DNA from: a virus
Lineage: Duplodnaviria; Heunggongvirae; Uroviricota; Caudoviricetes
Length of the DNA stretch: 49,189 nucleotides
Virus record (IMG/VR): IMGVR_UViG_3300045988_153230
Direction: 5' to 3' (one strand)
Shown here: in pieces, positions 1-49,189 of the stretch
Numbering within the stretch: the first letter of the stretch is position 1
Layout: every line of letters starts with the position of its first letter
Position numbers and translations under genes: made by a program
The notes under the pieces: generated by a model
The model's input: the letters and a program-made list of their open reading frames with translations, nothing else
What the model was told of the DNA's origin: nothing
The model's database searches: none

Positions 1-45
1 TTCAGCCAGGTTAAAGCCTCATCGCATGAGGACACACGATACTCA

Positions 46-168
46 TCATCGTAGCTCAGGTCCGTAAACCTGTAGCTTTTTCAAATCAGCCAAAACCTTT
101 TCCTGAAGAGCGTCTTCTTGCTCATTTAGCCAGTCGTCAAATCGCTGGCTAAAAAGTACCGTCCACAT
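46..168 (-). pseudogene. Truncated RelE/ParE-family (Gp49/HigB-type) toxin remnant
   Basis: ATG at 168..166 opens a frame MWTVLFSQRFDDWLNEQEDALQEKVLADLKKLQVYGPE whose DNA at 55..109 is identical to 49135..49189 (5' part of the toxin gene at the right edge). After the junction at ~55 the frame stops at 48..46. Positions 1..55 are identical to 48278..48332 (inside the 126-aa gene) but out of frame and without a start. Confidence 0.55.
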
Positions 169-412
169 GTTCAATCCTATAACCTGTAGTTTATATCACT
201 AACTATATAACCTGTGAGTTATAATTTCAAGAAAAACGGGGCTATTTAACATAATGGACGTTATCGGCACCACCGGATCACCGTTCATTGTCGGATCTAA
301 AAAATCCGCTCAAAAGATCATGTTTTCCTGGGCGTTTTCCACCGTTTTTTATGTTGCTTATTTGTTAATGAAATCTCGTTTTCAGTTTCGCCTCATTTTC
401 GACGCGAAAGCC

Positions 413-703
413 CTATTTTTGTGACTTTACTCCTGGCATATGGACTTCCCAGCGACGAATCCCCATAGCTGCGCAAAAATCAGCCACATAATTCAATCCC
501 GCCCATTCGCGGATACCACCACGGGCTTTTTCAATGAAAACGGCAATCCCTTTTTTATTGAGAGCAAAAAGCCGCCAGCTTTTTGTCACTTCGTCCTGGG
601 TAGCCACAACACAAGTGAAAGCTCCCATGCGATACAGGTCCAAGAACTCTTTGCGTGTTTTGCGTACAAGTTCCATAACAAACCTCATATTTGCATGTTT
701 CAA
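413..703 (-). CDS. Hypothetical small protein (likely start at internal Met, ~91 aa)
   Basis: 96-codon ORF overlapping by 4 nt with the upstream ORF 700..999, suggesting a two-gene operon. No family recognised. Confidence 0.4.
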   Translation of the reverse strand: MKHANMRFVMELVRKTRKEFLDLYRMGAFTCVVATQDEVTKSWRLFALNKKGIAVFIEKARGGIREWAGLNYVADFCAAMGIRRWEVHMPGVKSQK

Positions 704-999
704 ACATCTGTTTTGTTATCAATGAAGATTAACCCTAACCCAGCGAAGTAACACAGCAGCGCCCAGGCTGCATACGGAATGCTGGATCTGGATGTGGACT
801 CCTTTAACATCTGCCAATTGCGAACATTGCGACTATCTTTTAAGCCAAGTTTTTTGGCCAACTGCGAGCCGCTCATTCCGGTCAGGCCAATGACTGCCCG
901 AACTTCTCCACATGTAGGAGACTCCCATTCATCCGCTTTTTTTAAACAAGCCGGATTCAACATTTTTAAAACAGTATCTTTATCCATAACCATCTCCAT
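700..999 (-). CDS. Small protein with predicted helix-turn-helix and hydrophobic C-terminus
   Basis: Segment LTGMSGSQLAKKLGLKDSRNVRNWQ resembles an XRE-type HTH; C-terminal stretch IPYAAWALLCYFAGLGLIFI is hydrophobic. Operonic with 413..703. Confidence 0.4.
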   Translation of the reverse strand: MEMVMDKDTVLKMLNPACLKKADEWESPTCGEVRAVIGLTGMSGSQLAKKLGLKDSRNVRNWQMLKESTSRSSIPYAAWALLCYFAGLGLIFIDNKTDV

Positions 1000-1379
1000 T
1001 TATTATATCTACGATGGTAGGAAATCTTTTCCTATGTGGCAATAGAAATTTACTACATTGCGTATAAGACAACTTTTCTATGTCTAATAGGAAATGATGT
1101 TTCTTACGTTTTATCGCGTTCTGATGGCTACTGTGTGCGTATTTATCGACGTTTATTGATAAGGCTCCCCCTTCCTCCTGCAAAGCCCGGCCGTAGGCCT
1201 TATTTCGTCCTTATATAAATTGATTTTGTATAGTTCGAAACGCGCCGTTTCGAAAAGGATGATCAGGCTACTCCATACCTCCGGCAAGTGCCGGAGGAGG
1301 TATATTTGAGCGTAGCGACTCGAACCGGCGCGAGCTTTAGCTCGCTGCAAGGGCGAACATATTCACAGGCAAAGCCTGC

Positions 1380-1630
1380 GTAAGTTAAATAAAGAAAGTT
1401 TTAATAAAAGAAAGTGATTTTGCATTTATTTGTTTAGTGCATCTATTATAAAAAACCATTTGCATATACATATCAAAACTGTGGATAACTTGATTAGTTG
1501 ATACCTGTAAAGGCGATATTTTTGCTGAGTTCAGGTTTAGAGAAAATTAATTTAGCTTGTTTTTTGAACAGCTATTTTTTTGCGACGTAGATAATCCTCC
1601 GGTAAAACCGGATTCATCATTCAGGTGAGT
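1380..1630. other. Putative plasmid origin (oriR-like) downstream of repA
   Basis: ~250 bp AT-rich non-coding stretch immediately 3' of repA with a consensus DnaA box (TGTGGATAA, complement TTATCCACA) at 1480..1488. IncFII-type replicons place ori just downstream of repA. Confidence 0.5.
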
Positions 1631-2478
1631 TAATGTTGGAGTGATTTCCAGGTCTTTCTTAGCCTGTTATAACGCTGCTCAACGAGGGATCGTAAATATG
1701 CAAGGTCAGCACCAGGATACATGCCATCAGCAAATTCCTGGCTAACCTCTCTAGTGATTTGATGACGAAGTTCGGCCTCTCCCTTTTCCTGAACAAGACG
1801 CGCAGCTCTCTCCGCTGCTTTCTGTTTTGCCTTTATCTCTCTGGCCGTCTTCCTCTGACGCCATACATTCTCCATCTGCTCCTGAATAACAATACGCTTA
1901 TAATCAGCCTCCGTTATCGCTTTTTTAAGCCGTTCACTATTCTTCGCATTGAAGTAATTAAGTTTCTGGCTAACCGCACGTCTCCATGCTTGTTCAGTAA
2001 TACCAACGGTTTCCAGCAGTTGATCACGAATCTCTATTTTCGCTGGCCAATACTGTTTATTCACCCGATCCCAGCGACGTTCATAATCAATAAAACCTAA
2101 CGCTTTCAGTTGCGACAACGCCCTTGTACAGCGCGTTATAGACTTGTTCCCAGCTTCGGATACGGTAGACAGGCCGCAAAAATCAGCCAACGCCTCAGCA
2201 CTAGCCAGAACCCGCTTAGAAATGATGTTTACATGGTGCAAAATCGCAGCGATCACAGCATTAATCGCCCGACGACGATGCTCGTTTATCCGGCGCTTCC
2301 GCTCTGACGGTTGATTAACGTAGAACGCAACCTCACACGTAAGATCACGCCCATTAATGCGCTGTAAAGCATCAGATAACACCAGCGGCAGCTTGTGCGT
2401 ATGGTGCTTTGGAGGCTGGAACTCCGGCGACAAATTACAAACGTAAGCTGAACGTAGAGACGGCATTGGTCTATCCAT
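1630..2478 (-). CDS. repA: Plasmid replication initiator, IncFII RepA1-like
   Basis: Conserved core ...RRRAINAVIAAILHHVNI...FCGLSTVSEAGNKSITRCTRALSQLKALGFIDYE... and basic C-terminal region match my recollection of R100/R1 RepA1. ATG at 2478 chosen (MDRPMPSLRSAYV...); the ORF track extends to 2607 with no better start. Confidence 0.75.
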   Translation of the reverse strand: MDRPMPSLRSAYVCNLSPEFQPPKHHTHKLPLVLSDALQRINGRDLTCEVAFYVNQPSERKRRINEHRRRAINAVIAAILHHVNIISKRVLASAEALADFCGLSTVSEAGNKSITRCTRALSQLKALGFIDYERRWDRVNKQYWPAKIEIRDQLLETVGITEQAWRRAVSQKLNYFNAKNSERLKKAITEADYKRIVIQEQMENVWRQRKTAREIKAKQKAAERAARLVQEKGEAELRHQITREVSQEFADGMYPGADLAYLRSLVEQRYNRLRKTWKSLQH

Positions 2479-2522
2479 ATGTTCGCTCTTGCGTCCACGG
2501 AAAACCAACGTATAATGGGAGT

Positions 2523-2598
2523 TGTCGAGGCGCCCATGGTTAGTTGTTGGTTTTCCGTGGATGTCGCAAGAAGCCCGCAGATTTATCTGCGGGCTTTT
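2523..2598 (+). ncRNA. Candidate CopA-like antisense RNA to the repA leader
   Basis: Plus-strand promoter-like TTGCGT-N16-TATAAT (2489..2516) followed ~55 nt later by a perfect hairpin plus T-run (GCCCGCAGATTTATCTGCGGGCTTTTT, 2571..2598), antisense to the region just upstream of the repA start. A 16-bp inverted repeat (2490..2505 / 2545..2560) sits in the same region. Confidence 0.4.
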
Positions 2599-2643
2599 TG
2601 TTTCCATATCTGGTCACTTTCCAACCAGACACCCACAATCATA

Positions 2644-2658
2644 ACCACGTTACGTGGT
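2644..2658. promoter_or_regulatory. Operator-like palindrome ACCACGTTACGTGGT upstream of repA
   Basis: Perfect 7-1-7 palindrome of the same ACCAC-N5-GTGGT type as the sites flanking the CI-like repressor gene. Confidence 0.4.
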
Positions 2659-2788
2659 TTTAAGAGAACTCTACCACAACACTTTCGGTCATGCACGAAG
2701 TCTCTCACTGATCGAACGATAATCCACCAGTAAAAGGATCTAAATTGGATCTCGTTTTGCGAGCATCATACTACTGGCCTAACTCCAG

Positions 2789-3343
2789 TCAATGATTCCC
2801 AGCCGGAAACCTGCGGTAAAGCGTGGATAAGGTAACATCGAAGATAATCGCTATCCGCTTACGTGAAACACCATTCGCAATAAGCCTTCCGATCTGTTCC
2901 CATTGCTCTGGTGCCAGCTTTGAGCGACGTCCTCCTATCCTGCCGTTAGCCCTTGCCACCGCCAATCCTGCACGCGTTCTTTCAATCATATTTTCCCGCT
3001 CCATCTCTGCGACTGCACTCAGCATCGTGTAGGCAAAGCGGCCAATTGAAGTGCTGATTTTTATCCCTTCCGTAATTGAAATAAACTCAATGTCGTTTGA
3101 TAAAAAATGGTTAAGTAAATCAACAAGATGAATCAGAGAACGCCCCATTCGGTCCAGCTTCCAGACAATAACCGTATCGCCCGGTCGTAACACCTTCAGT
3201 AGCTTATCAAGTCCTGGTCGTTTTGATTTAGCACCGGATATTTTATCTTCAAAAATCCGGTCACATCCTGAACTCCTGAGCGCCTCCAGTTGTAATTCCA
3301 AATTCTGGTCAAAAGTTGACACCCTCGCATAACCATATTGCAT
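2789..3343 (-). CDS. Serine DNA invertase, Gin/Pin/Cin/Hin family
   Basis: 184 aa; N-terminal GYARVSTFDQ with catalytic Ser, and C-terminal ...GRIGGRRSKL...VTLSTLYRR HTH, closely resembling Mu Gin/e14 Pin as I recall them. Adjacent to an invertible tail-fibre segment. Confidence 0.9.
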   Translation of the reverse strand: MQYGYARVSTFDQNLELQLEALRSSGCDRIFEDKISGAKSKRPGLDKLLKVLRPGDTVIVWKLDRMGRSLIHLVDLLNHFLSNDIEFISITEGIKISTSIGRFAYTMLSAVAEMERENMIERTRAGLAVARANGRIGGRRSKLAPEQWEQIGRLIANGVSRKRIAIIFDVTLSTLYRRFPAGNH

Positions 3344-3407
3344 ACTTTCTAAACCGCGATTGTTGCTAAAAGCGGGAAAAAATATCGTTCAGACGACACA
3401 GAGGCAA

Positions 3408-3433
3408 TTCGCAAAAACCTCGGTTTACAGGAA
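3408..3433. repeat. gix-like recombination site, left end of invertible segment
   Basis: Reverse complement reads TTCCTGTAAACCGAGGTTTTTGCGAA, matching my recollection of Mu gix (TTCCTGTAAACCGAGGTTTTGGATAA) over its first 20 nt. Inverted relative to the site at 6461..6486. Confidence 0.8.
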
Positions 3434-4420
3434 ACGGTAAACAGGGCTGGTAACGCCGTGCAAAAAAATGGCGATACCTTGTCCGGTGGGCTTACTTTTG
3501 AAAATGACTCAATCCTTGCCTGGATTCGAAATACTGACTGGGCGAAGATTGGATTTAAAAATGATGCTGATGGTGACACTGATTCATACATGTGGTTTGA
3601 AACAGGCGACAACGGCAATGAATATTTCAAATGGAGAAGCAAACAAAGCACCACAACAAAGGACCTGATGAATCTTAAATGGGATGCTTTGTATGTTCTT
3701 GTTAAAGCTCTTTTCAGCAGTGAAGTAAAAATATCGACAGTCAATGCACTGAGGATATTTAATTCATCTTTTGGTGCTATTTTTCGCCGTTCTGAAGAAT
3801 GCCTTCATATCATCCCTACCCGAGAAAATGAGGGGGAAAATGGCGATATAGGGCCACTACGCCCCTTTACGCTTAATCTCAGAACTGGTCGCATAACTAT
3901 GGGGCATGGTCTGGATGTTACAGGAGATATATTTACAAACCGTTTTTTAATTAACAGCAGTACAGGCATGTGGATTAATATGCGTGACCAGAACGTTATT
4001 ATGGGACGTAATGCGGTATCCACTGATGGTGCTCAGGCTTTGCTCCGTCAGGACCATGCCGACCGCAAATTTATGATTGGCGGTCTGGGAAATAAGCAAT
4101 TTGGCATCTACATGATTAATAACTCAAGGACAGCCAATGGTACCGATGGTCAGGCGTACATGGATAATAACGGTAACTGGCTTTGTGGTGCGCAAGTTAT
4201 TCCCGGCAATTATGGCAATTTTGACTCACGCTATGTGAGAGATGTCCGACTTGGCACACGTGTTGTTCAATTGATGGCGCGTGGAGGGCGTTATGAAATA
4301 GCCGGACACGCACTTACCGGATTAAGAATTATTGGTGAAGTTGATGGCGATGATGAAGCTATCTTTAGGCCGATACAAAAATACATCAATGGCACATGGT
4401 ATAACGTCGCACAGGTGTAA
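3408..4420 (+). CDS. Alternative tail-fibre C-terminal segment (Sv'-like), silent in this orientation
   Basis: Frame is open through the gix site and encodes LGLQETVN, the same peptide encoded at the gix site inside the tail-fibre gene (EYLGLQETVN). No own start; the ORF track's start at 3458 is GTG. Followed directly by a Tfa paralog. Confidence 0.7.
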
Positions 4421-4951
4421 ATGATGCAGCATTTAAAAAATATTAAGTCTGGAAATCCTAAAACGAAAGAACAATATCAGCTAACAAAGAATTTTGATGT
4501 TATCTGGTTATGGTCCGAAGACGGTAAAAACTGGTATGAGGAAGTAAATAACTTTCAGGACGACACCATAAAGATTGTATACGACGAAAATAATATTATT
4601 GTTGCCATAACCAAAGATGCCTCAACGCTTAATCCCGAAGGCTTTAGTGTCGTTGAGATTCCAGATATAACAGCCAATCGTCGTGCCGATGATTCAGGGA
4701 AGTGGATGTTTAAGGATGGATCTGTAGTTAAACGGATTTATACGGCAGACGAACAGCAACAACAAGCCGAATCACAAAAGGCCGCATTGCTTTCCGAAGC
4801 TGAATCAGTCATCCAGCCGCTGGAACGCGCTGTCAGGTTGAATATGGCAACAGACGAGGAACGCACACGACTGGAAGCATGGGAACGCTACAGTGTTCTG
4901 GTCAGCCGTGTGGATACGGCAAATCCTGAATGGCCACAAAAGCCTGAATAA
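4421..4951 (+). CDS. Tail fibre assembly protein (Tfa/U'-like), alternative copy
   Basis: 176 aa; N-terminus [25 protein letters not shown]... is paralogous to the convergent ORF 4980..5513. Typical position after a tail-fibre C-terminal segment. Confidence 0.85.
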
Positions 4952-4956
4952 AAATT

Positions 4957-4976
4957 AAGGCCCGCTATCGGGCCTT
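4957..4976. terminator. Bidirectional hairpin between convergent Tfa genes
   Basis: AAGGCCCGCTATCGGGCCTT perfect stem-loop between the two convergent Tfa ORFs. Confidence 0.5.
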
Positions 4977-4979
4977 GTC

Positions 4980-5513
4980 TCATTCCGGTTTTTCTGGAAA
5001 CGTTACTGGCAGGATGGAGGTATCTGTAGATTCGACTTTCTGTGCATATAGCATCCACTCGGTTAATTTCTGTTTATTCTCATCGGAAATGATGCCCAGC
5101 CGTAGCTGTGAGTCCCACAGTTGGGTTTTATCCCTGACAAGTTGCAACAGGCTTTGCTTTTCATTCTCTGCCTGCTGCCTCTGTTCTTCCTCGGTGTAAG
5201 TTCGCTTTATCACTACGCCATCTTTGAACATCCATTTACCCGAAATATCAGCCCGGCGATTTGCTGTAATATCAGGTAATTCAACGACGCTTGCGCCTTC
5301 CGGATTAATTGCTGAAACATCCTTTTCAATACAAATAATAACGCCGTTACGGTCATAGACCATTTTCAATGTGTCTGGCTGGAAATTCTTTTGTTCCTCA
5401 TACCAGTTTTTTCCATCATCTGAATAAAGCCATTTGATGTTAAATTGCTTTGTTAGCTGGTATTGCTCTTTTGTTTTAGGGTTGCCAGCAGTAATGTTTT
5501 TTAAGTGCATCAT
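4980..5513 (-). CDS. Tail fibre assembly protein (Tfa/U-like), expressed copy
   Basis: 177 aa; [24 protein letters not shown]...; immediately downstream of the tail-fibre gene. Confidence 0.85.
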   Translation of the reverse strand: MMHLKNITAGNPKTKEQYQLTKQFNIKWLYSDDGKNWYEEQKNFQPDTLKMVYDRNGVIICIEKDVSAINPEGASVVELPDITANRRADISGKWMFKDGVVIKRTYTEEEQRQQAENEKQSLLQLVRDKTQLWDSQLRLGIISDENKQKLTEWMLYAQKVESTDTSILPVTFPEKPE

Positions 5514-5515
5514 CG

Positions 5516-7834
5516 TTAAATACTCCCCGCGTTATACCACGTCCCATTAATGCAATACTGAATTGGCCTTGCCTGAGTTGTATCAATTAATTCATCACGG
5601 TTTCCGTTAACTGAACCCGTAACGACATAACCTGACCTGTCAGACCAGCCGGGACCATTCCATGTCTGAACAGATGACAGACCGCCCAGGCGAATACCTG
5701 TAATAAACCTTGAGTTACATTCTGCCTGCGTATATGCACCAACATCCCCCGCAGAGGGTTTGCGGGTTGTGGTGTAAAACTCTGACCAGTTAGCTTCAAA
5801 GCCATAACCATCACGCGCTGAACGATAAAAGATACCGCCGTTCTTATAATTCACGCGGAACTGTACAGCAGGGCAACTCCCCGCATTCATATTAAAGTGG
5901 AGGATTAATGTCGATGCACCACTGATATCTGCATCATAAACACCGCTATTCCAGTTCCAGCCAACAGCTTTATCATTTGCAACCCTGCTTCCTGTTTGCC
6001 CTAAAGCAAATGCAGGCTGCTGGTTTTTCGTATTGTAGTCTCTTCGCCAGCCAGGAGCATAAGCATCACCATGATTAATATAAGTGAATTGAGCGTTAGT
6101 GATTCCGCCGCCGCTGGACGTACTCGGAGTAGTAACGCGTATGGTCATTGCGCCGCGAGTGCCAATAACTTCCACCACAGCACCTGCAAGACAAATATTT
6201 CCGCAACCTGTATCTGTAATGACCTTATTATTTGCATAAGCCCATGAGCCTTTGCACATCCAGTAAGGATGGTTAAATGCTCCCTGACTCTCCAGCCACG
6301 AAATAAATTGCGCGGTTGTCCAGACCTGACTATCGCCACCAATATTCAGCCATGGGCTGTATGCGCGGCAGGCACCAATATTTTTGGTGAAGGTATCTTT
6401 TCCTGGAATATCTGCGCCGTTCTGGTTTTTCTGTAATGCGCCAGAAGCCTGATTTACCGTTTCCTGCAAACCGAGGTATTCGATAACGGCAGCAACGGTC
6501 GATTTCGCAAGAATATCCCGCCCGACTTTTGTCAGGGTTGCCAGGCTGGCGACATCATTCCCCGTAAAATACGGAAACTTGTCTGCCGAAGTAGCAAGCC
6601 CGGCCAGCGCCGTCAGGGTGGCATCTTTCGGTTGCTTACCCGCAAGCGCGTTAGTCATGGTGGTCGCAAAATTCGGGTCGTTGCCCAACGCCGCAGCCAG
6701 CTCGTTTAGCGTATTCAGTGCGTCAGGCGACGAGTCCACGAGGGCAGCGATCGCAGCCATAACATAAGCCGTGCTTGCGATCTGAGTATTGTTAGTACCT
6801 TTTGGCGCAGTTGGTGTTGTTGGTGTTCCGGTCAGCGCAGGACTGTTTAAGGGCGCTTTCTTGTTCGTTTCATCCATTACCGCCTTAACAGCTTTTGGTG
6901 TCGCAGCCAGCGTTTCAGACGTGCTGTTAGTGGCACTACTGAGCTGAGTTATTCCCCTTACAGTCAGTGAAGCTACAGGCACATTTGTTATCTGCTCCCA
7001 CGAATGCGTGTGATTGGACGGAGCCTTTCCGGCCGCAAGATCATACGCTGCCTTAACAGCCTTTGGTGTTGCTGCTAGCGTTTCAGACGTGCTGTTGGTG
7101 GCACTACTGAGCTGAACAATCCCTTTTCGCGCTGTGGTAGCGTCCTGTGCGGTGTATTTAGCGTTAGCAAGGTCATATGCTGCCTTAACAGCCTTAGGCG
7201 TCGCAGCAAGCGTTTCAGACGCGCTATTGGTGGCGCTGCTAAGTTGAACAAAGCCTTTTGAGGTTAAAGTTGCATCAGGATGATTACGTGATTGCTCATG
7301 TTTCACAATGGCTTGCTTAAGCCGCTTTGCTGAAACAGCAAGGGAATCATCTGTACCTGCCTCAATTTCTTGTTCATTAGCAAATCTTGCCACCCCAACA
7401 ACAGTTTCGGTCGCGGGAGGATTAATAAACTCAATATCACCAAATGTAATATTTTTAGTATCAAGAGTCTTAATTGCTATATCACTTGATATTAAAGCGA
7501 TAGTAGATGATGCTTTATTTATTATTGCTTGTTCTTGTGAGTATACAGCAAACAACGCCCCCTTATTCGTATACAATCCTATTGTATGGACAACATACTC
7601 ATCTTTACTATCATCCTTCGCTGTTACATGAATTGTATCAGGGGAAACAACTTTGCCACCTATTGTGGTAAGTCGTTTTATTTCGTTTGTTATATTTGTT
7701 TGTGAGGTTGACGTGACATAATATCTACTACCTAAACCAACAGAAACAATCTCAACTTTATTTGTTCCTGTTTTGTTGGCATTAACCAACTCCTGACGCC
7801 CGGCGTCAGTCATCGTAAATAATAATTTACTCAC
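5516..7834 (-). CDS. Tail fibre protein (P2 gpH / Mu S-like), constant N-terminal part plus invertible C-terminal part
   Basis: 772 aa; N-terminus MSKLLFTMTDAGRQEL resembles P2 gpH N-terminus (first codon is GTG). Contains three ~70-bp internal repeats (about 6885..7250) and the gix site at 6461..6486 inside the coding sequence. Confidence 0.85.
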   Translation of the reverse strand: MSKLLFTMTDAGRQELVNANKTGTNKVEIVSVGLGSRYYVTSTSQTNITNEIKRLTTIGGKVVSPDTIHVTAKDDSKDEYVVHTIGLYTNKGALFAVYSQEQAIINKASSTIALISSDIAIKTLDTKNITFGDIEFINPPATETVVGVARFANEQEIEAGTDDSLAVSAKRLKQAIVKHEQSRNHPDATLTSKGFVQLSSATNSASETLAATPKAVKAAYDLANAKYTAQDATTARKGIVQLSSATNSTSETLAATPKAVKAAYDLAAGKAPSNHTHSWEQITNVPVASLTVRGITQLSSATNSTSETLAATPKAVKAVMDETNKKAPLNSPALTGTPTTPTAPKGTNNTQIASTAYVMAAIAALVDSSPDALNTLNELAAALGNDPNFATTMTNALAGKQPKDATLTALAGLATSADKFPYFTGNDVASLATLTKVGRDILAKSTVAAVIEYLGLQETVNQASGALQKNQNGADIPGKDTFTKNIGACRAYSPWLNIGGDSQVWTTAQFISWLESQGAFNHPYWMCKGSWAYANNKVITDTGCGNICLAGAVVEVIGTRGAMTIRVTTPSTSSGGGITNAQFTYINHGDAYAPGWRRDYNTKNQQPAFALGQTGSRVANDKAVGWNWNSGVYDADISGASTLILHFNMNAGSCPAVQFRVNYKNGGIFYRSARDGYGFEANWSEFYTTTRKPSAGDVGAYTQAECNSRFITGIRLGGLSSVQTWNGPGWSDRSGYVVTGSVNGNRDELIDTTQARPIQYCINGTWYNAGSI
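6461..6486. repeat. gix-like recombination site inside tail-fibre gene, right end of invertible segment
   Basis: TTCCTGCAAACCGAGGTATTCGATAA, near-identical core to the site at 3408..3433 in inverted orientation. Confidence 0.8.
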
Positions 7835-7864
7835 GCTTAATTCCTTGAATTAACAAATTGCGAA

Positions 7865-8446
7865 TTAGCACTCGCCAATTAATCGTACATAGGACACAGG
7901 CTGACAAGCACCAACAATACCAACACCACCAGAAACATTGGCAGCTTGCGAAAATGTAAATAATGTTCTTGCCGACTTTGCGCTCTTGATACTTCTTAAC
8001 GTATCTTCCAACATCTCTTTCGAAGGAACGGCACCATCAAAAGAGTTAATCGAAGCAACAATTGAGGCTGTATATGGTTCGCCAGGTGGTGATGTTTCAA
8101 ACCATTCTGTTATATTTACCTCTCCACCCAAGCTATTTACTACATCTTCAACCGCTGCCCTTGTACCCTTTATTCGCTTTGTTCGTATTATTGATTTAAA
8201 AACAGAACGCTTTAACGATACAGGCCAACTATCTCTCCATGTATCAGCATTCCATTGCCAAGCTAAATGATCGAGAACAACTGAGTCCAGGTTATCAACA
8301 ACACTATATATTTCTGTCTTATATATTAAATTGTTAATTGCTTGTAGTTCATCATCGATAGCTTTCGACATAGCTATCACGTTGGGATCTCTAGCTAAGT
8401 TAGGAGGTAAAACATCCAACAAGCTAACATTAAAGATATCAGCCAT
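7865..8446 (-). CDS. Phage tail protein I (P2 gpI-like)
   Basis: 193 aa beginning MADIFNVSLLDVLPPNLARDP..., positioned between baseplate J and the tail fibre as in P2. Confidence 0.7.
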   Translation of the reverse strand: MADIFNVSLLDVLPPNLARDPNVIAMSKAIDDELQAINNLIYKTEIYSVVDNLDSVVLDHLAWQWNADTWRDSWPVSLKRSVFKSIIRTKRIKGTRAAVEDVVNSLGGEVNITEWFETSPPGEPYTASIVASINSFDGAVPSKEMLEDTLRSIKSAKSARTLFTFSQAANVSGGVGIVGACQPVSYVRLIGEC

Positions 8447-9563
8447 CCTCTAACCCCGCATACTGGCAATTTATATTTCTCTCTCTGGCGACCTGCGTCT
8501 CTCCAACCACAGTAAATACAGGACTTGATATTTCTAATCTTTTAGCCCCAGCATTTTTTAAACGTTGAATAATTTCATCTGGATTTATATCTCTTCCCAT
8601 AACCGAACGTTGCCATTGTTTATACTCATCAATAGCTTTCTCAACCTCACTTTGAATTAAAGTTGTTCTGTTTTTGTCCGATGAGTTAATCCAGTATTTA
8701 ATTATTATATCGTATTCAATGCTCTCTGGTTTCTTAACAAGAACTTTATCTGTGAATGGTCGAATATTAGTTGCAGAGAGAACGCTATTTATCTGCTCTA
8801 ATAGTTCATCAGAAGGTATATCTCCGTTCTCTAACAAAGAACGGATTTCTACAGTTCCGGGCGATGGTGTATATACATTCACATCTTTTATATTCTGATT
8901 GGCTGTTCTTGTCCAATATTTATAAGAATCCTCCGGCCCTGCTGTAGACAGTTTTTCCGGCGACAGTTTTATTCTTTCAGCATAATTATCATCTGACTCT
9001 GTATCAGCACCAGAATTAGATGTTGTTAGATTCCTTACGCTGGAAACATACGGCAACGGAGTCACCAACTCGTTTATTTGCCCAGGTAAAAAGCCATTCC
9101 CCGATAAGCCAGGTATAACAGCATATCCTGAGACTGTACCAACTGTTTTCCCAGCTGGTATTTCCAACAAAACATCTGTTTGGAAAATAACACTATTTCC
9201 AGTTGAAATTTGAGTGCCAGCAGGTATTGTATATATCCCCGATAATTTTGTTGACAGCTTAAACTCAAATGTAGTCAAGGCAGATTGAGCTTCCAGCCTA
9301 GGCGTATCCGTCAGATAGCCTATATGGTCGAGATATTCACCCCCACCATATGTAAGAAGGTTTTGTTTTGCAGAAAAATCGATAGCTTTTCTTTGCTGTA
9401 TAATAATCTCACACAATGACAAGATGAATAATCTACGTGGATCAGCAGGTGCTAATGTTTCACCTGTTATACTCTCAAAAGCCCTGATTGAACGAGTTGT
9501 TATATCAGTCGGGTTAGAATCTGCGAAAGTAATATCTGGCAAACCACCACGCGGCAACGTCAT
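8439..9563 (-). CDS. Baseplate protein J-like
   Basis: 374 aa, size and position (between W and I) as for P2 gpJ / T4 gp6-type baseplate wedge proteins. Confidence 0.7.
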   Translation of the reverse strand: MTLPRGGLPDITFADSNPTDITTRSIRAFESITGETLAPADPRRLFILSLCEIIIQQRKAIDFSAKQNLLTYGGGEYLDHIGYLTDTPRLEAQSALTTFEFKLSTKLSGIYTIPAGTQISTGNSVIFQTDVLLEIPAGKTVGTVSGYAVIPGLSGNGFLPGQINELVTPLPYVSSVRNLTTSNSGADTESDDNYAERIKLSPEKLSTAGPEDSYKYWTRTANQNIKDVNVYTPSPGTVEIRSLLENGDIPSDELLEQINSVLSATNIRPFTDKVLVKKPESIEYDIIIKYWINSSDKNRTTLIQSEVEKAIDEYKQWQRSVMGRDINPDEIIQRLKNAGAKRLEISSPVFTVVGETQVARERNINCQYAGLEDG

Positions 9564-9880
9564 TCTCTAACTCCTATCACAAGTTTTGGCCTAATAAAAC
9601 CATCAGAAACGTCCGTTCTTTCAAAAGTAACAGAATGGATAATCGCTCTAGGCTCAAACTCACTAATTTTTTGAATTATTTCTCGTGTTGCTGTAGCAAT
9701 AAAAATTGGACTGGGGCTATCAACAAGACTTGAATTAACTCCTAATTTTCTGGCATATGGTACAGTGCCAATCTGAGTATTAATAATAGTAGAGACATTT
9801 TGCAAAACTTCTTCTACAACTGTTTTGGGCGACCAATCAATCGAGTAAGAAGGTGATGATATGGTAAACGTATTATTCAT
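9560..9880 (-). CDS. Baseplate protein W (GPW/gp25-like)
   Basis: 106 aa, overlapping start/stop with neighbours, position upstream of J. Confidence 0.65.
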   Translation of the reverse strand: MNNTFTISSPSYSIDWSPKTVVEEVLQNVSTIINTQIGTVPYARKLGVNSSLVDSPSPIFIATATREIIQKISEFEPRAIIHSVTFERTDVSDGFIRPKLVIGVRE

Positions 9881-10344
9881 AATAATTTACCTAACGCACT
9901 TCTAGTTTTTGACTCTATATTGCCAGCAATATCAACTAATGCTTCTTTCAGAGAGGTCTGTCCGACTTCCTGTAATTTAATGCCGACGATAATCACTCGC
10001 GGATTCCCAGTTGGACCGAAATAAGTCCATGATTCCTCTATATCTGTAATTATAAAATTACCAAAATACTGAATACCAATTACAACAGGATTTACTTCCT
10101 GAATTGATTGCATTGTCCTAAGTAATGAAAGCGCAGCCAATGGAACAATGCCAAGTGTTGTATCCAACCGCATATTAAAACTAACTTCATCCAGATCTGG
10201 ACCTATATCCTCCAGAACAGGTTTAAGCCCAATAACATCATGGCGCGCTACACGACGCTTTGACGTCCTTTTAAAATTGTTGAACGTATTCACTACTATT
10301 GATGAGGCAACAAAAGGCATTGTACCAAGCATACCCACAATCAT
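9877..10344 (-). CDS. Phage tail protein, gpU-like (tentative)
   Basis: 155 aa; N-terminal MIVGMLGTMPFV... and overall size resemble P2 gpU as I recall it; the Mu gp46 family is an alternative. Confidence 0.45.
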   Translation of the reverse strand: MIVGMLGTMPFVASSIVVNTFNNFKRTSKRRVARHDVIGLKPVLEDIGPDLDEVSFNMRLDTTLGIVPLAALSLLRTMQSIQEVNPVVIGIQYFGNFIITDIEESWTYFGPTGNPRVIIVGIKLQEVGQTSLKEALVDIAGNIESKTRSALGKLL

Positions 10345-10961
10345 GCCTGAGCCTCCGTTGTCGAAGCGTATTCCCCCTGAGCTGTGTGATGGTGGCCTTT
10401 AGATTTAATCCCATCAACATCTATATCACCACCAACAACCTTAACATTCCCAGAAATTGTAGCTGCAACACCTCCAGCAGAAGATCCTTTCATTCCACCT
10501 TTGAAGGTTAGTAATCCTTCAACTGTAGCATTTCCGGTAATGATGGTTTCTGGAGCATCAATAGTTACGGTTCCTGTAGCCTTAACGGTTACATCTCCGA
10601 CAGCATCAACAAGGAGTAAATTAGATTCTCTGTCTATCTCAATACGAGTTCCGTTATTAAATCTAATGACGCGTTTATTAACAGTATTAGATGGCGGCTT
10701 CTGTGTTTCATCATAAAAACTACCAAGAATAAAACCTTGTTGCGGCCCTGCGGGATGAAAGATACACAAAACTTGCTCACCAATATCTGGCATCCAGTAA
10801 TCAGCATTCTTATCTGTATTTTTCACAATAACTGATAACTTTGCCGAAGTGACGTTATCCTGATCATCGAAAGTAACTCTTGCTGTAACATCACCATCAT
10901 CAATATCAGAAACAACGCCAACTCTTATAGTCTGACGTAATAATGTTTCTAAATCATTCAT
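10341..10961 (-). CDS. Baseplate assembly protein V / spike
   Basis: 206 aa with Gly-rich repetitive C-terminus (VTVKATGTVTIDAPETIITGNATVEG...) typical of gpV-type spike proteins. Confidence 0.7.
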   Translation of the reverse strand: MNDLETLLRQTIRVGVVSDIDDGDVTARVTFDDQDNVTSAKLSVIVKNTDKNADYWMPDIGEQVLCIFHPAGPQQGFILGSFYDETQKPPSNTVNKRVIRFNNGTRIEIDRESNLLLVDAVGDVTVKATGTVTIDAPETIITGNATVEGLLTFKGGMKGSSAGGVAATISGNVKVVGGDIDVDGIKSKGHHHTAQGEYASTTEAQA

Positions 10962-10963
10962 AA

Positions 10964-11965
10964 TTAATACCCATTAATTACTCTTCGGACATCAATCGAG
11001 GTGGTATAACCACTAGCCCCAATTGAATGCACAGCTTTCGATATAAGATATTTTCCAGAAAATAAACCGAATCCGTCCAGATTTATAGTTACACCAGCTA
11101 CCAATCTGGTGTCTCCAACCAATACTAAAGATCCGGTATTTTGATATCTATTTTTAAGCCGCAAAGCAGCCTTTGCCTTACGTTTTGCTTCATCTAAATT
11201 AGCTACCAGTTTTCTTATCTTAAGATTCGACCCTTCTTCTACGGATGGATCTACCCAAGTATACGAAAGCGACTTTCTTTTTTTAGGTACGCGATATTTG
11301 CACGTGCAACTTTTATACAAATCTGTAGATTGTGTGCTAAAGCTATATCTGATTATCTCATCAATACCTAACGTAAGCGTAGCGATAGGATCTTTTTGCT
11401 CAAACATCTCTTGAGCAAATATTATTAATTGGCTATCAGTGACCTTTAACGACAACCCTTCATCCTGGCAAAGTCGATGGAGAAATTTTAAATCGCTTTC
11501 CTCCATTTGATCTTCACGCGCATAATATGGATTACTATCACCATCAATAAGAAACAACAGTTCAAGGTTAGCTAATTTAGCTATAGAAGTTGCTATATCT
11601 TTAAGAGTTGTTTTTTCCCATGCATTACTTTTTAAATCACGTCTAATGCCTGATGAAACAGGAACAGAAACAGCAGTTACCTCAACAACAGAAGGTGGTC
11701 CAGAGCAAGTTATGCCATCTACCTGGAATTTCCCGCACTCAAGGACGATTTGATTTATAGGCTTAAAGCTCAAATCAATAAAATCACCCTTTTTAGGTGT
11801 CCAGTCTCCAGACCATTTCCCATCATCATTTTTTAATATAATAGAAATATCATCGACCTGACCATCTTCATTATCTGTATAAGACATTGACAAAACATCA
11901 GGTGACATATGAGCGGTAATATTTACATTCTGATATATAACATCAAAAAGCGTTTTACGTAACAC
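10964..11965 (-). CDS. Tail protein D (Phage_GPD family)
   Basis: 333 aa; ...TLKDIATSIAKLANLELLFLIDGDSNPYYAREDQMEESDLKFLHRLCQDEGLSLKV... fits the gpD late-control/tail protein pattern. Confidence 0.7.
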   Translation of the reverse strand: MLRKTLFDVIYQNVNITAHMSPDVLSMSYTDNEDGQVDDISIILKNDDGKWSGDWTPKKGDFIDLSFKPINQIVLECGKFQVDGITCSGPPSVVEVTAVSVPVSSGIRRDLKSNAWEKTTLKDIATSIAKLANLELLFLIDGDSNPYYAREDQMEESDLKFLHRLCQDEGLSLKVTDSQLIIFAQEMFEQKDPIATLTLGIDEIIRYSFSTQSTDLYKSCTCKYRVPKKRKSLSYTWVDPSVEEGSNLKIRKLVANLDEAKRKAKAALRLKNRYQNTGSLVLVGDTRLVAGVTINLDGFGLFSGKYLISKAVHSIGASGYTTSIDVRRVINGY

Positions 11966-12173
11966 TGTTGCGTCTCCACGGAGGCAAATTGTTTACTGAT
12001 ATTGGCATAACCGGAGCATCAGGAACTTTAAGAATAATTCCCGCAGAAAAAAGCACCGTAAAGCGGTGCTCAGTATTAGCATCAATAAGAAGATAAGACA
12101 GGTACTCATTACCATACAACTTTAACGCGATACTATCCCATGAGTCCCCTTGAACCGTTCTATAATCATCCAA
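11955..12173 (-). CDS. Tail protein X (LysM-like, P2 gpX-like)
   Basis: 72 aa; YRTVQGDSWDSIALKLYGNE...LIDAN...ILKVPD matches the gpX/LysM pattern. Confidence 0.65.
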   Translation of the reverse strand: MDDYRTVQGDSWDSIALKLYGNEYLSYLLIDANTEHRFTVLFSAGIILKVPDAPVMPISVNNLPPWRRNSVT

Positions 12174-14958
12174 AACTTAATCTCCGTTGTTGGAACATAT
12201 GAGCACTCAATTTCTTCTCAAAATCAGAATATCCCGCATCTAATGCTCTTTTAGCTGCCGCCTCAGTTTCCTTTGGTGAACCAGCCGGAAGATTGATTAC
12301 AGGTGAATAGGTTATTCCACCAGTCACAGCGTTAACGTTCTGGCGAGTTCCAGAAGTCCCGGCGGCAGATATCCCGTGAGGTGATAAATTTGATTGCCCG
12401 AACTTGGTTGCTATTGCATTCTGTAAGCTGTTATTCCTGCTAACACCTGATGCCAGAGTAGTCATTATTGCACCCCCTGACTTTGTTAGCTGTGTGAATG
12501 GACCTTTTTTCGCGTCAGAGAACGGTAAATACTCACGTACAGAAGAAAAAACGCCTTTCACTTCATTAATTAAAGCATTTGCTTTTGATTTTATCCCAGT
12601 GATTAACGTCTCAATTATTTTTGCACCTGACTCACTCCAGTTTATTCCAGATAAATAAGCCGTTACAGATTGGAATGCTCTTATAAAGAGTCCAACTGGT
12701 GAAAAACGCATAAAAACAGACACCAGTGTATCTATGATTTTCTTTCCTGTTTCGCTCCAGTTAATGCCAGAAAGGTAATTTGTTGTAAGTTTAAATGCTT
12801 TAATTAAGAACGGAAGCGGAGACATCCATTTAAAAGCACTAATTAATGTACTGTAAATTCTTACTCCTGCCGAACTCCAGTTTATGTTGGAAAGATAATC
12901 CCATGCTTTACCAAACATAGATATAATCCATCCATTGAGATCAAAGTTTAAGATAAAGTTTTTTATAGCTTCAAACGATTTAACTGTATATTCCTTAACA
13001 GAAGGCCAAACTCTGACAGCATAATCTCTGATCTTATCCCAGTTCTGATAGAGCAATATTCCTGCGGCAACCAGCGCAGATATAGCCATCTGAATCCACC
13101 CGAAGGGTGTTAGCTTTGTCGCTACAGATAAAGCCAGCATAGCTACCCTACACGCTATAACCACACTTTTCATGGTTAGAAACGCACCTGCCGCCATCAC
13201 AATCTGAGACACAAAATTGGGGTTGTTAGCTACAAATTCACTAATTTTTGTAATCAGCGGAACCAAAACACTAAGCGCGGCATTCAAAGCAGGTTGCAAG
13301 GCCTGACCAAAACTTAATGATGCATTGCTAGCCTGAATACGTAATTGTTTCAATCGCTCCGCATTGTCTTTCGTTATGTTGGCAAAATCGCGGTCAATAA
13401 CAGCACTTCCAGCACCAAGAGATGTTGCTTTGATTCTCTGGTATTCCTTCCAGTTTTGAATCATCGGACGAACAAAGTTCTGAACCTGCATATCGCCAAA
13501 TAGCTCACCAAGTAACTTCTGATCTCCGTTCTTAGTCATTTTCATGACAGAATGCATTGCAGCTTCGAATGGATTCTTCCCTTTTTTCTGCGCTGTTGTG
13601 ACAATTTTATATAAATCTACACCGAAATTTTTCTTTGCTTTTTTTAGCGTTTCAGGGGAAAGTATTTTCGCCAAAAAGTTGTTCATATTATTAGCAGCCT
13701 CATCCGAAGTTGCAGCACCTTTGCGAGCTATCTGCAAAGCTGCCCCCATCGTCGCGGCGGCTTCTTTACCTCCCATTTTTAATGCCTGGAACTGGGCACC
13801 AAGCACAGGAAGATTTTTGGCCATATCTTTAAATTCAAAGTTTCCCTCTTTCCCTGCCTGAACCAGAATCCCCATTGCAGACTTCATTTGAGATGGATCA
13901 ATCTTCAATGAGTCACTTAATGTAAATGATGCTTTCGAGACATCGAGGATATCAGAGCCAGTAGCTGTAGCTGTTCGCCCAATAGTTAGTAGATTCGCCT
14001 GAGCCTCTTTATAATCCTGCCCAGCAGCGACGAGAAAACCCTGAGCGGCCTGAATATCAGATGCAAACTGGTTGGTAGCCGTTCCGGTAACAAGCATCGC
14101 CTGCCCCATCGCCTGAACTTCTTCCGGCTTCATATCTGCCGTAAGACCAATCATTTTGTTTTCACGATTGAAATTTGCTGCATTGTTAGCAGCAGCAAAT
14201 GCACCAGCCGCTACAGCACCAGTTTGTAATCCTGACCTTACAAGTTGACTCTTTGCCTCACCAAGATGCTCTCGCTTCAATTCACGCTGCCTTTCCAACG
14301 CGCGGTTTAACTCCTCCTGAGCACGTTTTACTGCAAGAACATTTTTCCGTGCTTCAGCCAACGCATTTTTATAGCTGTTAATTTTATCAATACGTTGTTT
14401 TTCTAATGCCCGGTTAAGTTCCTCCTGCTGTTTTTTCACTTGCTGAACATTTGCTCTGGCTAAAGCCAAAGCCGTTCTGTAGCGGTTAACCTGCTCAACG
14501 CTACGGGCCTGAGCCTCACGATTACGATCAATGCTGGCTTTAAGTTCTTTCTCTCTTGAGGCCAAAGCTCTGGCAGATGTATCAGCTCCCTGATAGGCAG
14601 ACTTTAAAGCGGCCAGTTCTTCACGCTGAGAACGTAGTGATGCTCGTAAATTCGATGAATGTGTTTTTGCCTTCTCAAAGTCACGAAGCATCGCTCTGGT
14701 TGGATTGGCCGTGTTTTTTATTTGCTTCTGTAACTCTTCAACGCGAGCGGCAGCTTTATGATATTCGAGGGCAGTCTGTCCAACCTTTACTTTTACAGAT
14801 TGTAGCTTTTGAATTTCCCCATGTTCTTTCGTTAATCCAGCAAGCTCGGCATTTAATTTAGCAACAGCCTGATTAGCTGTAGTAAAACTTTTGGGGAGAG
14901 AGGCGGCAACTTTGCCGCCAATTTCAAAAGCCAGCTTAAAGTTCTTATTGCTGGCCAT
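12166..14958 (-). CDS. Tail tape measure protein
   Basis: 930 aa, Ala/Gln-rich coiled-coil repeats (two near-duplicate ...QQVKKQQEELNRALEKQR... segments) and C-terminal hydrophobic segments, downstream of the E/E' chaperones. Confidence 0.85.
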   Translation of the reverse strand: MASNKNFKLAFEIGGKVAASLPKSFTTANQAVAKLNAELAGLTKEHGEIQKLQSVKVKVGQTALEYHKAAARVEELQKQIKNTANPTRAMLRDFEKAKTHSSNLRASLRSQREELAALKSAYQGADTSARALASREKELKASIDRNREAQARSVEQVNRYRTALALARANVQQVKKQQEELNRALEKQRIDKINSYKNALAEARKNVLAVKRAQEELNRALERQRELKREHLGEAKSQLVRSGLQTGAVAAGAFAAANNAANFNRENKMIGLTADMKPEEVQAMGQAMLVTGTATNQFASDIQAAQGFLVAAGQDYKEAQANLLTIGRTATATGSDILDVSKASFTLSDSLKIDPSQMKSAMGILVQAGKEGNFEFKDMAKNLPVLGAQFQALKMGGKEAAATMGAALQIARKGAATSDEAANNMNNFLAKILSPETLKKAKKNFGVDLYKIVTTAQKKGKNPFEAAMHSVMKMTKNGDQKLLGELFGDMQVQNFVRPMIQNWKEYQRIKATSLGAGSAVIDRDFANITKDNAERLKQLRIQASNASLSFGQALQPALNAALSVLVPLITKISEFVANNPNFVSQIVMAAGAFLTMKSVVIACRVAMLALSVATKLTPFGWIQMAISALVAAGILLYQNWDKIRDYAVRVWPSVKEYTVKSFEAIKNFILNFDLNGWIISMFGKAWDYLSNINWSSAGVRIYSTLISAFKWMSPLPFLIKAFKLTTNYLSGINWSETGKKIIDTLVSVFMRFSPVGLFIRAFQSVTAYLSGINWSESGAKIIETLITGIKSKANALINEVKGVFSSVREYLPFSDAKKGPFTQLTKSGGAIMTTLASGVSRNNSLQNAIATKFGQSNLSPHGISAAGTSGTRQNVNAVTGGITYSPVINLPAGSPKETEAAAKRALDAGYSDFEKKLSAHMFQQRRLSFG

Positions 14959-14963
14959 TAGTA

Positions 14964-15146
14964 TTAATCCTCATTAAACACATCAATCCATGCGACAATT
15001 CGCCTCAACCGAAGCGAAAGCCAGTAGGATATAGGTGTTGATTGAGATGATTGAGATAGAGAACTCGCGGCTCTCATTATTTGCTTATCAATAGGTTTTT
15101 GCTCATCAAAACCTACGAGAGCAAAAAATTCTGTACCTTTTGGCAA
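14964..15146 (-). CDS. Tail assembly chaperone E' extension, reached by -1 frameshift from gpE
   Basis: ORF overlaps the 3' end of gpE in the -1 frame; slippery heptamer TTTTTTG (minus strand, 15128..15122) lies within the overlap, as in P2 E/E'. Confidence 0.65.
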   Translation of the reverse strand: MPKGTEFFALVGFDEQKPIDKQIMRAASSLSQSSQSTPISYWLSLRLRRIVAWIDVFNED

Positions 15147-15394
15147 ACTTTAACAAAGTCTTTCGCTGGCAATCCATTCAGATACTCTATCGGACGGCCA
15201 ATACAGCGAGCAGCCAGAGCAACGTGGACTTTATGATCAAGTGATGTTTGAACTGTAACATGCCCTTGAGATTGCAGTAAGTCCGATACTTCTAAAATAT
15301 CGCTGCCTTTTAGGTTGTCTAAATCAAGGTTGAGTTCAGTCACCGGCTCGAAGTCTTCAAAACGATACTCTTTACTTAATTTAACGGTTTCCAT
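15113..15394 (-). CDS. Tail assembly chaperone gpE-like
   Basis: 93 aa between tail tube and tape measure genes, with a downstream overlapping -1 frame ORF. Confidence 0.7.
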   Translation of the reverse strand: METVKLSKEYRFEDFEPVTELNLDLDNLKGSDILEVSDLLQSQGHVTVQTSLDHKVHVALAARCIGRPIEYLNGLPAKDFVKVCQKVQNFLLS

Positions 15395-15403
15395 TTTGTC
15401 ACC

Positions 15404-15925
15404 TTATAAACCTAAATCATCACGAACGCTTTTTAATATATCTTCACCATCGAAGATACAAATAAAGTTCAATTTATCAATTTCCAGGACTTCTTTTCCA
15501 TCAATAAATAATTTGATATAGAGAACTTCAAATTCATTCTCTGAATCAGTAGCCTTTGCCACCTGTAGCGAACCTAAATCCAGTTTTTTAGGGTTTAGCT
15601 TCATTGAAGCCCGAATGGGAACCGTTTTATATTTCCCTGTTCCGGCATCATAAACCTGCTGGCTACCACGAAAATCTACCTGATGCGATGAGGATAGAAA
15701 TAATTTTGCACCAGCAGAGGTTAGGGTTCGCCATTTAAGAGAGACGGTCATTGGTTTGAAATGCCCCAGCGTTCCGCTCTCAAGCTCTCCAGCAATACCT
15801 GCACCACTAACTGTCTCTGTCATCATCTCGATTGATGGCAGCTTTGCGTCAGCAACACCGATAATACGGTTTCCCTCACCGTATACTGTAAAGTTAATAA
15901 GTCTCTCAGGAATTTGATTGCTCAA
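15404..15925 (-). CDS. Tail tube protein (FII-like)
   Basis: 173 aa directly downstream of the sheath gene. Confidence 0.7.
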   Translation of the reverse strand: MSNQIPERLINFTVYGEGNRIIGVADAKLPSIEMMTETVSGAGIAGELESGTLGHFKPMTVSLKWRTLTSAGAKLFLSSSHQVDFRGSQQVYDAGTGKYKTVPIRASMKLNPKKLDLGSLQVAKATDSENEFEVLYIKLFIDGKEVLEIDKLNFICIFDGEDILKSVRDDLGL

Positions 15926-15941
15926 AGCAACCTCCTATTAT

Positions 15942-17405
15942 TTATTCAGAAAACAAGTTCAGCAGATAATCAGGATTATATTCCATGACGAACTCTATAT
16001 CTCTGGCAGGTGAGAATGGTGTCATTTTTACATGGAATTTAACAATCCCGTCCATCAATGACGTAATCGTGTTTTCAGACTGATCAAAGGTAACAACACC
16101 ACCTGCAATATCCTGATTACCTGTGAGGCCGTTAAGCCAAATATTCGCACTTGTAACAATCGATTCAATTAATCGACGGTTTGCAGGATTGTCTATTTTT
16201 GACCAATGCGAAAGAATTAACGTATTACCCACCCAGTTAAACATACGTCGGCAAACACGAAATGCGTCTTTGGGGTCTGTAGATGTTGGATAAATAGCAT
16301 TACGGTTTCCCCATGATTTCCAACCATCAAAATTAAGGCTTGTTACAATCCCCTGTCCATTTAAGTAGTTTGCCTGGCTAATGTTAAGCCATACTTCACT
16401 GCCATCTTTACGTACAGCACCGTCCATCTGTAGTTTTATATTTGACGGAGAACGTGATGGAATATCACCATACTGACTATCCAGCAAGCATGTTGCGGCC
16501 GCTAAATGGGTTGAGTGATGGTAAATATTGTCACCAAGTTTCACCATCGGCCAGCACACTGTCTGGTTAGCGGCCATGTGATTATTGTTCTGTTTCCATT
16601 CAGGAACAGCCGAGTAATCACTGATAGTAGATTTATCGGTCGGCGCATCCGTTATAGCTTCTGCTTTGAACAATTCACTAATCAGCGCGGCTTTAGCCGC
16701 CATTAGCTGACCAACTTCACTATCAGAACTAAATCCAGGTGCAATCACTTGTCCAGGAACTAACTTGAAGCGGGGATACACATCTGACAGTAACTCAAGC
16801 CCTGTATTGGCTTTAGTGTTGGAATCCACACCACCGATAATGTCATTTTTAGTTACGGCACCGGGATCAAGATGTGTATAACTAACCTTAAGAGTAGCGT
16901 CTTTTTCGGTAATTTTTCCTCCGCTAATAGCTGTAATGACCGTATAGCCATTATCATCCAGCGCCAGCACATAATCGGTATCAACCGTTAACCCAGGCGA
17001 ATCACCATCTGCTTTTTTCACAACAACAGATTTATATAAGACACCATCGTTAGAGAGCGTACCTTTCCCGCCAGAAAGTTTTACTAACTCATCAGTAACG
17101 TCTTTCTTATGCTTTGCTGGATCAAGCACATTGATAAATACAACTGGCGCAACACCATATATTCCAAATGCGACTTTAATTACTTCGCTTAAAGTATATT
17201 TCTCGAAGTTTGTGCTATATCCTATTTTAGATACGGCCTCTGCGTATGTATAAGCAATGATAGGTTTATTTACCGCTGAGGCTGGATCTTCTAACTGATT
17301 AACAGGAGCCGTACCAAATGCGACAATCAACCCAGCACTAACTTGCACTGGAGGAGTTATAGATGTAGCCAGCTCAGATATATAAATACCGTGGCGATAT
17401 CCCAT
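15942..17405 (-). CDS. Contractile tail sheath protein (FI-like)
   Basis: 487 aa, size and position upstream of the tube gene. Confidence 0.75.
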   Translation of the reverse strand: MGYRHGIYISELATSITPPVQVSAGLIVAFGTAPVNQLEDPASAVNKPIIAYTYAEAVSKIGYSTNFEKYTLSEVIKVAFGIYGVAPVVFINVLDPAKHKKDVTDELVKLSGGKGTLSNDGVLYKSVVVKKADGDSPGLTVDTDYVLALDDNGYTVITAISGGKITEKDATLKVSYTHLDPGAVTKNDIIGGVDSNTKANTGLELLSDVYPRFKLVPGQVIAPGFSSDSEVGQLMAAKAALISELFKAEAITDAPTDKSTISDYSAVPEWKQNNNHMAANQTVCWPMVKLGDNIYHHSTHLAAATCLLDSQYGDIPSRSPSNIKLQMDGAVRKDGSEVWLNISQANYLNGQGIVTSLNFDGWKSWGNRNAIYPTSTDPKDAFRVCRRMFNWVGNTLILSHWSKIDNPANRRLIESIVTSANIWLNGLTGNQDIAGGVVTFDQSENTITSLMDGIVKFHVKMTPFSPARDIEFVMEYNPDYLLNLFSE

Positions 17406-17695
17406 TATTTAATCTCCATGATAGAAGAAGAAACTCTAGAGTACATTACATACTCGACACTGGTTTTATCAGAAAGTCTTTTCTCTGCATCTGCAAAATC
17501 ACTGGTTGCCACAAACAAACACTTTGCACCAGGAATATGTGATATTAATTTTTTACACTCTGGAGATAAGCCATTCTTAAATAGTTTATGCTTCAAAATT
17601 GAGAGTTGAGGGATTGTTGGTCCTATATATACAAATGTTTGAGCAACATCTTCCTTCTTTTCTATATCTTCTTTACTACTTTTCTTATTAGCCAT
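17405..17695 (-). CDS. Hypothetical protein between head and tail modules
   Basis: 96-codon ORF with start/stop overlap to neighbours. Confidence 0.4.
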   Translation of the reverse strand: MANKKSSKEDIEKKEDVAQTFVYIGPTIPQLSILKHKLFKNGLSPECKKLISHIPGAKCLFVATSDFADAEKRLSDKTSVEYVMYSRVSSSIMEIK

Positions 17696-18181
17696 TTAGA
17701 TAAACTCCTGAGACTGAATATTCTGAGGCTTTAATACTAGCCACGTTCCAGTTGCTTCCGTTATCCAATATGGATACGGTTGATCATCAAACATTCGCCA
17801 TCTGATATCGCCCTGAAAAAGAAATTTCTCTTCAAGTAAAGGCTTCTCCTGAAAATGAAACATCATCCTTTCAAGAAGAGCCATTACCCATTCATATCCA
17901 GTATGGTCCTCACAAAAACCACCTAGAAGAAACTTAACCTTAACTTCATCCGTTTCAGGCTGCATTCCTCCTTCCGTGGGCCTGATAATCACATGAGGAA
18001 ATTCTGGCGGTTTATCTGGAGATGGTTGTGATTTAGGAGGCAAGTACCCTTTAAATATTGTTGGAACAAACAATTTAATATCGCTGTCTGTTTCATCATA
18101 AGGAGGCCCCTGCACTAATAAATCATGGAAAACCTCATGTTCCAACCGATTTTTTATTGCATCTATCAAAAGATTAATCAA
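17696..18181 (-). CDS. Probable head-tail connector / tail completion protein
   Basis: 161 aa, position between capsid and sheath genes; no family recognised. Confidence 0.4.
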   Translation of the reverse strand: MINLLIDAIKNRLEHEVFHDLLVQGPPYDETDSDIKLFVPTIFKGYLPPKSQPSPDKPPEFPHVIIRPTEGGMQPETDEVKVKFLLGGFCEDHTGYEWVMALLERMMFHFQEKPLLEEKFLFQGDIRWRMFDDQPYPYWITEATGTWLVLKPQNIQSQEFI

Positions 18182-18522
18182 ATCGGCATTCCTCTGTTAG
18201 TATTAACAGTGAGAGTTATTTCCAATACACCAACATTATCTGATACTTCATCAACAATATAATTTTTACCGTTGATTTTCATTGACTGGTCTTTGACTGG
18301 GAGAACAGGAAAATCTTTTCTTGAAACAAATAATATTATTTGCCCCTGATTTATTCCCTCTGCAAACTCAGCATATGAGCGTTTATTCCGCTCATGAATA
18401 AGGTCTGTATCAATAACGGCAAGGATATCCTTGCCGTCTATGTTATATGTATCGGCAAACTCTTTTTCATTGAGGAATATTGCAGAAATATCTTGCGCTA
18501 TAACCTCTTTGAAGGAGTTCAT
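18178..18522 (-). CDS. Probable head-tail joining protein
   Basis: 114 aa, position equivalent to lambda FII. Confidence 0.4.
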   Translation of the reverse strand: MNSFKEVIAQDISAIFLNEKEFADTYNIDGKDILAVIDTDLIHERNKRSYAEFAEGINQGQIILFVSRKDFPVLPVKDQSMKINGKNYIVDEVSDNVGVLEITLTVNTNRGMPI

Positions 18523-18914
18523 TACTTCTTATTACCTTTTTTTTGCGTTGATTTTTTCGCATTACTGGTATCAGAAGTAGCTACAGATTCAGATGAATCA
18601 TCAGCAACCGTTTCCTCATTGCCGCCATCATCCTCAAACTCAACCTCGAATACACAGCTACCCGCCTCCGTTCGCGTAATCAACCCCGCGTCCACAGCAT
18701 CATTAACAGCAGATGCGTATCCATGCTCAAAAGCTAACTTAGCAGCATCATAGCCCCCGGCCGATGCCAAATCCCCATCCTCTTCGGTGGCAATAGCATG
18801 TCCTGACGCAATCAGTTCAGCAATTCTGGAGTTATCCATTAGCCCATTAAGCAAACGGCCCGCTTTTAGCGAGCCGTGGCTTATCGTATCAATATTTTTA
18901 ATCAGTCTGGCCAT
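18522..18914 (-). CDS. Probable head completion/packaging accessory protein with acidic C-terminus
   Basis: 130 aa immediately downstream of the major capsid gene; C-terminal acidic tract EVEFEDDGGNEETVADDSSE. Confidence 0.35.
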   Translation of the reverse strand: MARLIKNIDTISHGSLKAGRLLNGLMDNSRIAELIASGHAIATEEDGDLASAGGYDAAKLAFEHGYASAVNDAVDAGLITRTEAGSCVFEVEFEDDGGNEETVADDSSESVATSDTSNAKKSTQKKGNKK

Positions 18915-19958
18915 TTAAACCACCTTAGCCACCAGATAGGCATCAGCCACACCTGGATTAGGCAGTGGAGATGACTTCATGGCAACATAACGGCCAGCCG
19001 GCTTACGAGTTACCCAGGTGTCTGGAACTCGTGGCGACTCAACAATCGTTAGAGTCTTTTCGGCGTCATCTACAAGCTCTACAGCACCATACAGCATCGT
19101 TCCTCGACCAGGAGAGCCAAAGAGGATCTTATCTTCCGGTACTAATGGTTCTGGTTTTCCTGTTTTATCATTGCGAATAAGTTCGTCGTAACCATAAAAA
19201 TCGACACCTTCAAGATTGCCATAATGAGTTACGCCTTCTTCTAACTCCTTAGGCTCAATATACCCAAGCTCTTTTCGGCGATTATCAAGATATTTAGTTA
19301 CTGCTTCATTTTTAACGAAGGCATCAACAACTTTTGCGCCCATTACGGCAACACGAGGTGTAAAACCTGAAGTTAGTGATACCCGACGTTTCCAGTTGCG
19401 AACATTGACCAACGGATCTGATTTTGCTGCACTCCATAAATCATCACCTGTCAGTTCAAGATATGGTTTATCTCCTTCCTCTTCAGGCCAAAAATAAACT
19501 GTGTCATCCACTCCTTCACCAACAATATCAACCTGCCCCGTAAACAAGACTTGTGCACACATCCATTCTTCACGGCGGTTAACCATTTCATCAAGCTCAA
19601 GCAAATCTTTACCTAATTGCGCGGCGGCTCGTTCTGCTGGCGATTTTGCGTTGTAAATATTCTCACCCGGAAGCCTGTTTAAAAGCAGCTCGGCTGTTGT
19701 TACCAAATCAGGTGCAACAAGTGGTGGCTCCAGAGTTCTCGTTACAAAGCCGCGTCGCTCAACGGTTTTTGAGCCAAAACCTTTACCAACAAACGGAGCC
19801 ATAGTACGGCCACCGCGAACAAAATCCAGATCAACTTTCTTTGTATTAAAGGTCTGAATACCAGGAAAAAAAGTACGAAGAAGAAAACGACGAGCCTTGA
19901 AATTCTGAATAACAGGCTCAAGCATTGTACGTCGTTCAAAAATATCAATATTCGGCAT
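18915..19958 (-). CDS. Major capsid protein, lambda gpE family
   Basis: 347 aa; N-terminal ...RRFLLRTFFPGIQTFNTKKVDLDF... resembles lambda gpE N-terminus as I recall it; gene order as in lambda. Confidence 0.75.
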   Translation of the reverse strand: MPNIDIFERRTMLEPVIQNFKARRFLLRTFFPGIQTFNTKKVDLDFVRGGRTMAPFVGKGFGSKTVERRGFVTRTLEPPLVAPDLVTTAELLLNRLPGENIYNAKSPAERAAAQLGKDLLELDEMVNRREEWMCAQVLFTGQVDIVGEGVDDTVYFWPEEEGDKPYLELTGDDLWSAAKSDPLVNVRNWKRRVSLTSGFTPRVAVMGAKVVDAFVKNEAVTKYLDNRRKELGYIEPKELEEGVTHYGNLEGVDFYGYDELIRNDKTGKPEPLVPEDKILFGSPGRGTMLYGAVELVDDAEKTLTIVESPRVPDTWVTRKPAGRYVAMKSSPLPNPGVADAYLVAKVV

Positions 19959-19978
19959 AAAAATACGACCTCTTTATA

Positions 19979-20362
19979 TTATGCAGATGGATTTTGTTGT
20001 GCGGTATTAAGGAATATCCCAACCTTCCGGCAAGCCAGATATACATCGGCAATCTTTGCTGATTCAGGAAGGATAACCGCATGTGCATTGAACATTCCGG
20101 TCAGCCATGCTGTTCCAACTTGCGCTGAATCAGTCGCATCAATACTATGTTGAGCGATACAATACGGTTCTTTTGCCACCCCCTCACCAGAGAGATTTAT
20201 TGGTGCCACAGTGACAACATTTGTTGTCTGATCAATACTGACAAAAGCAAGCAACTCACCTCGATTTACTTTACCGCTGGCAAGTTTAATACTTGTTGTA
20301 ATTGCTGGCATACCACCAGAAATAATCAGATTATCTGGTTCAAATGAAAAAGACTCTCGCAT
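19979..20362 (-). CDS. Head decoration protein (gpD-like)
   Basis: 127 aa immediately upstream of the capsid gene, as lambda D. Confidence 0.55.
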   Translation of the reverse strand: MRESFSFEPDNLIISGGMPAITTSIKLASGKVNRGELLAFVSIDQTTNVVTVAPINLSGEGVAKEPYCIAQHSIDATDSAQVGTAWLTGMFNAHAVILPESAKIADVYLACRKVGIFLNTAQQNPSA

Positions 20363-20371
20363 AAACTCACC

Positions 20372-21460
20372 TTAATTTTTATCGCGGTTTTTAAATACTG
20401 ACCCAATAACATTTTTTACTACTTCAGCTTGCTTATCGCCGTTGTTTTCTGGTTGATTAACATCAACTGAATCATTCACCTCATTTGCGTCTTCTTGCCG
20501 TTGATTAAGAAAGTTTTTATTACGCGCTCGCTCTGCATTCATAATTTCCAAAGCAAGTTCAGCCGCAGAAATTCCCGTTTTAAATTTTGCATTCTTAACC
20601 AAGTCGTCATGACCTGGAATTACGCTATTCTCGATTGTTTCAATGCGCTCGCGTTCTGATTTAACGCCCTCGTCTTTACCAGCATTAAAAACCTGATTGT
20701 ATAATTCTGGATGTTTATTTTTTAATTCATCAAGAGTCACAACATCGTCCTCATTTTGTTCATTTAATTCAGTAGATAATTCATTTTTATTTTGTGGCAA
20801 CTTTGCGAGCGAATCAGGTAATTTTGAAAACCTTGATGCTTCAAAAGTTATTCCATTGAGCGAAAGCATCCCTTCCTTTATAGAAGCGGATAAGCGCATT
20901 GGTTTTTCAACTTCGTCAGCAAATCCAAGCTCTACAGCCTCTTCTGCATTTAGCCATGTTTCCTGATCCATTAGTTCAATTAATTTATCCTCAGAAAGCC
21001 CTGTTTTCTCCTTATATGCAGATAAAATACTATCTCGTATCTTATCCATCATCTCAGCAATATCACGTAGTTCATCCGCATCACCAGCAGCAAATGTCCA
21101 CGGATTATGGATCATCATCATAGCATTAGATGGGATAACAACTTTATCACCTGCCATTGCAATAATGGTTGCAGCCGATGCAGCAATACCATCAATATAA
21201 ACAGTAATATTAGCCTTATGACGTTTTAATGAAGAAAGAATAGCTTGAGCAGTAAAAACAGAACCACCATAACTATTAATTTTTACGTTGATAGCATTTG
21301 ATGATATATCCTTTAATTTATTAACTATGTCAGAAGAAGAAACCTCATCAAATTCGCCAATATATCCGTAGATTAAAAGTTCAGCCGGAGAGTCATCTTC
21401 ACCCGTGCTATTTTTTATTTCCCACCAATTAGGCATCATCTGTCTCCATATTTTGTTCAT
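20372..21460 (-). CDS. Prohead protease/scaffold, ClpP/S49-like
   Basis: 362 aa; ...IYGYIGEF...INSYGGSVFTAQAI...ITVYIDGIAASAATIIAMAG...MMIHNP... fits the ClpP-fold serine protease pattern; C-terminal half charged/coiled like a scaffold. Confidence 0.75.
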   Translation of the reverse strand: MNKIWRQMMPNWWEIKNSTGEDDSPAELLIYGYIGEFDEVSSSDIVNKLKDISSNAINVKINSYGGSVFTAQAILSSLKRHKANITVYIDGIAASAATIIAMAGDKVVIPSNAMMMIHNPWTFAAGDADELRDIAEMMDKIRDSILSAYKEKTGLSEDKLIELMDQETWLNAEEAVELGFADEVEKPMRLSASIKEGMLSLNGITFEASRFSKLPDSLAKLPQNKNELSTELNEQNEDDVVTLDELKNKHPELYNQVFNAGKDEGVKSERERIETIENSVIPGHDDLVKNAKFKTGISAAELALEIMNAERARNKNFLNQRQEDANEVNDSVDVNQPENNGDKQAEVVKNVIGSVFKNRDKN

Positions 21461-23003
21461 TTACCTCAGAAACAGGAGGCGTAATCAGCCCCAACTCACG
21501 GCGAGCATTCTCTTCTCTGCCACAAATTTGTGCGGTTTCTTCCCAGTTAAGACCTGACATTTCAGCCGCTTCCTTTTCACGGGTAGAGAATGTTTCCTCA
21601 ACACGCAGTTTTGCAGCTTTGACTTCTTTAAGGGGATCTAATTGGCCTTGTGATGGGCCATACCATTGAGCGCCACTCCATGCAGCGCGATATTCAGGCC
21701 CATAAAAAAAACCAGGGGCAATAACACGACCTTTAGCAACGGCTTCGGCCAACCATTCCTCATAGATCGGTTGGCAAAATGACTGAACCATCCAGTCACG
21801 TCGCATACGGAACATTTTCCAGGCTTCAAGTAATGCGGCCCTGCTTGCGCTATAACTTGCTGTAAAATGCTTTACCAAGAGTTCGTAAGGGAGTTCTAAA
21901 GCAGCCCCAATTTGACGGCATATGGCGACAACAAAACCATCAAATGCCGTATTTGGTCGCCCGGGATTTGCTGTATCTATCGACTCACCTTCACCCAAAC
22001 TTACTATGGAGCCATTCCCCATTTCTTGGGTGTTATCATCATGGTTATCGATCTGCTCGTACTGAGGGATACCCGATTCACCGACTGGTCCATCAGGAGC
22101 GTCTGTTTTAATAAAGACAGTAAACATCCCTGACACAACCGCAGCAACCAATTCAGCATCGGTGTATCGTCCTAACTGCTTCAATGCTTCAATTACAGGA
22201 GCAAGGACAGGAACGCCACGGCGTTGCCCAGGCCTTTCAAAATCCTGCATGACATGCAGAATATTTCTTCTTCCTGTTTTACTCCCATATGCGGGAATAC
22301 GTTCCCACTTGCGGGTTACAAAACCAGAAGTCCCGGCTGGGTGATGTTTTGCAACCCAGTACGCCACAGGCTCGCTAAATTCACCAACCTCTACGCCACC
22401 GTAAAGATTTGGTATAAAACGATCCTCTGGATTGCAAACACGATCACCTTCAATTAAATAGACGCACAAATCATATATAACACCCTTACGCTTAATAACT
22501 GGTAGCGCAGCAAATATATCGCCAGATGTTAAAGCAGATATTTGAACCAATGATTGCAATTGTCCAAAAGTACACATTCTTGATGCATCACAATTTGGAG
22601 AATCAGCCCATAATCTAAACTCACGCTCAACATGCTTTTCCCATGCTCGCGCTTCTTCCTGCGTCATCCCCAAGAAATCGGCATCAATGTTCGCATTTAG
22701 TTTTAAACCGGAACCAACAACGTTTGTCCTGATAGTTTTTATTGCGCCAACCGATAGCGGGTTTCCCATGAAGAGATCACGAGAACGCTCACGCAATTTA
22801 TCTATATTTTTAACTATATCATCATCAGGAGAACCAGCTTTACTAAACCAACCCATTAATGATTTTTTATGAGTGCTTGCACCATGACGTGAATATCCAA
22901 GGTTATTAATACCTTCAAGTGCTTCTAACCGTTTTCTTGCCAAAGCTCGATTTAATGCCCTCTGAGGTGAAAACGGCGCAATAACTCGATCAAGAATATT
23001 CAT
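21429..23003 (-). CDS. Portal protein
   Basis: 524 aa between terminase/gpW and protease, as lambda B. Confidence 0.75.
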   Translation of the reverse strand: MNILDRVIAPFSPQRALNRALARKRLEALEGINNLGYSRHGASTHKKSLMGWFSKAGSPDDDIVKNIDKLRERSRDLFMGNPLSVGAIKTIRTNVVGSGLKLNANIDADFLGMTQEEARAWEKHVEREFRLWADSPNCDASRMCTFGQLQSLVQISALTSGDIFAALPVIKRKGVIYDLCVYLIEGDRVCNPEDRFIPNLYGGVEVGEFSEPVAYWVAKHHPAGTSGFVTRKWERIPAYGSKTGRRNILHVMQDFERPGQRRGVPVLAPVIEALKQLGRYTDAELVAAVVSGMFTVFIKTDAPDGPVGESGIPQYEQIDNHDDNTQEMGNGSIVSLGEGESIDTANPGRPNTAFDGFVVAICRQIGAALELPYELLVKHFTASYSASRAALLEAWKMFRMRRDWMVQSFCQPIYEEWLAEAVAKGRVIAPGFFYGPEYRAAWSGAQWYGPSQGQLDPLKEVKAAKLRVEETFSTREKEAAEMSGLNWEETAQICGREENARRELGLITPPVSEVNEQNMETDDA

Positions 23004-23239
23004 AAATCTCTTATCACCACTCGTTTAATTCGTGGGCCTCGGCGTATACCTGCTGATAATCTTTCTACTTCATTACGCCAGTAATCCATCTCTTTTCTGA
23101 CTTCTGATAAATCCGCACGTGTTAACTGCCGCGTACCAAATTTATATGACTGACCGCCAATAGCAATAGCGCGATATGCTTCCCGCCAGACAGATAACAT
23201 CTCTCTGGCTTCACTCAGAGAAAATGCTTCATTGTTCAT
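23000..23239 (-). CDS. Head-to-tail joining protein gpW-like
   Basis: 79 aa between large terminase and portal; ends ...RRGPRIKRVVIRDL, resembling lambda gpW. Confidence 0.5.
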   Translation of the reverse strand: MNNEAFSLSEAREMLSVWREAYRAIAIGGQSYKFGTRQLTRADLSEVRKEMDYWRNEVERLSAGIRRGPRIKRVVIRDL

Positions 23240-23250
23240 TTATATTTCCT

Positions 23251-25107
23251 CTATATGGTTACGCCTTTACTTATAACTCTACGGCGTCTTCTACGTATAC
23301 CTGACGAGTTCTGCACATACACATTACCTCGCATTTCCTGTTCGGCAAGCCAGTTAAAATTAGGGTTCAGAATTTCCATCGCGGCAGTTGCATAGTTACG
23401 GCAATCAAGAGGCTCGTTACGCTCGTAGACTTTCACCCATTTTTCTTTTGTCTGCCCATTTTTATATTCAAATATTTTTTTCTCTGATAATAATCCTTTA
23501 AAGTATTCGGTATCATATCCTCTGTCAGAATCTAATGGGAAATGCATATAACCAGGACCAGGATCATGTAGTTTAATTCTTGCCATGATGGTCCCTTTAC
23601 CATCATCAACCCCCAAATTAAACAACATAGCACCCACACGGTTATTATTACTTGGCTTTCCTATAAATGGTAAACCTACCCCACCACGCCCCCTGATAGA
23701 GTATATTCGCCTTGATTCTCTCGGCTTAGTAAAGCGATATACCTCTGTCGTAAAATGCCCACCAGAGTCAATACAAACGGAAGAAATCTGTAATTTTCGA
23801 CCGTCACGGAATGACCAGCTACGGAGTAAGTATTCATCAAGTTGTTTCCAGACAACATCTTGTGCGGGATCACCTGGGAATATTTTATATTCTATCCCCC
23901 ATGACTCCTTACCTTTTCCCCAACCGACCAATTCACAAACTAAATACGTGTCCTGTACGTCAACACCAGCACTTAACAATAAAACATCATCTGGTAAAAA
24001 CTCTTCAAACCTTATTCTGCGTTGCAACAAGTATTCAGGATCGATATCGTCTTTAGCATCCTCTTTCCATGGCTCACCCAGCTTAAGGTTAATAAACTCC
24101 ATTAATCCATTTTTATCGCGGTTTCTGGTTGCTTCCGTAAATTCTTCAACCAGCTCTGACAATGCAACCCACGGGGAGTAAAGACTGTTAATATGAAAAC
24201 CAACAATACCTTTAACTCCAGTATGTTCAGCTATCCATACCCCCTTCGCCAGCCAATCAACGTCTGGTTTACCAGATCCGCGCATAATCCCGCCGCACTC
24301 ACAGCACTCATATCTGGCCGTTTCCGGTAACGCCTCACCTGAATCGCTCTTATCCCATCTGACTTGCGACCATTTCATCACCTGCATGGTGCCACAACAT
24401 GGGCAAGGAACATGGTAGTAACGCTGATCGGAGAGCTTAAACCACTTGTGGATTTTGCTCGTTTCCTCCAAAACAGGAGTAGAAACAAAAACTTTCTTAC
24501 GATTATGAAAGTTGGTAGTACGCTGAATACCTAGTTTTAGTGGGTCGCCCTCCTGCGTCACACCGTAACGATCAATCTCATCAGCTAACAGTATTCGAAT
24601 TGGCCTGGATGCAAGACCTGCTGGGGAATTAGCACCAACAAGTGCTATATATCCACCAGCGTAATGCTTCATACGTATAGTCGTGCTGGACTTTTTGGCT
24701 GCACCGCGCCCCTCTTTCCCTTCATGCAGCTTGTGTTTCAAACCAGGGGAATATTTGAACGTCGGATCAATACGCTCTTTTGAAAAAGCCTCAGCCGCCT
24801 CTACCGTTGGATAAATCATCAACTGAGGAGATGGCTCCTGATCTGCAAAGTAACCCATAACATTTAGCTGTAATTCGGATTTACCAATTTGCGAGCTACA
24901 TTGCATCACTACTGTTTCTGTATCAGCGTCACCAATAACATCCATTGGTTCACGCAAATATGGCACTCGGCTTGTACGCCACGGCCCTGGTTCTGGAGAC
25001 GTTCCCGGCGCTACATGACGATACTTATCAGCCCATTCGGAAACAGTTAGCCGTGATTTAGGGCGAAGCGCACGGAAAAAAGCGGTGCTCCATACTGTTT
25101 CGCCCAT
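23251..25107 (-). CDS. Terminase large subunit, lambda GpA family
   Basis: 618 aa; Walker A-like QCSSQIGKSE and overall size match GpA-type terminases. Confidence 0.85.
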   Translation of the reverse strand: MGETVWSTAFFRALRPKSRLTVSEWADKYRHVAPGTSPEPGPWRTSRVPYLREPMDVIGDADTETVVMQCSSQIGKSELQLNVMGYFADQEPSPQLMIYPTVEAAEAFSKERIDPTFKYSPGLKHKLHEGKEGRGAAKKSSTTIRMKHYAGGYIALVGANSPAGLASRPIRILLADEIDRYGVTQEGDPLKLGIQRTTNFHNRKKVFVSTPVLEETSKIHKWFKLSDQRYYHVPCPCCGTMQVMKWSQVRWDKSDSGEALPETARYECCECGGIMRGSGKPDVDWLAKGVWIAEHTGVKGIVGFHINSLYSPWVALSELVEEFTEATRNRDKNGLMEFINLKLGEPWKEDAKDDIDPEYLLQRRIRFEEFLPDDVLLLSAGVDVQDTYLVCELVGWGKGKESWGIEYKIFPGDPAQDVVWKQLDEYLLRSWSFRDGRKLQISSVCIDSGGHFTTEVYRFTKPRESRRIYSIRGRGGVGLPFIGKPSNNNRVGAMLFNLGVDDGKGTIMARIKLHDPGPGYMHFPLDSDRGYDTEYFKGLLSEKKIFEYKNGQTKEKWVKVYERNEPLDCRNYATAAMEILNPNFNWLAEQEMRGNVYVQNSSGIRRRRRRVISKGVTI

Positions 25108-25112
25108 GAGGT

Positions 25113-25664
25113 TTATTCTTCCTGCTTAATAAATCGGGATTCCTGGAGCGCCTGAAGCGCAAAATTAATCTCGTCTTCAATAATGCGTTCGATCTCCCTG
25201 GCTGTTTTGCCTTCACAACGGGGAGCTGCTCTTGGAGCAATACTAAATAAGCGGCTACGCAATTCATTAGCTGCCAGAAATGCATCATCCCTGACCGCAT
25301 CTTTAGCGATGAGAGAGCCTTCCTTTTCTTCAAATTCAAGGCGTTTCAGCTTTGCCTGATAAATTTTTTCTGCGGTCTTAGCCTTGTTGAATTGCACCGC
25401 AACACCGGAAGTACCACCAGCTAATCCGGCATCATCAGCGGGTAACTCTGGTTGTTCCGAAGATATCCCATGCCCTCTTTTTCCATTTTCAGCAGATACC
25501 TCACGACCAACCTGTCGGCTCGCTTCATAAGCCGCACTGGCTTTATCAAAATCCAGCTTGCCGCTTTTCAGCACTGGAATGCGACCGGAACGACAGAGCT
25601 TCGTAACCATTGCCGGAGAAATACCTTTCCGGCGGGCAAACTCTGACTTACTGACGATGGCCAT
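25113..25664 (-). CDS. Terminase small subunit
   Basis: 183 aa from ATG at 25664 (MAIVSKSEFARRKGISPAMVTKL..., N-terminal HTH), directly upstream of the large subunit; 1-nt stop/start overlap with the upstream gene. Confidence 0.65.
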   Translation of the reverse strand: MAIVSKSEFARRKGISPAMVTKLCRSGRIPVLKSGKLDFDKASAAYEASRQVGREVSAENGKRGHGISSEQPELPADDAGLAGGTSGVAVQFNKAKTAEKIYQAKLKRLEFEEKEGSLIAKDAVRDDAFLAANELRSRLFSIAPRAAPRCEGKTAREIERIIEDEINFALQALQESRFIKQEE

Positions 25665-26254
25665 TACTTGCAACCATTAGCAAGATACTGCACAAATCCC
25701 TCATGCGTTTCATGCGCGTCGTGGTACTGACGATAAACATCCAGCAACAATGCAATTTCCATATCCGTCGCGGGAATACGTTCTTTATCAATAGCCAGGT
25801 ACTTAATTTGAACAACAGGGGAAGAATTATCGTCTTCTTCCTGCGGCTGTTCATCGCTTAACATTTCGTCAAGCTCTGCATCATTAAACCCAAGCAGATC
25901 AATATCAAAATCATCATCCATTAACTCTTTGACTTCTTCGGCCAGAAGCTGCATATCCCAGCCAGCATTTAAGGCCAGCTTGTTATCTGCAATCCTGTAA
26001 GCCTTCTTCTGTTTTTCAGAAAGGTTACTCAACCGAATCGCCGGAACTTTATCCATTTCCAGAATTTCGGCTGCTGCAAGCCGACCATGCCCCGCAATCA
26101 GTTCATTCTTTTCATCGATCAGCACAGGATTAGTGAACCCGAACTCACGGATACTGTTCACCAACTGTTCAACCTGCTCATCTGAATGAGTCCGTGAATT
26201 TTTGGCGTATCTGAGCAGCTTACCGACTGGTAAATATTCGATTTTTAGAGCCAT
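25664..26254 (-). CDS. ParB/Srx-like nuclease-domain protein, paralog 1
   Basis: 196 aa; ...KNSRTHSDEQVEQLVNSIREFGFTNPVLIDEKNELIAGHGRLAAA... ParB N-terminal domain motif; paralogous to 28921..29544. Confidence 0.7.
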   Translation of the reverse strand: MALKIEYLPVGKLLRYAKNSRTHSDEQVEQLVNSIREFGFTNPVLIDEKNELIAGHGRLAAAEILEMDKVPAIRLSNLSEKQKKAYRIADNKLALNAGWDMQLLAEEVKELMDDDFDIDLLGFNDAELDEMLSDEQPQEEDDNSSPVVQIKYLAIDKERIPATDMEIALLLDVYRQYHDAHETHEGFVQYLANGCK

Positions 26255-26811
26255 TTTTTAACCGCCATAACACAACAGGTTAAAGAAAACCGTTTAACTT
26301 ATTGATACTAAAAGAGAAAAATGACGATCTTTTTACTCATAAAAAATCACACAAAACAGCATAATTATCTGATTTTATTAAGTTTTTATAAGTAAAAAGG
26401 ATCTTGAGATGGTTTTTTGGTTAAAAGATTGGATGTATTTGCATGATTTATAACGATTTTTATCAGAACAACATCACATTGGTTAAAGATCTGCGCGTAT
26501 CTTGATGATCTAAAAGAAAATTTTCTACTTTCTTTTTACCAGCACAAATACAGCAAAAAATCACGTTTTCCCGATATTTTTCAATGAGATGAGTAAATTT
26601 CTTTTACCGCAACTTTTAACCTAACTTTTTTCACGTTTAGCTAGCCGAACATCGGGGTTCGAATGACCCGCATCCAACGCTTTTGGCCAGAAGGACCCAA
26701 TTCTGCCGGACGATGAAACGATGCTCGTACTCCCCCACAGACAGCCAGCGAGCGACGCTACAGAACACAGTGAATACACTCTGCATAACAACACCATCAA
26801 CCACACGATGA

Positions 26812-27531
26812 TTAACGAGAGAAGGTCTTAGAAAGAATGTCATCAATAGCCTTTGTGACTTCATCAGCAAACGCATCCTCACCAGCACGCAGCGCCACGC
26901 CATGCCAATCAAGACGCTGCGAATAGTTAGGTTGCTGGATAAACGTAAGGATCAACGTAGGACGCCGCCCAACGCGCTGCCAGACGCCTGGTTGAAGCGG
27001 GTTACTTGTACCAGGTCGAACAACAAAAAACTCCGTAGGCTTGCCCTGACGGCGATTTTGATGCGCATCTCGCTGAACTCTTAGGCCAGATAAGACCTGC
27101 TGTAATTGCCCCCGCGAAATATTCCCGTATTTGTCCAGCTTTGCGCCGGGACCAGGAGCAAGCTGCCAGCCGTTAGGCAAATATCCACCAGCCCTTAGCG
27201 CCCCTTCTGAGCGTTTGTACTGTCGTTGGCCACCTTCGATTTGCGGAGTCAACGTTACAGGGGCTGGCGTTCCTCCCCATTCACGAGCATACACAATGGC
27301 TGTAGGATCACTCTTCTTTGCGGCCAAAACGTAAGTAGAGTTCTGAATCCACGGCGTGGGCCTGTCAAATACCCGATTAATTTCATTCTTAATCGCAGCC
27401 TGAGAAGCCTTTGCCGTTCTGGTTGCCGCAAGCGCCATTGCGAACGGCAATTCGCGTTCTTCAAGGCGCTGGAGTTGTCGTTGAATATCCTGAGAAGAAA
27501 AATCCATCTTTATCTCAATTCTGTCAGCCAC
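26812..27531 (-). CDS. Hypothetical protein inside the ParB-domain cluster
   Basis: 239 aa; GTG start at 27531 preceded by AGGGGG. No family recognised. Confidence 0.5.
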   Translation of the reverse strand: MADRIEIKMDFSSQDIQRQLQRLEERELPFAMALAATRTAKASQAAIKNEINRVFDRPTPWIQNSTYVLAAKKSDPTAIVYAREWGGTPAPVTLTPQIEGGQRQYKRSEGALRAGGYLPNGWQLAPGPGAKLDKYGNISRGQLQQVLSGLRVQRDAHQNRRQGKPTEFFVVRPGTSNPLQPGVWQRVGRRPTLILTFIQQPNYSQRLDWHGVALRAGEDAFADEVTKAIDDILSKTFSR

Positions 27532-27547
27532 CAGCGCCCCCTACAGA

Positions 27548-28921
27548 CTACTTAATCAACGGCCGGAAAGCCGCCAGCACATCATCAGATCGTCCGATTG
27601 TTGAACCACCAGGCAACGGCAACTCAAACTCAAAACGAACAGCTTTCTCCAGACTCGCCCAACTAAGGGAATCATCGTTAATGACGTGCAAATACCAGCT
27701 CTTACAGTTGAATATTGACCGCTTAATCCTGAAACCATGTACACGACACAACTGCTTCACTTCCTCATCAGAGTGAAACTTCTGGTAAAACCAGTGCCCC
27801 TTCCGGTACAACGCGGTAAAACCGTTATGATCAATAAAATAAAGCCGGCTTTTGGAACTCGCCGCCTGTGTTTGCTTCAGGACTGTTTCCAGCTCTCCAC
27901 GGCTACGACCAGAAAAGAATATTGACCCACCAGCTTTACACAGGCCTTTCAGAACCGTCAGAACGGACCATTCAGCCTCGACACTATCGACCGAGTTCAA
28001 AACGCTATCGCAAATCACGTAGTCGTAACGCCCTCGCGTTTTTAAGTCATCCACCAGCGTATCAATCATCCGGTTTGTTGCGGTCCTATCCAGAGTGTTT
28101 CCAGCGCCCTTACGGCGGAAAAGCTCGAGATCATGCAGGTTATATCCCTTTGCCCTGAGCATTCGCGCGTAGTCTCCCTGCCCCGAACCAAAATCAATTC
28201 CTCTTGGCGTCTTGGCAATGATCGGGAGGATCAACGACTCATACAGATTTGATTTCAGGCTGCCACCATTACGCAACCGCATAAGCTGCGCATACGTCTG
28301 GATGTATGTTGTTTTCTCCAGATGAGAATACTCAAATACACCATAAGTTTTATTCAGATAACTTTGGTATTTTTCCTTCTCAACATCAGGGATCACAAAC
28401 ACCGTTAGCGGTGTGCGCGTCATCTTCGCTGCTAATGCATACTGAGCACAATGAATAACCTCACCAGACTGAGTAGCAACACAACCACCCCACGGACCAT
28501 ACTTGATAACCAGTTCCGCTATGTTCTTTCGAACATATGCCATTTTCGCGCGCATATTGCCTGAGATCTGGCTTGCCGATACCTGAACAAAACCATGCTT
28601 ATCTTCCAGACCGGACACCCTGCAACGCTCATCTCCGCTATCAAAATCCGTTCCGTTATGCAGTTGGTTAAACCGTACTTCGTCGTATACCGTCGTTTCA
28701 CAGGGCAACACATACACCGCAGCACGCGTTATTCCCAACTTACGTAGCGCCTTCGTCCTTTGGTGTCCCGCCACCAGCAAATCGCCGCGCACTATCAATG
28801 GCTTCACAAGCCCCAGCTCCCTGACGCTTTCCGCCAGCCTCGCAAGATCATCCTCACCGATAAAACGCGGGTTATATTCCGCGCCGCGTAGGTGCGTTAT
28901 GTCGTAATTCAGGTGAAGCAT
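27548..28921 (-). CDS. ParB-like domain fused to class I SAM-dependent methyltransferase
   Basis: N-terminal ...LGLVKPLIVRGDLLVAGHQRTKALRKLG... (ParB/Srx motif); C-terminal Rossmann MTase motifs GIDFGSGQGDYARML (motif I), acidic LHDLE, YDYVICDSVLNSV, LKGLCKAGGSIFFSG. No DPPY/NPPY motif, so not a canonical amino-MTase. ATG at 28921 overlaps the stop of the upstream ParB gene. Confidence 0.7.
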   Translation of the reverse strand: MLHLNYDITHLRGAEYNPRFIGEDDLARLAESVRELGLVKPLIVRGDLLVAGHQRTKALRKLGITRAAVYVLPCETTVYDEVRFNQLHNGTDFDSGDERCRVSGLEDKHGFVQVSASQISGNMRAKMAYVRKNIAELVIKYGPWGGCVATQSGEVIHCAQYALAAKMTRTPLTVFVIPDVEKEKYQSYLNKTYGVFEYSHLEKTTYIQTYAQLMRLRNGGSLKSNLYESLILPIIAKTPRGIDFGSGQGDYARMLRAKGYNLHDLELFRRKGAGNTLDRTATNRMIDTLVDDLKTRGRYDYVICDSVLNSVDSVEAEWSVLTVLKGLCKAGGSIFFSGRSRGELETVLKQTQAASSKSRLYFIDHNGFTALYRKGHWFYQKFHSDEEVKQLCRVHGFRIKRSIFNCKSWYLHVINDDSLSWASLEKAVRFEFELPLPGGSTIGRSDDVLAAFRPLIK

Positions 28922-29544
28922 CAGCACACCTCCCCAGCCAGCAATGCGGATACAAATCCGATATAGCTGCCATTATCATCAACATAACGAGACACCGCGC
29001 AGTCAAAACGATCCGCTTCCTCATCCGTTGCCGGGATTTTATGACCTCCAAATGACAGGTACTGAACTTTTACGCCTGATTTGGCCTCATCCTTCTCAAA
29101 TGGGATATCCATACCCTCTGTGTCATCGTAGACCGCCGCACTCAATAAGTTATCCAGTTCGCGCTGAGTAAAACCAATTGAGTCCAGAGCAAAATCATCG
29201 GCCGCAAGATCTGCAAGTTCCGCGCTTAACAACTCTTCATCCCAACCAGCATTCAGCGGAATACGGTTGTCGGCCAGACGATATGCCTTCTTCTGATTCT
29301 CCGTTAGCCCTTCCAGAACAATGCAGGGAACGTCATCCATCCCCAACTGAGTGGCCGCAGCAATTCGACCATGACCAGCAATTACAACGTTGTTCTCGTC
29401 TATCAGGATCGGATTAGTCCATCCGTACTCCTGTATGCTGGCAACAATCTGATCTACCTGCTCCACGGAGTGTGTGCGAGCGTTCTTTTCATAACCAATC
29501 AACACAGAAAGTGGTAAAGAAACCACATTAAGATGTTTTGTCAT
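28921..29544 (-). CDS. ParB/Srx-like nuclease-domain protein, paralog 2
   Basis: 207 aa; ...KNARTHSVEQVDQIVASIQEYGWTNPILIDENNVVIAGHGRIAAA...; clear paralog of 25664..26254. Confidence 0.7.
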   Translation of the reverse strand: MTKHLNVVSLPLSVLIGYEKNARTHSVEQVDQIVASIQEYGWTNPILIDENNVVIAGHGRIAAATQLGMDDVPCIVLEGLTENQKKAYRLADNRIPLNAGWDEELLSAELADLAADDFALDSIGFTQRELDNLLSAAVYDDTEGMDIPFEKDEAKSGVKVQYLSFGGHKIPATDEEADRFDCAVSRYVDDNGSYIGFVSALLAGEVC

Positions 29545-29789
29545 GCCGTTTATCCGCTAAAATCCCCTCGCTTGTGCAAGCAAGTGGGCCTCGGTTTGTA
29601 TCCACGGCACCCTGTGGGTATGAATGACTGTCGTCAGGTCGCAACTGACGGCGGTCGCCCACCTTCCAGTAATAAAAAAGCCACCAGCATTAACTCCACA
29701 GCGAGCTGGAGTTAATGAGGCAGCTTTGGTTTGCGCATTATCGCAGCCCCTGATAGGCACAAGAGCTGCTGTAATGCGTTACGCAGGGA

Positions 29790-30107
29790 TCAAACGGATG
29801 CGGCCGTTTCGTCGTCTTCAAGTACCGCGCCTTCTGGCAAATCAACACAGGCAAAAACAGGGCAGCCAGGATAACGATCATCTTCCATCGCAATCAGCAT
29901 CGACTCACCGAACCACTCTGTGGTAGCACGACCATCAGCCGCCTGATAGTGAATCAGATACTGGTTTTCGCCATTTGCATACTGAGCACGGGCTTGAACT
30001 TCTCCCCACTCTTCACTGATACGCATTGTTACCAGTTGGGATAATTCAAACTTAAACGGAACAGACTCTGCACCAATGGCAATCGGTTTATCTTCTTTCT
30101 TTTCCAT
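29790..30107 (-). CDS. Hypothetical protein
   Basis: 105 aa from ATG at 30107 (MEKKEDKPIAIG...) with AGGTGA RBS. Confidence 0.5.
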   Translation of the reverse strand: MEKKEDKPIAIGAESVPFKFELSQLVTMRISEEWGEVQARAQYANGENQYLIHYQAADGRATTEWFGESMLIAMEDDRYPGCPVFACVDLPEGAVLEDDETAASV

Positions 30108-30156
30108 AACATCACCTGAAAATAAAAAGCCCCGCGACACCGCGAGGCTGTAAGAG

Positions 30157-30309
30157 TTACTTTCGATATAAATCAAGGCGCATTTGCTCCCGCTTAAGCC
30201 GAAAAGCTCTCTGCGCCACTAAGATGCGCCACAGGACACCAGCAACAACCACCAGCGAGAAACAAAACCACACGGCCATAATCACCAGAAAAATGCCAAG
30301 ACCATTCAT
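30157..30309 (-). CDS. Small hydrophobic protein (50 aa)
   Basis: ATG at 30309 giving MNGLGIFLVIMAVWFCFSLVVVAGVLWRILVAQRAF...; below the ORF-track size cut-off; followed by a hairpin plus T-run on the minus strand (~30124..30150). Confidence 0.35.
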   Translation of the reverse strand: MNGLGIFLVIMAVWFCFSLVVVAGVLWRILVAQRAFRLKREQMRLDLYRK

Positions 30310-30512
30310 GAAACTATCCATTTTCCAATGAATACCTCCAGTAATATCAAGAGATACGCCATACCAATTGCGTTTCCTATCGATATAGCCAAGACAAACC
30401 TCAAAGATAACGAGGTGTCTTTCGCTTTTCTCCAGACGTAAGCGCCAGCCAGAAATACCAACAAATCTCTTATTGGAAGCGGTAACCAGAACAAATCACC
30501 AGACAAATCCAC
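30306..30512 (-). CDS. Small membrane protein
   Basis: 68 aa with two hydrophobic segments, tightly packed between neighbours. Confidence 0.45.
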   Translation of the reverse strand: MDLSGDLFWLPLPIRDLLVFLAGAYVWRKAKDTSLSLRFVLAISIGNAIGMAYLLILLEVFIGKWIVS

Positions 30513-30514
30513 GG

Positions 30515-30970
30515 TTATATCCTTCCATTAATTTTTATCGGATGACCAGATAGCCTTACGCAGTTGAGCTGTAAAGCTCCGGTATCAACTAACTGATCAA
30601 CTAACATGATTAGAGCTTCATATTCAGACTGATAGCTAACCTGACGCATTCGACCGCCGTTGTTCTCCAGAATGTCGGCCACCTTTGCAGCCAACTCGCT
30701 TAGACAGGAGAACTTATTCCCATATATCGTTTTATACTCGCGCTTCTGGCATTCTTCGGCTTGCGGCTGGTTATCGAAAGCTATCAGCGACCGATGGCTA
30801 TCAAGGAAGTCCACAATCTCATTCAGGCACTCTTTAGCTGCCTCATCGTGACTTTTTCCGTATGCTTCATGGAGGACTTTCATCCTCATCATTGCTCCAT
30901 CACATATAGTCGAAAGCGCATAAAGCACATCACTAACCGCCATTTCTTTTTTGGTGCTTGTCGAAGGCAT
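30515..30970 (-). CDS. Hypothetical protein
   Basis: 151-codon ORF in operon context; no family recognised. Confidence 0.5.
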   Translation of the reverse strand: MPSTSTKKEMAVSDVLYALSTICDGAMMRMKVLHEAYGKSHDEAAKECLNEIVDFLDSHRSLIAFDNQPQAEECQKREYKTIYGNKFSCLSELAAKVADILENNGGRMRQVSYQSEYEALIMLVDQLVDTGALQLNCVRLSGHPIKINGRI

Positions 30971-31044
30971 CCCATGTTCTCCTTTGTCTGGATGTAAAAA
31001 AGCCCCGGCAATTGCCGAGGCTTGTTGTTCGTTATCGTTACGGT

Positions 31045-31266
31045 TTAATGCTCGCGTCGTCCGGCGACAACTTCGGATTTGAATTTCAGGTCGCCCAGCA
31101 AGAATTGCAGTTTAAGCATCTTTGCCGCCGTGTAGTTCCCTGATTCCACAACCTCTTTCATGAGGTCATAAACGGCCGCTACATCATCAGCCAGGAACTC
31201 TTTGCGTTGCTGCTCAGTCGCACGTTTGAAGGAAATACGCATTACTTTACGGTCTTGTTCTTTCAT
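31045..31266 (-). CDS. Hypothetical small protein, first gene after promoter/leader cassette copy 1
   Basis: 73 aa; ATG at 31266 with GGAGA RBS supplied by the conserved cassette. Confidence 0.55.
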   Translation of the reverse strand: MKEQDRKVMRISFKRATEQQRKEFLADDVAAVYDLMKEVVESGNYTAAKMLKLQFLLGDLKFKSEVVAGRREH

Positions 31267-31383
31267 CGGGTTATCTCCGGTTTAACCAGGGCGGGTATCG
31301 CTCGGTTTCGGGTATAACCTTAGGAAATTTTTTCCCACCTGTAAAGCACTTTTTATATAAATCTATAATTATATAATTCTATA
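31267..31383 (-). promoter_or_regulatory. Conserved ~115 bp promoter/leader cassette, copy 1
   Basis: Near-identical to 38340..38452 and 48439..48555; contains AT-rich palindromes (TATAATTATATAATT) and the RBS (GGAGATAACCCG-ATG on minus strand) of the downstream gene. Confidence 0.6.
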
Positions 31384-31966
31384 CCACTTGCCAGAGAGCA
31401 TCATGCAACTGGATACCTCCATTGCACTGGTTGCCCCAGCCATGCCAGCCATCAGGTAAATCACCGCGAGCAAACAGCTCAATACGAGGAACATCGCCTA
31501 ACAGCTTTACCAGCTTGTCACGGACCACATCAGGCTTCCGAGAATGCTCCAGACGAGGCGATGTAAACGACTGAATGATCCCCGCATCAAGACGGGTCGG
31601 CAGTTTGCCTTTTACCGCAAACAAGCAATCTTCACTGTTTGCACGAGTCATATGCCCCATCCCCATCACCAGCTTATCTGGTTGTCGGCTACCACATTTG
31701 TTCCATGTGAAGCCCTTCATGGTCATCAGCCTGAATCCCCATGCTTTCACCACCAGCAACGCTTCTTCTGGCTGAGTCGGAACCCACCACATGGCCAACA
31801 AACACGATTCAGGATTAGCAAGCTGCCAGACAGGAATACGAGCAATATCCTCAGCTTTCATCGTTGGATACTTAAAACCAGCGCCACGATTCCCATCCTT
31901 ACACTTGTCTTTGTATTCCCAGGGGGGATCTGCATAAATCAGATTAAACAATGCAATTGCCTCCAT
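31379..31966 (-). CDS. DNA N6-adenine methyltransferase, MT-A70 family
   Basis: 195 aa; N-terminal LIYADPPWEY motif (DPPW) typical of MT-A70/phage Dam-like methylases. Confidence 0.8.
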   Translation of the reverse strand: MEAIALFNLIYADPPWEYKDKCKDGNRGAGFKYPTMKAEDIARIPVWQLANPESCLLAMWWVPTQPEEALLVVKAWGFRLMTMKGFTWNKCGSRQPDKLVMGMGHMTRANSEDCLFAVKGKLPTRLDAGIIQSFTSPRLEHSRKPDVVRDKLVKLLGDVPRIELFARGDLPDGWHGWGNQCNGGIQLHDALWQVV

Positions 31967-32274
31967 GTTAGTTGTGTCTCCGGCGCTTATCTCCGGCAGT
32001 CATAACGCTGGCCAGCTCTACAGCAAACACAACGAAAAGGGCACTAACCAGACTGATTAATGCCCTTGCCTGTTGTGTGCCGGATATCGCCCGACAACGC
32101 TGTTTTGGTAACACGGCTACAGTTCCGCGCCGCTCCAGCTTTTACCCCTTTGCGGATAACAGGCCCTGCCTGTAACTTAGCCCCACGTTCGCCCGAAATG
32201 CGCACCAGGCACGCATAAAGATGAGCACGAAGGAAGTAACTCCACCGCGCTTATCTTTATGTGTGAGAGTGAAT

Positions 32275-32350
32275 TGGTGGCCCCTACCGGATTTGAACCG
32301 ATGACCGTGCGATTATGAGTCGCCAGCTCTAACCACTGAGCTAAGGGGCC
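32275..32350 (-). tRNA. tRNA with CAU anticodon (Ile2/Met type, ileX-like)
   Basis: Minus-strand sequence GGCCCCTTAGCTCAGTGGTTAGAGCTGGCGACTCATAATCGCACGGTCATCGGTTCAAATCCGGTAGGGGCCACCA folds by eye into acceptor, D, anticodon (loop CTCATAA) and T arms with encoded CCA; the 5' half matches E. coli ileX as I recall it. Confidence 0.85.
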
Positions 32351-32519
32351 ATATTTGATCTGTTTGTCTGGTGTGGCGCCGCGCACGAAAATCCCAGCCA
32401 ATAAATTCAGGATTTTTGGGCGCGGCGGCATATCAGACAAACATGGTTGATGCGTGCGCTCATGAGAAAAGCGCATAGAATGTTGTAACTATATATTTAT
32501 ATAATTATAGAAATATATA

Positions 32520-32729
32520 TTACTTGGGGCAGTTGATTTCCCATGCCCTGTTATGAGCCAGAATATCTTTCTTTGTCTGGCGGTCCATAACATCGATATC
32601 GTGATCAGTCAGGTAGATGGGCTTTACCCAATCACAGGCGGTATCAACCACCACCGGGACGCTTCCACGACTCCCGCAGCTCGCGATCAACATCGTCATC
32701 AGCCATATGGTTAACACTCTGCTGTACAT
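32520..32729 (-). CDS. Rz1-like outer-membrane lipoprotein (o-spanin)
   Basis: 69 aa; signal plus lipobox-like LIASC; overlaps the 3' part of the Rz-like ORF in another frame. Confidence 0.6.
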   Translation of the reverse strand: MYSRVLTIWLMTMLIASCGSRGSVPVVVDTACDWVKPIYLTDHDIDVMDRQTKKDILAHNRAWEINCPK

Positions 32730-32922
32730 TCCCCACCTCTTTTGTCACTTCTATACGCCGCTCCGCAGTGGCTTTTACGGCGGCTGCTTTCTCATTAATG
32801 CGCTGCTTTTCAGCTTCATCTTCGGCCTTTTCTCGCCCCTTCATACGACCAAAACCAAACGCGCCGAATGCAACCAATATAATTGTGCCAATAAATGACA
32901 AAACGGCCTTCAAACCAGTCAT
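32644..32922 (-). CDS. Rz-like i-spanin
   Basis: 92 aa; N-terminal transmembrane segment then charged coiled-coil; ATGA overlap with the endolysin stop. Confidence 0.6.
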   Translation of the reverse strand: MTGLKAVLSFIGTIILVAFGAFGFGRMKGREKAEDEAEKQRINEKAAAVKATAERRIEVTKEVGNVQQSVNHMADDDVDRELRESWKRPGGG

Positions 32923-33461
32923 ACCACCACTCGCTCTTTCATCCAGCCGTAGACAAACGACTCATTCGCCTCGCGCTTCTCCGCCAACTCCAGATAGCGT
33001 TCGCCCTGCGTACAGTTCAGCGACGTCAGCATCACCCGTTCGCCGTCTTTTCCCCGATTCCCAAGATAAGCACGCAGCGCATTAATGGTACGTGGACCGA
33101 TTCGTCCATCTGCATCCAAATCGGGATACAGCTTCCCACGCAGATTGAACACATTCAGCCAGCGTTGAAGCATTTTGGACGCCACTGTTGGCCCCATATT
33201 CACACCGGTATCACACAGCTCTGCGGCAATATCAGAGGATAATGCGGCCACCTGATCAAAGCGTGGTCCGTACCAGTAATCAGCCTCAAGGATTTCTAGT
33301 GCCTGTTCGCGGGTTAAATCGCGCATATCGCCACGGTATCCATGAGCACGGGCAGTGTTCTGAGTAATGCCCCACTTTGTTGGGCCTCCCTTGTCGTCAG
33401 GGTGATCCACATAGCCGCCCTCTTTTCCAAGAATGCTGTTAAAAATCTCATCTTTGGTCAT
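32919..33461 (-). CDS. Endolysin, GH108-type lysozyme with peptidoglycan-binding domain
   Basis: 180 aa; N-terminal ILGKEGGYVDHPDDKGGPTKWGIT motif characteristic of GH108 family endolysins. Confidence 0.8.
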   Translation of the reverse strand: MTKDEIFNSILGKEGGYVDHPDDKGGPTKWGITQNTARAHGYRGDMRDLTREQALEILEADYWYGPRFDQVAALSSDIAAELCDTGVNMGPTVASKMLQRWLNVFNLRGKLYPDLDADGRIGPRTINALRAYLGNRGKDGERVMLTSLNCTQGERYLELAEKREANESFVYGWMKERVVV

Positions 33462-33744
33462 GATTAAATCCTAATGCGTCAACTATCCGCGCCAGATTGC
33501 CCCTGAAATACAGAACAACGATGCAGATAATCAGATTTCCAATAACCACCAGCCAGTGGGATTCTTGATAAAGACCGAACACATAACGGAAGGGAACATT
33601 GGCGTATACAATGACGTAGATATAAGCCAGAAAGGAAACAAATGGACGATGCCTGGAGTCTTTCCGTCGATAAAGCATCAGCGCCATTACTATTACTGTG
33701 CAAAGCACCGCATTAATCAGTGCTGACGGGTCACTGCTTACCAT
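33448..33744 (-). CDS. Membrane protein, probable holin/antiholin
   Basis: ~98 aa from ATG at 33744 (strong GGAGGGGG RBS) with three hydrophobic segments; immediately upstream of the endolysin. Confidence 0.55.
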   Translation of the reverse strand: MVSSDPSALINAVLCTVIVMALMLYRRKDSRHRPFVSFLAYIYVIVYANVPFRYVFGLYQESHWLVVIGNLIICIVVLYFRGNLARIVDALGFNHDQR

Positions 33745-34126
33745 TTGAACCCCCTCCACGTAAGCGGGAAAGCATTCCAAAGATGCTACCGAGATCCTGG
33801 CTGTTTACGAACGTGAGGATTTTAATGGTCAATGCAGCCACAATAACCGCACCAAGCGCATCCAGAGGACGATCGTTGTAGCTGGTCCATTTGGCAAGAA
33901 ATGAGCCAACTAACGGCGCTCCAATCACTCCAACAATGAACGATGTAAAGAAATAGCCAATCAGCTTGAGACGGCTAATATTCACCGCTGTAGCAACATA
34001 GAAAACAGCGCCAGCAAATGCCCCGAATACAACGCCGTAATCAATACCAGTTGCAATACCAAAAACGCTGGCACCCATCAGGCCACCAGCAGCAACGGCC
34101 GTACCGGAAATTGGTTCTGCTGACAT
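33731..34126 (-). CDS. Putative holin
   Basis: 132 aa from ATG at 34126 (GAGGA RBS), multiple Gly/Ala-rich transmembrane segments; first gene of the lysis cassette. Confidence 0.6.
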   Translation of the reverse strand: MSAEPISGTAVAAGGLMGASVFGIATGIDYGVVFGAFAGAVFYVATAVNISRLKLIGYFFTSFIVGVIGAPLVGSFLAKWTSYNDRPLDALGAVIVAALTIKILTFVNSQDLGSIFGMLSRLRGGGSNGKQ

Positions 34127-34139
34127 TGAAATCCTCGTT

Positions 34140-34169
34140 AAAAAAAAGCCCCGCCGAAAAAGGCAGGGC
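34140..34169 (-). terminator. Rho-independent terminator just upstream of the holin gene
   Basis: Minus strand GCCCTGCC-TTTTTC-GGCGGGGC followed by T8, ending ~15 nt before the holin RBS. Confidence 0.55.
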
Positions 34170-34503
34170 TTCATAAAGCAACAAATTACGCGGTAATCGC
34201 TTAACGCAGTTTTACTACGTTAAATGAAACACTACACCCAGTTACCACCTAAAACAAGGTTTTCCCACAAAAAAACCTTCATATCGTGGTTAATTGATCG
34301 ATAAAAAAGCAATGTTCAACTTTTTACCAACCGAACATCCCGACCAGGACTTCCATAATATTCGCCGATATGCCACTGCTTAAGTTGAGTAATCTTCTCC
34401 AACATAACTCCCATAGAGTCCAGTTTCTGCCATGTTTTCGGTTGTATGTGCTTCATTACCCGCTCTGAATATCTGAATACTGCTCGTAGCCTCGCTAAAT
34501 TGC

Positions 34504-35361
34504 TCACTTGTCGCCTCCTTTACGAATCTGTTCCGCCCATTCCCCAAGAGATTTCTCCGCATATTCACCGGACAGGCCATCAATCGGGTGCGGTTCATTA
34601 GCCAACTCTTCTTTCGCTGACAAAATCATGCGTGTAACGTCGAAAACTTCAGCCAAAGGCTTATTGATAAATCCGTGATTGAACGCAGCAGCAAGACGGC
34701 TGGCGGTATAGTTAATCCCCTCGTTGCGTGCTTCCGCACGTACTTCAGCAAGGAAAGCATCGGTGGCTGGGGTTTCGACATTAGGTCGAAGCTCATAATC
34801 ACAAACTCTTTCAATCCATGGTGATACTCTGTCGCATTTCCTCTTCTTGCGTTCACCGACCTTGGTTGCCTGCTGAATAATTACCCCCCAGCAAATGCTT
34901 TCGACCTCTTCGCTCCATCCATCGCAAGCATCGCCTCTATAGTCGTCAATTGCAGCCTCAGCAGCAGCGATAGCCTCCTCAGCAGTTTTGTGACACTCGA
35001 AACTAAATTCAGAGCCATATGAGAAATACATAGCCCCGGCCTTAAGCCCCGCATTCTCCGCCGCCAGCGCCGCACGACAGGCCTCCAGTTCAGCAATACG
35101 CTTGTTTTGGGCTTCCCGCTCATCCAGTAGTGCCAAAGCAACCTTTGGGTTGAACGCGGCAACATAACGAGCGTTGTTCTCTGCATTTTTCTGTCCATCA
35201 AAGCCGGTCCATTTGATAACGTCTTCACATCGTTCATCACCGGGCGTGTGCACCGCATAAGTACCAGTATCCGTCGAAATAAATGCGACCCATTCGTCTG
35301 GTGTTGCCTGTTTTGCTATCTCACGCAGCGCCTGATAATTAATTGCTGTGCTGTTAGTCAT
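34504..35361 (-). CDS. Ead/Ea22-like protein
   Basis: 286 aa from ATG at 35361 (GGAG RBS); Ala-rich coiled region (...ELEACRAALAAENAGLKAG...) and overall pattern resemble lambdoid Ea22-like proteins as I recall them. Confidence 0.55.
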   Translation of the reverse strand: MTNSTAINYQALREIAKQATPDEWVAFISTDTGTYAVHTPGDERCEDVIKWTGFDGQKNAENNARYVAAFNPKVALALLDEREAQNKRIAELEACRAALAAENAGLKAGAMYFSYGSEFSFECHKTAEEAIAAAEAAIDDYRGDACDGWSEEVESICWGVIIQQATKVGERKKRKCDRVSPWIERVCDYELRPNVETPATDAFLAEVRAEARNEGINYTASRLAAAFNHGFINKPLAEVFDVTRMILSAKEELANEPHPIDGLSGEYAEKSLGEWAEQIRKGGDK

Positions 35362-35695
35362 TCCAAGACTCCAGCTCTGTTTCAATTTCTTTATCGATCT
35401 CATCGTTTGTGGCTTCTTCATCCAGATGGTCACGAGCCTCTTTACGATACTTTTCTCTATGCGCTTCATACCAGTTAGAAAACTCCGGCGACCAGCCTGT
35501 GTCCTTGCCGTCGTAGTCAAACTTGGCATTTTTCTCAGCCATGCTTTCAACCATGTTTTCAGCCGTAATAAGCCCCAATTCACGCATCCCACGCAAAAAA
35601 CTTTTACGCATGTGAGGGCTAACTTTCGAATCACAAACAGGCTTAAATTTGACTTCCCAACGGCGAATACAACGTGCATTAAGTGATTTGTTCAT
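35354..35695 (-). CDS. Hypothetical protein
   Basis: 113 aa, acidic C-terminus; operon context. Confidence 0.5.
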   Translation of the reverse strand: MNKSLNARCIRRWEVKFKPVCDSKVSPHMRKSFLRGMRELGLITAENMVESMAEKNAKFDYDGKDTGWSPEFSNWYEAHREKYRKEARDHLDEEATNDEIDKEIETELESWND

Positions 35696-35697
35696 AG

Positions 35698-36294
35698 TTA
35701 TGCTTCCTGAATACGCTTAAACTCAATTACCCATACCCACGGGTTAGATAGCCAGTTCTCTTGCCCGTAAATACCGCGCCAGATATCACCAAAGCCAACG
35801 CGATAAACAGCTTCCGGCGGTGTAATCTTGTACGTCGCCGGAGATGCGCCTTCCGCTTTAGCATCTGCCTCGCTCATGTCATGCAGCCGTTCCACACGCA
35901 CGTCGGTTATTTCCAACAGAATACGGCTGGCCCAACGTGGCATGTGAATTGATGGGGTCCAACCCTCAGCTGGCTTGCTACTATCTGAGTAATCAGCCTT
36001 GTAATCACACAGTTCAGAAGCCAGAGAGACACCATCTTTGATTTCCTGAATGACATCGTTATCCAGCCAAAAAGCGTTGAATGTTTCACGTACCCATATG
36101 CGATCACCAACGTTACCGAACGGACATAAACCATGTTTCGGTGCATCCATAACATGGGTACAGACACCATTGCGTTTCTTTGTCGGTTTACTGATAACCA
36201 GGCAGTTATCCGCCCCGACATTTTTTACAGGTCGGCGAGTCTGCGTTTTCCTTCCTTCGAGGATGGCCCGGACCATCTCATCGTTAAAAATCAT
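35698..36294 (-). CDS. Conserved phage protein (N-terminal MIFNDEMVRAILEGRKTQTRRP motif)
   Basis: ~198 aa from ATG at 36294; the N-terminal motif recurs in lambdoid prophages but I cannot name the family. Confidence 0.5.
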   Translation of the reverse strand: MIFNDEMVRAILEGRKTQTRRPVKNVGADNCLVISKPTKKRNGVCTHVMDAPKHGLCPFGNVGDRIWVRETFNAFWLDNDVIQEIKDGVSLASELCDYKADYSDSSKPAEGWTPSIHMPRWASRILLEITDVRVERLHDMSEADAKAEGASPATYKITPPEAVYRVGFGDIWRGIYGQENWLSNPWVWVIEFKRIQEA

Positions 36295-36550
36295 GCCGCG
36301 CTCTTTCACTCTCCCTCCCACGTTTTCAGACTTTCACCACAAAACGGGCAAAATGAAACTCGAATCGGTGATTTAGAAAACTCACCGGAACGCAACATCA
36401 CCAAATCAGGTCCACGGGTTAAACTCTCATTCCAGATTTTGTATAGCAGTAAGCCTTTTCTTACTGAGCATTCAGCATCACGCTCAAGAGACTTTGCCAA
36501 TGCAGCACACGGCTCTATTCGATTGCCATTAATTCGACAATTTGATCCAC

Positions 36551-36916
36551 TCACTTCAACTCCTCCCGACGACGTTCCTGAAGCTCTAGCATTGCGGCTC
36601 GGAAATCCTGCCACCACTCCTCATCTGCAACGGGGGTGTTCCGCTCCAGCACCTTGTCCGCATCTGCGATCAGATTTGCCAGACTCTTGTCTGAAATCTT
36701 CGTTACCGGAGTCGTTGGTTGCTCAACCTGCCCGATAGGTTTTATCGTGCTCAAAAGGAGGCGACGGCTGGAAAGTGGCGACCCACAACGGCGCCCATCT
36801 TCCTTGCGATATGTTTCTTTCGGACCAACACACCAAGTTGTCGGCGTTTCGCGTAACTTCACTTTTTTCTCACCATCAATGGTGATGATTATTCCGGTAT
36901 GGGTTTTGATGCTCAT
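36551..36916 (-). CDS. Hypothetical protein
   Basis: 121 aa, ATGA overlap with the upstream gene. Confidence 0.45.
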   Translation of the reverse strand: MSIKTHTGIIITIDGEKKVKLRETPTTWCVGPKETYRKEDGRRCGSPLSSRRLLLSTIKPIGQVEQPTTPVTKISDKSLANLIADADKVLERNTPVADEEWWQDFRAAMLELQERRREELK

Positions 36917-37194
36917 GCCACAGCCCCTCTCAACGGCTTAACTTTGGCTAATAAGGCGTTAAACAACATGGAGTTAGAATTCATGCCAAATGGCAATTCC
37001 GGTTTAGCGGAGTAGTACAGGCAACCATTTATTTTCCTGGTTGTTATCTGTCCTTCGGCAACCATGCTTCTCAGTCTGCAACGCATAGAGTTCTGCGACA
37101 CACCAATGTGCTCCGCGATTACGTCCACTTTTGAACATGGGTGATCGGTCAGGAAATTAATCACATCTTGGGGGTTAATAATTTTGCGTTTCAT
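36913..37194 (-). CDS. Winged-helix DNA-binding protein, FaeA-like
   Basis: 93 aa from ATG at 37194 (AAGGA RBS): ...VINFLTDHPCSKVDVIAEHIGVSQNSMRCRLRSMVAEGQITTRK...; AT-rich palindrome motif immediately upstream. Confidence 0.5.
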   Translation of the reverse strand: MKRKIINPQDVINFLTDHPCSKVDVIAEHIGVSQNSMRCRLRSMVAEGQITTRKINGCLYYSAKPELPFGMNSNSMLFNALLAKVKPLRGAVA

Positions 37195-37271
37195 TGTCGA
37201 GGCGTCCTTATACATTTATATAAATATATAATTCTATATACAGCGGGAGACATCCCGCCGTATGCTTACTG

Positions 37272-38339
37272 TCAGGCTTTCAATAGCGATTCTTTCAGAT
37301 ATCGGGCATCAGCCAGGGCGTTTGGAGTAATCTTGCGAACCCATGCATTACGGGTTGGACTCCACTTAAAGGCGCGTGATTTAAGCAGCGAACGAATGTT
37401 TGCCTCTGGTTTGCCAGGGAAATAAAACAGGATGCGGTTATCCTCTGGATCTATCTCCATAGAAAAGCCGTCGTATTCTTCGCGCTGTGCTCCTGTTACA
37501 GACTTGACCGATTCAAGCTCCTTAATACGGCTCTGTAGTCGTTTGATTTCGGCGTTATTGTTGCTCAGTGCGTATGAAGGGAATCCGATGCGCCCACAGA
37601 AATCTCCGGCCAGTAACTCTTTGGCTTCGCTTTCTGTAAACCTGAGATCGATTAATGCAGAAAGCTGCTGTAATTGGTCTTTTTTGTATTTGCGAATGGC
37701 CTTATTTGCGGCCTTCATTTTGACGTGTGACTTCATGCAGCCTTGCAGCTTACGAAGCAACTTAAATAGCGCATCAGGATCATCAGACGAAATTCCATTA
37801 CGACCAACACCTGCGGCTTTGCTCTCGTAGTGTGATGCTTTACTTTCGCATTCAACAAACGCTTTTCTGAATAACGCATCAGCTTTAGACAAACGGCGGC
37901 GATGGCCTTTCGCGCTATAATGGTCAACTAAAATCGGCTGGCCTAACGGGATCACATCCAACAGGTCATGCGCTCGCTTATGCGCTACCGCTCCTTCTTT
38001 TCTGGCTTTTTCTGCACGAGCAATATATCGGGCAAGACGCGCGTTCTGGCGTTCCTGATAGGTATTTACGTAATCATCTCCGCGCTGCTGCTGTTCAAGC
38101 CATGCTTTGCGCAGCTCTTCTGTTACGTCCACCAGCTCCGCAGGGATACAACCTGTTTGGGCTTCATAAGAGTAACCATCCTCATAGATGCGCCCATCGT
38201 CTTCAACAAAGAAAAAGGTTTCGTGCTCATCGCTTTTGACCATACGACCATTAACATGGCGTAATAGGTAGCCAGTATCAGTGCTTAACAGGCTGTTAGG
38301 GTTGTTGATCCAGTCAGAAATAATTACTTGTTTATTCAT
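37272..38339 (-). CDS. DUF3560-like phage protein
   Basis: 355 aa with C-terminal ...RAFKWSPTRNAWVRK...; first gene after cassette copy 2. Confidence 0.5.
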   Translation of the reverse strand: MNKQVIISDWINNPNSLLSTDTGYLLRHVNGRMVKSDEHETFFFVEDDGRIYEDGYSYEAQTGCIPAELVDVTEELRKAWLEQQQRGDDYVNTYQERQNARLARYIARAEKARKEGAVAHKRAHDLLDVIPLGQPILVDHYSAKGHRRRLSKADALFRKAFVECESKASHYESKAAGVGRNGISSDDPDALFKLLRKLQGCMKSHVKMKAANKAIRKYKKDQLQQLSALIDLRFTESEAKELLAGDFCGRIGFPSYALSNNNAEIKRLQSRIKELESVKSVTGAQREEYDGFSMEIDPEDNRILFYFPGKPEANIRSLLKSRAFKWSPTRNAWVRKITPNALADARYLKESLLKA

Positions 38340-38452
38340 CAGATTTCTCCGGTTTAACCAGGGCGGGTATCGCTCGGTTTCGGGTATAACCTTAGGAAAT
38401 TTTTTCCCACCTGTAAAGCACTTTTTATATAAATCTATAATTATATATTTAT
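38340..38452 (-). promoter_or_regulatory. Conserved ~115 bp promoter/leader cassette, copy 2, in late-promoter position downstream of Q
   Basis: Near-identical to copies at 31267..31383 and 48439..48555; lies directly 3' of the Q-like gene, where lambdoid phages place P_R'/qut. Confidence 0.6.
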
Positions 38453-38508
38453 ATATTTTCGATGTTCCCGATGTCTACACACCATCAAAACAGCTCAAAA
38501 TGACACTT

Positions 38509-38886
38509 TCACTCTCTTCGCTTTTTCAAATAGTCGACAACATACGCCCTGGCTTTTGCCAGCTTCCGGCGATACTGTCTGAGACTAAGAGAAAGGGCGT
38601 GGGCTTTATCAATATGCGGTGCATTTATGTCGAGGCCCCGAATCTCCCACGCCCCGTATTCAATTCGGACAACCAGCGCCGCAGTCTCATCAACTACCGT
38701 GAGGGCCGTCACCGCTCCCTCGATACTGGTTTCCAGTGAGTCATTTGGTGCGCCGCCCCCTCCGGTAAACTGGCAACGCGTAACCATCATCATTTCTAAC
38801 ATCGACGCGAAACCGCTACGGGCGTTGCAGCCATTGCGCACCCACAGCGCCCATAGCTCAAACAAGCTATCCAGATCGCGTCTCAC
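38509..38886 (-). CDS. Antitermination protein Q-like (Phage_antitermQ-type)
   Basis: 125 aa; ...LFELWALWVRNG...FTGGGGAPNDSLETSIEGAVTALTVVDETAALVVRIEY...LSLRQYRRKLAKARAYV... fits the small Q-family pattern. Confidence 0.6.
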   Translation of the reverse strand: MRRDLDSLFELWALWVRNGCNARSGFASMLEMMMVTRCQFTGGGGAPNDSLETSIEGAVTALTVVDETAALVVRIEYGAWEIRGLDINAPHIDKAHALSLSLRQYRRKLAKARAYVVDYLKKRRE

Positions 38887-38889
38887 TGT

Positions 38890-39222
38890 TCAGATCTCCC
38901 GTATCGTGACGGGATAAAGCGCCTCTACCTGCTTTTTCTTCATGATGTAGACGTCTGTTCGCACACCTTTAGTGTCGACACAATCAATCGTCCCATCGTC
39001 ATAAAACACCATGAAATCAAGTTTATAAACGACACCACCTGGCAGATGAAAAGGCACCTGCATAAGAAACGTCACAACGCGGCCAGCTTTTCTCAGTAGC
39101 TTCAGTTCGCAGTAGTAATCAGCCTCTTTTTTGCTATCAAAAGCGATATCATCGACAACCGTTTTTTTATTGCCGTATTTGCTTTTCCTGGTCGCTGGTT
39201 TGCGAAAGCCGGTATATCTCAT
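38890..39222 (-). CDS. DUF1064-like phage protein
   Basis: 110 aa; ...KSKYGNKKTVVDDIAFDSKKEADYYCELKLL... pattern. Confidence 0.5.
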   Translation of the reverse strand: MRYTGFRKPATRKSKYGNKKTVVDDIAFDSKKEADYYCELKLLRKAGRVVTFLMQVPFHLPGGVVYKLDFMVFYDDGTIDCVDTKGVRTDVYIMKKKQVEALYPVTIREI

Positions 39223-39623
39223 TTGGTATCCCCTGGTACTTCACCAAGACTAAGATCAAACCCAATTTCGTCTTTAACTGACTGCGGCAACAGCTCCCAC
39301 GTCTGCGCACACAAAAATTCATCGGTGCCATAACGCTCAACAAAGCGAGCACAATTACTCAGGGGAGGGTGACGAACGGCAATATGCGGAGGCACGCGCC
39401 CACCACCAGGCACAACACCGCGATGATGTGGTGCGCACAACCCAAAGCTATGGAAGTGGCAATTCTCATCAACGCTGCCGTAATCAGGATCGTGATGTAG
39501 CTCCGTCCACAGCTCTGGATTCTCAATTTCACGGCCATCAATAATGCAAGCTATGCAACCCACGTGAGTGAGCACCGCTTGTATATAAAGTTTCTCTTTC
39601 TTCGTTGGCGTACGTCCGTTCAT
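39219..39623 (-). CDS. Hypothetical protein, Cys/His-rich
   Basis: 134 aa with ...HVGCIACIIDGRE...HHDPDYGS...CHFHSFGLCAPHH...; possible metal-binding/HNH-like fold, unverified. Confidence 0.45.
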   Translation of the reverse strand: MNGRTPTKKEKLYIQAVLTHVGCIACIIDGREIENPELWTELHHDPDYGSVDENCHFHSFGLCAPHHRGVVPGGGRVPPHIAVRHPPLSNCARFVERYGTDEFLCAQTWELLPQSVKDEIGFDLSLGEVPGDTK

Positions 39624-39856
39624 CAGCGCCCCTTACCATTGATAAAGAGGTTGAACTCGTTGATTAACTGGACATACATGCTTCTGGCCGCATAGTTCTT
39701 TGCCAGCTCTTTACGGGATGAGATCCCGCAAAACTCACGCAGAATCACAGAGGCCTCAGAACTGTTTGAAACGTTCTTCCCTGTTTTACTGGTCAGAAAG
39801 CGCCAGAATTGGGGATTCTGGCAATGCATCGCAGCACCGCGAACATAACTACTCAT
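39623..39856 (-). CDS. Hypothetical small protein
   Basis: 77-codon ORF with start/stop overlaps in the early operon. Confidence 0.45.
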   Translation of the reverse strand: MSSYVRGAAMHCQNPQFWRFLTSKTGKNVSNSSEASVILREFCGISSRKELAKNYAARSMYVQLINEFNLFINGKGR

Positions 39857-40368
39857 TGATGGCCCCCGTCATTTCTGGTGCTTTTCACCGTGCGGCTTCT
39901 TAAAAACCTGCCATCACGAACAACAGACACTTCTCGTTTACCCAACCTCATTTCACGGCGGTAACATTCAGAAAATGCCTCGTCCGGCATCATATAAATG
40001 CGACGCTTCGCCTCCGTATCCAGAAGGGAACGGCTTGGGGTTACATATAAAAACGACTCATCAATAGGGACAAAACCACGAGCAAGAATTGCTGGCAGAA
40101 TGCCAGGAAGAACGCAGAAAACAGCTCCACGATGCAGCAACATCTGGTACTCCATGACCTCCGTTATCCCCGTGACGACTGTTACGGTGTCACGTCTGTT
40201 ACGGCTGGCAACCAGTCGCTGCACACGTCCAATTTTCTGATCTACAGATAGATGTTTGCTATCGTTATCAATATGATCGATAACAAATCCTTTAATCGTT
40301 TGATCAAGGTAGTGCACCACCTGCGATTGAATCTGGTGATTATCACCAAAGAAGGCCAGAATCATCAT
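39853..40368 (-). CDS. Hypothetical protein
   Basis: 171-codon ORF, ATGA overlaps on both sides. Confidence 0.45.
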   Translation of the reverse strand: MMILAFFGDNHQIQSQVVHYLDQTIKGFVIDHIDNDSKHLSVDQKIGRVQRLVASRNRRDTVTVVTGITEVMEYQMLLHRGAVFCVLPGILPAILARGFVPIDESFLYVTPSRSLLDTEAKRRIYMMPDEAFSECYRREMRLGKREVSVVRDGRFLRSRTVKSTRNDGGHQ

Positions 40369-40859
40369 TCCTCAAGCCTCCCAAGTGCTGAACGCCGGGC
40401 GTTGCTAATCTCCTTATGAATCAGCTCGATATCGCTGGAATCTTTATTCTTAAGCTCCAGCACGGCAATCGCATCACGAACCTCTGAAACGGTTACGTGT
40501 GAGTGTTTCCAGCGAGCAATGAATCGCGGACCGCGTAGATTGCAACGCTCCGCAGGCATCCCCAGCTCAGAGAAAACCGCTTTCAGCCTTGATAAGCAGT
40601 TAACAGGGAGATTCCCTTTGATCTTGTTCTGCCGAACCGATGTGCCATCGCTACGCTGGCGCTGACGTTCGGCAAAATCTGCCGCCCATTGCTGGACGTT
40701 AATCCGGCCTTCCGAATACGCCACCAGCAGCGTCAGGTTATCCGCACGAGGGAATCTCTCGAAGCGATACCAGGCACCAATCAGTGATGACGTAAAGCCA
40801 AACTTTCTGGCAACACCAATTTGGCCTCCATTTTCGTCAACCCACTCCTGAAAGGTCAT
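40365..40859 (-). CDS. Putative Cro/CII-like regulator with N-terminal HTH
   Basis: 164 aa; GQIGVARKFGFTSSLIGAWYR resembles an HTH; first gene of the operon divergent from the CI-like repressor. Confidence 0.45.
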   Translation of the reverse strand: MTFQEWVDENGGQIGVARKFGFTSSLIGAWYRFERFPRADNLTLLVAYSEGRINVQQWAADFAERQRQRSDGTSVRQNKIKGNLPVNCLSRLKAVFSELGMPAERCNLRGPRFIARWKHSHVTVSEVRDAIAVLELKNKDSSDIELIHKEISNARRSALGRLEE

Positions 40860-40878
40860 TTAACGAACTCCAATTAAA

Positions 40879-40996
40879 ACCACGATATGTGGTATTAAAA
40901 CCACATATCGTGAGTTTTTCAATGGGCGAAACAAAAAATAACCTTCTATTTGTGGTCCACCTCTCGTCTTACCATGTGAAAACCACTAAATGTGGT
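40879..40996. promoter_or_regulatory. Divergent promoter/operator region with three ACCAC-N5-GTGGT-type sites
   Basis: ACCACGATATGTGGT (40879..40893), ACCACATATCGTGAG (40900..40914, forming a 12-bp inverted repeat with the first), ACCACTAAATGTGGT (40982..40996), between the divergent early operon and the repressor gene. Confidence 0.55.
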
Positions 40997-41033
40997 AATG
41001 TATAAATAACCCACCATTCACGATTGATGAGAC

Positions 41034-41690
41034 ATGAAAAGCAACGACGAGAACATCAAGAAAGAAATAGGTCTGCGCATTCAGACTCTACGGAAACAAT
41101 CCGGCATGACTGCCGGAGATCTCCAGCAAGTCACTGGAATAGGCTTAAGCACCTTGCAGAACTATGAGGCCGGATTAAGACAACCATCTATACCTGCCAT
41201 CAAGAAAATTGCGCACGCCCTGAAAGCATCAGCGCCTTATATCGCGTGCTTAACAGATAACCCGTTCCCACCCCAGAATACTAACGCTCCTGTTATTCCT
41301 GGGCTTGTAGCTATAAAAAATGACATAGCATCGCACGCCGGAGAAAAGCCAGTGCTGGCGATAGAACAGGAGATTCTACGAAGCAAGAACATCAACCCAT
41401 CGTCTCTGTCAGTTCTCCAGAGCAACGATGAGTTAATGTCACCAACAATATCCCCAGGCTCCCAAGTCCTGATTGATACAGACGATACAGAGATTCATGA
41501 GGGGATCTATGCCCTTGAAGACAGAAATGGCCTGGTTGTTTTGAGGCACTGTAGAGTCATACCGGGTGACAATGCTGTTATGCTGTCAACCGAAAGGGAT
41601 GCTGAAATGAACACTAAGCATCTGAATAACGAGGAATTTAAGCGTTATAAAGTTCTTGGCCGCGTAGTTAGTGTTGTCAACTGGTTATGA
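41034..41690 (+). CDS. CI-like repressor, HTH plus S24 (LexA-like) peptidase domain
   Basis: 218 aa; N-terminal HTH (...IGLRIQTLRKQSGMTAGDLQQVTGIGLSTLQNYEAG...), C-terminal S24-like (...MSPTISPGSQVLID...FKRYKVLGRVV...). Followed by a hairpin (GCACGGCGAAAGCCGTGC). Confidence 0.8.
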   Translation: MKSNDENIKKEIGLRIQTLRKQSGMTAGDLQQVTGIGLSTLQNYEAGLRQPSIPAIKKIAHALKASAPYIACLTDNPFPPQNTNAPVIPGLVAIKNDIASHAGEKPVLAIEQEILRSKNINPSSLSVLQSNDELMSPTISPGSQVLIDTDDTEIHEGIYALEDRNGLVVLRHCRVIPGDNAVMLSTERDAEMNTKHLNNEEFKRYKVLGRVVSVVNWL

Positions 41691-41732
41691 TACACAGCAC
41701 GGCGAAAGCCGTGCATTTCTACGCTCAAAAAA

Positions 41733-41747
41733 ACCACGCTTTGTGGT
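41733..41747. promoter_or_regulatory. Operator-like palindrome ACCACGCTTTGTGGT
   Basis: Same ACCAC-N5-GTGGT architecture, upstream of ORF 41783..42157 and the par genes. Confidence 0.45.
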
Positions 41748-41782
41748 TTTGACAACATGTGAAAGTATAAAAGAGGCTACGC

Positions 41783-42157
41783 ATGGAATTACATACAGCC
41801 AATAAAAACGAAACTCTGATCACTGCTGGAATCGAAATCCAAGCGTTGAACATAGCGATTGAGTGTATGTTATGCCAAATCATTGATAATGAGAAAGATA
41901 TCGACTGGATAGAATCTATCCTTCATCTGGCATCAGAACAAAAAGTCTGCCTCAAAACGGCCTTACAATACGATGTGCCAGCGGTATCGAAGCTGTGCCA
42001 GCCATTGATGGCATATAACAGGGCTATTATTTCTGTATGCCTCATGATTCTTGATGAAAACACCCCTCTTAGCGACCGCTCAGAAGCTGCTCTAACCCTC
42101 TCACGTAAACAGCGACAGCTAGCAAATCAACTGATATCAACGATAGCTGACCTCTGA
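41783..42157 (+). CDS. Hypothetical protein
   Basis: 124 aa, followed by hairpin AGCGGGCTAACGCCCGCT (42162..42181). Confidence 0.5.
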   Translation: MELHTANKNETLITAGIEIQALNIAIECMLCQIIDNEKDIDWIESILHLASEQKVCLKTALQYDVPAVSKLCQPLMAYNRAIISVCLMILDENTPLSDRSEAALTLSRKQRQLANQLISTIADL

Positions 42158-42195
42158 CTGCAAGCGGGCTAACGCCCGCTTATATGATTATAGAT

Positions 42196-42284
42196 TTATA
42201 TAATTATATAAAACGCTTTTCATCCGCCAAAAAGTTGGTTATGCTTACCTCGTTCTATAAATATAGATTTATAGAATTATATAA
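42196..42284. repeat. AT-rich palindromic repeats upstream of parA (candidate centromere/operator)
   Basis: Perfect 16-bp palindrome TTATATAATTATATAA (42196..42211) and variant TTATAGAATTATATAA (42269..42284), plus ATAGATTTATA direct repeats; a further copy sits between parA and the RHH gene (42962..42974). Confidence 0.5.
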
Positions 42285-42307
42285 CCAAACACATGGAGTC
42301 TCGACAA

Positions 42308-42961
42308 ATGACTATCTCTGTAGGTATTTTCAACGGAAAAGGCGGCGTAACCAAATCAACAATTGCCCGTGCTTTAGCAGTTGCTTATGCAAAGGCTGGC
42401 TGGAATGTATGCCTGATCGATATGGATGTGCTTAACGGAACGGTAACGCGTTGGGTACAACGCAGAATGGCCAACAATATCGAACCAGCAATCGCGGCGC
42501 AGCCGTGCGGCACACCATCACAAGTCCAGAAAATCATCGAATCAGAAATATACGACCTGGTTATCGTCGATGGCGGTGCCTACGCATCTGAATCAGTACC
42601 GAAGCTCTCTGAATTTCTGGATATGGTTATTTTGCCAACCAGATTCTCTACCGATGACCTGGAAACCACCGTTAACACAGCTCACGGCATCGTTAAAAAG
42701 GGTGTACCAATCAAGAAAATTTGCATGGTGTTTTCCGGCGCGGCTGAAAACGAAGCTGACTATATTGAAGCCCAAGAGTACCTGGCTAATACGCCATACT
42801 TTGTTGTCGATAAGTACATTCCCCACAAGCCAGCTCTGAGCAAAGCTCAGGATAAGGGCTTAAGCCTCATTGAGTGCTCATACGTTGCGCCACGCAAAAA
42901 GGCAGACGACGTTATTCAGGGGATTATCAACCAGCTTGAGGCTCTGACTACTGCCGCGTAA
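42308..42961 (+). CDS. parA: ParA-family partition ATPase (type Ib, ParF-like)
   Basis: ~217 aa from ATG at 42308 (GGAG RBS): MTISVGIFNGKGGVTKSTIA... deviant Walker A near the N-terminus. Confidence 0.8.
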   Translation: MTISVGIFNGKGGVTKSTIARALAVAYAKAGWNVCLIDMDVLNGTVTRWVQRRMANNIEPAIAAQPCGTPSQVQKIIESEIYDLVIVDGGAYASESVPKLSEFLDMVILPTRFSTDDLETTVNTAHGIVKKGVPIKKICMVFSGAAENEADYIEAQEYLANTPYFVVDKYIPHKPALSKAQDKGLSLIECSYVAPRKKADDVIQGIINQLEALTTAA

Positions 42962-43004
42962 TATATAATTATAGTTTTATAGATTTATATAAGAGGGGAT
43001 ACAC

Positions 43005-43253
43005 ATGGCCGCACCATCAAAACCACCAAAGAAGAACAGCAAAGGCGTACCGCCATCGATCGAACAACCGCAGGTTTTCGACCCGACTGAAACGCCAACC
43101 AGAACCAAATCAGGTGGGGCACAAATGGCGTTTAACGTCGACCCTGAATTTAAACGCGAGTACAAAACGTTCGCCAGCTCAATGGATATGTCATTGAAAG
43201 AAGTGCTGACAAAATCTTTTGAGTTACTCAAGGCTCAATACAACCAGAAGTAA
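43005..43253 (+). CDS. Ribbon-helix-helix centromere-binding protein (ParG-like)
   Basis: 82 aa; Pro/Lys-rich flexible N-terminal tail and C-terminal ...MAFNVDPEFKREYKTFASSMDMSLKEVLTKSFELLKAQ... with RHH-like beta-alpha-alpha pattern; directly downstream of parA. Confidence 0.65.
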   Translation: MAAPSKPPKKNSKGVPPSIEQPQVFDPTETPTRTKSGGAQMAFNVDPEFKREYKTFASSMDMSLKEVLTKSFELLKAQYNQK

Positions 43254-43503
43254 GAGAAGGTGACGGCCTCCAGCGCCAACTGTTGGCCGTCGCGACACAA
43301 CAAGGGGAATTTGTTATGTCCGAGCAACAATATACACGGTTACTAAAAACTCGTCTAATAGACCTCAAACGGCTGCAAGCTGGTCGCTTATTTGCCCTGC
43401 TATCCACCAGGCCAGAATGGGTACGTGAAGCAGTTCTGAAAGGCTTAATGCGCTCAAGCGTTTAAATTCAACCATAAAAAAGGCCCCCGAAGGGGCCTAA
43501 TCG

Positions 43504-43626
43504 CTACTTGCTGCTAATGTTTATCGTCACATTCAGAGCGTTATCAGTAATCTTCCAACCCTCCCCATGTGGCGTAAACAAAGCTCCAGTAACAACGATA
43601 AAAATACACATGTAGTATTTTTTCAT
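43504..43626 (-). CDS. Small hydrophobic protein (40 aa), candidate type I toxin-like peptide
   Basis: ATG at 43626: MKKYYMCIFIVVTGALFTPHGEGWKITDNALNVTINISSK; a bidirectional hairpin (GGCCCCTTCGGGGGCC, ~43478..43500) follows on the minus strand. Confidence 0.4.
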   Translation of the reverse strand: MKKYYMCIFIVVTGALFTPHGEGWKITDNALNVTINISSK

Positions 43627-43940
43627 TGTGTGGCCCTTACAGGCCGTTTCACGGCATCCCCACCGACGAAAATGACGCGAGAGCAAGCACGCTGTTTGTG
43701 CCTGCGTGGTACGGCAAGTGGATAATCCTTTCCTGAAAGTCAGTGCCCGGGTGCGAATCGGCGGAAAGGCCCCAAGCCATATTACACGTCATACCCTTCA
43801 TAATGAAGGAATAAAAAACGCTTTTATTACATAAGATTACACGTAAATAAGTTAAAAACCTTCATTTTGCATGAGCTAATGAGCTAAATTTTTTTATATG
43901 AATAGTGGACTATTCACCTCAGTTGGGTAAGAATGTAGTT

Positions 43941-44044
43941 GCTGTTTGTGCTTGCGTGGTTGTATTAGTACAACGACGTTATGCTGAAAGGACCGCGAAT
44001 CCGATCAGCACGAAAGAACCGTCCTCAAAAGGACGGTTTTTTTG
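43941..44044 (+). ncRNA. Candidate small RNA with intrinsic terminator
   Basis: Begins with GCTGTTTGTGCTTGCGTGGT, a 19/20 copy of 43691..43710 (the putative 5' leader region of the small ORF on the other strand), and ends in hairpin CCGTCCTCAAAAGGACGG plus T7 (44019..44044). Confidence 0.35.
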
Positions 44045-44597
44045 TTTCTCCCCCTTCCTTCCCAAATGATTCAAATGTTAATGAGAGTGAATCATTTGAT
44101 ATGTTCGATTTAGCGCCGTTATCGACCCAATTTCTGTATGCTTCATCACAACAGTACCTTACAGCAGTTGGAGTAACAGGGATGCCGCCCCCAAATGAGA
44201 ATCCCATTGAGCTAATGCTAACTCTTTCGAATGGCCTATTTCTCAATGCTTCAAACCCCTTGCTATTAAAGTAACGCAGCATCAGAGGTAAAAGGTTATC
44301 CTCGTCCTGACTGATTGTTCCAGGGAAAAAGTAGTAACCATAACGGTTAAATTCGGGAATAAGATTTTCTACCAATGACATGAAATTCACTGGAGTAATA
44401 TTAAGGGCTGTGAAAGCACCAAAAAGGGCGTCAACTGTTAATACAGACTGCCCGTTCTCTATCTTTGTCCATGCGTTTGGTGTTTTTCCAGCAGCTTGAG
44501 CCAGCACTCCTTGATGCACACCTCTTTCTAGCCTAAGTTCTTTTATGATCATTAGGTGAATTGTTGAAAAACATGAGTTTTTTGACTGTTCAATCAT
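44025..44597 (-). CDS. HTH-domain protein with uncharacterised C-terminal domain
   Basis: 190 aa; N-terminal XRE-like HTH (...IKELRLERGVHQGVLAQAAGKTPNAWTKIENGQSVLTVDALFGAF...); C-terminal ~110 aa unrecognised. Confidence 0.55.
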   Translation of the reverse strand: MIEQSKNSCFSTIHLMIIKELRLERGVHQGVLAQAAGKTPNAWTKIENGQSVLTVDALFGAFTALNITPVNFMSLVENLIPEFNRYGYYFFPGTISQDEDNLLPLMLRYFNSKGFEALRNRPFERVSISSMGFSFGGGIPVTPTAVRYCCDEAYRNWVDNGAKSNISNDSLSLTFESFGKEGGETKKPSF

Positions 44598-45046
44598 TTT
44601 TTATCCCCATACTGAATTTTTTCTTGTTCCCGACTTTAACAAAATTCCACAACTCAGGACTGATTGATTCCCTACAGGAACTATACATTCCCATTTTTAG
44701 CATATCAAGAAAATTAAAAGCCCCGCATTCAAACCCACACTATGTGGTTTAGTCTGTTAAAATCCCTCTGTATTGACATAAATGCGCCATTGGTGGACAC
44801 TTTCCGAGCCGTAGCAAAATCTACGGTCGGGATTGGAACCCCGATAATCATCATGGCGCATACCGCGTTAGCGGTTTTTTTATGCGTAAAGCACTGCTAC
44901 ACCCAAATTATGGTGGGGCGTGCGGGGGAGTCGTAAGACTCGCCGGATTCCATGGTGACCGGTAGTTCCAACCCTGTACGTCTCACCACCCAATGATTGG
45001 AACCAGACGGTGGTGAGTATCCTTAACCTTTAAGGGAACTATCACC

Positions 45047-45238
45047 ATGACAAACTTACCCCATGACTATTACGTCAACCTCGTAAAGATCCTTCTCAAG
45101 AAAGCCTCATACGCCGATAAATTCCGCCTGGCTGAAATCATCGAGCGCGAAGCTATGCGCATCGCCAGCAACGATAACGCTGTTTCTGACGCAAAAATCT
45201 CCCTCGTAACCAAAGTAGTTATGGGAGGTGCAAAATGA
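45047..45238 (+). CDS. Hypothetical small protein upstream of antirepressor
   Basis: 63 aa, ATGA overlap with the downstream gene. Confidence 0.45.
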   Translation: MTNLPHDYYVNLVKILLKKASYADKFRLAEIIEREAMRIASNDNAVSDAKISLVTKVVMGGAK

Positions 45239-46416
45239 AAACGCTTCCGACCGTTAACACCCTACAGCCTATCCTGCATAACCAAATCCCCGTTATCACT
45301 ACTGAACTACTGGCAAAGCTATACGGCACAGACGTTGATAACATCAAAAAAAATTACTCACGTAACGCAAACCGCTTTATTGAAGGAAAGCATTTTTTCA
45401 AAGTGGCTGGCGATGAGTTAAAAACTTTGCGAGTGACTTTAAGTCACTCACAAAATTTGCGACTGGTTTTAAACGAGTCACAAAATGAGGTGCAAATTTC
45501 CCCCAAAACTCGCTCTCTCATCCTCTGGACAGAACGCGGGGCTGCACGTCACGCCAAAATGCTTGAAACTAACCAAGCGTGGGATGTGTTCGAACGGCTG
45601 GAAGACTGCTACTTCAACCAGAACGCGCAAACGGCCGCGACCGTTACCGTCTCGCCAAACAATGCTCGTGAGGTTGTCGATACGCTCAACGCCAAACCGA
45701 TGTTTTACATTAAAGTGTGCAACAACGAGCCACTCACAACCTCAGCCGATGTTGCCCAGGCATTCAGCACCACAAACAATTCCATCGTTATGGCCATCGA
45801 TGCGCTACGCATTCCTCGCACGGCTGCGGCGCGTCACTTCTTTAAAGAGCAACGACCGCTGGAAGGAAGCGACCGCGAAATAACAATCTATCGCATGACA
45901 AAAGACGGATTTACCTTACTCATGGAGAGCATCGACGGTCCAAGCGTGAAAGATATCAAGCTGGCCTACATTGAAGCCTTTAACGCTATCAGCAGCGTGT
46001 TAAAAACACAGTACGAGCGTGATCTGGCTAAACGACTGTACCAGGAAAAAACGATTATCCGCGCGGCAACAGAGCATAATCGGCTATTAACGGAACCGAA
46101 CTACAGGAAGGAACTAATCAAGGAGTTTGACAAGGCAACAGGGAAAACCAAAGCGGCGCTAAATCTGCCAGCAATGACTCAGGAAAATGTGATATCAGCC
46201 TTACTTCTTGATCTGCTCAGAAACGCCAGAGCACTGATCAGCTTTGACGAAAACCTGAATCCTCAGCTCAAGCTACTACCACCGACAGGCAAAGTAGTCG
46301 ACCAGGCAGATCACAACAGCATACTCAGCGTACTGGATGCAAACCTACCAGCCAGGACACTACAGGAACTGATAAAGATATCGGCGGATAAACTGGCCGC
46401 AGGTGCAAAACCATAA
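45235..46416 (+). CDS. Antirepressor-like protein (ORF6N and Rha-like domains)
   Basis: 393 aa; N-terminal ...PVITTELLAKLYGTDVDNIKKNYSRNANRFIEGKHFFKVAGDELKTL... (ORF6N-like) and central ...NAKPMFYIKVCNNEPLTTSADVAQAFSTTNNSIVMAIDAL... (Rha/antirepressor-like). Confidence 0.65.
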   Translation: MKTLPTVNTLQPILHNQIPVITTELLAKLYGTDVDNIKKNYSRNANRFIEGKHFFKVAGDELKTLRVTLSHSQNLRLVLNESQNEVQISPKTRSLILWTERGAARHAKMLETNQAWDVFERLEDCYFNQNAQTAATVTVSPNNAREVVDTLNAKPMFYIKVCNNEPLTTSADVAQAFSTTNNSIVMAIDALRIPRTAAARHFFKEQRPLEGSDREITIYRMTKDGFTLLMESIDGPSVKDIKLAYIEAFNAISSVLKTQYERDLAKRLYQEKTIIRAATEHNRLLTEPNYRKELIKEFDKATGKTKAALNLPAMTQENVISALLLDLLRNARALISFDENLNPQLKLLPPTGKVVDQADHNSILSVLDANLPARTLQELIKISADKLAAGAKP

Positions 46417-46450
46417 AACAAAGCGCCCGATTTGGGCGCTTCTTCAATTC

Positions 46451-47086
46451 TTAATATTTCGGTGTAATCAGTAGCGACACGAGCCCTGATTTGTCACGAG
46501 AAACGTAATACTCGCCTCTCTTAGTCTTAAACTCAGCTTTCTGCGTATCAGATTTAACAATCTGCTCTAACTGCGCGATCACTGTGTCTCTATCACTTGA
46601 TGCATCCAAGACTTCAACAGCTACGGCCATAGAAAGCAAGGAATCAGAGCTAGGCTTAGATACTCGCCATAATAACTCTGAAATCTTCCCATCCTTATCA
46701 ACTCTAGCTCGACCGTTAACAGATGAATTGATGGCAAATTCAACGATGTTGTTACCTTGTTTAACTGACTTAATTCTTATAGTGGAGGTGGATTTTCCTG
46801 ATGTAGCGATACCTTCAAGGTCATCATTATATAGCTGCTTAAACTTATCTACGGTCACGCCATCGAAAGCAGCTCCGGTAGTAGCCGTAGTGCCGGAGTC
46901 TTCTGGAATCAAGGCCACAGCAGCAAGAGTATTAACAACAACAAAAGTAGCAATCCCAAGAAACCCACTCACTAAAACAGCTTTGAACTTACTACCAGAA
47001 GATGGGCCACATTGTTTCCGATATGCACCACGAACTACGAAGAAACACAAAATCAGGCTAATAATAAACGCCACCAGCATCCCCAT
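46451..47086 (-). CDS. Membrane-anchored protein of unknown function (candidate superinfection-exclusion/surface protein)
   Basis: 211 aa; two N-terminal hydrophobic segments then a Ser/Thr-rich soluble domain; poly-C tract in the upstream region (47149..47162). Confidence 0.5.
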   Translation of the reverse strand: MGMLVAFIISLILCFFVVRGAYRKQCGPSSGSKFKAVLVSGFLGIATFVVVNTLAAVALIPEDSGTTATTGAAFDGVTVDKFKQLYNDDLEGIATSGKSTSTIRIKSVKQGNNIVEFAINSSVNGRARVDKDGKISELLWRVSKPSSDSLLSMAVAVEVLDASSDRDTVIAQLEQIVKSDTQKAEFKTKRGEYYVSRDKSGLVSLLITPKY

Positions 47087-47721
47087 AGAAATCTCCTTTT
47101 AGATATAAGGGTAAAGCAATATCGTATTGGATCTTCCTTTAGACACAACCCCCCCTCCCCCCATACAGGGTGCCCTTTACCGGAGTTCCGGCCCCTTCTC
47201 AAAAGCATCAAAAAAAGCTCGAGATCGAGTACCGGAACTCATGCCACCAGATAGCTCCACATCGTTTCCAATGCTTCGCCGCCGTGTGCGCCCTGTGGCC
47301 CACAATCATGCCATTGGTCGTCTGATATACCTTCTTCTGCTCATAGAGCACAGGCGAGTTGTCGCACTCCTGCCTTTCTCAGACTCGACTTAGTTTAGAT
47401 CGCTGTTCCTGGCTTGCGTCAGCACACTTTCCCCTTGTACGCATACCCGCGCGCCACTTCGCCCAAAAACACCGAACCCAACGAAGTGGCAAAGACAACG
47501 ACGCGAGCGTGAGTCTGAAATGGGCACCAGTAAAAAAGGGGTTGCAGGCGCAAAAAGATTTGATTATCTTTAGACGCAAGAAAGCCGCCCCAATCAAGAG
47601 GTGTCTTTTTAAATCCAGCCTACCAAGCAAGATTTAAATTTCAGACTGAAAACCGCCCGGCAAGGCGGTTTTTGTCTTTCTGGCGCTTACATTACACCAC
47701 CATAAAACGATCCGTAAAGGA

Positions 47722-47994
47722 TCATTTGATCCCTTGTTCCAATTCTGACGACACTTTAACCTTTTCCCATACAAGGGTTTGCAGCCTTAACAGAATCGCG
47801 TCTTTATCAAGGTGTGAAAGATCCTTCACCATATCGTCAAACGACAGAACGCGAATGGCCATCTCAATGACCCTCGGCGGCTCCCCCTTCTCATATCGCT
47901 TATATGTAGCCAACGATATCCCAAATTCTTCGGCGGCTCGCTCCTGCGTCCAGTTCATCCCACGACGCCATAATTTCAATTCATAACCCGTCAT
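47722..47994 (-). CDS. XRE-family HTH regulator
   Basis: 90 aa from ATG at 47994 (GAGGAGG RBS): MTGYELKLWRRGMNWTQERAAEEFGISLATYKRYEKG... Confidence 0.6.
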   Translation of the reverse strand: MTGYELKLWRRGMNWTQERAAEEFGISLATYKRYEKGEPPRVIEMAIRVLSFDDMVKDLSHLDKDAILLRLQTLVWEKVKVSSELEQGIK

Positions 47995-48020
47995 AGCATC
48001 CTCCTCGCACAATATTAACA

Positions 48021-48047
48021 CTCGCAAAGTGTCAAAATGACACTTTG
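48021..48047. promoter_or_regulatory. Perfect 12-bp inverted repeat (operator-like) upstream of the HTH regulator gene
   Basis: CGCAAAGTGTCA-AAA-TGACACTTTGCG, ~25 nt upstream of the ATG at 47994. Confidence 0.45.
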
Positions 48048-48057
48048 CGTATTGTGT

Positions 48058-48438
48058 TTACTTAACGAGGAATAAAAATGGTTTATTGTTCGGCGGTGTA
48101 ATCGGGGCTGGCTCGCTTTTGCTCATGCGATCAGTGTACCAGGCCAACTCCTTGTCAAAGTAAGCCTGATTAAAATAGGCCATGAATGTAGTTTCAAATC
48201 CATAACGACCGCTAATACGCAGCATCTGATTGCCGTTCTCTGTTTCCAGATATACCTGGGCACGTTCCTGATTCTCCTTCAGCCAGGTTAAAGCCTCATC
48301 GCATGAGGACACACGATACTCATCATCGTAGCAGTCATCGATGCGGCTTGAGGAAGAACGGCAAATCACGCCAACAGAACCAGCCAGGATAGTTTGAATT
48401 TTAAGGAAAGCGTTTTTGCGGATTTTAATCATGCTCAT
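48058..48438 (-). CDS. Hypothetical protein (126 aa), first gene after cassette copy 3
   Basis: ATG at 48438 with the cassette-supplied RBS; its middle part (48278..48332) is duplicated at window positions 1..55. Confidence 0.55.
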   Translation of the reverse strand: MSMIKIRKNAFLKIQTILAGSVGVICRSSSSRIDDCYDDEYRVSSCDEALTWLKENQERAQVYLETENGNQMLRISGRYGFETTFMAYFNQAYFDKELAWYTDRMSKSEPAPITPPNNKPFLFLVK

Positions 48439-48555
48439 CGGGTTATCTCCGGTTTAACCAGGACGGGTATCGCTCGGTTTCGGGTATAACCTTAGGAAAT
48501 TTTTTCCCACCTGTAAAGCACTTTTTATATAAATATATAATTATATAATTCTATG
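48439..48555 (-). promoter_or_regulatory. Conserved ~115 bp promoter/leader cassette, copy 3
   Basis: Near-identical to copies 1 and 2, including TATATAATTATATAATT palindrome and RBS/start context. Confidence 0.6.
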
Positions 48556-48601
48556 AGCACAAAAAAGCCCCTTTGCAACAGGGGCTTATCATTCGTTCTG
48601 A

Positions 48602-48901
48602 TCAGATGTTAAACGCTATTCGTTTTCCTGTGGGAAGCTCAACATCCAGGCTTAATTTGCCTCCCATAGCTTCAACGTAACGCTTTAATGTCGCCAGCTT
48701 TAAATCATTTCCGCGCTGCTCCAGCTTTGTTACTGCTGGCTGGCTTATACCCATCGCCTCAGCAACCTGTTTTTGTGATAACTGGAGTTCTTCACGCATC
48801 ATCTGCAAGCCGACCTCAAGAATCATCTCATCTGCCATTTCTTTAATTCGCGCCTGGCTTTCCGGTGAACGGCTGGCAATCGCCTCATCTAATGTTCTCA
48901 T
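48602..48901 (-). CDS. HigA-like antitoxin (XRE-family HTH)
   Basis: 99 aa; ...LQLSQKQVAEAMGISQPAVTKLEQRGNDLKLATLKRYVEAMGG...; ATG overlaps the stop of the upstream toxin gene by 1 nt (toxin-first order as in higBA). Confidence 0.7.
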   Translation of the reverse strand: MRTLDEAIASRSPESQARIKEMADEMILEVGLQMMREELQLSQKQVAEAMGISQPAVTKLEQRGNDLKLATLKRYVEAMGGKLSLDVELPTGKRIAFNI

Positions 48902-49189
48902 TACTTGCTCTCCAGTGTGTTCAGATGTGCTGCAAACTCATCCTCAGCTATACGCACCAGTTTTTCATAAAACCGCTTATCGTTACTTTTGTCTCCTGCA
49001 CAAAGAACGATGGCCCGGCGAATCGGATCGAACGCATAAAAGGCTCTTATCGGACGGCCAGAAAACTGAACGCGAAGCTCTTTCATATTTTTGTACCGAG
49101 AACCTTTTACGGTATCGGCATATGGCCTGGGTAACTCAGGTCCGTAAACCTGTAGCTTTTTCAAATCAGCCAAAACCTTTTCCTGAAGA
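48901..49189 (-). CDS. RelE/ParE-superfamily toxin, Gp49/HigB-like; 5' end cut by window edge
   Basis: ...GPELPRPYADTVKGSRYKNMKELRVQFSGRPIRAFYAFDPIRRAIVLCAGDKSNDKRFY... matches the Gp49-like addiction-module killer pattern. The true start lies beyond 49189; the homologous left-end copy suggests the N-terminus MWTVLFSQRFDDWLNEQEDALQEKVL... Confidence 0.75.
   Translation of the reverse strand, partial: LQEKVLADLKKLQVYGPELPRPYADTVKGSRYKNMKELRVQFSGRPIRAFYAFDPIRRAIVLCAGDKSNDKRFYEKLVRIAEDEFAAHLNTLESK

Follow-up and report, generated by a model that had tools for sequence, protein, structure and literature searches.

Is a stretch of viral DNA that carries both a plasmid replicon and a full complement of phage genes a phage that lives as a plasmid, a plasmid of phage descent, or a prophage detached from its chromosomal context? 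The question was raised by a contig of 49,189 nucleotides (the window), which an earlier note based on sequence alone had proposed as a candidate phage-plasmid. Almost all of the elements that the note listed were found at or close to the positions it had assigned. The proposal itself was upheld by the circularity of the contig, the plasmid records of its relatives, and the intact repA, partition and virion genes. Very probably, the window contains in full the genome of a temperate myovirus whose lysogenic form is a circular, low-copy, non-mobilizable plasmid, one of a widespread enterobacterial family of ~47-50 kb.

Genome topology

The contig closes from position 49189 to position 110 to produce a circle of 49,080 bp, as given by the spacing of the direct repeat. 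The last 55 nt of the contig (49135-49189) are identical to positions 55..109, and the Gp49 toxin ORF that is cut at the window end is made whole, at 115 aa, by circular closure. The restoration of this ORF across the junction and the terminal 55-nt identity thus indicate that the closure is correct, and the topology check suggested in the earlier note returned a circular contig. Positions 1..54 are an exact copy of 48278-48331 joined to 55-109; this segment lies outside the circle and represents either a junction in the assembly graph or a minority variant with an 803-bp deletion. The earlier note had named two observations that would speak against a phage-plasmid, namely a chromosomal flank with an att duplication and fragmentary repA or par genes. 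Neither flank nor att duplication was found within the 49-kb contig, the ends of which overlap and complete the toxin gene. The repA and parA products gave full-length profile matches, the ribbon-helix-helix (RHH) partner is full-length relative to its PHROG family, and all three genes are retained in dozens of independent circular records.

Virion, lysis and DNA inversion genes

A complete set of lambda-type head, P2-type tail and lysis genes was detected on the circle with Pfam, which confirmed both halves of the head-tail mosaic noted earlier. The contractile tail and baseplate genes (5516..17695, minus strand) specify the fibre, I, J, W, GpU, V, D, X, tape measure, chaperones, tube and sheath, as named from profile matches and the PGAP names in relative L001; the Pfam families recognized were FII tube, GpU, GPD, V, gp25, J and I. 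The head and packaging genes (17696..25673, minus strand) encode connectors, capsid E, a decoration-like protein, ClpP protease, portal, a DUF6148 protein, the large terminase gpA and the small terminase. Pfam identified the GpA terminase, lambda-family portal, ClpP protease and capsid E among these, and the small terminase matched phrog_57 (7.4e-42). The lysis cassette (32644..34174, minus strand) consists of two holins, a GH108 endolysin with a PG_binding_3 domain and a 92-aa downstream ORF; the full structural, packaging and lysis gene set that had been reported is therefore present. Three ParB_N-domain proteins, one of which is fused to a methyltransferase, are encoded with accessory ORFs and an MT-A70 methyltransferase at 25664..31966 (minus strand), where the 26812-27531 product matches a PHROG family labelled minor tail protein. 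A tRNA-Met (CAT) gene is located at 32275..32350 on the same strand.

Pfam scanning of 85 ORFs revealed no Phage_integrase match and no large serine recombinase, in agreement with the reported absence of tyrosine and large serine recombinases. The sole recombinase among these ORFs is a Hin/Cin-type small serine DNA invertase of 184 aa (2789..3343, minus strand; Resolvase 5e-43, HTH_7 1.7e-12). The segment at 3414..6480 is bounded by 55-nt inverted repeats, contains alternative fibre C-termini and assembly chaperones, matches Caudo_TAP twice, and shows 93.5% DNA identity to the P7 C segment. Inversion of this segment by the invertase may serve to switch host range. In comparison with phage vB_YpM_44 no gene diverges more than that of the tail fibre, which still retains the invertible segment.

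Relatives and alternative interpretations

The structural block was found at ≥95% identity in 72 of 5,426 complete E. coli genomes (about 1 in 75), including ATCC 25922. All but one of the 96 E. coli places of this block were on plasmid records (95/96), with a single chromosomal instance (1/96), and the places with ≥80% coverage of the block were without exception on records of 31-94 kb (58/58, again including ATCC 25922). PLSDB contained 32 records with ≥80% of the first 25 kb. The repA-origin segment was present in 62 records, each of them non-mobilizable (62/62), and among these the replicon at the DNA level was confined to this phage-plasmid family. For Yersinia phages vB_YpM_39/41/44 (OR545053-55), identity was 98-99% across 88-92% of the structural half; that relatives are phages is taken from GenBank record names and host fields. 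Every one of the 23 packaging, head and tail proteins of vB_YpM_44 has an orthologue here with 100% coverage and 98.5-100% identity, and the toxins of the two are 100% identical. The ~48.5-kb plasmid of E. coli ATCC 25922/Seattle 1946 (e.g., NZ_CP117232, NZ_CP101926) is the same element. This plasmid and the three Yersinia phages have gene order, replicon, par, toxin-antitoxin and immunity genes in common with the window, but differ in the tail-fibre C-terminus (67% identical), the antirepressor (86%) and several accessory genes within 29.6-31 kb and 34.3-36.3 kb; pESBL3215 possesses an extra IS200/IS605 element relative to the window. Near-identical copies are already public, so the element is a typical representative of a known kind rather than a new one. 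No published description of the family was found in the literature searched. The abundance of the family in public databases could not have been known to a reader of the sequence alone.

The same records could be read, with low probability, as a cryptic plasmid of phage descent that replicates and segregates but has lost the capacity to complete a lytic cycle, the deposited phage records being prophage predictions or rare escapes. Two related phage records, vB_EcoM-613R2 and 473R2, derive from a study that located phages in the genomes of clinical isolates and not from plaques, genome announcements describe relatives simply as plasmids, Pfam and PHROG recognized no lytic replication module, and certain relatives bear IS insertions in terminase or structural genes (NZ_CP173475; NZ_JBRERL010000006). 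However, all of the virion, packaging and lysis ORFs are intact with full-length profile matches, and the virion and packaging ORFs are strongly conserved with those of vB_YpM_44, the record of which names Y. pestis EV76-CN as propagation host. A highly divergent tail fibre with an invertible segment is also what is expected of an element that still infects. Integration as a prophage, with integrase and att sites just outside the window, is extremely improbable: apart from the one chromosomal match among 96 in E. coli, nothing was found in support. Against it stand the overlapping contig ends, which complete a gene, the lack of a flanking chromosomal gene and of an integrase in any ORF, and the relatives of equal length and gene order, which are recorded as closed circular plasmids. 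A chimera of a small plasmid (repA, par and toxin-antitoxin genes) with an unrelated prophage is likewise extremely improbable: the misjoined first 54 nt reveal that the assembly graph is not perfectly clean, but the same interleaved plasmid and phage gene order recurs in >50 independently assembled closed records and three phage records, and the replicon is confined to this family.

Replication and its proposed copy number control

The repA gene of the proposed phage-plasmid (1630..2607, minus strand) specifies an initiator of the IncFII superfamily (PF02387 IncFII_repA, E 6.9e-43; NCBIfam NF040977 RepA_IncFII_LM, 232 bits against a cutoff of 70). The earlier assignment as IncFII-type overreached, in that it holds at the level of the superfamily but the protein is not canonical IncFII, its score with model TIGR03474 (79 bits) being far below the cutoff of 447. 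The Pfam match begins at residue 52, which makes the start at 2478 chosen in the earlier note plausible; this ATG is probably the functional start. RepA in relatives is annotated at 277 aa.

A DnaA-box origin had been placed in the 1380..2478 region, and the box is indeed downstream of repA. The candidate origin (1380..1600, minus strand) includes conserved TTTGCAT-type repeats and the sole perfect DnaA box of the window, TTATCCACA (1480-1488, minus strand), which is 142 nt past the repA stop codon and adjoins a 79% A+T stretch. Taken together, DnaA-like 9-mers show no enrichment, with 15 counted against 13.5 expected. In relatives that are ~75% identical the origin block is conserved and the box reads TTATTCACA. 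RepA would fire this origin ~140 nt downstream of its own gene.

Opposite the repA leader is a candidate CopA-like countertranscript (2489..2604, plus strand). Its promoter, TTGCGT-N16-TATAAT (2489-2515), precedes an RNA of ~84 nt (2521-2604) that folds into a pair of hairpins, of which the second is a terminator (folding energy -39.2 kcal/mol, z -6.6). Promoter, stems and terminator are invariant among relatives and loop I is variable; compensatory changes were not seen among the relatives because the stems are invariant. The antisense RNA may set copy number as CopA does in R1. R1/R100 (IncFII/IncL-M) resemble the window in the PF02387 and RepA_IncFII_LM assignment of RepA, in a DnaA-box origin just downstream of repA, in a short, highly structured countertranscript opposite the repA leader, and in a repressor operator within that leader at the site taken by CopB/PrepA in R1. 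In contrast, the window lacks copB, the antisense RNA has no match in an Rfam CopA search, and the operator matches those of the phage CI.

A single Xer/dif-like core site, GGTGCCGATAA-CGTCCA-TTATGTTAAAT, was located at 244..271 (minus strand; 1 match, 0.00 expected). The site and its position are common to relatives L001-L005 with invariant arms, and host XerCD could resolve multimers at this candidate site. Pfam and PHROG profile searches recognized no dedicated lytic replication genes, and the statement that lambda O/P-type genes are lacking agrees with the absence of matches in the scanned ORFs.

Immunity and a proposed connection to replication

The CI-type repressor (41034..41690, plus strand) contains an HTH_3 domain (1.1e-10) and an S24-like C-terminal domain. 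The Peptidase_S24 match (E 0.0062) is below the Pfam cutoff; Ala102-Gly103, the serine in MSP and the lysine in KVLGRV were found by reading the sequence. The immunity switch region (40876..40996) contains ACCAC-N5-GTGGT at 40879-40893 and 40982-40996, and an imperfect copy at 40900-40914. Another perfect operator, ACCACGTTACGTGGT, is in the repA leader (2644..2658). Across the whole window eight CI-type operators were counted (four perfect) compared with 0.66 expected. Among Citrobacter, Salmonella and metagenomic relatives the operators keep their arms and differ in their centres; in the repA leader the arms are kept and the centre is changed in Citrobacter and Salmonella. A TTGACT-16-TATGAT site is situated ~100 nt upstream of the repA-leader operator, although the promoter that the operator would control is uncertain.

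The immI-like module of P1/P7 type (44808..46416, plus strand) comprises an isrK-like RNA (RF01394, 70.2 bits), the C4 antisense RNA (44906-44993, plus strand; RF01695, 84.3 bits), orf63 and an antirepressor with ORF6N and pRha domains (Pfam). CI is predicted to bind ACCAC-N5-GTGGT at the switch, in the repA leader and downstream of cI, and also, with one mismatch, upstream of the C4 RNA-antirepressor operon. Given operators at both the switch and the repA leader, RecA-stimulated cleavage of CI or the action of the antirepressor would release early genes and repA together.

The early leftward operon (38890..40859, minus strand) encodes a DUF1064 protein, the RecA-dependent nuclease Ref and three unknown ORFs. 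A 125-aa sigma-region-4/Q21-like protein (38509..38886, minus strand) is a candidate late regulator. Its description as a Q-like antiterminator overreached, being supported only by resemblance at the level of the fold, with no functional match in Pfam or PHROG. The DUF3560 protein (37272..38339, minus strand) partially matches a PHROG family labelled primase.

Partition and stability functions

Both genes of the partition pair recorded earlier at 42308..43253 are present. The small Walker-type ParA of 217 aa (42308..42961, plus strand) is type Ib-like, matches Pfam CbiA, ParA and MipZ, scores 78 bits with NF041546 (cutoff 180), and is weakly matched to ParF (4dzz). The 82-aa ParG-like protein (43005-43253, plus strand) has no Pfam match of its own, and its RHH class derives from remote homologues, 35 of 78 of which match RHH families including ParG. 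Two 4 x 8-bp arrays of TTATAKAW upstream of parA (42181..42283) are a candidate centromere and operator, and a third 4 x 8-bp array separates parA from the RHH gene (42962-42991, plus strand). In total 30 TTATAKAW matches were found against 0.01 expected, and array positions are kept in L003-L006. The eight dispersed arrays are centred on the par genes, although five of them are distant from par and precede phage early genes and a tRNA. A 120-nt repeat with an array, TTTACA-N17-TAAGGT, leader, SD and ATG occurs at 31263..31383 (minus strand), with further copies at 38335-38455 and 48435-48555. The RHH protein may bind the arrays around parA and, with ParA, segregate plasmid copies; alternatively, the arrays could be bound by a MarR-like winged-helix regulator (36916..37194, minus strand; phrog_1687, 5e-31), the gene of which is itself preceded by an array.

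Type Ib systems (TP228 ParF-ParG-parH and pB171 par2) resemble the window in three respects: ParA measures ~217 aa and lacks an N-terminal DNA-binding domain, the ~80-aa partner combines a basic, disordered tail with a C-terminal RHH, and short repeats with 8-bp periodicity form arrays at the par promoter. The link to ParG is transitive and weak (1p94, E 0.13). TP228 has tetramer boxes with 4-bp spacers at the par promoter. The window differs from type Ib systems in its TTATAKAW unit and in the five further arrays.

The Gp49(HigB)/HigA pair at 48602..49189 (minus strand) was confirmed as an HTH antitoxin (48602-48901; HTH_3 4e-16) and the 3′ 289 nt of a Gp49/HigB-type toxin gene (Gp49 2.9e-21), the first 59 nt of which are at 110..168 across the junction. 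A ryfA-family RNA (43476..43774, minus strand; RF00126, 134.6 bits against a gathering score of 80) contains a 40-codon hydrophobic ORF and is a candidate type I toxin module. Plasmid-free segregants would be killed by the Gp49/HTH pair and perhaps also by this ryfA-type module. The first reading of the sequence had overlooked the ryfA RNA, dif-like site, C4 module, CopA-like RNA, repA-leader operator and 8-bp arrays.

Comparison with P1 and N15

P1/P7 resemble the window as circular plasmid prophages without an integrase and with an addiction module. The resemblance extends to a C4 antisense RNA upstream of the antirepressor operon (immI), to a Cin-type invertase that accompanies an invertible C segment of the tail fibre, and to scattered repressor operators that include one at a replication gene. 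P1, at 94 kb, has head and tail types of its own, an iteron-type RepA and type Ia ParAB/parS; its multimers are resolved by Cre-lox, its lytic replicon (RepL) is separate, and its C1 repressor is not related to CI. In the window, by contrast, RepA is of the IncFII superfamily and is accompanied by a candidate antisense RNA, the small ParA is paired with an RHH protein, an Xer site is present, the repressor is CI-type (HTH_3/S24-like), and RepL is lacking. N15 has a lambda-type head like the window, but is linear with protelomerase and telomeres, a siphovirus tail, primase-helicase-type RepA and type Ia SopAB; Pfam profile searches found these N15-specific features, including protelomerase and SopAB, to be absent from the window. 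N15 further resembles the organization proposed for the window in that its prophage repressor CB has operators at repA, such that one replicon serves both states, and in having centromere sites scattered through the genome between phage genes.

Circular topology and extrachromosomal state

The 3′-terminal 55 nt of the window are identical to positions 55-109, and the spacing between these copies therefore gives a unit length of 49,080 bp. Joining of position 49189 to position 110 restored a 115-aa Gp49/HigB-type toxin ORF that otherwise is cut by the window end, and the toxin of vB_YpM_44, one of three closely related Yersinia phage records, has 100% identity to the restored ORF. The first 54 nt of the window are misplaced: they reproduce 48278-48331 exactly and are joined to the 55-nt terminal overlap, and thus the contig start is a junction, 48331|49135. 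This junction would remove 803 bp that include the antitoxin gene, most of the toxin gene and the 5′ end of the neighboring ORF, leaving an out-of-frame toxin stub. GTAGC/GTAAC microhomology is present at the joint. The 54-nt misjoin looks like either a k=55 assembly-graph bubble or a minority variant in the sample with a deleted toxin-antitoxin locus; no 803-bp deletion was found among the database relatives.

The structural block (7300-26300) was present at an identity of at least 95% in 72 of 5,426 complete E. coli genomes (~1.3%). Plasmid records accounted for 95 of the 96 E. coli places at which the block was located and the remaining one was chromosomal; a chromosomal E. coli match was not found among the matches listed in a second listing. 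All 58 E. coli places that covered at least 80% of the query were on records of 31-94 kb, mostly 47-50 kb. The extrachromosomal topology anticipated in the earlier note is supported by the terminal overlap that closes the circle, by the plasmid location of nearly all E. coli places and by the absence of an integrase gene: when 85 non-overlapping ORFs were translated and scanned against Pfam, neither an integrase nor a large serine recombinase was matched. The sole recombinase is a 184-aa protein with Resolvase and HTH_7 domains (2789-3343, minus strand) which adjoins a segment of 3 kb with inverted repeats of 55 nt at its ends. This segment and the invertible C segment of P7 share 93.5% identity, and the protein therefore was assigned as a tail-fiber invertase and not as an integrase.

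Virion and lysis genes

The structural half of the genome is encoded on the minus strand. The head and packaging genes are of lambda type, with Pfam matches to GpA_ATPase (7e-76), GpA_nuclease (1e-84), a lambda-family portal (9e-100), a ClpP-type protease (2e-31) and Phage_cap_E (2e-54), and the small terminase matched phrog_57 (7e-42). The tail genes are of P2 type, matching tube FII (1e-42), Baseplate_J (4e-54), GpU, GPD, the V spike, gp25/W and Tail_P2_I. A tape measure and a fiber with two Caudo_TAP chaperones also are encoded in the tail block, whereas the sheath is named only in the PGAP annotation of relatives. Two holins and a GH108 endolysin constitute the lysis genes. The Pfam and PHROG matches, which extend from the terminase subunits through the endolysin, bear out both the complete structural, packaging and lysis set and the mosaic of lambda-like head and P2-like tail in a single co-directional block that had been read from the sequence. 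In-frame tandem repeats occur in the tail fiber gene (6867-7259, minus strand; three 93-nt units with Phage_fiber_2 repeats) and in the tape-measure gene (12617-12901, minus strand; three 45-nt matches at a spacing of 120 nt).

Taken with a plasmid-type initiator, partition genes and a circular topology without integrase or att sites, this gene set argues, at the level of sequence, for the interpretation of the element as a phage-plasmid. The assignment of a late regulator fared less well. The 125-aa protein (38509-38886, minus strand) that was considered to be a Q-like antiterminator produced no Pfam match even at E≤10 and its PHROG match is to a family of unknown function. As PDB, Pfam and PHROG yielded no function from sequence, membership of the Q family was not upheld, and any resemblance to Q21 would be at the level of the fold.

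The replicon and a candidate countertranscript

The match of RepA (1630-2607, minus strand) to Pfam IncFII_repA (6.9e-43) spans positions 2-272 of the 275-position profile, and NCBIfam NF040977 (RepA_IncFII_LM) was matched with 232 bits against a cutoff of 70. However, the score with the canonical IncFII equivalog TIGR03474 was 78.8 bits, below the cutoff of 446.9. Thus, the designation of repA as IncFII-type holds for the superfamily, but not for canonical IncFII, and on these profile comparisons the replicon is its own type within the IncFII superfamily. The repA-ori segment was found in 62 PLSDB records, each of which is typed as non-mobilizable. As all 62 belong to this phage-plasmid family, the replicon is private to it.

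The candidate origin shortly downstream of repA includes the single perfect DnaA box in the window (1480-1488), located 142 nt past the repA stop codon and beside a stretch of 79% A+T. Relatives with ~75% identity possess a TTATTCACA box at the same place, inside the best-conserved intergenic block. DnaA boxes as a class were not enriched; what carries weight is the one perfect box, at its particular location.

A candidate countertranscript lies opposite the repA leader on the plus strand (2489-2604): a promoter, TTGCGT-N16-TATAAT (2489-2515), precedes an RNA of ~84 nt (2521-2604) with a predicted fold of two hairpins, the second of which is a terminator (-39.2 kcal/mol; z -6.6). The promoter scan showed no enrichment over shuffled sequences, and promoter assignments therefore are by eye only. 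Among relatives from Citrobacter and Salmonella, loop I is rewritten, with no variation in the promoter, either stem or the terminator; countertranscripts that determine incompatibility, such as CopA, show this pattern. A search for the Rfam family CopA gave no match at E≤5 within 900-3500, where only sub-threshold matches to Thr_leader and CsrC were returned, reflecting the hairpin and terminator, and thus no Rfam family accounts for the RNA. As CopA was not matched and the invariant stems provide no covariation, the RNA retains candidate status.

Putative repressor operators and the repA leader

The gene at 41034-41690 was interpreted as encoding a CI-like repressor. This assignment is supported by an HTH_3 match (1e-10), but the Peptidase_S24 match (E 0.0062) scored 16.7 bits and fell below the cutoff of 23.3. 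Inspection of the sequence gave a candidate Ala102-Gly103 pair, together with the serine of ELMSP and the lysine of YKVLGRV, as a possible cleavage site and Ser/Lys dyad of an autocleaving repressor of LexA/CI type. This HTH_3 protein with an S24-like C-terminus is the only repressor that was recognized.

Palindromes of the form ACCAC-N5-GTGGT occur eight times at no more than one mismatch, compared to 0.66 expected. Four copies are perfect: two in the switch region between cI and the early genes (40879-40996), one separating cI from the gene that follows it (41733-41747) and one in the repA leader (2644-2658). A copy with one mismatch (44734-44748) precedes the C4/antirepressor operon. The repA-leader, switch-region and 41733 copies of relatives retain their arms and differ in the central five bases, the repA copy included. 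Conservation of arms with variation of centers argues for selection on a site for a dimeric repressor. The palindromes are viewed as a putative CI regulon that would include the plasmid replication gene.

Repressor-replication pairs are established in R1 (CopB/PrepA), N15 (CB/repA) and P1 (C1/repL), and the proposed control of repA by CI is analogous to these. On the basis of the conserved motifs, CI would repress repA in the lysogen and loss of CI would de-repress replication together with the early genes. The IncFII-like RepA and origin also would be throttled in lysogeny by the CopA-like antisense RNA, and loss of CI, acting via the repA-leader operator, would turn the same origin to lytic amplification. 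Such coupling would explain the absence of a recognizable separate lytic replicon. In line with the earlier note, the ORF scan matched no lambda O/P-type replication protein, and the only other replication candidates are a DUF3560 protein (a partial match, in a PHROG "primase" family), a DUF1064 protein and a Ref nuclease.

Partition genes and 8-bp arrays

ParA (42308-42961) is a 217-aa Walker ATPase that matched P-loop ATPase families in Pfam over the whole protein and that weakly matched ParF (4dzz). The assignment as a ParA was thereby corroborated, and both the small length and the lack of an N-terminal HTH agree with type Ib. The adjacent gene (43005-43253) encodes an 82-aa protein for which a disordered basic tail is predicted, and after it a short extended stretch and two helices. 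When 1.8 billion representative proteins were searched with a profile, this recovered 102 homologues of similar size, 77 of which were aligned with the query, and all 78 sequences were scanned against Pfam. The families matched were RHH_10 (20 sequences), Antitox_RHH (9), 56B_RHH (3) and ParG (2), and in the PDB the profile was matched best by the RHH proteins 56B and ParG (E~0.1). Although the homologues match RHH families, the partner itself has no direct family match, and its earlier description as an RHH protein is likely to be correct with support that is transitive.

Eight arrays of ~30 nt, each a run of four 8-bp TTATAKAW units, were detected; the three-unit pattern had 30 matches compared to 0.01 expected, and TTATATAA is self-complementary. 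Three arrays (42181, 42254 and 42962; overall 42181-42991) lie around parA and reach the Shine-Dalgarno sequence in front of the RHH gene. These three conserved 4 × 8-bp arrays correspond to the iterated repeats at the par promoter that characterize type Ib loci, and are a candidate centromere. The five distal arrays (31354, 32490, 37209, 38426 and 48526) precede early genes and a tRNA. In diverged relatives, the par-proximal positions and three of the five distal positions are preserved, the latter before the genes for a MarR-like protein, the DUF3560 protein and a 126-aa ORF.

Three distal arrays are directly 5′ of copies of a 120-nt repeat (31263-31382, 38335-38454 and 48435-48554, minus strand) that are 92-98% identical. 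Read on the minus strand, the repeat comprises the array, TTTACA-N17-TAAGGT, a leader of ~55 nt, a Shine-Dalgarno sequence and ATG, and it precedes three unrelated genes. A structured RNA was considered and rejected: there was no Rfam match, the predicted fold is modest, and only one of three copies folded better than shuffled sequences.

By analogy with ParG and omega, the arrays were assigned as the putative centromere and regulon of the RHH protein. The MarR-like protein is a rival candidate for array binding, as its own gene also is preceded by an array. If the RHH protein is the binder, it also would regulate three identical early promoters, the MarR-like gene and the tRNA through the eight arrays. 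In combination, these proposals would give a single replicon under CI and antisense control that serves both lifestyles, with the RHH protein as centromere binder and global regulator, a compact circular counterpart of N15 logic that is assembled from other components. This composite scheme is advanced tentatively and the balance lies against it.

Maintenance and antirepressor modules

The Gp49(HigB)/HigA pair named in the earlier note was verified by matches to Gp49 (2.9e-21) and HTH_3 (4e-16), with the toxin gene upstream and stop and start codons overlapping at 48901; the toxin ORF is completed by circular closure. Beside the toxin gene is a Xer/dif-like core site, GGTGCCGATAA-CGTCCA-TTATGTTAAAT (244-271, minus strand), for which no occurrence is expected by chance. 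It is in the same place in five relatives, where the arms are invariant and there is one central change. Just downstream of the par genes, a ryfA-family RNA (43476-43774, minus strand; 134.6 bits, gathering threshold 80) contains a 40-codon hydrophobic ORF (MKKYYMCIFIVVTGALF...) and possibly is a type I toxin-antitoxin module. These three elements would round off the functions for plasmid maintenance.

An immI-type module occupies 44808-46416 on the plus strand and is composed of an isrK-like RNA (70 bits, gathering threshold 50), a C4 antisense RNA (RF01695; 84.3 bits, gathering threshold 45), a 63-codon ORF and an antirepressor gene. The stop codon of orf63 overlaps the start of ant by ATGA, and Ant possesses ORF6N and pRha domains. 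The sequence GATTGGAACC at 44831 and 44995 is complementary to C4 positions 44965-44975. Thus, the P1/P7 immI layout is combined here with a lambdoid-type CI.

Relatives and comparison with known phage-plasmids

Coverage of the first 25 kb of the window reached 80% or more in 32 PLSDB records. The plasmid pESBL3215 is a closed circle of 49,148 bp with the same gene order, and ATCC 25922 (Seattle 1946), a quality-control strain, carries a 48,488-bp plasmid of the family. Salmonella, Citrobacter, Klebsiella, E. fergusonii, E. albertii and E. marmotae also are carriers, and diverged relatives in Citrobacter, Salmonella and Klebsiella aerogenes share the layout. The Yersinia phage records vB_YpM_39, vB_YpM_41 and vB_YpM_44, for which the GenBank host field is Y. 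pestis EV76-CN, are 98-99% identical to the window over 88-92% of the structural half. All 23 packaging, head and tail proteins of vB_YpM_44 have orthologues in the window at 100% coverage and 98.5-100% identity. Divergence from this phage is concentrated in the tail fiber (67%), fiber chaperone (85%), antirepressor (86%) and a few accessory genes, a pattern that would be expected if the element remains infectious. A genome-mining study is the source of two E. coli "phage" records that belong to the family.

The element resembles P1 and P7 in being a circular plasmid prophage with a C4-antirepressor module, an invertible fiber segment and scattered repressor sites, and N15 in the proposed repressor-repA link and dispersed putative centromeres. 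Its components are different: the RepA is of the IncFII superfamily, the ParA is type Ib-like and is paired with an RHH protein, and there are a Xer site, a CI-type repressor, a lambda-type head and a P2-type tail. The family was not among the named types (P1, N15, SSU5-related and AB) in the phage-plasmid typing literature searched. Searches with phage names, accessions and ATCC 25922 and of phage-plasmid survey supplements located no description of it, and no paper on the vB_YpM phages was found in the literature searched. Two apparent relatives were rejected: pSLy3 is an SSU5-type element of a different kind, and HQ103, a plasmid-like Yersinia phage of 32 kb, is an unrelated peduovirus.

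Public databases already contain abundant, near-identical sequences of the family, deposited as plasmids and as phages alike. The window is another member without further new biology, and the coupling of CI to replication, deduced from conserved motifs, is the sole part of possible wider interest. Phage-plasmids increasingly are recognized as elements that move genes by infection and persist like plasmids. This family routinely is annotated as a cryptic plasmid; its recognition as a phage-plasmid improves the annotation of plasmids and prophages, and bears on the interpretation of phage-host or control strains. The family also provides a small, tractable model of an element whose plasmid copy control, partition and phage immunity appear to have regulators in common.

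Accessory genes and variants among relatives

Beside the terminase genes (25664-29544 and 31379-31966, minus strand) are genes for three proteins with a ParB_N domain, one of them a fusion with a SAM methyltransferase domain, and for an MT-A70 methyltransferase; these probably are orphan DNA methyltransferases or anti-restriction functions. PADLOC detected no complete defense system, returning only methyltransferase-like matches and a weak HTH domain match (PDLC02926).

Insertion sequences were noted in several relatives. The plasmid pESBL3215 harbors IS200/IS605 with TnpB as cargo (47378-49067 of that record), and NZ_CP173475.1 and NZ_JBRERL010000006.1 have IS1203/IS3 in or beside terminase and structural genes. 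Thus, decay to plain plasmids may be in progress in part of the family. At 94,204 bp, the ATCC 25922 plasmid record NZ_CP032086.1 is about double the size of the 48,488-bp records from the same strain; it includes two copies of the element and probably is either a dimer assembly or a real multimer.

Follow-up and report, generated by a model that had tools for sequence, protein, structure and literature searches.

The window, as the whole 49,189-nt stretch of DNA analyzed here is called, is very probably a single short-read contig that was assembled at k = 55 from a circular E. coli phage-plasmid present as a mixture of 49,080-bp and 48,277-bp monomers. Its composite start is a known way for an assembly to represent an ordinary deletion polymorphism, here in a phage-plasmid family that is itself known, and does not constitute a new structure. 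The two alleles, one with an intact toxin-antitoxin locus and one from which 803 bp are missing, would co-exist as separate monomers.

Window ends and the assembly graph

The first 109 positions of the window consist of two exact copies of right-end sequence. Reading of the ends, a repeat finder, and a string test all returned a 55-nt block at 1-55 that is 100% identical to 48278-48332 and a second at 55-109 that is 100% identical to 49135-49189 (repeat families D5 and D6); the two blocks overlap by a single C at position 55. Both identities had been noted by eye in a first-pass annotation of this DNA, and they proved to be exact over 55 nt and incapable of extension, a further base breaking either match (1-56 differs from 48278-48333, and 54-109 from 49134-49189). 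Two exact 55-mers in 49 kb cannot have originated by chance. The same annotation held that the left copy lacks a segment of the right end, which is correct, and gave the size of that segment as 802 bp; the missing length is 803 bp (802 plus one of two Cs) because the shared C is counted once. The segments and units concerned are as follows, in window coordinates.

1..109: junction edge of the short allele, copying 48278-48332 and 49135-49189 with the C at 55 in common
48333..49135 (equivalently 48332-49134, one C being shared): segment exclusive to the long allele, 803 bp
110..49189: full 49,080-bp unit carrying the long (ancestral) allele, from a direct-repeat spacing of 49,080 (repeat family D5)
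56..48332: full unit with the short (deletion) allele, 48,277 bp, derived from the junction and from the arithmetic of scaffold_191 (see below)

Three edges account for the window, namely a short arm at 1-109 (109 nt), a backbone at 55-48332 (48,278 nt), and a long arm at 48278-49189 (912 nt), and with their 55-nt overlaps they add up exactly (109 + 48,278 + 912 - 2 x 55 = 49,189). Exact and non-extendable 55-nt repeats are the signature of a path through a de Bruijn graph of k = 55, and the end repeats match this k-mer length to the base. SPAdes and metaSPAdes use 55 as their default final k, and one of these, ending at that k, is most likely to have been the assembler. In the proposed mechanism, the two alleles would give rise to a bubble on a circular assembly graph, with the 55-mer at 48278-48332 as one vertex (A) and the 55-mer at 49135-49189, which equals 55-109, as the other (B). 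The long arm (48278-49189) would stand for the intact toxin-antitoxin locus and the short arm (1-109) for the deletion junction, and the path emitted by the assembler would have led from the short arm through the backbone into the long arm. Its output would comprise a full 49,080-bp unit, the 55-nt circular overlap, and, on the left, 54 extra bases of the deletion allele; the window resolves into one unit of that length, a k-mer overlap of 55 nt, and 54 nt from the deletion-allele edge.

Contigs with a circular k-mer overlap or an indel bubble, as produced by SPAdes and metaSPAdes, resemble the window in that the terminal repeat is exactly k, three edges are joined by k-nt overlaps, the alternative arm is a clean indel, and the element is circular. 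The usual signature of circularity is a contig whose first and last k-mers are identical, whereas in the window the 109-nt alternative arm has been taken and the overlap is shifted inward by 54 nt, counted from the left end.

Subtracting the redundancy from the window leaves 49,080 bp, the unit length of this circular replicon. A locus from ENA assembly ERZ19664697 (L018), assembled with MEGAHIT at k119 and flagged as circular (flag_3), has a length of 49,199, which is 49,080 + 119. Its identity to the window is 100% over positions 35235-49189, a range that includes the long arm, and one real SNP lies within 51-7336; this SNP, at window position 6113 (G in the window, T in L018), is the sole real difference across the 21 kb compared, indicating that at least two assemblies contain what is essentially a single plasmid clone. 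The earlier suggestion of a structurally heterogeneous circular sequence, of which the window would cover more than one unit, was well founded, the element being a circular phage-plasmid whose deletion junction recurs inside two other assemblies. The window is best read as a circular genome of 49,080 bp, with the 803-bp deletion allele minor or co-existing, and bases 1-109 are redundant and should be trimmed before annotation, before calls on length or completeness, and before any discussion of termini.

The phage-plasmid and its toxin-antitoxin locus

Approximately 100 E. coli complete genomes matched the window by megablast at 98-99% identity, the matches being circular plasmids of ~47-50 kb, and three Yersinia phage isolates, vB_YpM_39/41/44 (OR545053-55; 49,027-49,128 bp), matched as well; relatives in PLSDB are circular. 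Loci 100% identical to the window encode an IncFII-type RepA (IncFII_repA) and a ParA/CbiA ATPase, a terminase-to-tail myovirus module with tail tube, tape measure, baseplate, and tail-fibre proteins together with holin and endolysin, as well as a Gin/Cin-type invertase, the latter beside alternative tail-fibre ends. Plasmid replication and partition genes are thus combined with a full phage structural module, at 98-99% identity to known members, which makes the element a phage-plasmid; it is a well-sampled circular replicon of E. coli, ~48-49 kb in size. The E. coli and Yersinia phage-plasmids of this size (NZ_CP009073.1 from ATCC 25922, NZ_CP009861.1 from ECONIH1, and vB_YpM_39/41/44) are 98-99% identical to the window over the compared regions and have the same gene set, including the IncFII-type RepA, ParA, the myovirus tail, an invertible tail-fibre segment, and the toxin-antitoxin pair; however, none of them has the 803-bp deletion, and small insertions and mosaic blocks differ. 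A literature search for a family name for this group yielded only the unrelated pO111 and P1-like plasmids. Among the relatives L005, L011, and L014, some carry a beta-lactamase gene with Tn3-family transposase and resolvase genes inserted near the toxin-antitoxin/HTH region, so that this phage-plasmid family is also a vector of antibiotic resistance.

The invertible tail-fibre segment occupies window positions 2789-7834 and includes the following elements.

2789-3343, minus strand: Gin/Cin-type serine invertase
3414-3468 and 6426-6480: gix-like inverted repeats, 55 nt

This segment also contains two genes for alternative fibre C termini and two for tail-fibre assembly; it aligned in the opposite orientation in the relatives L019-L021, and a differently fused fibre of 934 aa is encoded in L016. 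Tandem-like repeats occur within two of the structural genes: the 772-aa tail-fibre gene contains three 93-nt units (6867-7259; 77-84% identical to the reference copy), and three 45-nt units with a spacing of 120 nt lie in the 930-aa tape-measure gene (12617-12901).

The deletion falls in and around a toxin-antitoxin locus that, in the window, is split across the circle junction. Its features and those of its neighbours are these.

48901..49189 and 168..110, minus strand: 115-aa Gp49/HigB2-like toxin of the RelE/ParE family, by reconstruction (3' 289 nt and, across the circle junction, first 59 nt)
48602..48901, minus strand: 99-aa HTH (Xre-type) antitoxin, with HTH_3 and HTH_37 above cut-off and a 1-nt overlap with the toxin stop codon
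48565..48587, minus strand: intrinsic-terminator-like hairpin and T-run, just downstream of the antitoxin and within the deleted segment
202..230, minus strand: promoter-like site of the toxin-antitoxin operon (TTGAAA-17-TATAGT), a consensus match of putative function that is kept in both alleles
48435..48554: third copy (copy 3) of a 120-nt repeat that resembles a promoter/5' leader; it stops at the ATG of the 126-aa gene and is absent from the short allele
48058..48438, minus strand: 126-aa gene that matched no family; the short allele lacks its promoter and first 106 nt
46..168, minus strand: stub ORF of 40 codons (toxin codons 1-38, Leu, Arg, stop)

Residues 12-105 of the toxin match the Pfam family Gp49 (PF05973) with an E-value of 5.4e-23 and 81.3 bits (cut-off 23.9), placing it in this family, and its RefSeq label is RelE/ParE family toxin; a PDB sequence search with the toxin gave no match, and the NCBIfam match did not reach its cut-off. 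The adjoining gene for a small DNA-binding antitoxin is co-oriented with it in a single operon arrangement, and the 115-aa/99-aa pair is accordingly predicted, from sequence, to be a type II toxin-antitoxin module. With the known type II modules that pair a HigB2/Gp49 toxin with an Xre-HTH antitoxin it shares the toxin-first order, the PF05973 match, and the 1-nt overlap with an HTH_3/HTH_37 antitoxin; like them, it is carried by a plasmid-like replicon of low copy number, where it neighbours repA. It departs from these modules in that the short allele has the module destroyed.

Two near-identical 17-nt motifs, ATAACCTGTAGTTTATA and ATAACCTGTGAGTTATA, lie upstream of the toxin gene, within window positions 170-230, where they overlap the promoter-like site; they plausibly represent the antitoxin operator. 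The 120-nt unit is present in three copies that are 92-98% identical (31263-31382, 38335-38454, and 48435-48554; repeat family D2), each of which ends at the ATG of a minus-strand gene, encoding 73 aa, a 355-aa DUF3560 protein, and 126 aa, respectively. Every copy contains an AT-rich array with 8-nt periodicity that is TTATATAA-like (repeat family D1), and arrays of a similar type are also found at 32.5, 37.2, 42.2, and 43.0 kb. The 120-nt copies and the AT-rich arrays look like a shared set of regulated promoters and operators of the phage-plasmid. In loci L006, L013, L039, and L046 (CP050217.1 and CP050218.1, 6.6-7.0 Mb), a block extending from RepA to the antitoxin and another from the 126-aa gene to the antirepressor are located at separate places, and the homology breaks off within the intergenic 120-nt repeat region, suggesting that a mosaic or recombination boundary is situated there.

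Recurrence and origin of the deletion junction

The junction, searched as a 46-nt pattern, is internal to the 25-kb IMG/VR contig 3300045988_168891 (L001), where its flanks of 964 and 2,421 nt are 100% identical to the window. The intact left boundary, used as a pattern against IMG/VR, matched only two contigs, both short and non-identical. Human faecal samples were, according to one paper, the material from which another UViG of the 3300045988 dataset was co-assembled; no paper mentioning SAMEA4431876 came up in a full-text search. When the 40-aa stub ORF was looked up by exact sequence, it led to scaffold_191 in ENA (L004/L015/L022; 63,485 bp, sample SAMEA4431876), in which the stub is called as a gene and from which each of five fetched pieces is 100% identical to the window. 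In window coordinates this scaffold proceeds from 4520 to 110, from 49189 to 48333 (the long arm), from 48332 to 56, and then, across the short junction, from 48332 to 38393; the segments sum exactly (4411 + 857 + 48,277 + 9,940 = 63,485), and in the pass through the long arm the toxin, the antitoxin, and the 126-aa gene are all intact. This path and its exact sum make scaffold_191 a second assembly with both alleles in series. Other assemblies contain the bubble arms as well, scaffold_191 having both and 3300045988_168891 the short one.

Megablast of window positions 1-330 did not find the junction in E. coli complete genomes (111 matching records) or in PLSDB (145 records), every match beginning at query base 51. 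A scan for the exact junction in GTDB representative genomes and JGI metagenome contigs returned none, indicating that the allele is not widespread. Collinearity with the long allele was seen in some 30 related loci, which differ only by other small insertions. The absence of the junction from relatives, together with this collinearity, points to the long form as ancestral and to the deletion as recent and strain-specific. L017, in which the 126-aa gene seemed to be missing, was considered as a second independent deletion and rejected, since it is collinear and shows small indels only.

Microhomology at the breakpoints amounts to 1 nt. Direct and inverted local alignment of the breakpoints ±60 nt gave best scores within the null distribution and revealed no invertase-type site. 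Deletion mediated by repeats or by the invertase was rejected on this evidence, and the short allele probably originated at the single shared nucleotide, through replication slippage or through illegitimate recombination that is not site-specific.

A microhomology of this size would also be expected of a chimeric library fragment. It is nonetheless unlikely that the 54 extra bases are a pure artefact of such fragments, or of a mis-join, with no real molecule behind the 803-bp deletion. The junction is missing from all isolate genomes and plasmids searched, and the three assemblies that bear it, including the window, are 100% identical and may share reads, so that their agreement speaks for reproducibility across assemblies rather than for independent biology. 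A de Bruijn graph, however, needs each of the 54 junction (k+1)-mers to be present in the reads; in at least two other assemblies the junction is internal, with kilobases of flank; and the points that it joins have the same orientation and lie 803 bp apart on one replicon, while chimeras are expected to join random partners. A repeated junction with kilobase flanks, between co-oriented points so close together on a single replicon, is far more likely to be a real deletion than a chimera. The serial arrangement of long and short alleles in both the window and scaffold_191 is, in turn, the correct path for a heterodimer or tandem concatemer of ~97.4 kb, in which an intact and a deleted unit would share one molecule and the window would have been read partly across a unit boundary. 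Yet an identical path is what any bubble on a circular graph generically yields; the close relatives exist as monomers, 47-50 kb in size, and L018 too closes as a monomer, of 49,080 bp. A mixed monomer population is the simpler reading, and a heterodimer is very unlikely.

Two further accounts are terminal redundancy and programmed excision. The presence of terminase, portal, and tail genes, and the proximity to isolated Yersinia phages, would be compatible with a linear packaged genome that has genuine terminal redundancy, its left copy bearing a deletion scar, as the first-pass annotation had offered for consideration. The window ends are not identical, though: positions 1-55 match 48278-48332 and not the last 55 nt, and the 55-nt repeat is displaced by 54 nt and of a standard k-mer size. 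Moreover, the related phage records (49,027-49,128 bp) align across the window ends, and the circular plasmid relatives, which are closed circles, are uninterrupted at that point, leaving terminal duplication extremely unlikely. Programmed site-specific excision of the module, for example by a Gin/Cin-type invertase acting on pseudo-sites, is highly improbable. The serine invertase gene (2789-3343) and gix-like inverted repeats are situated ~3 kb away, and, close to the right breakpoint, the heptamer GTAAACC looks by eye like part of the repeat core; but the breakpoints have no repeats and no crossover dinucleotide in common, the same deletion occurs in no relative examined, and deletion is strongly disfavoured by Gin/Cin-type invertases, as is well established.

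Consequences of the deletion

In a mixed population of 49,080-bp and 48,277-bp monomers, the reading preferred here, the short allele has lost the antitoxin in its entirety, codons 39-115 of the toxin, the terminator, and the 120-nt repeat, and its 126-aa gene lacks the first 35 codons. The parts that the first-pass annotation listed as missing agree with this, namely the 3' portion of the toxin, all of the antitoxin, the third 120-nt copy, and the 5' end of the 126-aa gene. The toxin stub that it described is also present, although its 39 codons need amending to an ORF of 40 codons, of which 38 are toxin-derived; the Leu codon of the stub belongs to foreign sequence and equals toxin residue 39 by coincidence. 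The 126-aa gene persists as an 84-aa remnant with a GTG start, which lies 10 nt past the double stop of the stub and is called at 10134-10388 in L004. This remnant could, speculatively, be transcribed from the promoter-like site that the short allele has kept (230..202), now without the presumed autorepressor.

The loss of an antitoxin with retention of toxin sequence had been singled out as biologically notable, which is misleading: the same deletion also truncates the toxin, of whose 115 residues only the first 38 are left, whereas the Gp49 domain extends over residues 12-105, so that the concern over a toxin without its antitoxin does not apply. Toxin activity has presumably been lost from the short allele. 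Under the proposed mechanism, cells with the deletion variant would survive because toxin and antitoxin were lost together, and joint loss is the expected viable route by which a toxin-antitoxin module is shed.

That the deletion is an adaptive variant rising in one gut population, and not a neutral accident, seems very doubtful. If it were so, a derepressed promoter, with the terminator gone, would drive transcription through the 40-codon stub into the GTG-started 84-aa remnant, the remnant would stand outside the normal repeat-associated phage control, and the phage-plasmid would be rid of an addiction module. The finding describes a within-sample polymorphism in which a toxin-antitoxin module and a neighbouring gene have been knocked out in a common E. 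coli phage-plasmid. It adds a small datum on the loss of addiction modules, in which toxin and antitoxin go together, by a mechanism that is not new.

Follow-up and report, generated by a model that had tools for sequence, protein, structure and literature searches.

The two small genes at positions 413-999 of a 49,189-nucleotide viral DNA sequence (the whole of which was analyzed and is referred to here as the window) raise the question of what a helix-turn-helix (HTH) protein and a small partner are doing beside a replication origin. The original prediction placed this pair between a toxin remnant and the origin, outside the regulatory backbone of the element, and proposed that it was accessory or addiction cargo. 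Whether the two genes belong together, and whether the first of them is cargo at all, can be addressed by considering their boundaries, their relatives and the DNA sites that surround them.

The replicon and the boundaries of the two genes

The window is a complete circular phage-plasmid of ~49 kb. The region is 99.6% identical to that of Escherichia coli plasmid pESBL3215 and 99.7% identical to that of Yersinia phage vB_YpM_39, and both genes are found at ≥99% identity in ~60 E. coli plasmids. The annotation of pESBL3215 includes myovirus structural genes in addition to RepA, ParA and a module of the higBA type, in which a RelE/ParE toxin is paired with an HTH protein. An assignment of the ~49-kb element to the pSLy3 phage-plasmid group was left unused; the literature places pSLy3 in the SSU5 supergroup.

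Circularity accounts for the supposed toxin remnant. Positions 55-109 duplicate the last 55 bases of the window (49135-49189) and represent the circular overlap. When the ends are joined, the 5' part of higB at 55..168 (minus strand) continues at 49134→48901 across the junction to give an intact 115-aa RelE/ParE-type toxin that is identical to the pESBL3215 toxin and is followed by a 99-aa HTH antitoxin (48602..48901). As the circular genome has been cut inside higB, the "remnant" is an artifact of linearization and the neighboring toxin gene is intact. Positions 1-54 duplicate an internal stretch (48278-48331) within a 126-aa gene, which resembles an assembly artifact.

The direct repeats of TATAACCTGT that were reported upstream of the pair are real, but they lie downstream of it on the coding strand. 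They are found at 178-195 and 206-223 (together spanning 178..223, minus strand), and each is an 18-bp near-palindrome of the form TATAAC-N6-GTTATA. Repeat searches, promoter scanning and comparison with a relative place them outside the two-gene region: they overlap a predicted minus-strand promoter (TTGAAA-17-TATAGT, 230→202) located just before the higB start at 168, and at the matching place ahead of higB a Salmonella relative (L022) carries other palindromes (TATAAGC-N4-GCTTATA). The repeats are thus best read as putative higBA operators and not as part of the gene pair.

Both minus-strand ORFs are genuine genes, although their limits differ from those first given. Taken at maximal length, the two ORFs (700..999 and 413..703) share 4 nt. 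The supported start of the first gene (gene A) is the ATG at 987, with GGAG 6 nt upstream, while that of the second (gene B) is the ATG at 676, with GAGG 6 nt upstream. These starts agree with the RefSeq calls for pESBL3215 (WP_000356589, 95 aa, and WP_000424604, 87 aa) and with the N-termini of homologues. They leave the genes 23 nt apart, so that the 4-nt overlap is an artifact of taking the longest ORF. Gene A therefore occupies 700..987 (minus strand) and encodes a 95-aa protein, annotated as hypothetical, that we assign by homology to the KorC family of HTH repressors. A spacer at 677..699 contains the GAGG Shine-Dalgarno sequence of gene B, which occupies 413..676 (minus strand) and encodes an 87-aa basic protein (pI 9.9) that is accessory and is assigned to PHROG 4595.

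A sigma-70 promoter (TTGCCA-17-TACCAT) is predicted ahead of gene A at 1014..1042 (1042→1014, minus strand), with the same -35 and -10 elements and spacing in the Salmonella relative and in an Enterobacter relative (L014). Promoter scanning predicted none between gene A and gene B. With a single promoter upstream of both genes, they are probably cotranscribed. Translational coupling through a hairpin over the gene B Shine-Dalgarno sequence was considered and dropped, as this hairpin folds no better than shuffled sequences (z = -0.72). Further upstream, GC-rich palindromes at 1234-1254 and 1278-1297, with arms at 1241 and 1320 (region 1234-1332), stand between the gene A promoter and an AT-rich region with a perfect DnaA box (TGTGGATAA, 1481-1489). 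Similar GC-rich palindromes are present in the Enterobacter relative.

The replicon has several other regulatory features. A CI/LexA-type repressor gene (encoding an HTH domain and a weak Peptidase_S24 match) is found at 41034-41690 (plus strand), adjoining parA (42293-42961), indicating that the element has a classical immunity repressor besides the KorC-type one. Matches to the Rfam families isrK and C4 antisense RNA at 44808-44993 (plus strand) lie directly upstream of an ORF6N/Rha-type gene (45235-46416, plus strand), and together these look like an antirepressor control unit similar to P1 immI. Divergent from this unit lies the gene at 44025-44597 that the original prediction named as a similar candidate. 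Its 190-aa product combines an HTH_3/HTH_31 domain at the N-terminus with an unrecognized C-terminal domain; the gene is on the minus strand, with 15 stops in the plus-strand frame. A ryfA sRNA family match (134.6 bits) is located at 43476-43774 (minus strand) and a tRNA gene at 32278-32350 (minus strand).

A KorC homologue and its putative operators

Gene A was described as an HTH protein, and profile comparison with PDB sequences supports this description: the gene A profile matches the HTH domain of AcrIF24 (E-value: 1.6e-7) and Aca3 (E-value: 2.4e-3). A functional assignment comes from plasmids. The most distant homologue recovered in a large protein search (P0027; 52% identity, BLASTP E-value: 1e-25) occupies the korC position of IncP-1 klcA-klcB-korC operons, being encoded third, after klcA and klcB, and a tblastn search against plasmids showed gene A to be 51% identical to genes annotated as "transcriptional repressor KorC". 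Homology to KorC extends over the whole of this small protein, as judged from BLASTP, tblastn and klcA-klcB-korC synteny. Within it, a hydrophobic C-terminal stretch of 19 residues (residues 70-88, IPYAAWALLCYFAGLGLIF) is identical to that of IncP-1 KorC (P0027) and may constitute a dimerization or partner-binding surface.

Searches of Pfam, NCBIfam and PADLOC (the last with E-values up to 1) returned nothing significant for gene A. IncP-1 KorC itself has no Pfam family, which explains why gene A looked like an orphan. The statement that the pair matches no family is correct for these three databases but not in general. Homologues of gene A were found in 3,928 plasmids compared to four phage records, three of which represent this same element. 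Gene A also adjoins repA and the origin in all lineages examined. The original prediction named clear homology to a housekeeping-type regulator as a result that would count against it, and for gene A such homology exists via KorC. Rather than lying outside the regulatory backbone, gene A is a member of a known regulator family that is new in a phage-plasmid setting, with a clear, testable regulon marked by candidate operators at four promoters.

The first of these sites (operator 1) is a perfect 17-bp palindrome, TAGGAAATCTTTTCCTA, at 1018..1034. Positioned in the spacer of the predicted gene A promoter, it ends in a TA with which the -10 element begins. For the pattern TAGGAAA-N3-TTTCCTA (17 bp), allowing at most one mismatch, four sites are present in the window compared to 0 expected, although three of these are carried by near-identical copies of a single repeated element and so are not independent evidence. 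This element is a promoter/operator/leader unit of ~117 bp that was defined by three-copy alignment and consists of an AT-rich upstream region, a -35 element (TTTACA), the operator, a conserved leader and a Shine-Dalgarno sequence, ending exactly at an ATG. Operators 2, 3 and 4, which are carried by cassettes A, B and C, respectively, each have one mismatch to the perfect palindrome. The promoter scanner called no promoter in the cassettes, where the -10 element (TAAGGT) is weak. A second half-operator at 1087-1106 was dropped because it is not conserved in the Salmonella relative.

Cassette A (48439..48555, minus strand) contains operator 2 (48493..48509, TAGGAAATTTTTTCCCA on the plus strand) and stands ahead of the 126-aa gene and an XRE-HTH gene. 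Cassette B (38340..38455, minus strand) contains operator 3 (38393..38409) and stands ahead of a DUF3560 gene, from which, following the order in pESBL3215, the gene string runs on to holins and endolysin. Cassette C (31267..31383, minus strand) contains operator 4 (31321..31337), is located after an MT-A70 gene and precedes small genes that lead towards ParB-like, terminase and structural genes.

Two other structural features were noted in the cassettes. The ~55-nt leader folds better than shuffled sequences (z = -2.27), and downstream of the first gene of cassette C, which encodes 73 aa, there is a strong terminator-like hairpin with a 10-bp stem and a T run (31023→31000, minus strand). This arrangement resembles a late promoter that requires antitermination, and the antiterminator might be encoded by a 125-aa gene located upstream of cassette B (38509-38886).

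Conservation of the palindromes was assessed in the relatives. In the Salmonella relative, where the gene A region is ~68% identical at the DNA level, four perfect palindromes are found at the four syntenic promoters compared to 0.17 expected. The cassettes are conserved in this relative as well, and its lineage-specific differences are common to all three copies, a pattern that suggests concerted evolution. The Enterobacter relative retains the gene A promoter with its palindrome, the only such site in its 7.8 kb. Operator 1 reads TAGGAAAATATTTCCTA in the Enterobacter relative and TAGGAAATATTTTCCTA in the Salmonella relative, such that the half-sites are kept while the center varies.

Similar sites are found at KorC loci of two other plasmid groups. 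In IncP-1, TAGGGCATTATGCCCTA is located 56 nt before klcA, and TATAAT begins on its last TA (TAGGGCATTATGCCCTA/TAAT); in IncU, three TAGGCCA-N3-TGGCCTA sites are found at orf02 and klcA. The sites of the window, IncP-1 and IncU have in common a 17-bp TAGG-N9-CCTA form and lie at the same distance from start codons. Two features of KorC systems can thus be recognized from the sequence of this element: a 17-bp palindrome overlapping the -10 element at the gene A promoter and, in both the window and the Salmonella relative, several operators per replicon including one in the operon of the regulator itself.

The palindromes might instead be bound by another regulator, such as the XRE-HTH protein (47722..48027) or the 125-aa protein, with gene A being only a target or a local regulator. 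The XRE-HTH gene does belong to an operon headed by one of the operators (that of cassette A), and the conserved leader of the cassettes and the terminator after a first gene might point to antitermination control. However, the Enterobacter fragment also contains the XRE-HTH gene, yet its sole palindrome is at the gene A promoter; moreover, a palindrome suits a dimeric HTH protein such as KorC, AcrIF24 or Aca (PMC9638941). The sites are assigned to gene A rather than to the XRE-HTH protein mainly because of the TAGG-N9-CCTA signature shared with the KorC loci of the two other plasmid groups, and we consider control by another protein very doubtful. Gene A therefore appears, from the position and conservation of these sites, to control four promoters of the phage-plasmid.

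Gene B and its independent distribution

The gene B family is rare, with 27 matches in a full HMMER scan that covered 1.84 billion representatives. A profile search yielded 215 clusters; every one of these comes from Enterobacterales, and none has a name more specific than "bacteriophage protein". For the genome-collection scan, a 12-sequence alignment was too divergent for pattern design and 5 sequences were used. Family members are basic throughout (pI about 9-10) and have a conserved motif, ARGGxREW...WEVH. As with gene A, searches of Pfam, NCBIfam and PADLOC (E-values up to 1) gave nothing significant, so that neither protein could be placed in a defense or toxin family represented there; scanning the members of the gene B family one by one against Pfam likewise returned nothing. 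Structure prediction, which had been suggested as a check, gave two AlphaFold models of moderate confidence (pLDDT 71 and 72) with a small alpha/beta fold. Foldseek comparisons against the PDB (performed twice) and BFVD found nothing below an E-value of 1e-3, and thus no toxin fold; the best matches (eL38 and the FtsH N-domain, about 1e-2) were treated as uninformative.

Homologues of gene B (41-53% identity) were found in chromosomal prophages at 11 loci (L003-L013), all without gene A; several phages likewise carry a gene B homologue but not gene A. In one type of setting, the homologue is located at the end of a tail operon beside converging tail-fiber genes and a bidirectional terminator; in the other, it is located in the nin-type region of lambdoid phages such as SPN3UB. 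Neither a gene A homologue nor a conserved neighbor was found at these loci. In three metagenome representatives (P0041, P0047 and P0051), the C-terminal half of a gene B homologue is joined to the N-terminus of the upstream prophage gene encoding a baseplate-like or zinc-ribbon protein; these fusions are probably deletions or assembly artifacts.

Conversely, the Enterobacter and Salmonella relatives keep gene A without gene B. In the relatives, the DNA following the gene A stop codon is homologous to the DNA following the gene B stop codon in the window, and the match in the Salmonella relative indicates that an insertion the size of one ORF placed gene B behind gene A in the E. coli/Citrobacter lineage. 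Dispensability was not argued from two records in which a single gene of the pair is annotated (H58 and H59): these differ by 1-2 bp, likely sequencing errors, and one of them is ATCC 25922, for which another assembly has the intact gene pair. The slot beside gene A is itself variable, containing gene B and higBA in the window, hicAB in the Enterobacter relative and higBA alone in the Salmonella relative.

This distribution bears directly on the proposal that the pair is a type II toxin-antitoxin system, with gene A as an autoregulating HTH antitoxin and gene B as the toxin. The arrangement is suggestive of such a system in that two small, adjacent and co-oriented genes, the first with an HTH domain and a promoter palindrome, are located beside both a replication origin and a genuine toxin-antitoxin module. 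However, both relatives (Salmonella and Enterobacter) as well as IncP-1 and IncU plasmids carry gene A but no gene B, while gene B homologues stand without gene A or any conserved neighbor at the 11 chromosomal loci and also in phages, SPN3UB among them. In addition, neither protein matches a toxin or antitoxin family in Pfam, NCBIfam or PADLOC, and the gene A-type operator is also present at three unrelated promoters. Because the two genes are not co-inherited, the addiction reading fails, and we regard a toxin-antitoxin pair as extremely improbable. The cargo portion of the original prediction fares better: the slot is a variable one and, based on its distribution, gene B is an accessory (moron-like) gene, although not a partner of gene A.

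What the gene B product does can be approached through its charge and its company. It may bind nucleic acid or a host or competitor factor. One proposal is that, instead of an effector directed at the host, it is a small nucleic acid-binding regulator that modulates, for example, KorC-type repression or phage development. The consistently high pI, the conserved Arg/Trp motifs (ARGGxREW), a weak fold likeness to eL38 and other small domains of RNA-binding or alpha/beta type, and cotranscription with a regulator would all be in keeping with such a role. Conversely, the fold matches are not significant (best E-value about 1e-2), sister lineages that keep the whole operator set dispense with the gene, and it is present in phages that lack a KorC homologue. 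We consider this proposal quite unlikely.

A second proposal refines the KorC reading instead of replacing it: the two genes would form an anti-defense operon in the style of acr-aca operons, with gene A as an Aca-like autorepressor and gene B as an effector expressed in a burst at entry. The relatedness of the KorC and Aca HTH domains speaks for an anti-defense role of gene B, as does the fact that KorC controls the antirestriction gene klcA. The gene A HTH is homologous to both the Aca domain of AcrIF24 and Aca3, KorC relatives in IncP-1 and IncU repress klcA (PMC7314908), and gene B is small, accessory and variably present, occupying cargo sites in other phages, either within the nin region or where the tail operon ends. 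The combination of an Aca-type HTH protein with an inverted repeat in the operon promoter can also be read from the DNA. This role is weakened by the order of the genes, which is reversed with respect to typical acr-aca operons, by the basic charge of the gene B protein (pI 9-10 across the family), which is unlike that of most DNA-mimic Acr and anti-restriction proteins, and by its lack of a match to known anti-defense or defense models and of a structural neighbor. Furthermore, gene B in myovirus prophages resembles the last gene of a late operon and not an early gene. We consider the anti-defense operon unlikely, though less so than a regulatory role for gene B.

Comparison with known systems and proposed mechanism

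The IncP-1 KorC proteins of RK2/RP4 and R751, which act at the klcA, kleA and kleC operons, are ~52% identical to gene A and of similar size (93-95 aa). IncP-1 KorC acts as a global repressor under autogenous control, and the klcA and kle operons that it represses undergo a strong transient induction on plasmid entry (zygotic induction) (PMC7314908, PMC10871194). The similarities to gene A include a TAGG-N9-CCTA operator with the last TA opening the -10 element, several operators per replicon and an operon that carries the regulator's own operator. There are also clear differences: the inner bases of the operator are AAA here and GGCAT there; the host is a myovirus-type phage-plasmid here and a conjugative plasmid there; the putative targets here are of phage type (the DUF3560-to-lysis operon and the run-up to morphogenesis) and not klcA/kle; and korC is the first gene of its operon here but the last there, and is without a KorA or KorB partner here.

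A parallel in gene order is KorC of the IncU plasmid RA3, a global regulator through which the modules for replication, stability and transfer are coordinated and whose gene forms a bicistronic operon with kfrC (PMC7414963). As in the window, korC comes first in this two-gene operon, which adjoins the replication module, and the RA3 operators have the form TAGGCCA-N3-TGGCCTA. Identity between the two proteins is only about 30%, however, and the second gene of RA3, kfrC (encoding an alpha-helical protein), is unrelated to gene B. RA3 korCp is also reported to be constitutive, whereas an operator is located in the gene's own promoter here.

Proteins of the Aca type are dimeric repressors that act on an inverted repeat in their own promoter, limiting the burst of expression after entry (PMC9638941, PMC9410906). 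Gene A resembles Aca3 and the HTH "body" domain of AcrIF24 in its homologous HTH, but differs in that the HTH gene comes first, the operator is also present at three other operons and the partner is basic and unrelated to known Acrs. The likeness to type II toxin-antitoxin systems such as the adjacent higBA extends to two small co-oriented genes, an HTH autoregulator and a palindromic operator beside the origin; it ends at co-inheritance, at a detectable toxin fold or family and at the operator, which is shared here with unrelated promoters.

C1 of phage P1 is another small repressor of a plasmid prophage whose operators are scattered over the genome at several operons, as appears to be the case for gene A. 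C1 is unrelated to gene A in sequence and binds asymmetric operators. The element described here also carries a separate CI/LexA-like repressor and a c4-type antisense RNA next to an antirepressor gene.

Based on these comparisons, we consider it likely that gene A encodes a KorC-type repressor acting on four promoters and that gene B is a passenger behind it. In the mechanism proposed, the gene A product would be the dimeric KorC-family HTH repressor of a plasmid-derived repA-ori-korC block, and would bind the 17-bp palindromes overlapping the -10 elements of the four promoters. By binding in its own promoter, the repressor would lower transcription of gene A and gene B in a negative feedback loop, while through the three cassettes it would also control a small regulatory operon, the operon that runs from the DUF3560 gene to lysis and the one that leads towards morphogenesis. 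If it behaves like KorC of IncP-1 and IncU plasmids, expression would be expected to surge when the DNA enters a cell free of repressor and then to be tightly repressed in the plasmid state. Gene B, located directly behind gene A, would inherit this expression pattern.

A more far-reaching version of this mechanism, which is unlikely, is that a temperate myovirus has recruited the KorC-type repressor as a second immunity-like switch that, through a single promoter/operator/leader cassette undergoing concerted evolution, silences the lysis and morphogenesis operons in the plasmid state, with a burst resembling zygotic induction on entry and gene B as an effector of the entry phase. If this were true, gene B would be a new anti-defense effector or a modulator of repression, and the KorC and Aca families would be tied together; our literature search found no paper that mentions these two families together.

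With the KorC-type reading, two hypothetical genes in dozens of E. coli phage-plasmids and three Yersinia phages gain a testable interpretation, and a false lead is removed in that the pair is probably not an addiction or defense module. The gene B family, being rare, basic and limited to prophages of Enterobacterales, merits a functional screen. Gene A can be read as a global regulator of the KorC type whose regulon is defined by four operators, and the three cassettes, if controlled as predicted, show how the operons of a phage can come under a control circuit of plasmid origin. The homology of KorC to Aca-type repressors suggests that the kil-kor circuits of plasmids and the regulators of anti-CRISPR genes may have a common ancestry and logic.

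Follow-up and report, generated by a model that had tools for sequence, protein, structure and literature searches.

A predicted antisense RNA and a proposed leader-helix switch in the RepA_IncFII_LM-type replicon of an Escherichia coli phage-plasmid

Introduction

The basic replicon of the IncFII plasmids R1 and R100 consists of copB, copA, tap, repA, and the origin oriR1 (PMC5717011). Plasmids of the IncL/M group (pMU604) and of the I-complex (ColIb-P9 and IncB/K/Z) employ an antisense RNA known as RNAI or Inc RNA together with a repB/repY leader peptide and an activator pseudoknot (PMC10286972, PMC10724649). RNAI of the staphylococcal RepA_N plasmid pSK41 measures ~83 nt, has a 5′ tail in addition to two stem-loops, and binds at a distance of ~100 nt upstream of the rep start; it has been proposed to induce a stem-loop sequestering the ribosome-binding site (RBS; PMC5703833). 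Finally, CB of the linear phage-plasmid N15 binds three OR sites as well as two sites at the repA promoter (PMC4488713).

Here, we describe the replicon of a temperate phage-plasmid of E. coli that comprises the whole 49,189-nucleotide stretch of DNA that we analyzed (hereafter “the window”; IMG/VR record IMGVR_UViG_3300045988_153230), with the plasmid-state replicon located at 1150-2800. This element of ~49 kb shares 99.8% identity with plasmid pESBL3215 and Yersinia phage vB_YpM_39; membership in the pSLy3/SSU5 group and identity with pECO-bc6 were both considered and turned out to be wrong. The replicon is present in 71 of 5426 complete E. coli genomes (~1.3%), in all cases on a plasmid and in none on the chromosome, and family members also occur in Salmonella and Klebsiella, as well as in the form of infective Yersinia phages. 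MOB-suite typing in PLSDB assigned it no replicon type, its RefSeq annotation is limited to an over-long repA, the RepA protein is listed as “hypothetical” in phage records, and a literature search found no paper on this replicon. Scans of genome contigs with RepA peptides and with the leader core gave no matches; the diversity of homologues analyzed below was drawn from the protein database, IMG/VR, and metagenomes. An earlier sequence-only reading had described the region as an IncFII-like replicon with probable CopA-type antisense control. All of its sequence features were recovered at the coordinates given or no more than 4 nt away, and its interpretation is supported in part. The explanation that we propose combines RepA and its origin with an antisense RNA, a leader switch, and repressor input, and taken as a whole we consider it to be rather more probable than its negation.

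Results

RepA and its downstream origin

The open reading frame of the replication initiator gene repA lies on the minus strand, ends at 1630, and contains in-frame ATGs at 2607, 2478, and 2466. A gene at 1630..2478, as initially read from the sequence, is confirmed by this open reading frame and would encode 282 amino acids from ATG 2478, which is a plausible start, or 278 amino acids from ATG 2466, which is the one conserved across clades. Homologues with 81-85% identity have been called as proteins of 277 amino acids. SD-like sequences ahead of the conserved ATG are weak. The RefSeq version of RepA (325 amino acids from ATG 2607) is over-extended, since the Salmonella and Klebsiella clades lack this ATG; moreover, indels of +2 and +5 place its frame out of register with repA in 5 of 15 E. 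coli-clade variants. We therefore treat the annotated N-terminal extension (2479..2607, minus strand) as a non-coding leader.

The protein matches the Pfam family IncFII_repA (PF02387) with E = 1e-43, and its best NCBIfam match is RepA_IncFII_LM (NF040977), reached over the full model length with 232.2 bits at a cut-off of 70. It stays below the strict IncFII equivalog incFII_RepA (TIGR03474; 78.9 bits versus a cut-off of 446.9), and tblastn comparison to IncFII plasmids yielded ~31% identity with 45% of the protein covered. We are highly confident that RepA is a member of the IncFII/IncL-M superfamily and acts on an origin directly downstream of its own gene. The designation as IncFII-like is thus appropriate for RepA and the downstream origin at the level of the superfamily, but less clearly so in the narrow sense, as the strict IncFII model failed where RepA_IncFII_LM fits.

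The predicted origin downstream of repA is composed of a hairpin, a variable spacer of ~140 nt, a DnaA box, AT-rich repeats, and GC-rich hairpins, in this order. The hairpin just past the repA stop codon (TCCGG..CCGGAGG; 1596..1612, minus strand) is kept in all homologues and also found in L024, a classical IncFII/FIC locus that we used as a control. It is followed by the variable spacer (1490-1590) and the DnaA box TTATCCACA (1480..1488, minus strand), which is the sole exact copy in the window. Among 18 homologues, this box is exact in 13 and has one mismatch in the others, and it is always located ~142 nt past the repA stop. An AT-rich region with a consensus DnaA box after repA had been noted from the sequence alone, and we found the box exactly there, with flanks of 23-30% GC and 76-82% AT in the region behind it. 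The AT-rich origin core (1383..1479, minus strand) contains three ATGCA(A/C)(A/T) motifs (at 1465, 1442, and 1425) as well as two ACTTTCTTT repeats (direct repeat D5), and this block is near-invariant across clades. Beyond it, a conserved cluster of GC-rich hairpins (1150..1382) flanks the origin, with compensatory changes in the stems (e.g., CAGGC/GCCTG versus CAGAC/GTCTG and GCGAGC/GCTCGC versus GCGGAC/GTCCGC); judged from its sequence, the cluster is possibly a priming or ssi signal.

The replicons of R1 and R100 share this architecture, with a RepA of the same Pfam family and an origin downstream of repA that features the TCCGG..CCGGAGG hairpin, a spacer, a DnaA box in the same orientation, and AT-rich DNA. 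In control locus L024, the box is located 176 nt past the repA stop. When the window is compared to this IncFII reference as originally suggested, the origin layout is common to both, but the similarity does not extend to CopA, which is absent from the window and scores 99.4 bits in L024.

A predicted antisense RNA opposite the repA leader

A plus-strand promoter-like element upstream of repA, a terminator hairpin at 2571..2598, and a candidate antisense RNA of ~75 nt had been proposed from the sequence alone. The position given for the hairpin is right, and comparative evidence lends good support to a plus-strand countertranscript of ~80 nt. The predicted promoter (2489..2516, plus strand) consists of the -35 hexamer TTGCGT (2489-2494), a 16-nt spacer, and the -10 hexamer TATAAT (2511-2516); neither the hexamers nor their spacing change across 19 distinct leaders of homologues, and four positions of the spacer vary. 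The predicted RNA of ~80 nt (2521..2603, plus strand) would begin with a 5′ tail followed by stem-loop 1 (2529..2565, plus strand) and stem-loop 2 (2566..2603, plus strand), an intrinsic terminator with a GC core (2573-2581/2586-2594) and a T-run (2595-2603). The part of the repA leader to which it is complementary lies 57-137 nt ahead of the start codon.

The fold of this RNA has a minimum free energy (MFE) of -39.2 kcal/mol (z = -5.2), and the arrangement of two hairpins is identical in 19/19 distinct homologues. Compensatory changes occur at 3 pairs, and the covariation score was reached by 0 of 500 shuffles, though independent covariation events are few because the sequences form only ~4 clades and 20 of 27 pairs never vary. 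Controls with slid pairing gave 44-53% paired. Two of the stem pairs with compensatory changes belong to stem-loop 1, which displays a hypervariable loop (~2540-2554) to which all differences are confined in 10 of 12 distinct E. coli-clade variants. In stem-loop 2, 100% of cells are paired and an A-U to G-C compensatory change is found in 5 of the 19 sequences.

These features could also be explained without any functional antisense RNA if the hairpins were a stabilizer of the repA mRNA, an attenuator, or a terminator of read-through from the invertase gene, with TATAAT conserved merely as part of a constrained mRNA loop. Such a reading would be consistent with the frequency of TTG..TATAAT patterns in the window, which corresponds to the rate expected by chance (2 seen versus 2.3 expected) so that the weight of the promoter lies in its conservation only. 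Even the latter is not specific for the hexamers by themselves, because the entire block of 2486-2537 is near-invariant. A consensus scanner listed neither the promoter, of which the -35 hexamer matches the consensus at only 3 of 6 positions, nor the terminator, and a weak U-rich tail (CUUCUU) also follows the terminator hairpin on the minus strand. However, the strand preference of the fold argues against a function confined to the mRNA: Across the 19 homologues, standard pairs account for 99.0% of pair cells when the plus strand is folded and for 79.9% with the complement; given 97 G.U cells, the fold works solely on the plus strand; and one-sided changes in the stems all keep plus-strand pairing. 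Furthermore, variation in the promoter is restricted to a spacer of fixed length (16 nt), there is no gene on the plus strand that the plus-strand terminator could serve, and the hairpin is retained in a homologue without invertase gene. Related replicons have a countertranscript at the same place, as illustrated by the distant relative L004, where an RNAI-type promoter and hairpin occupy the corresponding position. We therefore give little credence to the absence of an antisense RNA. The ~80-nt transcript predicted to run from the promoter at 2489-2516 to the terminator at 2573-2603 is instead likely to be the main copy-number inhibitor and incompatibility determinant of the replicon.

CopA-type control finds no support in the sense of homology: Rfam model CopA (RF00042) has no match at E<=10 in window positions 1-6000, there is no tap-like peptide, and the CGCCAA/UUGGCG loop is missing. 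CopA is characterized by the long, bulged stem-loop II with its CGCCAA loop, unlike the RNA predicted here with a short terminator hairpin and a separate hairpin with a large loop. The antisense RNAs of IncL/M and I-complex plasmids differ as well, having one hairpin instead of two, and for the UUGGCG loop of the leaders of these plasmids the nearest match in the window is UGGGCG. The -10 box of the antisense promoter is similarly positioned, ~45-52 nt upstream of repA. Rfam matches of the leader to Thr_leader (31.8 bits) and CsrC (22.7 bits) are below the gathering scores and merely reflect the shape of a hairpin followed by a terminator.

Leader peptides and the affinity to IncL/M replicons

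We found no copB-like open reading frame conserved across clades between 2480 and 2790, in agreement with the sequence-only reading. Likewise, no tap-type leader frame that stops at or close to the repA start is shared by the clades, and the upstream open reading frames occur in three frames. A leader of the repB/repY type with a stop codon overlapping the repA start was not found in the window; a UGA overlapping the repA AUG is found only in the K. aerogenes-type clade, where it ends a UUG-started frame of 14 codons. A tap-like open reading frame from ATG 2607 was rejected as a conserved feature, since this ATG is limited to one clade and its frame is variable.

Rfam models for the leaders of I-complex and IncL/M plasmids (PK-repBA, RF01089; PK-repZ, RF01087) find nothing in the window or in its relatives at 80-85% identity (L002, L003, and L017). 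PK-repBA leaders are present in more distant relatives, whose RepA proteins are 63% and 37% identical, with L004 scoring 49.3 bits and L025 scoring 56.7 bits at a gathering score of 45. The nearest relatives with a recognizable leader are thus of the IncL/M type (PK-repBA) and not of the IncFII type.

Coupling to a leader peptide is the classical mechanism of CopA/tap in R1 and of RNAI/repB in the I-complex and IncL/M; in the window, the antisense RNA would accordingly block translation of an upstream open reading frame, whose ribosomes would have to open the leader helix for repA to be translated. Such a frame could be sought in the E. coli clade, where ATG 2607 is conserved, is separated from the end of the antisense target by only 7 nt, and is preceded by GGAAAG in a hairpin loop. 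All E. coli-clade variants keep the frame open past the repA start irrespective of its register, and the use of PK-repBA-type leaders by L004 and L025 sets a precedent, including a short open reading frame of L004 with a stop overlapping the repA start. Nevertheless, we consider such coupling quite unlikely in the window, because this ATG is absent from the Salmonella and Klebsiella clades, which have kept the promoter, both hairpins, and the helix described below, and no frame ending near the repA start is shared across clades. In 5 of 15 E. coli-clade variants, the frame runs out of register through more than 60 codons of repA and would therefore hinder rather than help RepA synthesis. Finally, the window contains no Rfam match to CopA, PK-repBA, or PK-repZ.

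A leader helix that may switch upon antisense binding

The sequence-only reading had listed a 16-bp inverted repeat (2490..2505/2545..2560) alongside the antisense RNA. The repeat is real, with perfect arms (16/16), but its arms are at 2494-2509 and 2546-2561, so that the coordinates were off by 1-4 nt. Only one arm falls within the antisense RNA, and instead of accompanying it the repeat is best read as a helix of the repA mRNA that is disrupted by this RNA. In the fold, it extends to ~25 bp (z = -9.7) formed by arm A (2545..2569, minus strand), which is inside the antisense target, and arm B (2486..2510, minus strand). Arm B can alternatively pair with the translation-start region of repA, A′ (2463..2483, minus strand), which includes both candidate ATGs and is complementary to it.

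The A:B duplex has energies of -17 to -31 kcal/mol across all clades, with compensatory changes, and the B:A′ duplex of -13 to -17 kcal/mol in every clade compared to -6.6 to -10 with shuffled A′, where the fraction of shuffles at least as good as the real sequence was 0.003-0.063. A:B is stronger than B:A′ in every case. The sequence of A′ varies by clade with its complementarity to B kept (CGUUGGU/ACCAAUG to CGUUGGA/UUCAACG), and once the antisense target is blocked in constrained folds, the MFE structure of every clade has B:A′ covering the start codons. In silico, constrained folds and duplex energies together favor refolding in 6 of 8 representatives. The switch is not equally clear everywhere because arm A is degraded in homologues L017 and L019, and the unconstrained MFE of L019 is already B:A′. 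While A:B is formed, part of the AAGAG ahead of ATG 2478 is engaged in base pairs.

One might object that the inverted repeat could act at the DNA level, as a cruciform or as a binding site for a protein, instead of forming an RNA helix, given that its arms are perfect (16/16) and that the repA-proximal one is highly conserved as DNA. But compensatory changes keep the pairing as the sequence shifts, a U.G pair found in one clade is permissible solely as RNA in the mRNA sense, the distance between the arms varies from 36 to 41 nt through indels as would be unusual for a protein site, and there are no other copies of the arm sequence, making a DNA element very improbable.

For the RNA helix, we propose a model in which arm A pairs with arm B in the free mRNA and the start region A′ would be left open. 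Binding would probably begin between two loops, the hypervariable one of stem-loop 1 and the open one at the apex of the mRNA helix; by taking arm A, the antisense RNA would release arm B to pair with A′, burying both candidate start codons. No leader peptide would be necessary, and the long A:B helix would in effect replace the short activator pseudoknot of I-complex and IncL/M plasmids. As a mode of action, this antisense-triggered refolding from A:B to B:A′ is a model that we rate at slightly less than an even chance.

Transcription attenuation was rejected since no U-tract follows the A:B or the B:A′ hairpin. When we looked near the repA start for a sequence that could form a pseudoknot (GGCG/CGCC) with the conserved GGGCGCC loop, the sole candidate was GUCGCCGG (~2421-2435), which we dropped because it is limited to the E. 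coli clade. Another leader hairpin further upstream (2609..2631, minus strand) lies outside the antisense target and is predicted in all clades with stems that differ between them (CUGGU/ACCAG, UUGAC/GUCAG, and UGGCA/UGCCG). For this hairpin and arm A, MAFFT columns are out of register between clades, and we therefore compared per-sequence folds.

Candidate repA promoters and a putative operator

Two candidate promoters precede the leader. The proximal one, P2, has the extended -10 element TGGTAGAGT (2668..2676, minus strand) with a predicted start at ~2661, and the motif TGnTA(G/A)AGT is kept in 16/16 aligned leaders; judging by this motif, P2 is a candidate promoter of repA. The upstream candidate P1 (2765..2792, minus strand) combines TTGACT and TATGAT at a distance of 16 nt, has 10/12 matches in a promoter scan, and is kept in most homologues, including one without invertase gene.

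At +3 to +19 of the predicted P2 transcript, a perfect palindrome (AACCACG-N3-CGTGGTT; 2643..2659) has invariant arms and a variable 3-nt center. The motif has 8 matches in the window versus 1.7 expected, a number reached by 0 of 100 shuffles. Three copies are located between a CI-like gene and its divergent neighbor, where the sites lie at 40878-40997, and in a Salmonella homologue the same five motif positions are occupied. The putative repressor gene (41034-41690) encodes a protein of 218 amino acids with an HTH_3 domain and a weak Peptidase_S24 match (20 bits, below the Pfam cut-off of 23.3). We thus read the palindrome as a probable operator for this phage CI-like, LexA-type repressor, and repA transcription would be tied to the lysogenic state through its position at P2. 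The repressor would fill the role of CopB in R1 in the manner of CB in phage N15, so the original suggestion that an operator at 2644..2658 may substitute for CopB fits well with the match to the CI-like operator cluster, putative as it is.

The position within the first nucleotides of the predicted transcript, invariant arms around a variable center that would suit a hairpin loop as well as an operator, and the fact that the palindrome forms a hairpin in the MFE structure are all compatible with a 5′-terminal stabilizing hairpin of the repA mRNA; RepA autoregulation could be another function of the site. However, the motif has five additional occurrences, of which three fall into the interval separating the CI-like gene from its divergent neighbor, in both the window and the Salmonella homologue, and the absence of any motif copy from the origin, where RepA must bind, argues against RepA as the binding protein. 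With N15 as a precedent (PMC4488713), we regard these alternatives as rather improbable, and repressor input through the palindrome at the repA promoter, as suggested by the distribution of the motif, as the reading somewhat to be favored.

Discussion

Like R1 and R100, the replicon appears to have two levels of control, a countertranscript upstream of repA and a repressor-controlled proximal promoter behind an upstream one that is possibly constitutive, but it has no CopA homologue, no tap leader peptide, and no copB gene. Its resemblance to IncL/M replicons includes RepA_IncFII_LM as the best NCBIfam model and, shared with the I-complex, antisense binding that would compete with an intramolecular activating interaction keeping the repA start open. 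What sets it apart from both is the lack of a conserved leader peptide and a helix of 16-25 bp in place of the short pseudoknot.

Sequestration of the RBS, as proposed here for the antisense RNA of the window, is reminiscent of pSK41, and antisense-induced refolding of the leader is also known from pT181 and pIP501 (PMC5703833). The latter two rely on transcription termination, whereas the B:A′ hairpin of the window has no U-tract. With regard to all three plasmids, which come from unrelated hosts, encode initiators of unrelated families, and show no homology at the sequence level, the resemblance is functional only. In N15, copy number is similarly linked to the lysogenic repressor, a link that is putative for the window and read from its sequence. 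There, however, RepA is an unrelated initiator of the primase-helicase type with an internal origin, and the window differs from N15 by having a single perfect operator at repA.

Current understanding is not overturned by these results, since there are precedents for antisense control, for RBS sequestration, and for a repA gene gated by a repressor. Once defined, the antisense RNA and its variable loop may serve as a typing and incompatibility marker, and the annotation of repA can be corrected. In a wider and more tentative picture, which we consider possible though doubtful in its entirety, an untyped but widespread phage-plasmid replicon would have rebuilt the I-complex/IncL-M circuit with a three-part RNA switch between A:B and B:A′ that the ~80-nt antisense RNA flips and that takes over from leader peptide and short pseudoknot, a recognition loop shaped by diversifying selection and defining many variants compatible with one another, and gating of the proximal repA promoter by an SOS-cleavable CI-like repressor. 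If true, the same initiator would serve both low-copy maintenance in lysogeny and induced lytic replication. If the model holds, the replicon is an example of an antisense/pseudoknot circuit that has dispensed with its leader peptide and of a prophage repressor that has been wired into a replicon of the IncFII family.

A temperate phage-plasmid with a replicon of the IncFII superfamily

The window is 99.8% identical to the circular E. coli plasmid pESBL3215 (49,148 bp). Around 60 further plasmids (46-52 kb, non-mobilizable) from Escherichia, Salmonella, and Klebsiella show 98-99% identity, and there are matches to three Yersinia phage isolates (vB_YpM_39, 41, and 44). Because of these plasmid and phage matches and the neighboring genes, which comprise an invertase with an invertible tail-fiber segment, baseplate and tail genes, a ParA-like ATPase, and a CI-like repressor, we classify the element as a temperate phage-plasmid. 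Among 5426 complete E. coli genomes, 71 matched the replicon region, in every case on a plasmid record and in none on a chromosome. The annotation of a complete homologue contains no replication initiator besides repA, and no MOB-suite replicon type is listed in PLSDB for these plasmid records.

The Cin/Hin-type invertase (Resolvase plus HTH_7; 2789-3343) adjoins an invertible segment of ca. 3 kb (3415-6479) that is limited by inverted crossover sites (3415-3435 and 6459-6479) and contains alternative tail-fiber ends and assembly genes. At the window ends (1-180 and the far end), a RelE/ParE-type toxin gene with an HTH antitoxin, as annotated in pESBL3215, is apparently cut by the boundary, in keeping with a complete element that is circularly permuted.

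The ORF that ends at 1630 on the minus strand has a Pfam match to IncFII_repA (E=1e-43), in agreement with its sequence-only reading as repA. RefSeq/PGAP let RepA start at ATG 2607 (325-326 aa), and phage records call the same gene a hypothetical protein. In homologues of 81-85% identity, RepA has 277 aa and the ATG equivalent to 2607 is absent; among 15 E. coli-clade variants, the ORF from ATG 2607 is in frame with repA in 10 and out of frame in 5, since the interval between terminator hairpin and repA start differs by +2, +3, and +5 nt. The missing ATG and the lost frame argue for 2479-2607 as a predicted noncoding leader, and RefSeq/PGAP RepA is probably 43-47 codons too long. The start kept across clades is ATG 2466 (MPSLRS...); ATG 2478, the start originally chosen, is in frame within the E. 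coli clade, is preceded by AAGAG, and stands alongside 2466 as a candidate.

The best NCBIfam model for RepA is NF040977 RepA_IncFII_LM (232 bits versus a cut-off of 70). RepA falls below the cut-off of the strict IncFII equivalog TIGR03474 (79 versus 447 bits) and shares ca. 31% identity with classical IncFII RepA across 45% of the protein. The initial label "IncFII-like" is appropriate for superfamily and origin layout, because a classical IncFII/FIC control locus (L024) shares the post-stop hairpin and carries, 176 nt past its stop, an identically oriented DnaA box that is followed by AT-rich DNA.

An alignment of 18 homologues revealed this layout downstream of repA: a conserved hairpin (TCCGG..CCGGAGG) directly after the stop codon, a spacer of ca. 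90 nt with little conservation, and an almost invariant block with the DnaA box followed by three ATGCA(A/C)(A/T) motifs and two ACTTTCTTT repeats. The DnaA box (TTATCCACA, minus strand) lies at exactly the predicted 1480-1488, is the sole exact one in 49 kb, and borders a stretch of 23-30% GC. Beyond the AT-rich core, a GC-rich hairpin cluster (1150-1382) shows strong conservation, its stems carrying compensatory substitutions; it may serve as a signal for single-strand initiation or priming, or encode a small RNA. Beside the origin, a conserved palindrome (AGGAAA-N3-TTTCCT; 1005-1035) lies directly upstream of a minus-strand gene (700-999) for a 99-aa protein with an HTH-like segment and no Pfam match, which is probably an autoregulated small regulator.

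A predicted two-hairpin antisense RNA

The plus-strand promoter-like element proposed upstream of repA (TTGCGT at 2489-2494, 16 nt, TATAAT at 2511-2516) is present; by itself this pattern is at chance level in the window (2 seen versus 2.3 expected), and a promoter scanner did not list it. Among 19 distinct homologous leaders from plasmids, IMG/VR contigs, metagenomes, and assemblies, both hexamers and their spacing are invariant and four spacer positions vary, as would be expected if this were a promoter. In every homologue, the stretch between a start near 2521-2524 and the T-run has the same predicted fold, in which a short 5' tail precedes stem-loop 1 and stem-loop 2; the latter is the strong terminator hairpin already recognized from sequence (core 2573-2594, plus strand, then the T-run). 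For the window, the predicted RNA folds with an MFE of -39.2 kcal/mol (z=-5.2).

Standard pairs fill 99.0% of pair cells in the alignment, with compensatory changes at three pairs, and slid partners pair only 44-53%. The covariation score was reached by 0 of 500 shuffles, support that is limited by phylogeny to about four clades, with 20 of 27 pairs never varying. Because G.U pairs account for 97 cells, the complementary-strand version of the helices would be only 79.9% paired, and every one-sided substitution preserves plus-strand pairing, we assign the fold to a predicted plus-strand transcript.

The loop of stem-loop 1 (2540-2556, plus strand) is hypervariable among near-identical copies, with substitutions and indels of +2, +3, and +5 nt, and is the sole difference in 10 of 12 distinct E. 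coli-clade sequences. It resembles the variable incompatibility-determining loops of RNAI and CopA (PMC10724649); the variability may diversify incompatibility or reflect slippage in a GTT-rich tract.

Relationship to CopA and IncL/M leaders

The original proposal of CopA-type control was not supported as homology: Rfam searches at a permissive E<=10 found no CopA, PK-repBA, or PK-repZ in the window or its 80-85% relatives, versus CopA at 99 bits in the IncFII control. PK-repBA is the IncL/M regulatory pseudoknot region, and its gathering score is passed by a K. pneumoniae plasmid (37% RepA identity) and by locus L004 (63%), which shows a UUGGCG loop, a strong antisense promoter (11/12 consensus matches), a single long terminator hairpin, and a short ORF whose UGA overlaps the repA start. 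As these distant relatives carry PK-repBA and both kinds of leader have the antisense -10 box 45-52 nt upstream of repA, the window leader appears to be a rebuilt version of the IncL/M/I-complex design. No leader peptide is conserved across clades, and upstream ORFs lie in three different frames relative to repA. A Citrobacter freundii contig (L005, 2016-2504; RepA 60% identical) has neither leader type; its 162-aa ORF without Pfam match has an ATGA overlap with the repA start, which suggests a third control layout within this RepA family.

All the features first listed are thus present, and their first interpretation is partly right: we regard the window as containing an IncFII-superfamily replicon with predicted antisense control and a predicted repressor operator rather than a CopA/tap/CopB system, and its closest recognizable relatives are of IncL/M type.

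A possible three-part switch in the repA leader

The 16-bp inverted repeat noted earlier exists, a few bases from where it was first placed, with perfect arms at 2494-2509 and 2546-2561. In the predicted fold of repA mRNA, arms A (2545-2569) and B (2486-2510) form a helix of 16-25 bp with compensatory changes between clades (e.g., G-C to A-U and A-U to U-A). Arm A lies within the antisense target; arm B, which contains the antisense promoter, therefore lies outside. With the target made unavailable in constrained folds, arm B paired in every clade with the stretch from a conserved ACAUGG to the repA AUG (A', 2463-2483), and paired bases around the repA start increased in 6 of 8 representatives. 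B:A' duplexes reach -13 to -17 kcal/mol versus -6.6 to -10 with shuffled A', A:B is stronger than B:A' in all cases, and A' complementarity to B is kept despite large sequence differences between clades.

The simplest reading is a three-part switch of A:B versus B:A', in which A:B pairing would keep the repA start open, the antisense RNA would remove arm A from the helix, and the freed arm B would then pair over and close the start. The model is weakened by degradation of arm A in two related loci (L017 and L019) and by the uncertain Shine-Dalgarno sequence and start codon of repA. In ColIb-P9 and IncL/M, antisense binding is known to compete with an activating intramolecular interaction (titles cited in PMC10724649); the predicted switch would be functionally alike but with a long helix instead of a pseudoknot and without a leader peptide. 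It also resembles the ribosome-binding site sequestration proposed for pSK41 (PMC5703833).

A probable phage repressor operator at the candidate repA promoter

The palindrome AACCAC-N5-GTGGTT (up to 2 mismatches) occurs 8 times in the window versus 1.7 expected, a count reached by 0 of 100 shuffles. A perfect copy (AACCACG-N3-CGTGGTT) lies at 2643-2659; three sites (40878-40997) lie between a divergent gene and the gene of a 218-aa protein (41034-41690), one (41732-41748) directly downstream of the latter, one (44733-44749) upstream of a second HTH gene (44025-44597), and two with 2 mismatches each at 11684 and 29521. No copy lies in the origin. The 218-aa protein has a CI/LexA-like architecture (HTH_3 plus a sub-threshold Peptidase_S24 domain), and a Salmonella homologue carries the motif at five corresponding places. 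AACCAC-N5-GTGGT(T/A) sites surround this CI-like gene, which suggests that the phage-plasmid has its immunity region here.

Counted from the start predicted for a conserved extended -10 element (TGGTAGAGT; 2676-2668), the repA palindrome occupies +3 to +19, and it lies downstream of a second conserved candidate promoter (2792-2765). From this arrangement we infer that the phage repressor would gate the proximal repA promoter. Motif recurrence at the CI-like gene and this position support the early suggestion that the palindrome may take the place of CopB (for CopB in R1, see PMC5717011). The predicted operator has a parallel in N15, whose CB repressor regulates copy number by binding three OR sites as well as sites at the repA promoter (PMC4488713). 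Between the candidate promoters, two GATCC motifs ca. 11 nt apart (2733-2750) are conserved in position across clades within variable sequence and could be a Dam/SeqA or protein-binding site.

The regulatory logic has precedents, but the element is common, untyped, and mis-annotated, and its predicted leader-peptide-free switch and hypervariable loop are directly testable.

Follow-up and report, generated by a model that had tools for sequence, protein, structure and literature searches.

The window considered here, meaning the whole 49,189-nt stretch of DNA that was analysed, carries the gene for a CI-like repressor on the plus strand, divergent from a leftward early operon that starts at 40859 on the minus strand. 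It also contains an IncFII-type repA gene, a par locus, holin/lysis genes, and an operon with the isrK-C4-icd-ant arrangement of the P1 immI type. Among these genes lie copies of the palindrome ACCAC-N5-GTGGT, which a preliminary description of the sequence had suggested might be dispersed operators of the repressor; we refer to them by the names given in Table 1. We found no literature on this phage-plasmid family.

Table 1. Positions and descriptions of the sites, promoters, genes and RNAs discussed in the text.
Feature	Position	Strand	Description
repA	1630..2466	-	IncFII-type; PF02387, E = 1e-43
Candidate antisense RNA against repA leader	2493..2605	+	two stem-loops; the second is an intrinsic terminator (2567-2600)
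OrepA	2644..2658	none	exact palindrome ACCACGTTACGTGGT; about +101 to +115 relative to the conserved repA-leader promoter
Conserved repA-leader promoter	2765..2792	-	TTGACT-16-TATGAT; predicted from sequence
Site B	34276..34290	-	ACCACGATATGAAGG; asymmetric form as Site A
First gene of leftward early operon	40365..40859	-	164 aa, phrog_7452; function not known
O1	40879..40893	none	exact palindrome ACCACGATATGTGGT; about -6 to +9 of the predicted early promoter
Predicted early lytic promoter	40894..40922	-	-35 TTGAAA (40922->40917), 17-nt spacer, -10 TTTAAT (40899->40894)
O2	40900..40914	none	ACCACATATCGTGAG; fills the -35/-10 spacer of the predicted early promoter
Site A	40942..40956	-	asymmetric hemi-site ACCAC-N5-GAAGG, then a T-rich tract
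O3	40982..40996	none	exact palindrome ACCACTAAATGTGGT
CI-like repressor gene	41034..41690	+	218 aa; N-terminal HTH_3, C-terminal sub-threshold S24 similarity
Odown	41733..41747	none	exact palindrome ACCACGCTTTGTGGT
124-aa gene	41783..42157	+	phrog_7632; function not known; nearest gene to Odown
Oant	44734..44748	none	CCCACACTATGTGGT; one mismatch
immI-like operon	44773..46416	+	isrK-C4-icd-ant arrangement, P1 immI type
isrK promoter	44773-44801	+	TTGACA-17-GACACT; predicted from sequence
isrK-like RNA	44808-44881	+	
C4 antisense RNA	44906-44993	+	Rfam RF01695, 84.3 bits
63-aa ORF	45047-45238	+	
ORF6N/Rha antirepressor gene	45235-46416	+	

Exact matches to the palindrome number four in the window (OrepA, O1, O3 and Odown) against 0.03 expected, and none of 100 dinucleotide shuffles of the window reached at least four; two degenerate copies, O2 and Oant, bring the total to six. 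At its full length of about 21 bp the motif reads AAAACCACG-N3-CGTGGTTTT. When a weight matrix trained solely on sites from relatives was applied to the window, the six sites scored 24.2-30.6 bits and the next best position 12.3, with a mean maximum of 8.9 bits in shuffled windows. The possibility that the motif is equally common in coding DNA did not hold: ORFs cover about 89% of the window, and five of the six sites are intergenic. The sixth, Oant, touches only an ORF at 44742-44936 that overlies the isrK and C4 RNA genes and is without annotation in the RefSeq relative; none of the six lies within a credible gene. Three further one-mismatch matches (at 7655, 11685 and 29501, with 0.66 expected) fall within long genes, score at most 6.7 bits and look like chance occurrences. 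The preliminary description had credited five sites with identical architecture, which is correct for the four exact copies; O2 departs from it because its right half, GTGAG, carries two mismatches, its left half being perfect. The variant that it had placed near the antirepressor operon at 44735-44749 is present, but one base further to the left.

Three of the sites lie, as had been described, in the divergent promoter region beside the CI-like repressor gene. O1 and O2, spaced 21 bp apart, flank the -10 element of the predicted early promoter on both sides, the -10 itself forming the linker between them. This promoter is offered as a prediction because the consensus promoter scan did not list it, its -10 element having T rather than A at position 2; eight lineages, including Serratia, nonetheless share the TTG of the -35, the placement of the -10 between O1 and O2, and the spacing of 21 bp. 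The right half of O3 overlaps a candidate extended -10 (TGG+TAATGT, 40993-41001) that would belong to the promoter of the repressor gene. All three sites are kept in seven lineages, and their overlap with both divergent promoters concerns promoters read from sequence only. Between O2 and O3, centred at about -62 of the early promoter, lies the asymmetric Site A, which is kept in all relatives including Serratia. Its counterpart, Site B, which seven relatives share, starts a conserved block of about 100 bp upstream of the holin/lysis genes.

The relatives compared came from Salmonella, Citrobacter (two species), Yokenella and K. aerogenes, and have repressors 61-67% identical to the one in the window. 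All carry O1, O2, O3 and Odown, and every one whose repA region was recovered carries OrepA as well; by lineage, OrepA is conserved in L002, L013, L016, L017 and L018, and in Serratia the repA-proximal site is reduced to a half-site. Across lineages the half-sites are invariant while the 5-bp spacers vary freely (variable columns, 2/50 in half-sites vs 20/25 in spacers; Fisher p = 1e-11), and among near-identical E. coli copies substitutions are confined to spacers and flanks. Because of this pattern, the idea that the six sites act like protein-binding operators is supported.

The palindrome reported downstream of the repressor gene is likewise real and exact. Odown stands 19 bp past the terminator hairpin of the repressor gene (41697-41714) and 36 bp ahead of the ATG of the 124-aa gene, which has terminator hairpins on both sides; no canonical promoter could be assigned at Odown. 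The site near repA presents a more mixed picture: it has the same half-sites as O1 and O3 and is kept in relatives, but it does not overlap the only conserved promoter, lying instead about 100 nt downstream in the leader. That promoter is retained in Salmonella, Citrobacter and Serratia relatives regardless of the upstream gene, whereas the -10-like hexamer adjoining OrepA (TATGAT) is not conserved, reading TATGAA or TAAGAA in relatives. OrepA sits between the conserved promoter and a CopT-like hairpin, itself conserved, that faces the candidate antisense RNA, and it might act as a roadblock or on a second promoter. The candidate antisense RNA and repA leader show four compensatory pairs in five sequences, and although no Rfam CopA match was obtained, we regard the RNA as a candidate analogue of CopA/CopT. 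The open frame of repA extends up to 2607; its true start is likely the ATG at 2466 (278 aa), as in most annotated relatives. No ORF occurs between the invertase gene (which ends at 2789) and repA, copB is likewise unannotated in the relatives, and no second replication initiator was found among annotated relatives, repA being the only replicon found.

Oant precedes the TTGACA of the isrK promoter by a constant 24 bp; this distance holds in three upstream contexts unrelated to one another and likewise in L014/L018. The site corresponds to positions -36 to -22 of a candidate extended -10 promoter (TGT+TAAAAT, 44755-44763), which a protein bound there would be expected to block. Its occurrence is lineage-specific: the E. 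coli lineage and L014/L018 have it, whereas L002/L016 lack it; C4 RNA was also found in L003, L014, L016 and L018.

Two readings in which the palindromes are not phage operators deserve consideration. They might be parS-like centromere sites of the adjacent ParA system, bound by its small 82-aa partner protein (43005-43253) or by the 124-aa protein; one site does immediately precede the cluster formed by the 124-aa gene and parA, and the dispersed palindromic centromeres of N15 offer a model. Yet the par genes have separate iterons of their own with an 8-bp period (TATAGATT/TTATATAA), one set immediately upstream of parA (42180-42292) and another ahead of the 82-aa gene (42961-43000), and Serratia has AT-rich repeats at the corresponding location; with a different iteron family filling both the parA upstream region and the parA-parB junction, a parS/sopC-like role was rejected. 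Three of the sites moreover fall precisely on core elements (-35, spacer, -10 and +1) of the predicted divergent switch promoters, and the 124-aa protein is acidic and poorly conserved (24-60% identity) whereas the motif is invariant, all of which makes a centromere function very improbable. We give equally little credence to the view that OrepA and Odown work as RNA leader or terminator hairpins that merely resemble the switch operators. Both lie in possibly transcribed regions, each could form a hairpin of 6-7 bp, and RNA hairpins, too, keep their stem while the loop varies; the stems, however, show no compensatory change, and across five loci and six lineages their sequence never varies and matches the operator half-sites, AAA/TTT flanks included. 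Compensatory changes do occur in two genuine RNA hairpins of the neighbourhood, the CopT-like stem and the terminator of the repressor gene. A larger O1-O2 hairpin returned by the terminator scan is absent as a conserved feature in relatives.

If the sites are operators, the question becomes which protein reads them. The CI-like protein has an HTH_3 domain (E = 4.5e-11; phrog_4, 'transcriptional repressor'), and among the 61-67%-identity relatives this domain is 83% identical against 54% for the remainder, with residues 12-49 invariant apart from positions 23, 28 and 31-33. Even homologues of only 29-36% identity retain the motif ST(L/I)QNYE, and their switch regions have ACYAC half-sites in the same layout. 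Among the homologues compared, none combined an altered recognition helix with altered sites and none showed a module swap, so the comparison is one of co-conservation rather than a true covariation test, and would be equally compatible with some other conserved DNA-binding protein, for instance the 164-aa early protein. That the reader is not, or not solely, the CI-like repressor, but this early protein or a different conserved HTH protein encoded by the element, is a possibility we consider unlikely, though less so than the two readings above. In lambda-type switches Cro and CI use common operators, and the 164-aa protein is a candidate Cro-type partner: its N-terminal 60 residues are its best conserved part (80% vs 70%) and look Cro-like by eye, while the asymmetry of Sites A and B hints at a second specificity. 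Against this, Pfam and PDB gave no match for the 164-aa protein, and neither did a fold comparison (AF2 model of pLDDT 63; no Foldseek hit below E = 3.5), the conserved 90-aa HTH gene has no such palindrome upstream, only the CI-like protein has full repressor architecture, and three of the sites are found at its own promoter, as is usual for an autoregulated gene. We therefore infer that the CI-like protein binds the sites.

Its C-terminal domain bears on how such a repressor might be inactivated. The Pfam S24 score is 20.0 bits, under the 23.3-bit cut-off; Leu134 aligns to the Ser of DDSM in an S24-annotated homologue, the nucleophile position, and Arg171 sits at the expected Lys position. 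The Ser-Lys dyad for RecA-stimulated self-cleavage thus appears to be missing, a call made from the alignment since the structure model of this domain is of low confidence and unreliable. As the protein seems to lack the catalytic serine, its inactivation probably proceeds via the antirepressor rather than by RecA-stimulated self-cleavage; the Leu at the Ser position fits induction of this kind.

Taken together, we judge it likely that the six sites are operators of the CI-like repressor in a lambda-type switch of this family of ~48-kb Enterobacterales phage-plasmids, with control extending to repA and the antirepressor. In the circuit we propose, a repressor dimer would read two ACCAC half-sites whose centres are one helical turn apart. 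Occupancy of O1 and O2 would turn off the early lytic operon, and O3, which overlaps the candidate -10 of the promoter serving the repressor gene itself, would provide negative autoregulation. Odown, 750 bp away behind the repressor terminator, might control the 124-aa gene or act as a looping partner. Repressor bound at OrepA would lower repA transcription, by roadblock or by occlusion of a weak second promoter, keeping copy number low in lysogeny, and inactivation of the repressor would release the replicon. At the isrK-C4-icd-ant operon, repressor on Oant would mask the -35 region of the candidate upstream extended -10 promoter, so that antirepressor transcription would rise once repressor is lost, a positive feedback.

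Several features of this arrangement recall known systems. Like lambda OR (OR1-OR2-OR3), the switch has a tripartite operator between divergent lytic (PR) and repressor (PRM) promoters, with two adjacent sites on the lytic promoter, one on the repressor promoter, and a distal site that could allow looping; it differs in that the repressor is probably not self-cleaving, the Cro counterpart is only a candidate, the conserved asymmetric Site A stands as an extra between O2 and O3, and the O1-O2 spacing is 21 bp. In IncFII plasmids (R1/R100), repA is governed by CopA antisense RNA and by CopB, a repressor of the repA promoter. The window shares with them the RepA family, a two-stem-loop antisense RNA candidate opposite the leader and, upstream of the antisense target, a putative site of transcriptional control, but has no copB gene; if the repA palindrome is a phage operator, the phage repressor may substitute for CopB.

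The analogy to P1-type dispersed operators drawn in the preliminary description stands in part. As in P1, operators are spread over a plasmid prophage, and the immI-type operon combines a C4-family antisense RNA, a small ORF and an antirepressor (c4, icd, ant); in P1 both C1 and c4 regulate the expression of Ant (PMC8201110), and here too the antirepressor would be under the main repressor, in addition to RNA. P1 C1, however, controls the lytic replicon repL and immI, not plasmid repA (PMC8546580), is of unrelated fold and architecture, and uses 22 asymmetric 17-bp sites (ATTGCTCTAATAAATTT) rather than the palindromes of a CI-like repressor (PMC8546580, PMC8201110); in the window, moreover, an isrK-like RNA precedes C4. 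A closer precedent than P1, by analogy the closest, is CB of N15/phiKO2, whose binding sites comprise three OR operators and a further two at repA; it reduces both repA transcription and copy number in N15, and is also without Ser/Lys (PMC4997575). Both systems are phage-plasmids in which the gene for an HTH repressor and the lytic operon point away from each other, with three operators in the region between them (immB in N15/phiKO2), further operators of the same type lie beside the plasmid replication gene, and a repressor without the RecA-cleavage Ser/Lys is induced by an antirepressor, as predicted here. N15 differs in being a linear plasmid with telomeres, in its large, multifunctional RepA in place of an IncFII-type initiator with a candidate antisense RNA, in its 16-bp operators with a T-A-N10-T-A motif, and in having two OL sites that overlap the predicted repA promoter rather than a single site about +100 in the leader. 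The proposed circuit would thus be a coherent new example of a kind already known from phages N15 and P1.

The exact palindrome ACCAC-N5-GTGGT occurs four times in the window (the sites OrepA, O1, O3 and Odown) against an expectation of 0.03, and none of 100 shuffles reaches four. The preliminary description had ascribed the same architecture to O2, which instead reads ACCACATATCGTGAG and carries two mismatches in its right half; the variant site that it reported near the antirepressor operon, Oant, does exist, with its coordinates corrected from 44735-44749 to those tabulated below. The extended motif is AAAACCACG-N3-CGTGGTTTT. With a weight matrix for which only sites from relatives served as training data, the six window sites reach 24.2-30.6 bits and everything else no more than 12.3; the mean maximum in shuffled windows is 8.9. 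ORFs cover 89% of the window, and five of the six sites are intergenic, the sixth touching only an ORF that runs over the isrK-like and C4 RNA genes; judged by scores and placement, the motif therefore does not recur at similar frequency inside coding regions, a possibility that had been raised earlier.

Sites, promoters and neighboring features of the window
Feature	Coordinates	Strand	Description
OrepA	2644-2658		exact palindrome, repA leader
O1	40879-40893		exact palindrome
O2	40900-40914		right half with 2 mismatches
O3	40982-40996		exact palindrome
Odown	41733-41747		exact palindrome
Oant	44734-44748		variant
Site A	40942-40956	-	ACCAC-N5-GAAGG
Site B	34276-34290	-	ACCAC-N5-GAAGG
164-aa gene	40365-40859	-	first early-operon gene
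CI-like repressor	41034-41690	+	218 aa
124-aa gene	41783-42157	+	
Putative early promoter	40922-40917 / 40899-40894	-	TTGAAA-17-TTTAAT
O1+O2 palindrome	40880-40913		34 bp
Second repressor-gene -10 candidate	41001-41006		TATAAA
par iterons	42180-42292; 42961-43000		
ryfA-family RNA	43476-43774	-	full-length, 134.6 bits
190-aa HTH gene	44025-44597	-	HTH_3/HTH_31
190-aa HTH gene promoter	44708-44680		TTGATA-17-TATAGT
Extended -10 candidate at Oant	44755-44763		TGT+TAAAAT
isrK-like RNA promoter	44773		TTGACA
isrK-like RNA	44808-44881		Rfam
C4 antisense RNA	44906-44993		Rfam
64-aa ORF	44742-44936		across both RNA genes
repA-leader promoter	2792-2765		TTGACT-16-TATGAT
Paired GATC sites	2735-2755	-	in small inverted repeat
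Leader hairpin	2600-2573		downstream of OrepA
Predicted antisense RNA	~2493-2605	opposite to repA leader	two stem-loops, intrinsic terminator
RepA start, probable	2466		ATG, 278 aa
RepA start, upstream	2607		ATG
Invertase/tail-fibre region	2789-4951		
GTGGT-N6-ACCAC	29501-29536		in ParB/Srx-like gene
Lysis-upstream block	34175-34300	-	~100 bp

The sites were compared across syntenic relatives with a repressor 61-67% identical to that of the window: Salmonella pAR-0407-1 (L002), two Citrobacter freundii elements (L016, L017), C. amalonaticus (L018), Yokenella (L014), K. aerogenes (L019), and an IMG/VR contig (L013). A Serratia plasmid (L003), with a 36% identical repressor and a lambda-like tail, shares the regulatory and replication module. 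Every 61-67% relative has O1, O2, O3 and Odown in matching positions, and OrepA is kept in all of these for which the repA region was recovered. Only 2 of 50 half-site columns vary, versus 20 of 25 spacer columns (Fisher p = 1e-11; the orthologous sites were initially located by motif search, and alignments confirm their positional orthology). In near-identical E. coli copies, all substitutions within 12 bp of a site hit the spacer or flank. At the sequence level, invariant half-sites with free spacers are characteristic of sites recognised by a dimeric protein. Were the sites instead RNA hairpins, their stems might be expected to behave like those of the real hairpins nearby, namely the terminator of the repressor gene and the repA-leader stem, which carry compensatory changes; the stems of the sites never vary, and we rejected this reading. 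Very probably, the lysis-lysogeny switch uses all six sites as protein-binding operators. For Serratia, ACCTC-N5-GAGGT was dropped as an altered operator because it has a single match; AACCAC half-sites, each with a weak partner, describe the sites there better.

Two other palindromes were noted. GTGGT-N6-ACCAC, within the first 15 codons of a ParB/Srx-like gene, comprises two weak matrix matches 21 bp apart and is kept in Salmonella (L002 36180-36215); since it encodes NVVSLPL, its conservation may be due to coding constraint. In the Salmonella/Citrobacter lineage (L002 18287-18304, L016 15509-15526, also L013 and L017), the conserved 90-aa HTH gene contains a perfect 18-bp palindrome, TCCACCACGCGTGGTGGA, of which the window yielded no copy.

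The CI-like protein is the likely reader of the sites, or one of their readers. It alone has a full repressor architecture (HTH_3, linker, and a C-terminal domain with sub-threshold S24 similarity), with residues 4-217 matching phrog_4 ('transcriptional repressor') and residues 110-214 matching phrog_6201 ('CI-like repressor'); PDB sequence searches gave only generic HTH matches, and the model of its C-terminal domain has pLDDT <50. Across the 61-67% relatives its HTH domain is 83% identical versus 54% for the remainder, and residues 12-49 are almost invariant. The motif ST(L/I)QNYE is retained down to 29% identity (Serratia, Enterobacter, Lelliottia), with ACYAC half-sites in an unchanged layout in the switch regions of these homologues. 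Among homologues down to this identity, no relative combines a changed recognition helix with changed half-sites: the single variant helix (P0041, SSIRNYE) still goes with ACYAC sites and so offers no discriminating case. No module swap was found either, by RepA co-occurrence in PLSDB or in the Lelliottia relative. The co-conservation of HTH domain and half-sites is thus consistent with the CI-like protein as reader, though non-discriminating. As for other proteins of the region, the 124-aa protein is acidic and fast-diverging, and the par proteins have iterons of their own. A Cro analogue sharing the sites could be encoded by the first early gene (164 aa), but sequence and structure searches lend this no support (the model of the 164-aa protein is poor, and a Foldseek search with it returned nothing). 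The par iterons themselves form 8-bp-period AT-rich clusters (TATAGATT/TTATATAA) upstream of parA and between parA and an 82-aa gene, and are likely the centromere and operator of a type Ib partition system.

At the switch, we infer the early and repressor-gene promoters from sequence. The -10 of the putative early promoter coincides with the 6-bp linker separating O1 from O2, so placed that O2 occupies the promoter spacer and O1 spans -6 to +9; the TTG of the -35, the promoter geometry and the 21-bp O1-O2 spacing are common to all 8 lineages (the Serratia -10 is TATCTT). With T at position 2 of its -10, this promoter escapes a consensus promoter scan of the window. The right half of O3 makes an extended -10 candidate for the repressor gene (TGG+TAATGT; TAAnGT in all relatives), so that occupancy of O3 would autorepress that gene; the second -10 candidate is less conserved. 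Odown lies 19 bp past the terminator hairpin of the repressor gene and 36 bp ahead of the 124-aa gene, which ends in a terminator of its own. No canonical promoter could be assigned at Odown, which may control the 124-aa gene or act as a distal looping site ~750 bp from O3. In the window lineage the O1 and O2 spacers are mutually reverse-complementary, and a scan flagged the resulting palindrome as a bidirectional terminator; it is not conserved in relatives and so is probably incidental.

OrepA lies at ~+101 to +115 from a repA-leader promoter that is kept even in Serratia despite a different upstream gene. The hairpin downstream of OrepA carries compensatory changes in L018 and L003, and the RNA predicted on the opposite strand has 39 pairs, 4 of them compensatory. 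The predicted layout follows the CopA/CopT logic of IncFII replicons, although the Rfam CopA model has no match in the leader and no copB gene was found in the window or in annotated relatives. No canonical promoter overlapping OrepA could be assigned; given that the -10-like TATGAT abutting it is not kept in relatives, the blocking of a second promoter is no more likely than a leader roadblock. Overall, we lean slightly toward OrepA lowering repA expression or copy number. No other replication initiator was found among annotated relatives; were repA the only one, its release upon induction could also supply lytic replication, in the manner of N15. In PLSDB this type of RepA co-occurs only with the ~48-kb family to which the window belongs, except for a 47% match in Buchnera; in the Lelliottia relative the repA upstream region is different and cannot be aligned. 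RepA probably starts at ATG 2466, as annotated in most relatives. The ORF is open up to ATG 2607, but its Pfam match begins at residue 52 and the extension overlies the CopT-like hairpin; the longer version is probably either an artefact of annotation or a leader ORF of the tap type. Just downstream of the leader promoter, paired GATC (Dam) sites kept in all relatives (three in Serratia) may make repA transcription sensitive to methylation or SeqA.

The promoter of the isrK-like RNA has its TTGACA exactly 24 bp downstream of Oant. This distance is constant among E. coli variants whose sequences further upstream are of three unrelated kinds, and it is the same in L014 and L018, where the site is ACCACAATGCGTGAT and the intervening 24 bp are only ~35% identical. 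The stretch from Oant to TTGACA holds an extended -10 candidate (TGG+TAGATT in L014/L018); measured from this candidate, Oant spans -36 to -22. This sequence arrangement suggests tandem promoters, the upstream one repressor-controlled; we give even weight to Oant repressing or not repressing such an upstream ant promoter. The L002 and L016 lineages lack Oant, so a repressor-antirepressor link is not universal. The nucleophile position of S24 peptidases is Leu134 in the CI-like protein (DDSM in an S24-annotated Pseudomonas homologue, DNSL in a Vibrio homologue), and no LexA box occurs in the regulatory regions, the single window match (18194) being at chance level; induction through the antirepressor would be the most economical reading.

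Several neighbors of this operon deserve mention. The 64-aa ORF across its RNA genes matches PHROG 'transcriptional regulator' families, and its equivalent in a relative matches Pfam Phage_ASH; such families may owe part of their membership to ORFs called wrongly across conserved RNA genes. The 190-aa HTH gene, divergent from the operon and with a good promoter, is present in part of the E. coli lineage only (other lineages have NinX, ryfA or nothing there), and its product could be a lineage-specific regulator of the operon. The ryfA-family RNA, also present in Yokenella L014, lies between the partition genes and this HTH gene.

Sites A and B represent an asymmetric conserved class, each followed by a T-rich tract (TTxTTTTTGT). 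Simple decay from operators does not account for them, as every relative keeps the 'bad' half CCTYC. Site A lies between O2 and O3, centered at ~-62 of the early promoter, and site B heads a block upstream of the holin/lysis genes that is nearly invariant despite differing downstream holin genes. This block contains TTGTTT-17-TAGTGT and a conserved hairpin (AACGTAG-TAAAA-CTGCGTT), with a strong intrinsic terminator ~100 nt downstream in relatives, and resembles the PR'/tR' late-promoter and antitermination unit of lambda; no Q-like gene was identified. A joint reading, which we regard as tentative and rather unlikely as a whole, would have the repressor replace CopB, the lone leader operator giving one antisense-RNA-controlled replicon two modes (low-copy plasmid maintenance, and lytic replication once repressor is gone), and the asymmetric sites reflect a further regulator or binding mode tying early and late transcription to the switch.

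The window, 49,189 bp long, is a complete or nearly complete phage-plasmid, with a myovirus-type tail, an IncFII-family RepA (PF02387, E = 1e-43), a ParA partition system, the CI-like repressor and an ORF6N/Rha antirepressor; Rfam also matches a tRNA and the ryfA-like RNA. A Cin/Gin-type serine invertase (Resolvase + HTH_7) adjoins oppositely oriented tail-fibre and tail-fibre-assembly genes, which by analogy with P1 and Mu suggests an invertible host-range segment. The regulatory region is 97-99% identical to three plaque-forming Yersinia phages isolated on Y. pestis EV76 (vB_YpM_39/41/44) and to ~60 non-mobilizable plasmids of 46-52 kb from E. coli, E. albertii, E. fergusonii and K. aerogenes, among them the 48.5-kb plasmid of the quality-control strain E. 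coli ATCC 25922. Members of the ~48-kb family, carried by at least 63 records in PLSDB, are common in E. coli and also occur in Salmonella, Citrobacter, Klebsiella and Yokenella; a scan of GTDB species representatives found no relative. The plasmid pSLy3 was rejected as a member, as it belongs to the unrelated SSU5-type 110-kb group. Literature searches on regulation in this family (vB_YpM_39/41/44; phage-plasmid with IncFII and repressor/operator) found nothing.

The site map amounts to a complete regulon proposal of six operators, three promoters and one replicon, in an element whose palindromic switch is of lambda/N15 type, its immI operon of P1 type and its replicon of IncFII type. P1 is the model for the antirepressor operon, given the isrK-like and C4 RNAs directly upstream of the antirepressor as in immI, where Ant is regulated by C1, c4 RNA and Icd (PMC8201110). 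It is also the source of the dispersed-operator idea: the C1 operators are 22 dispersed asymmetric sites, with repL under the control of one (PMC8546580). The immB system of N15/phiKO2 comes closest as a precedent; its CB protein binds three OR operators and two OL operators over a predicted repA promoter, represses repA and lowers copy number, all without a Ser/Lys dyad (PMC4997575). The kind of arrangement is thus already known; new here are the family, the operator sequence, and the placement of OrepA in the leader of a copB-less replicon with predicted antisense control. If true, this would be a second independent case, beside N15/phiKO2 and on an IncFII-type replicon, of a prophage repressor setting plasmid copy number, with a bearing on how induction alters gene dosage in phage-plasmids.
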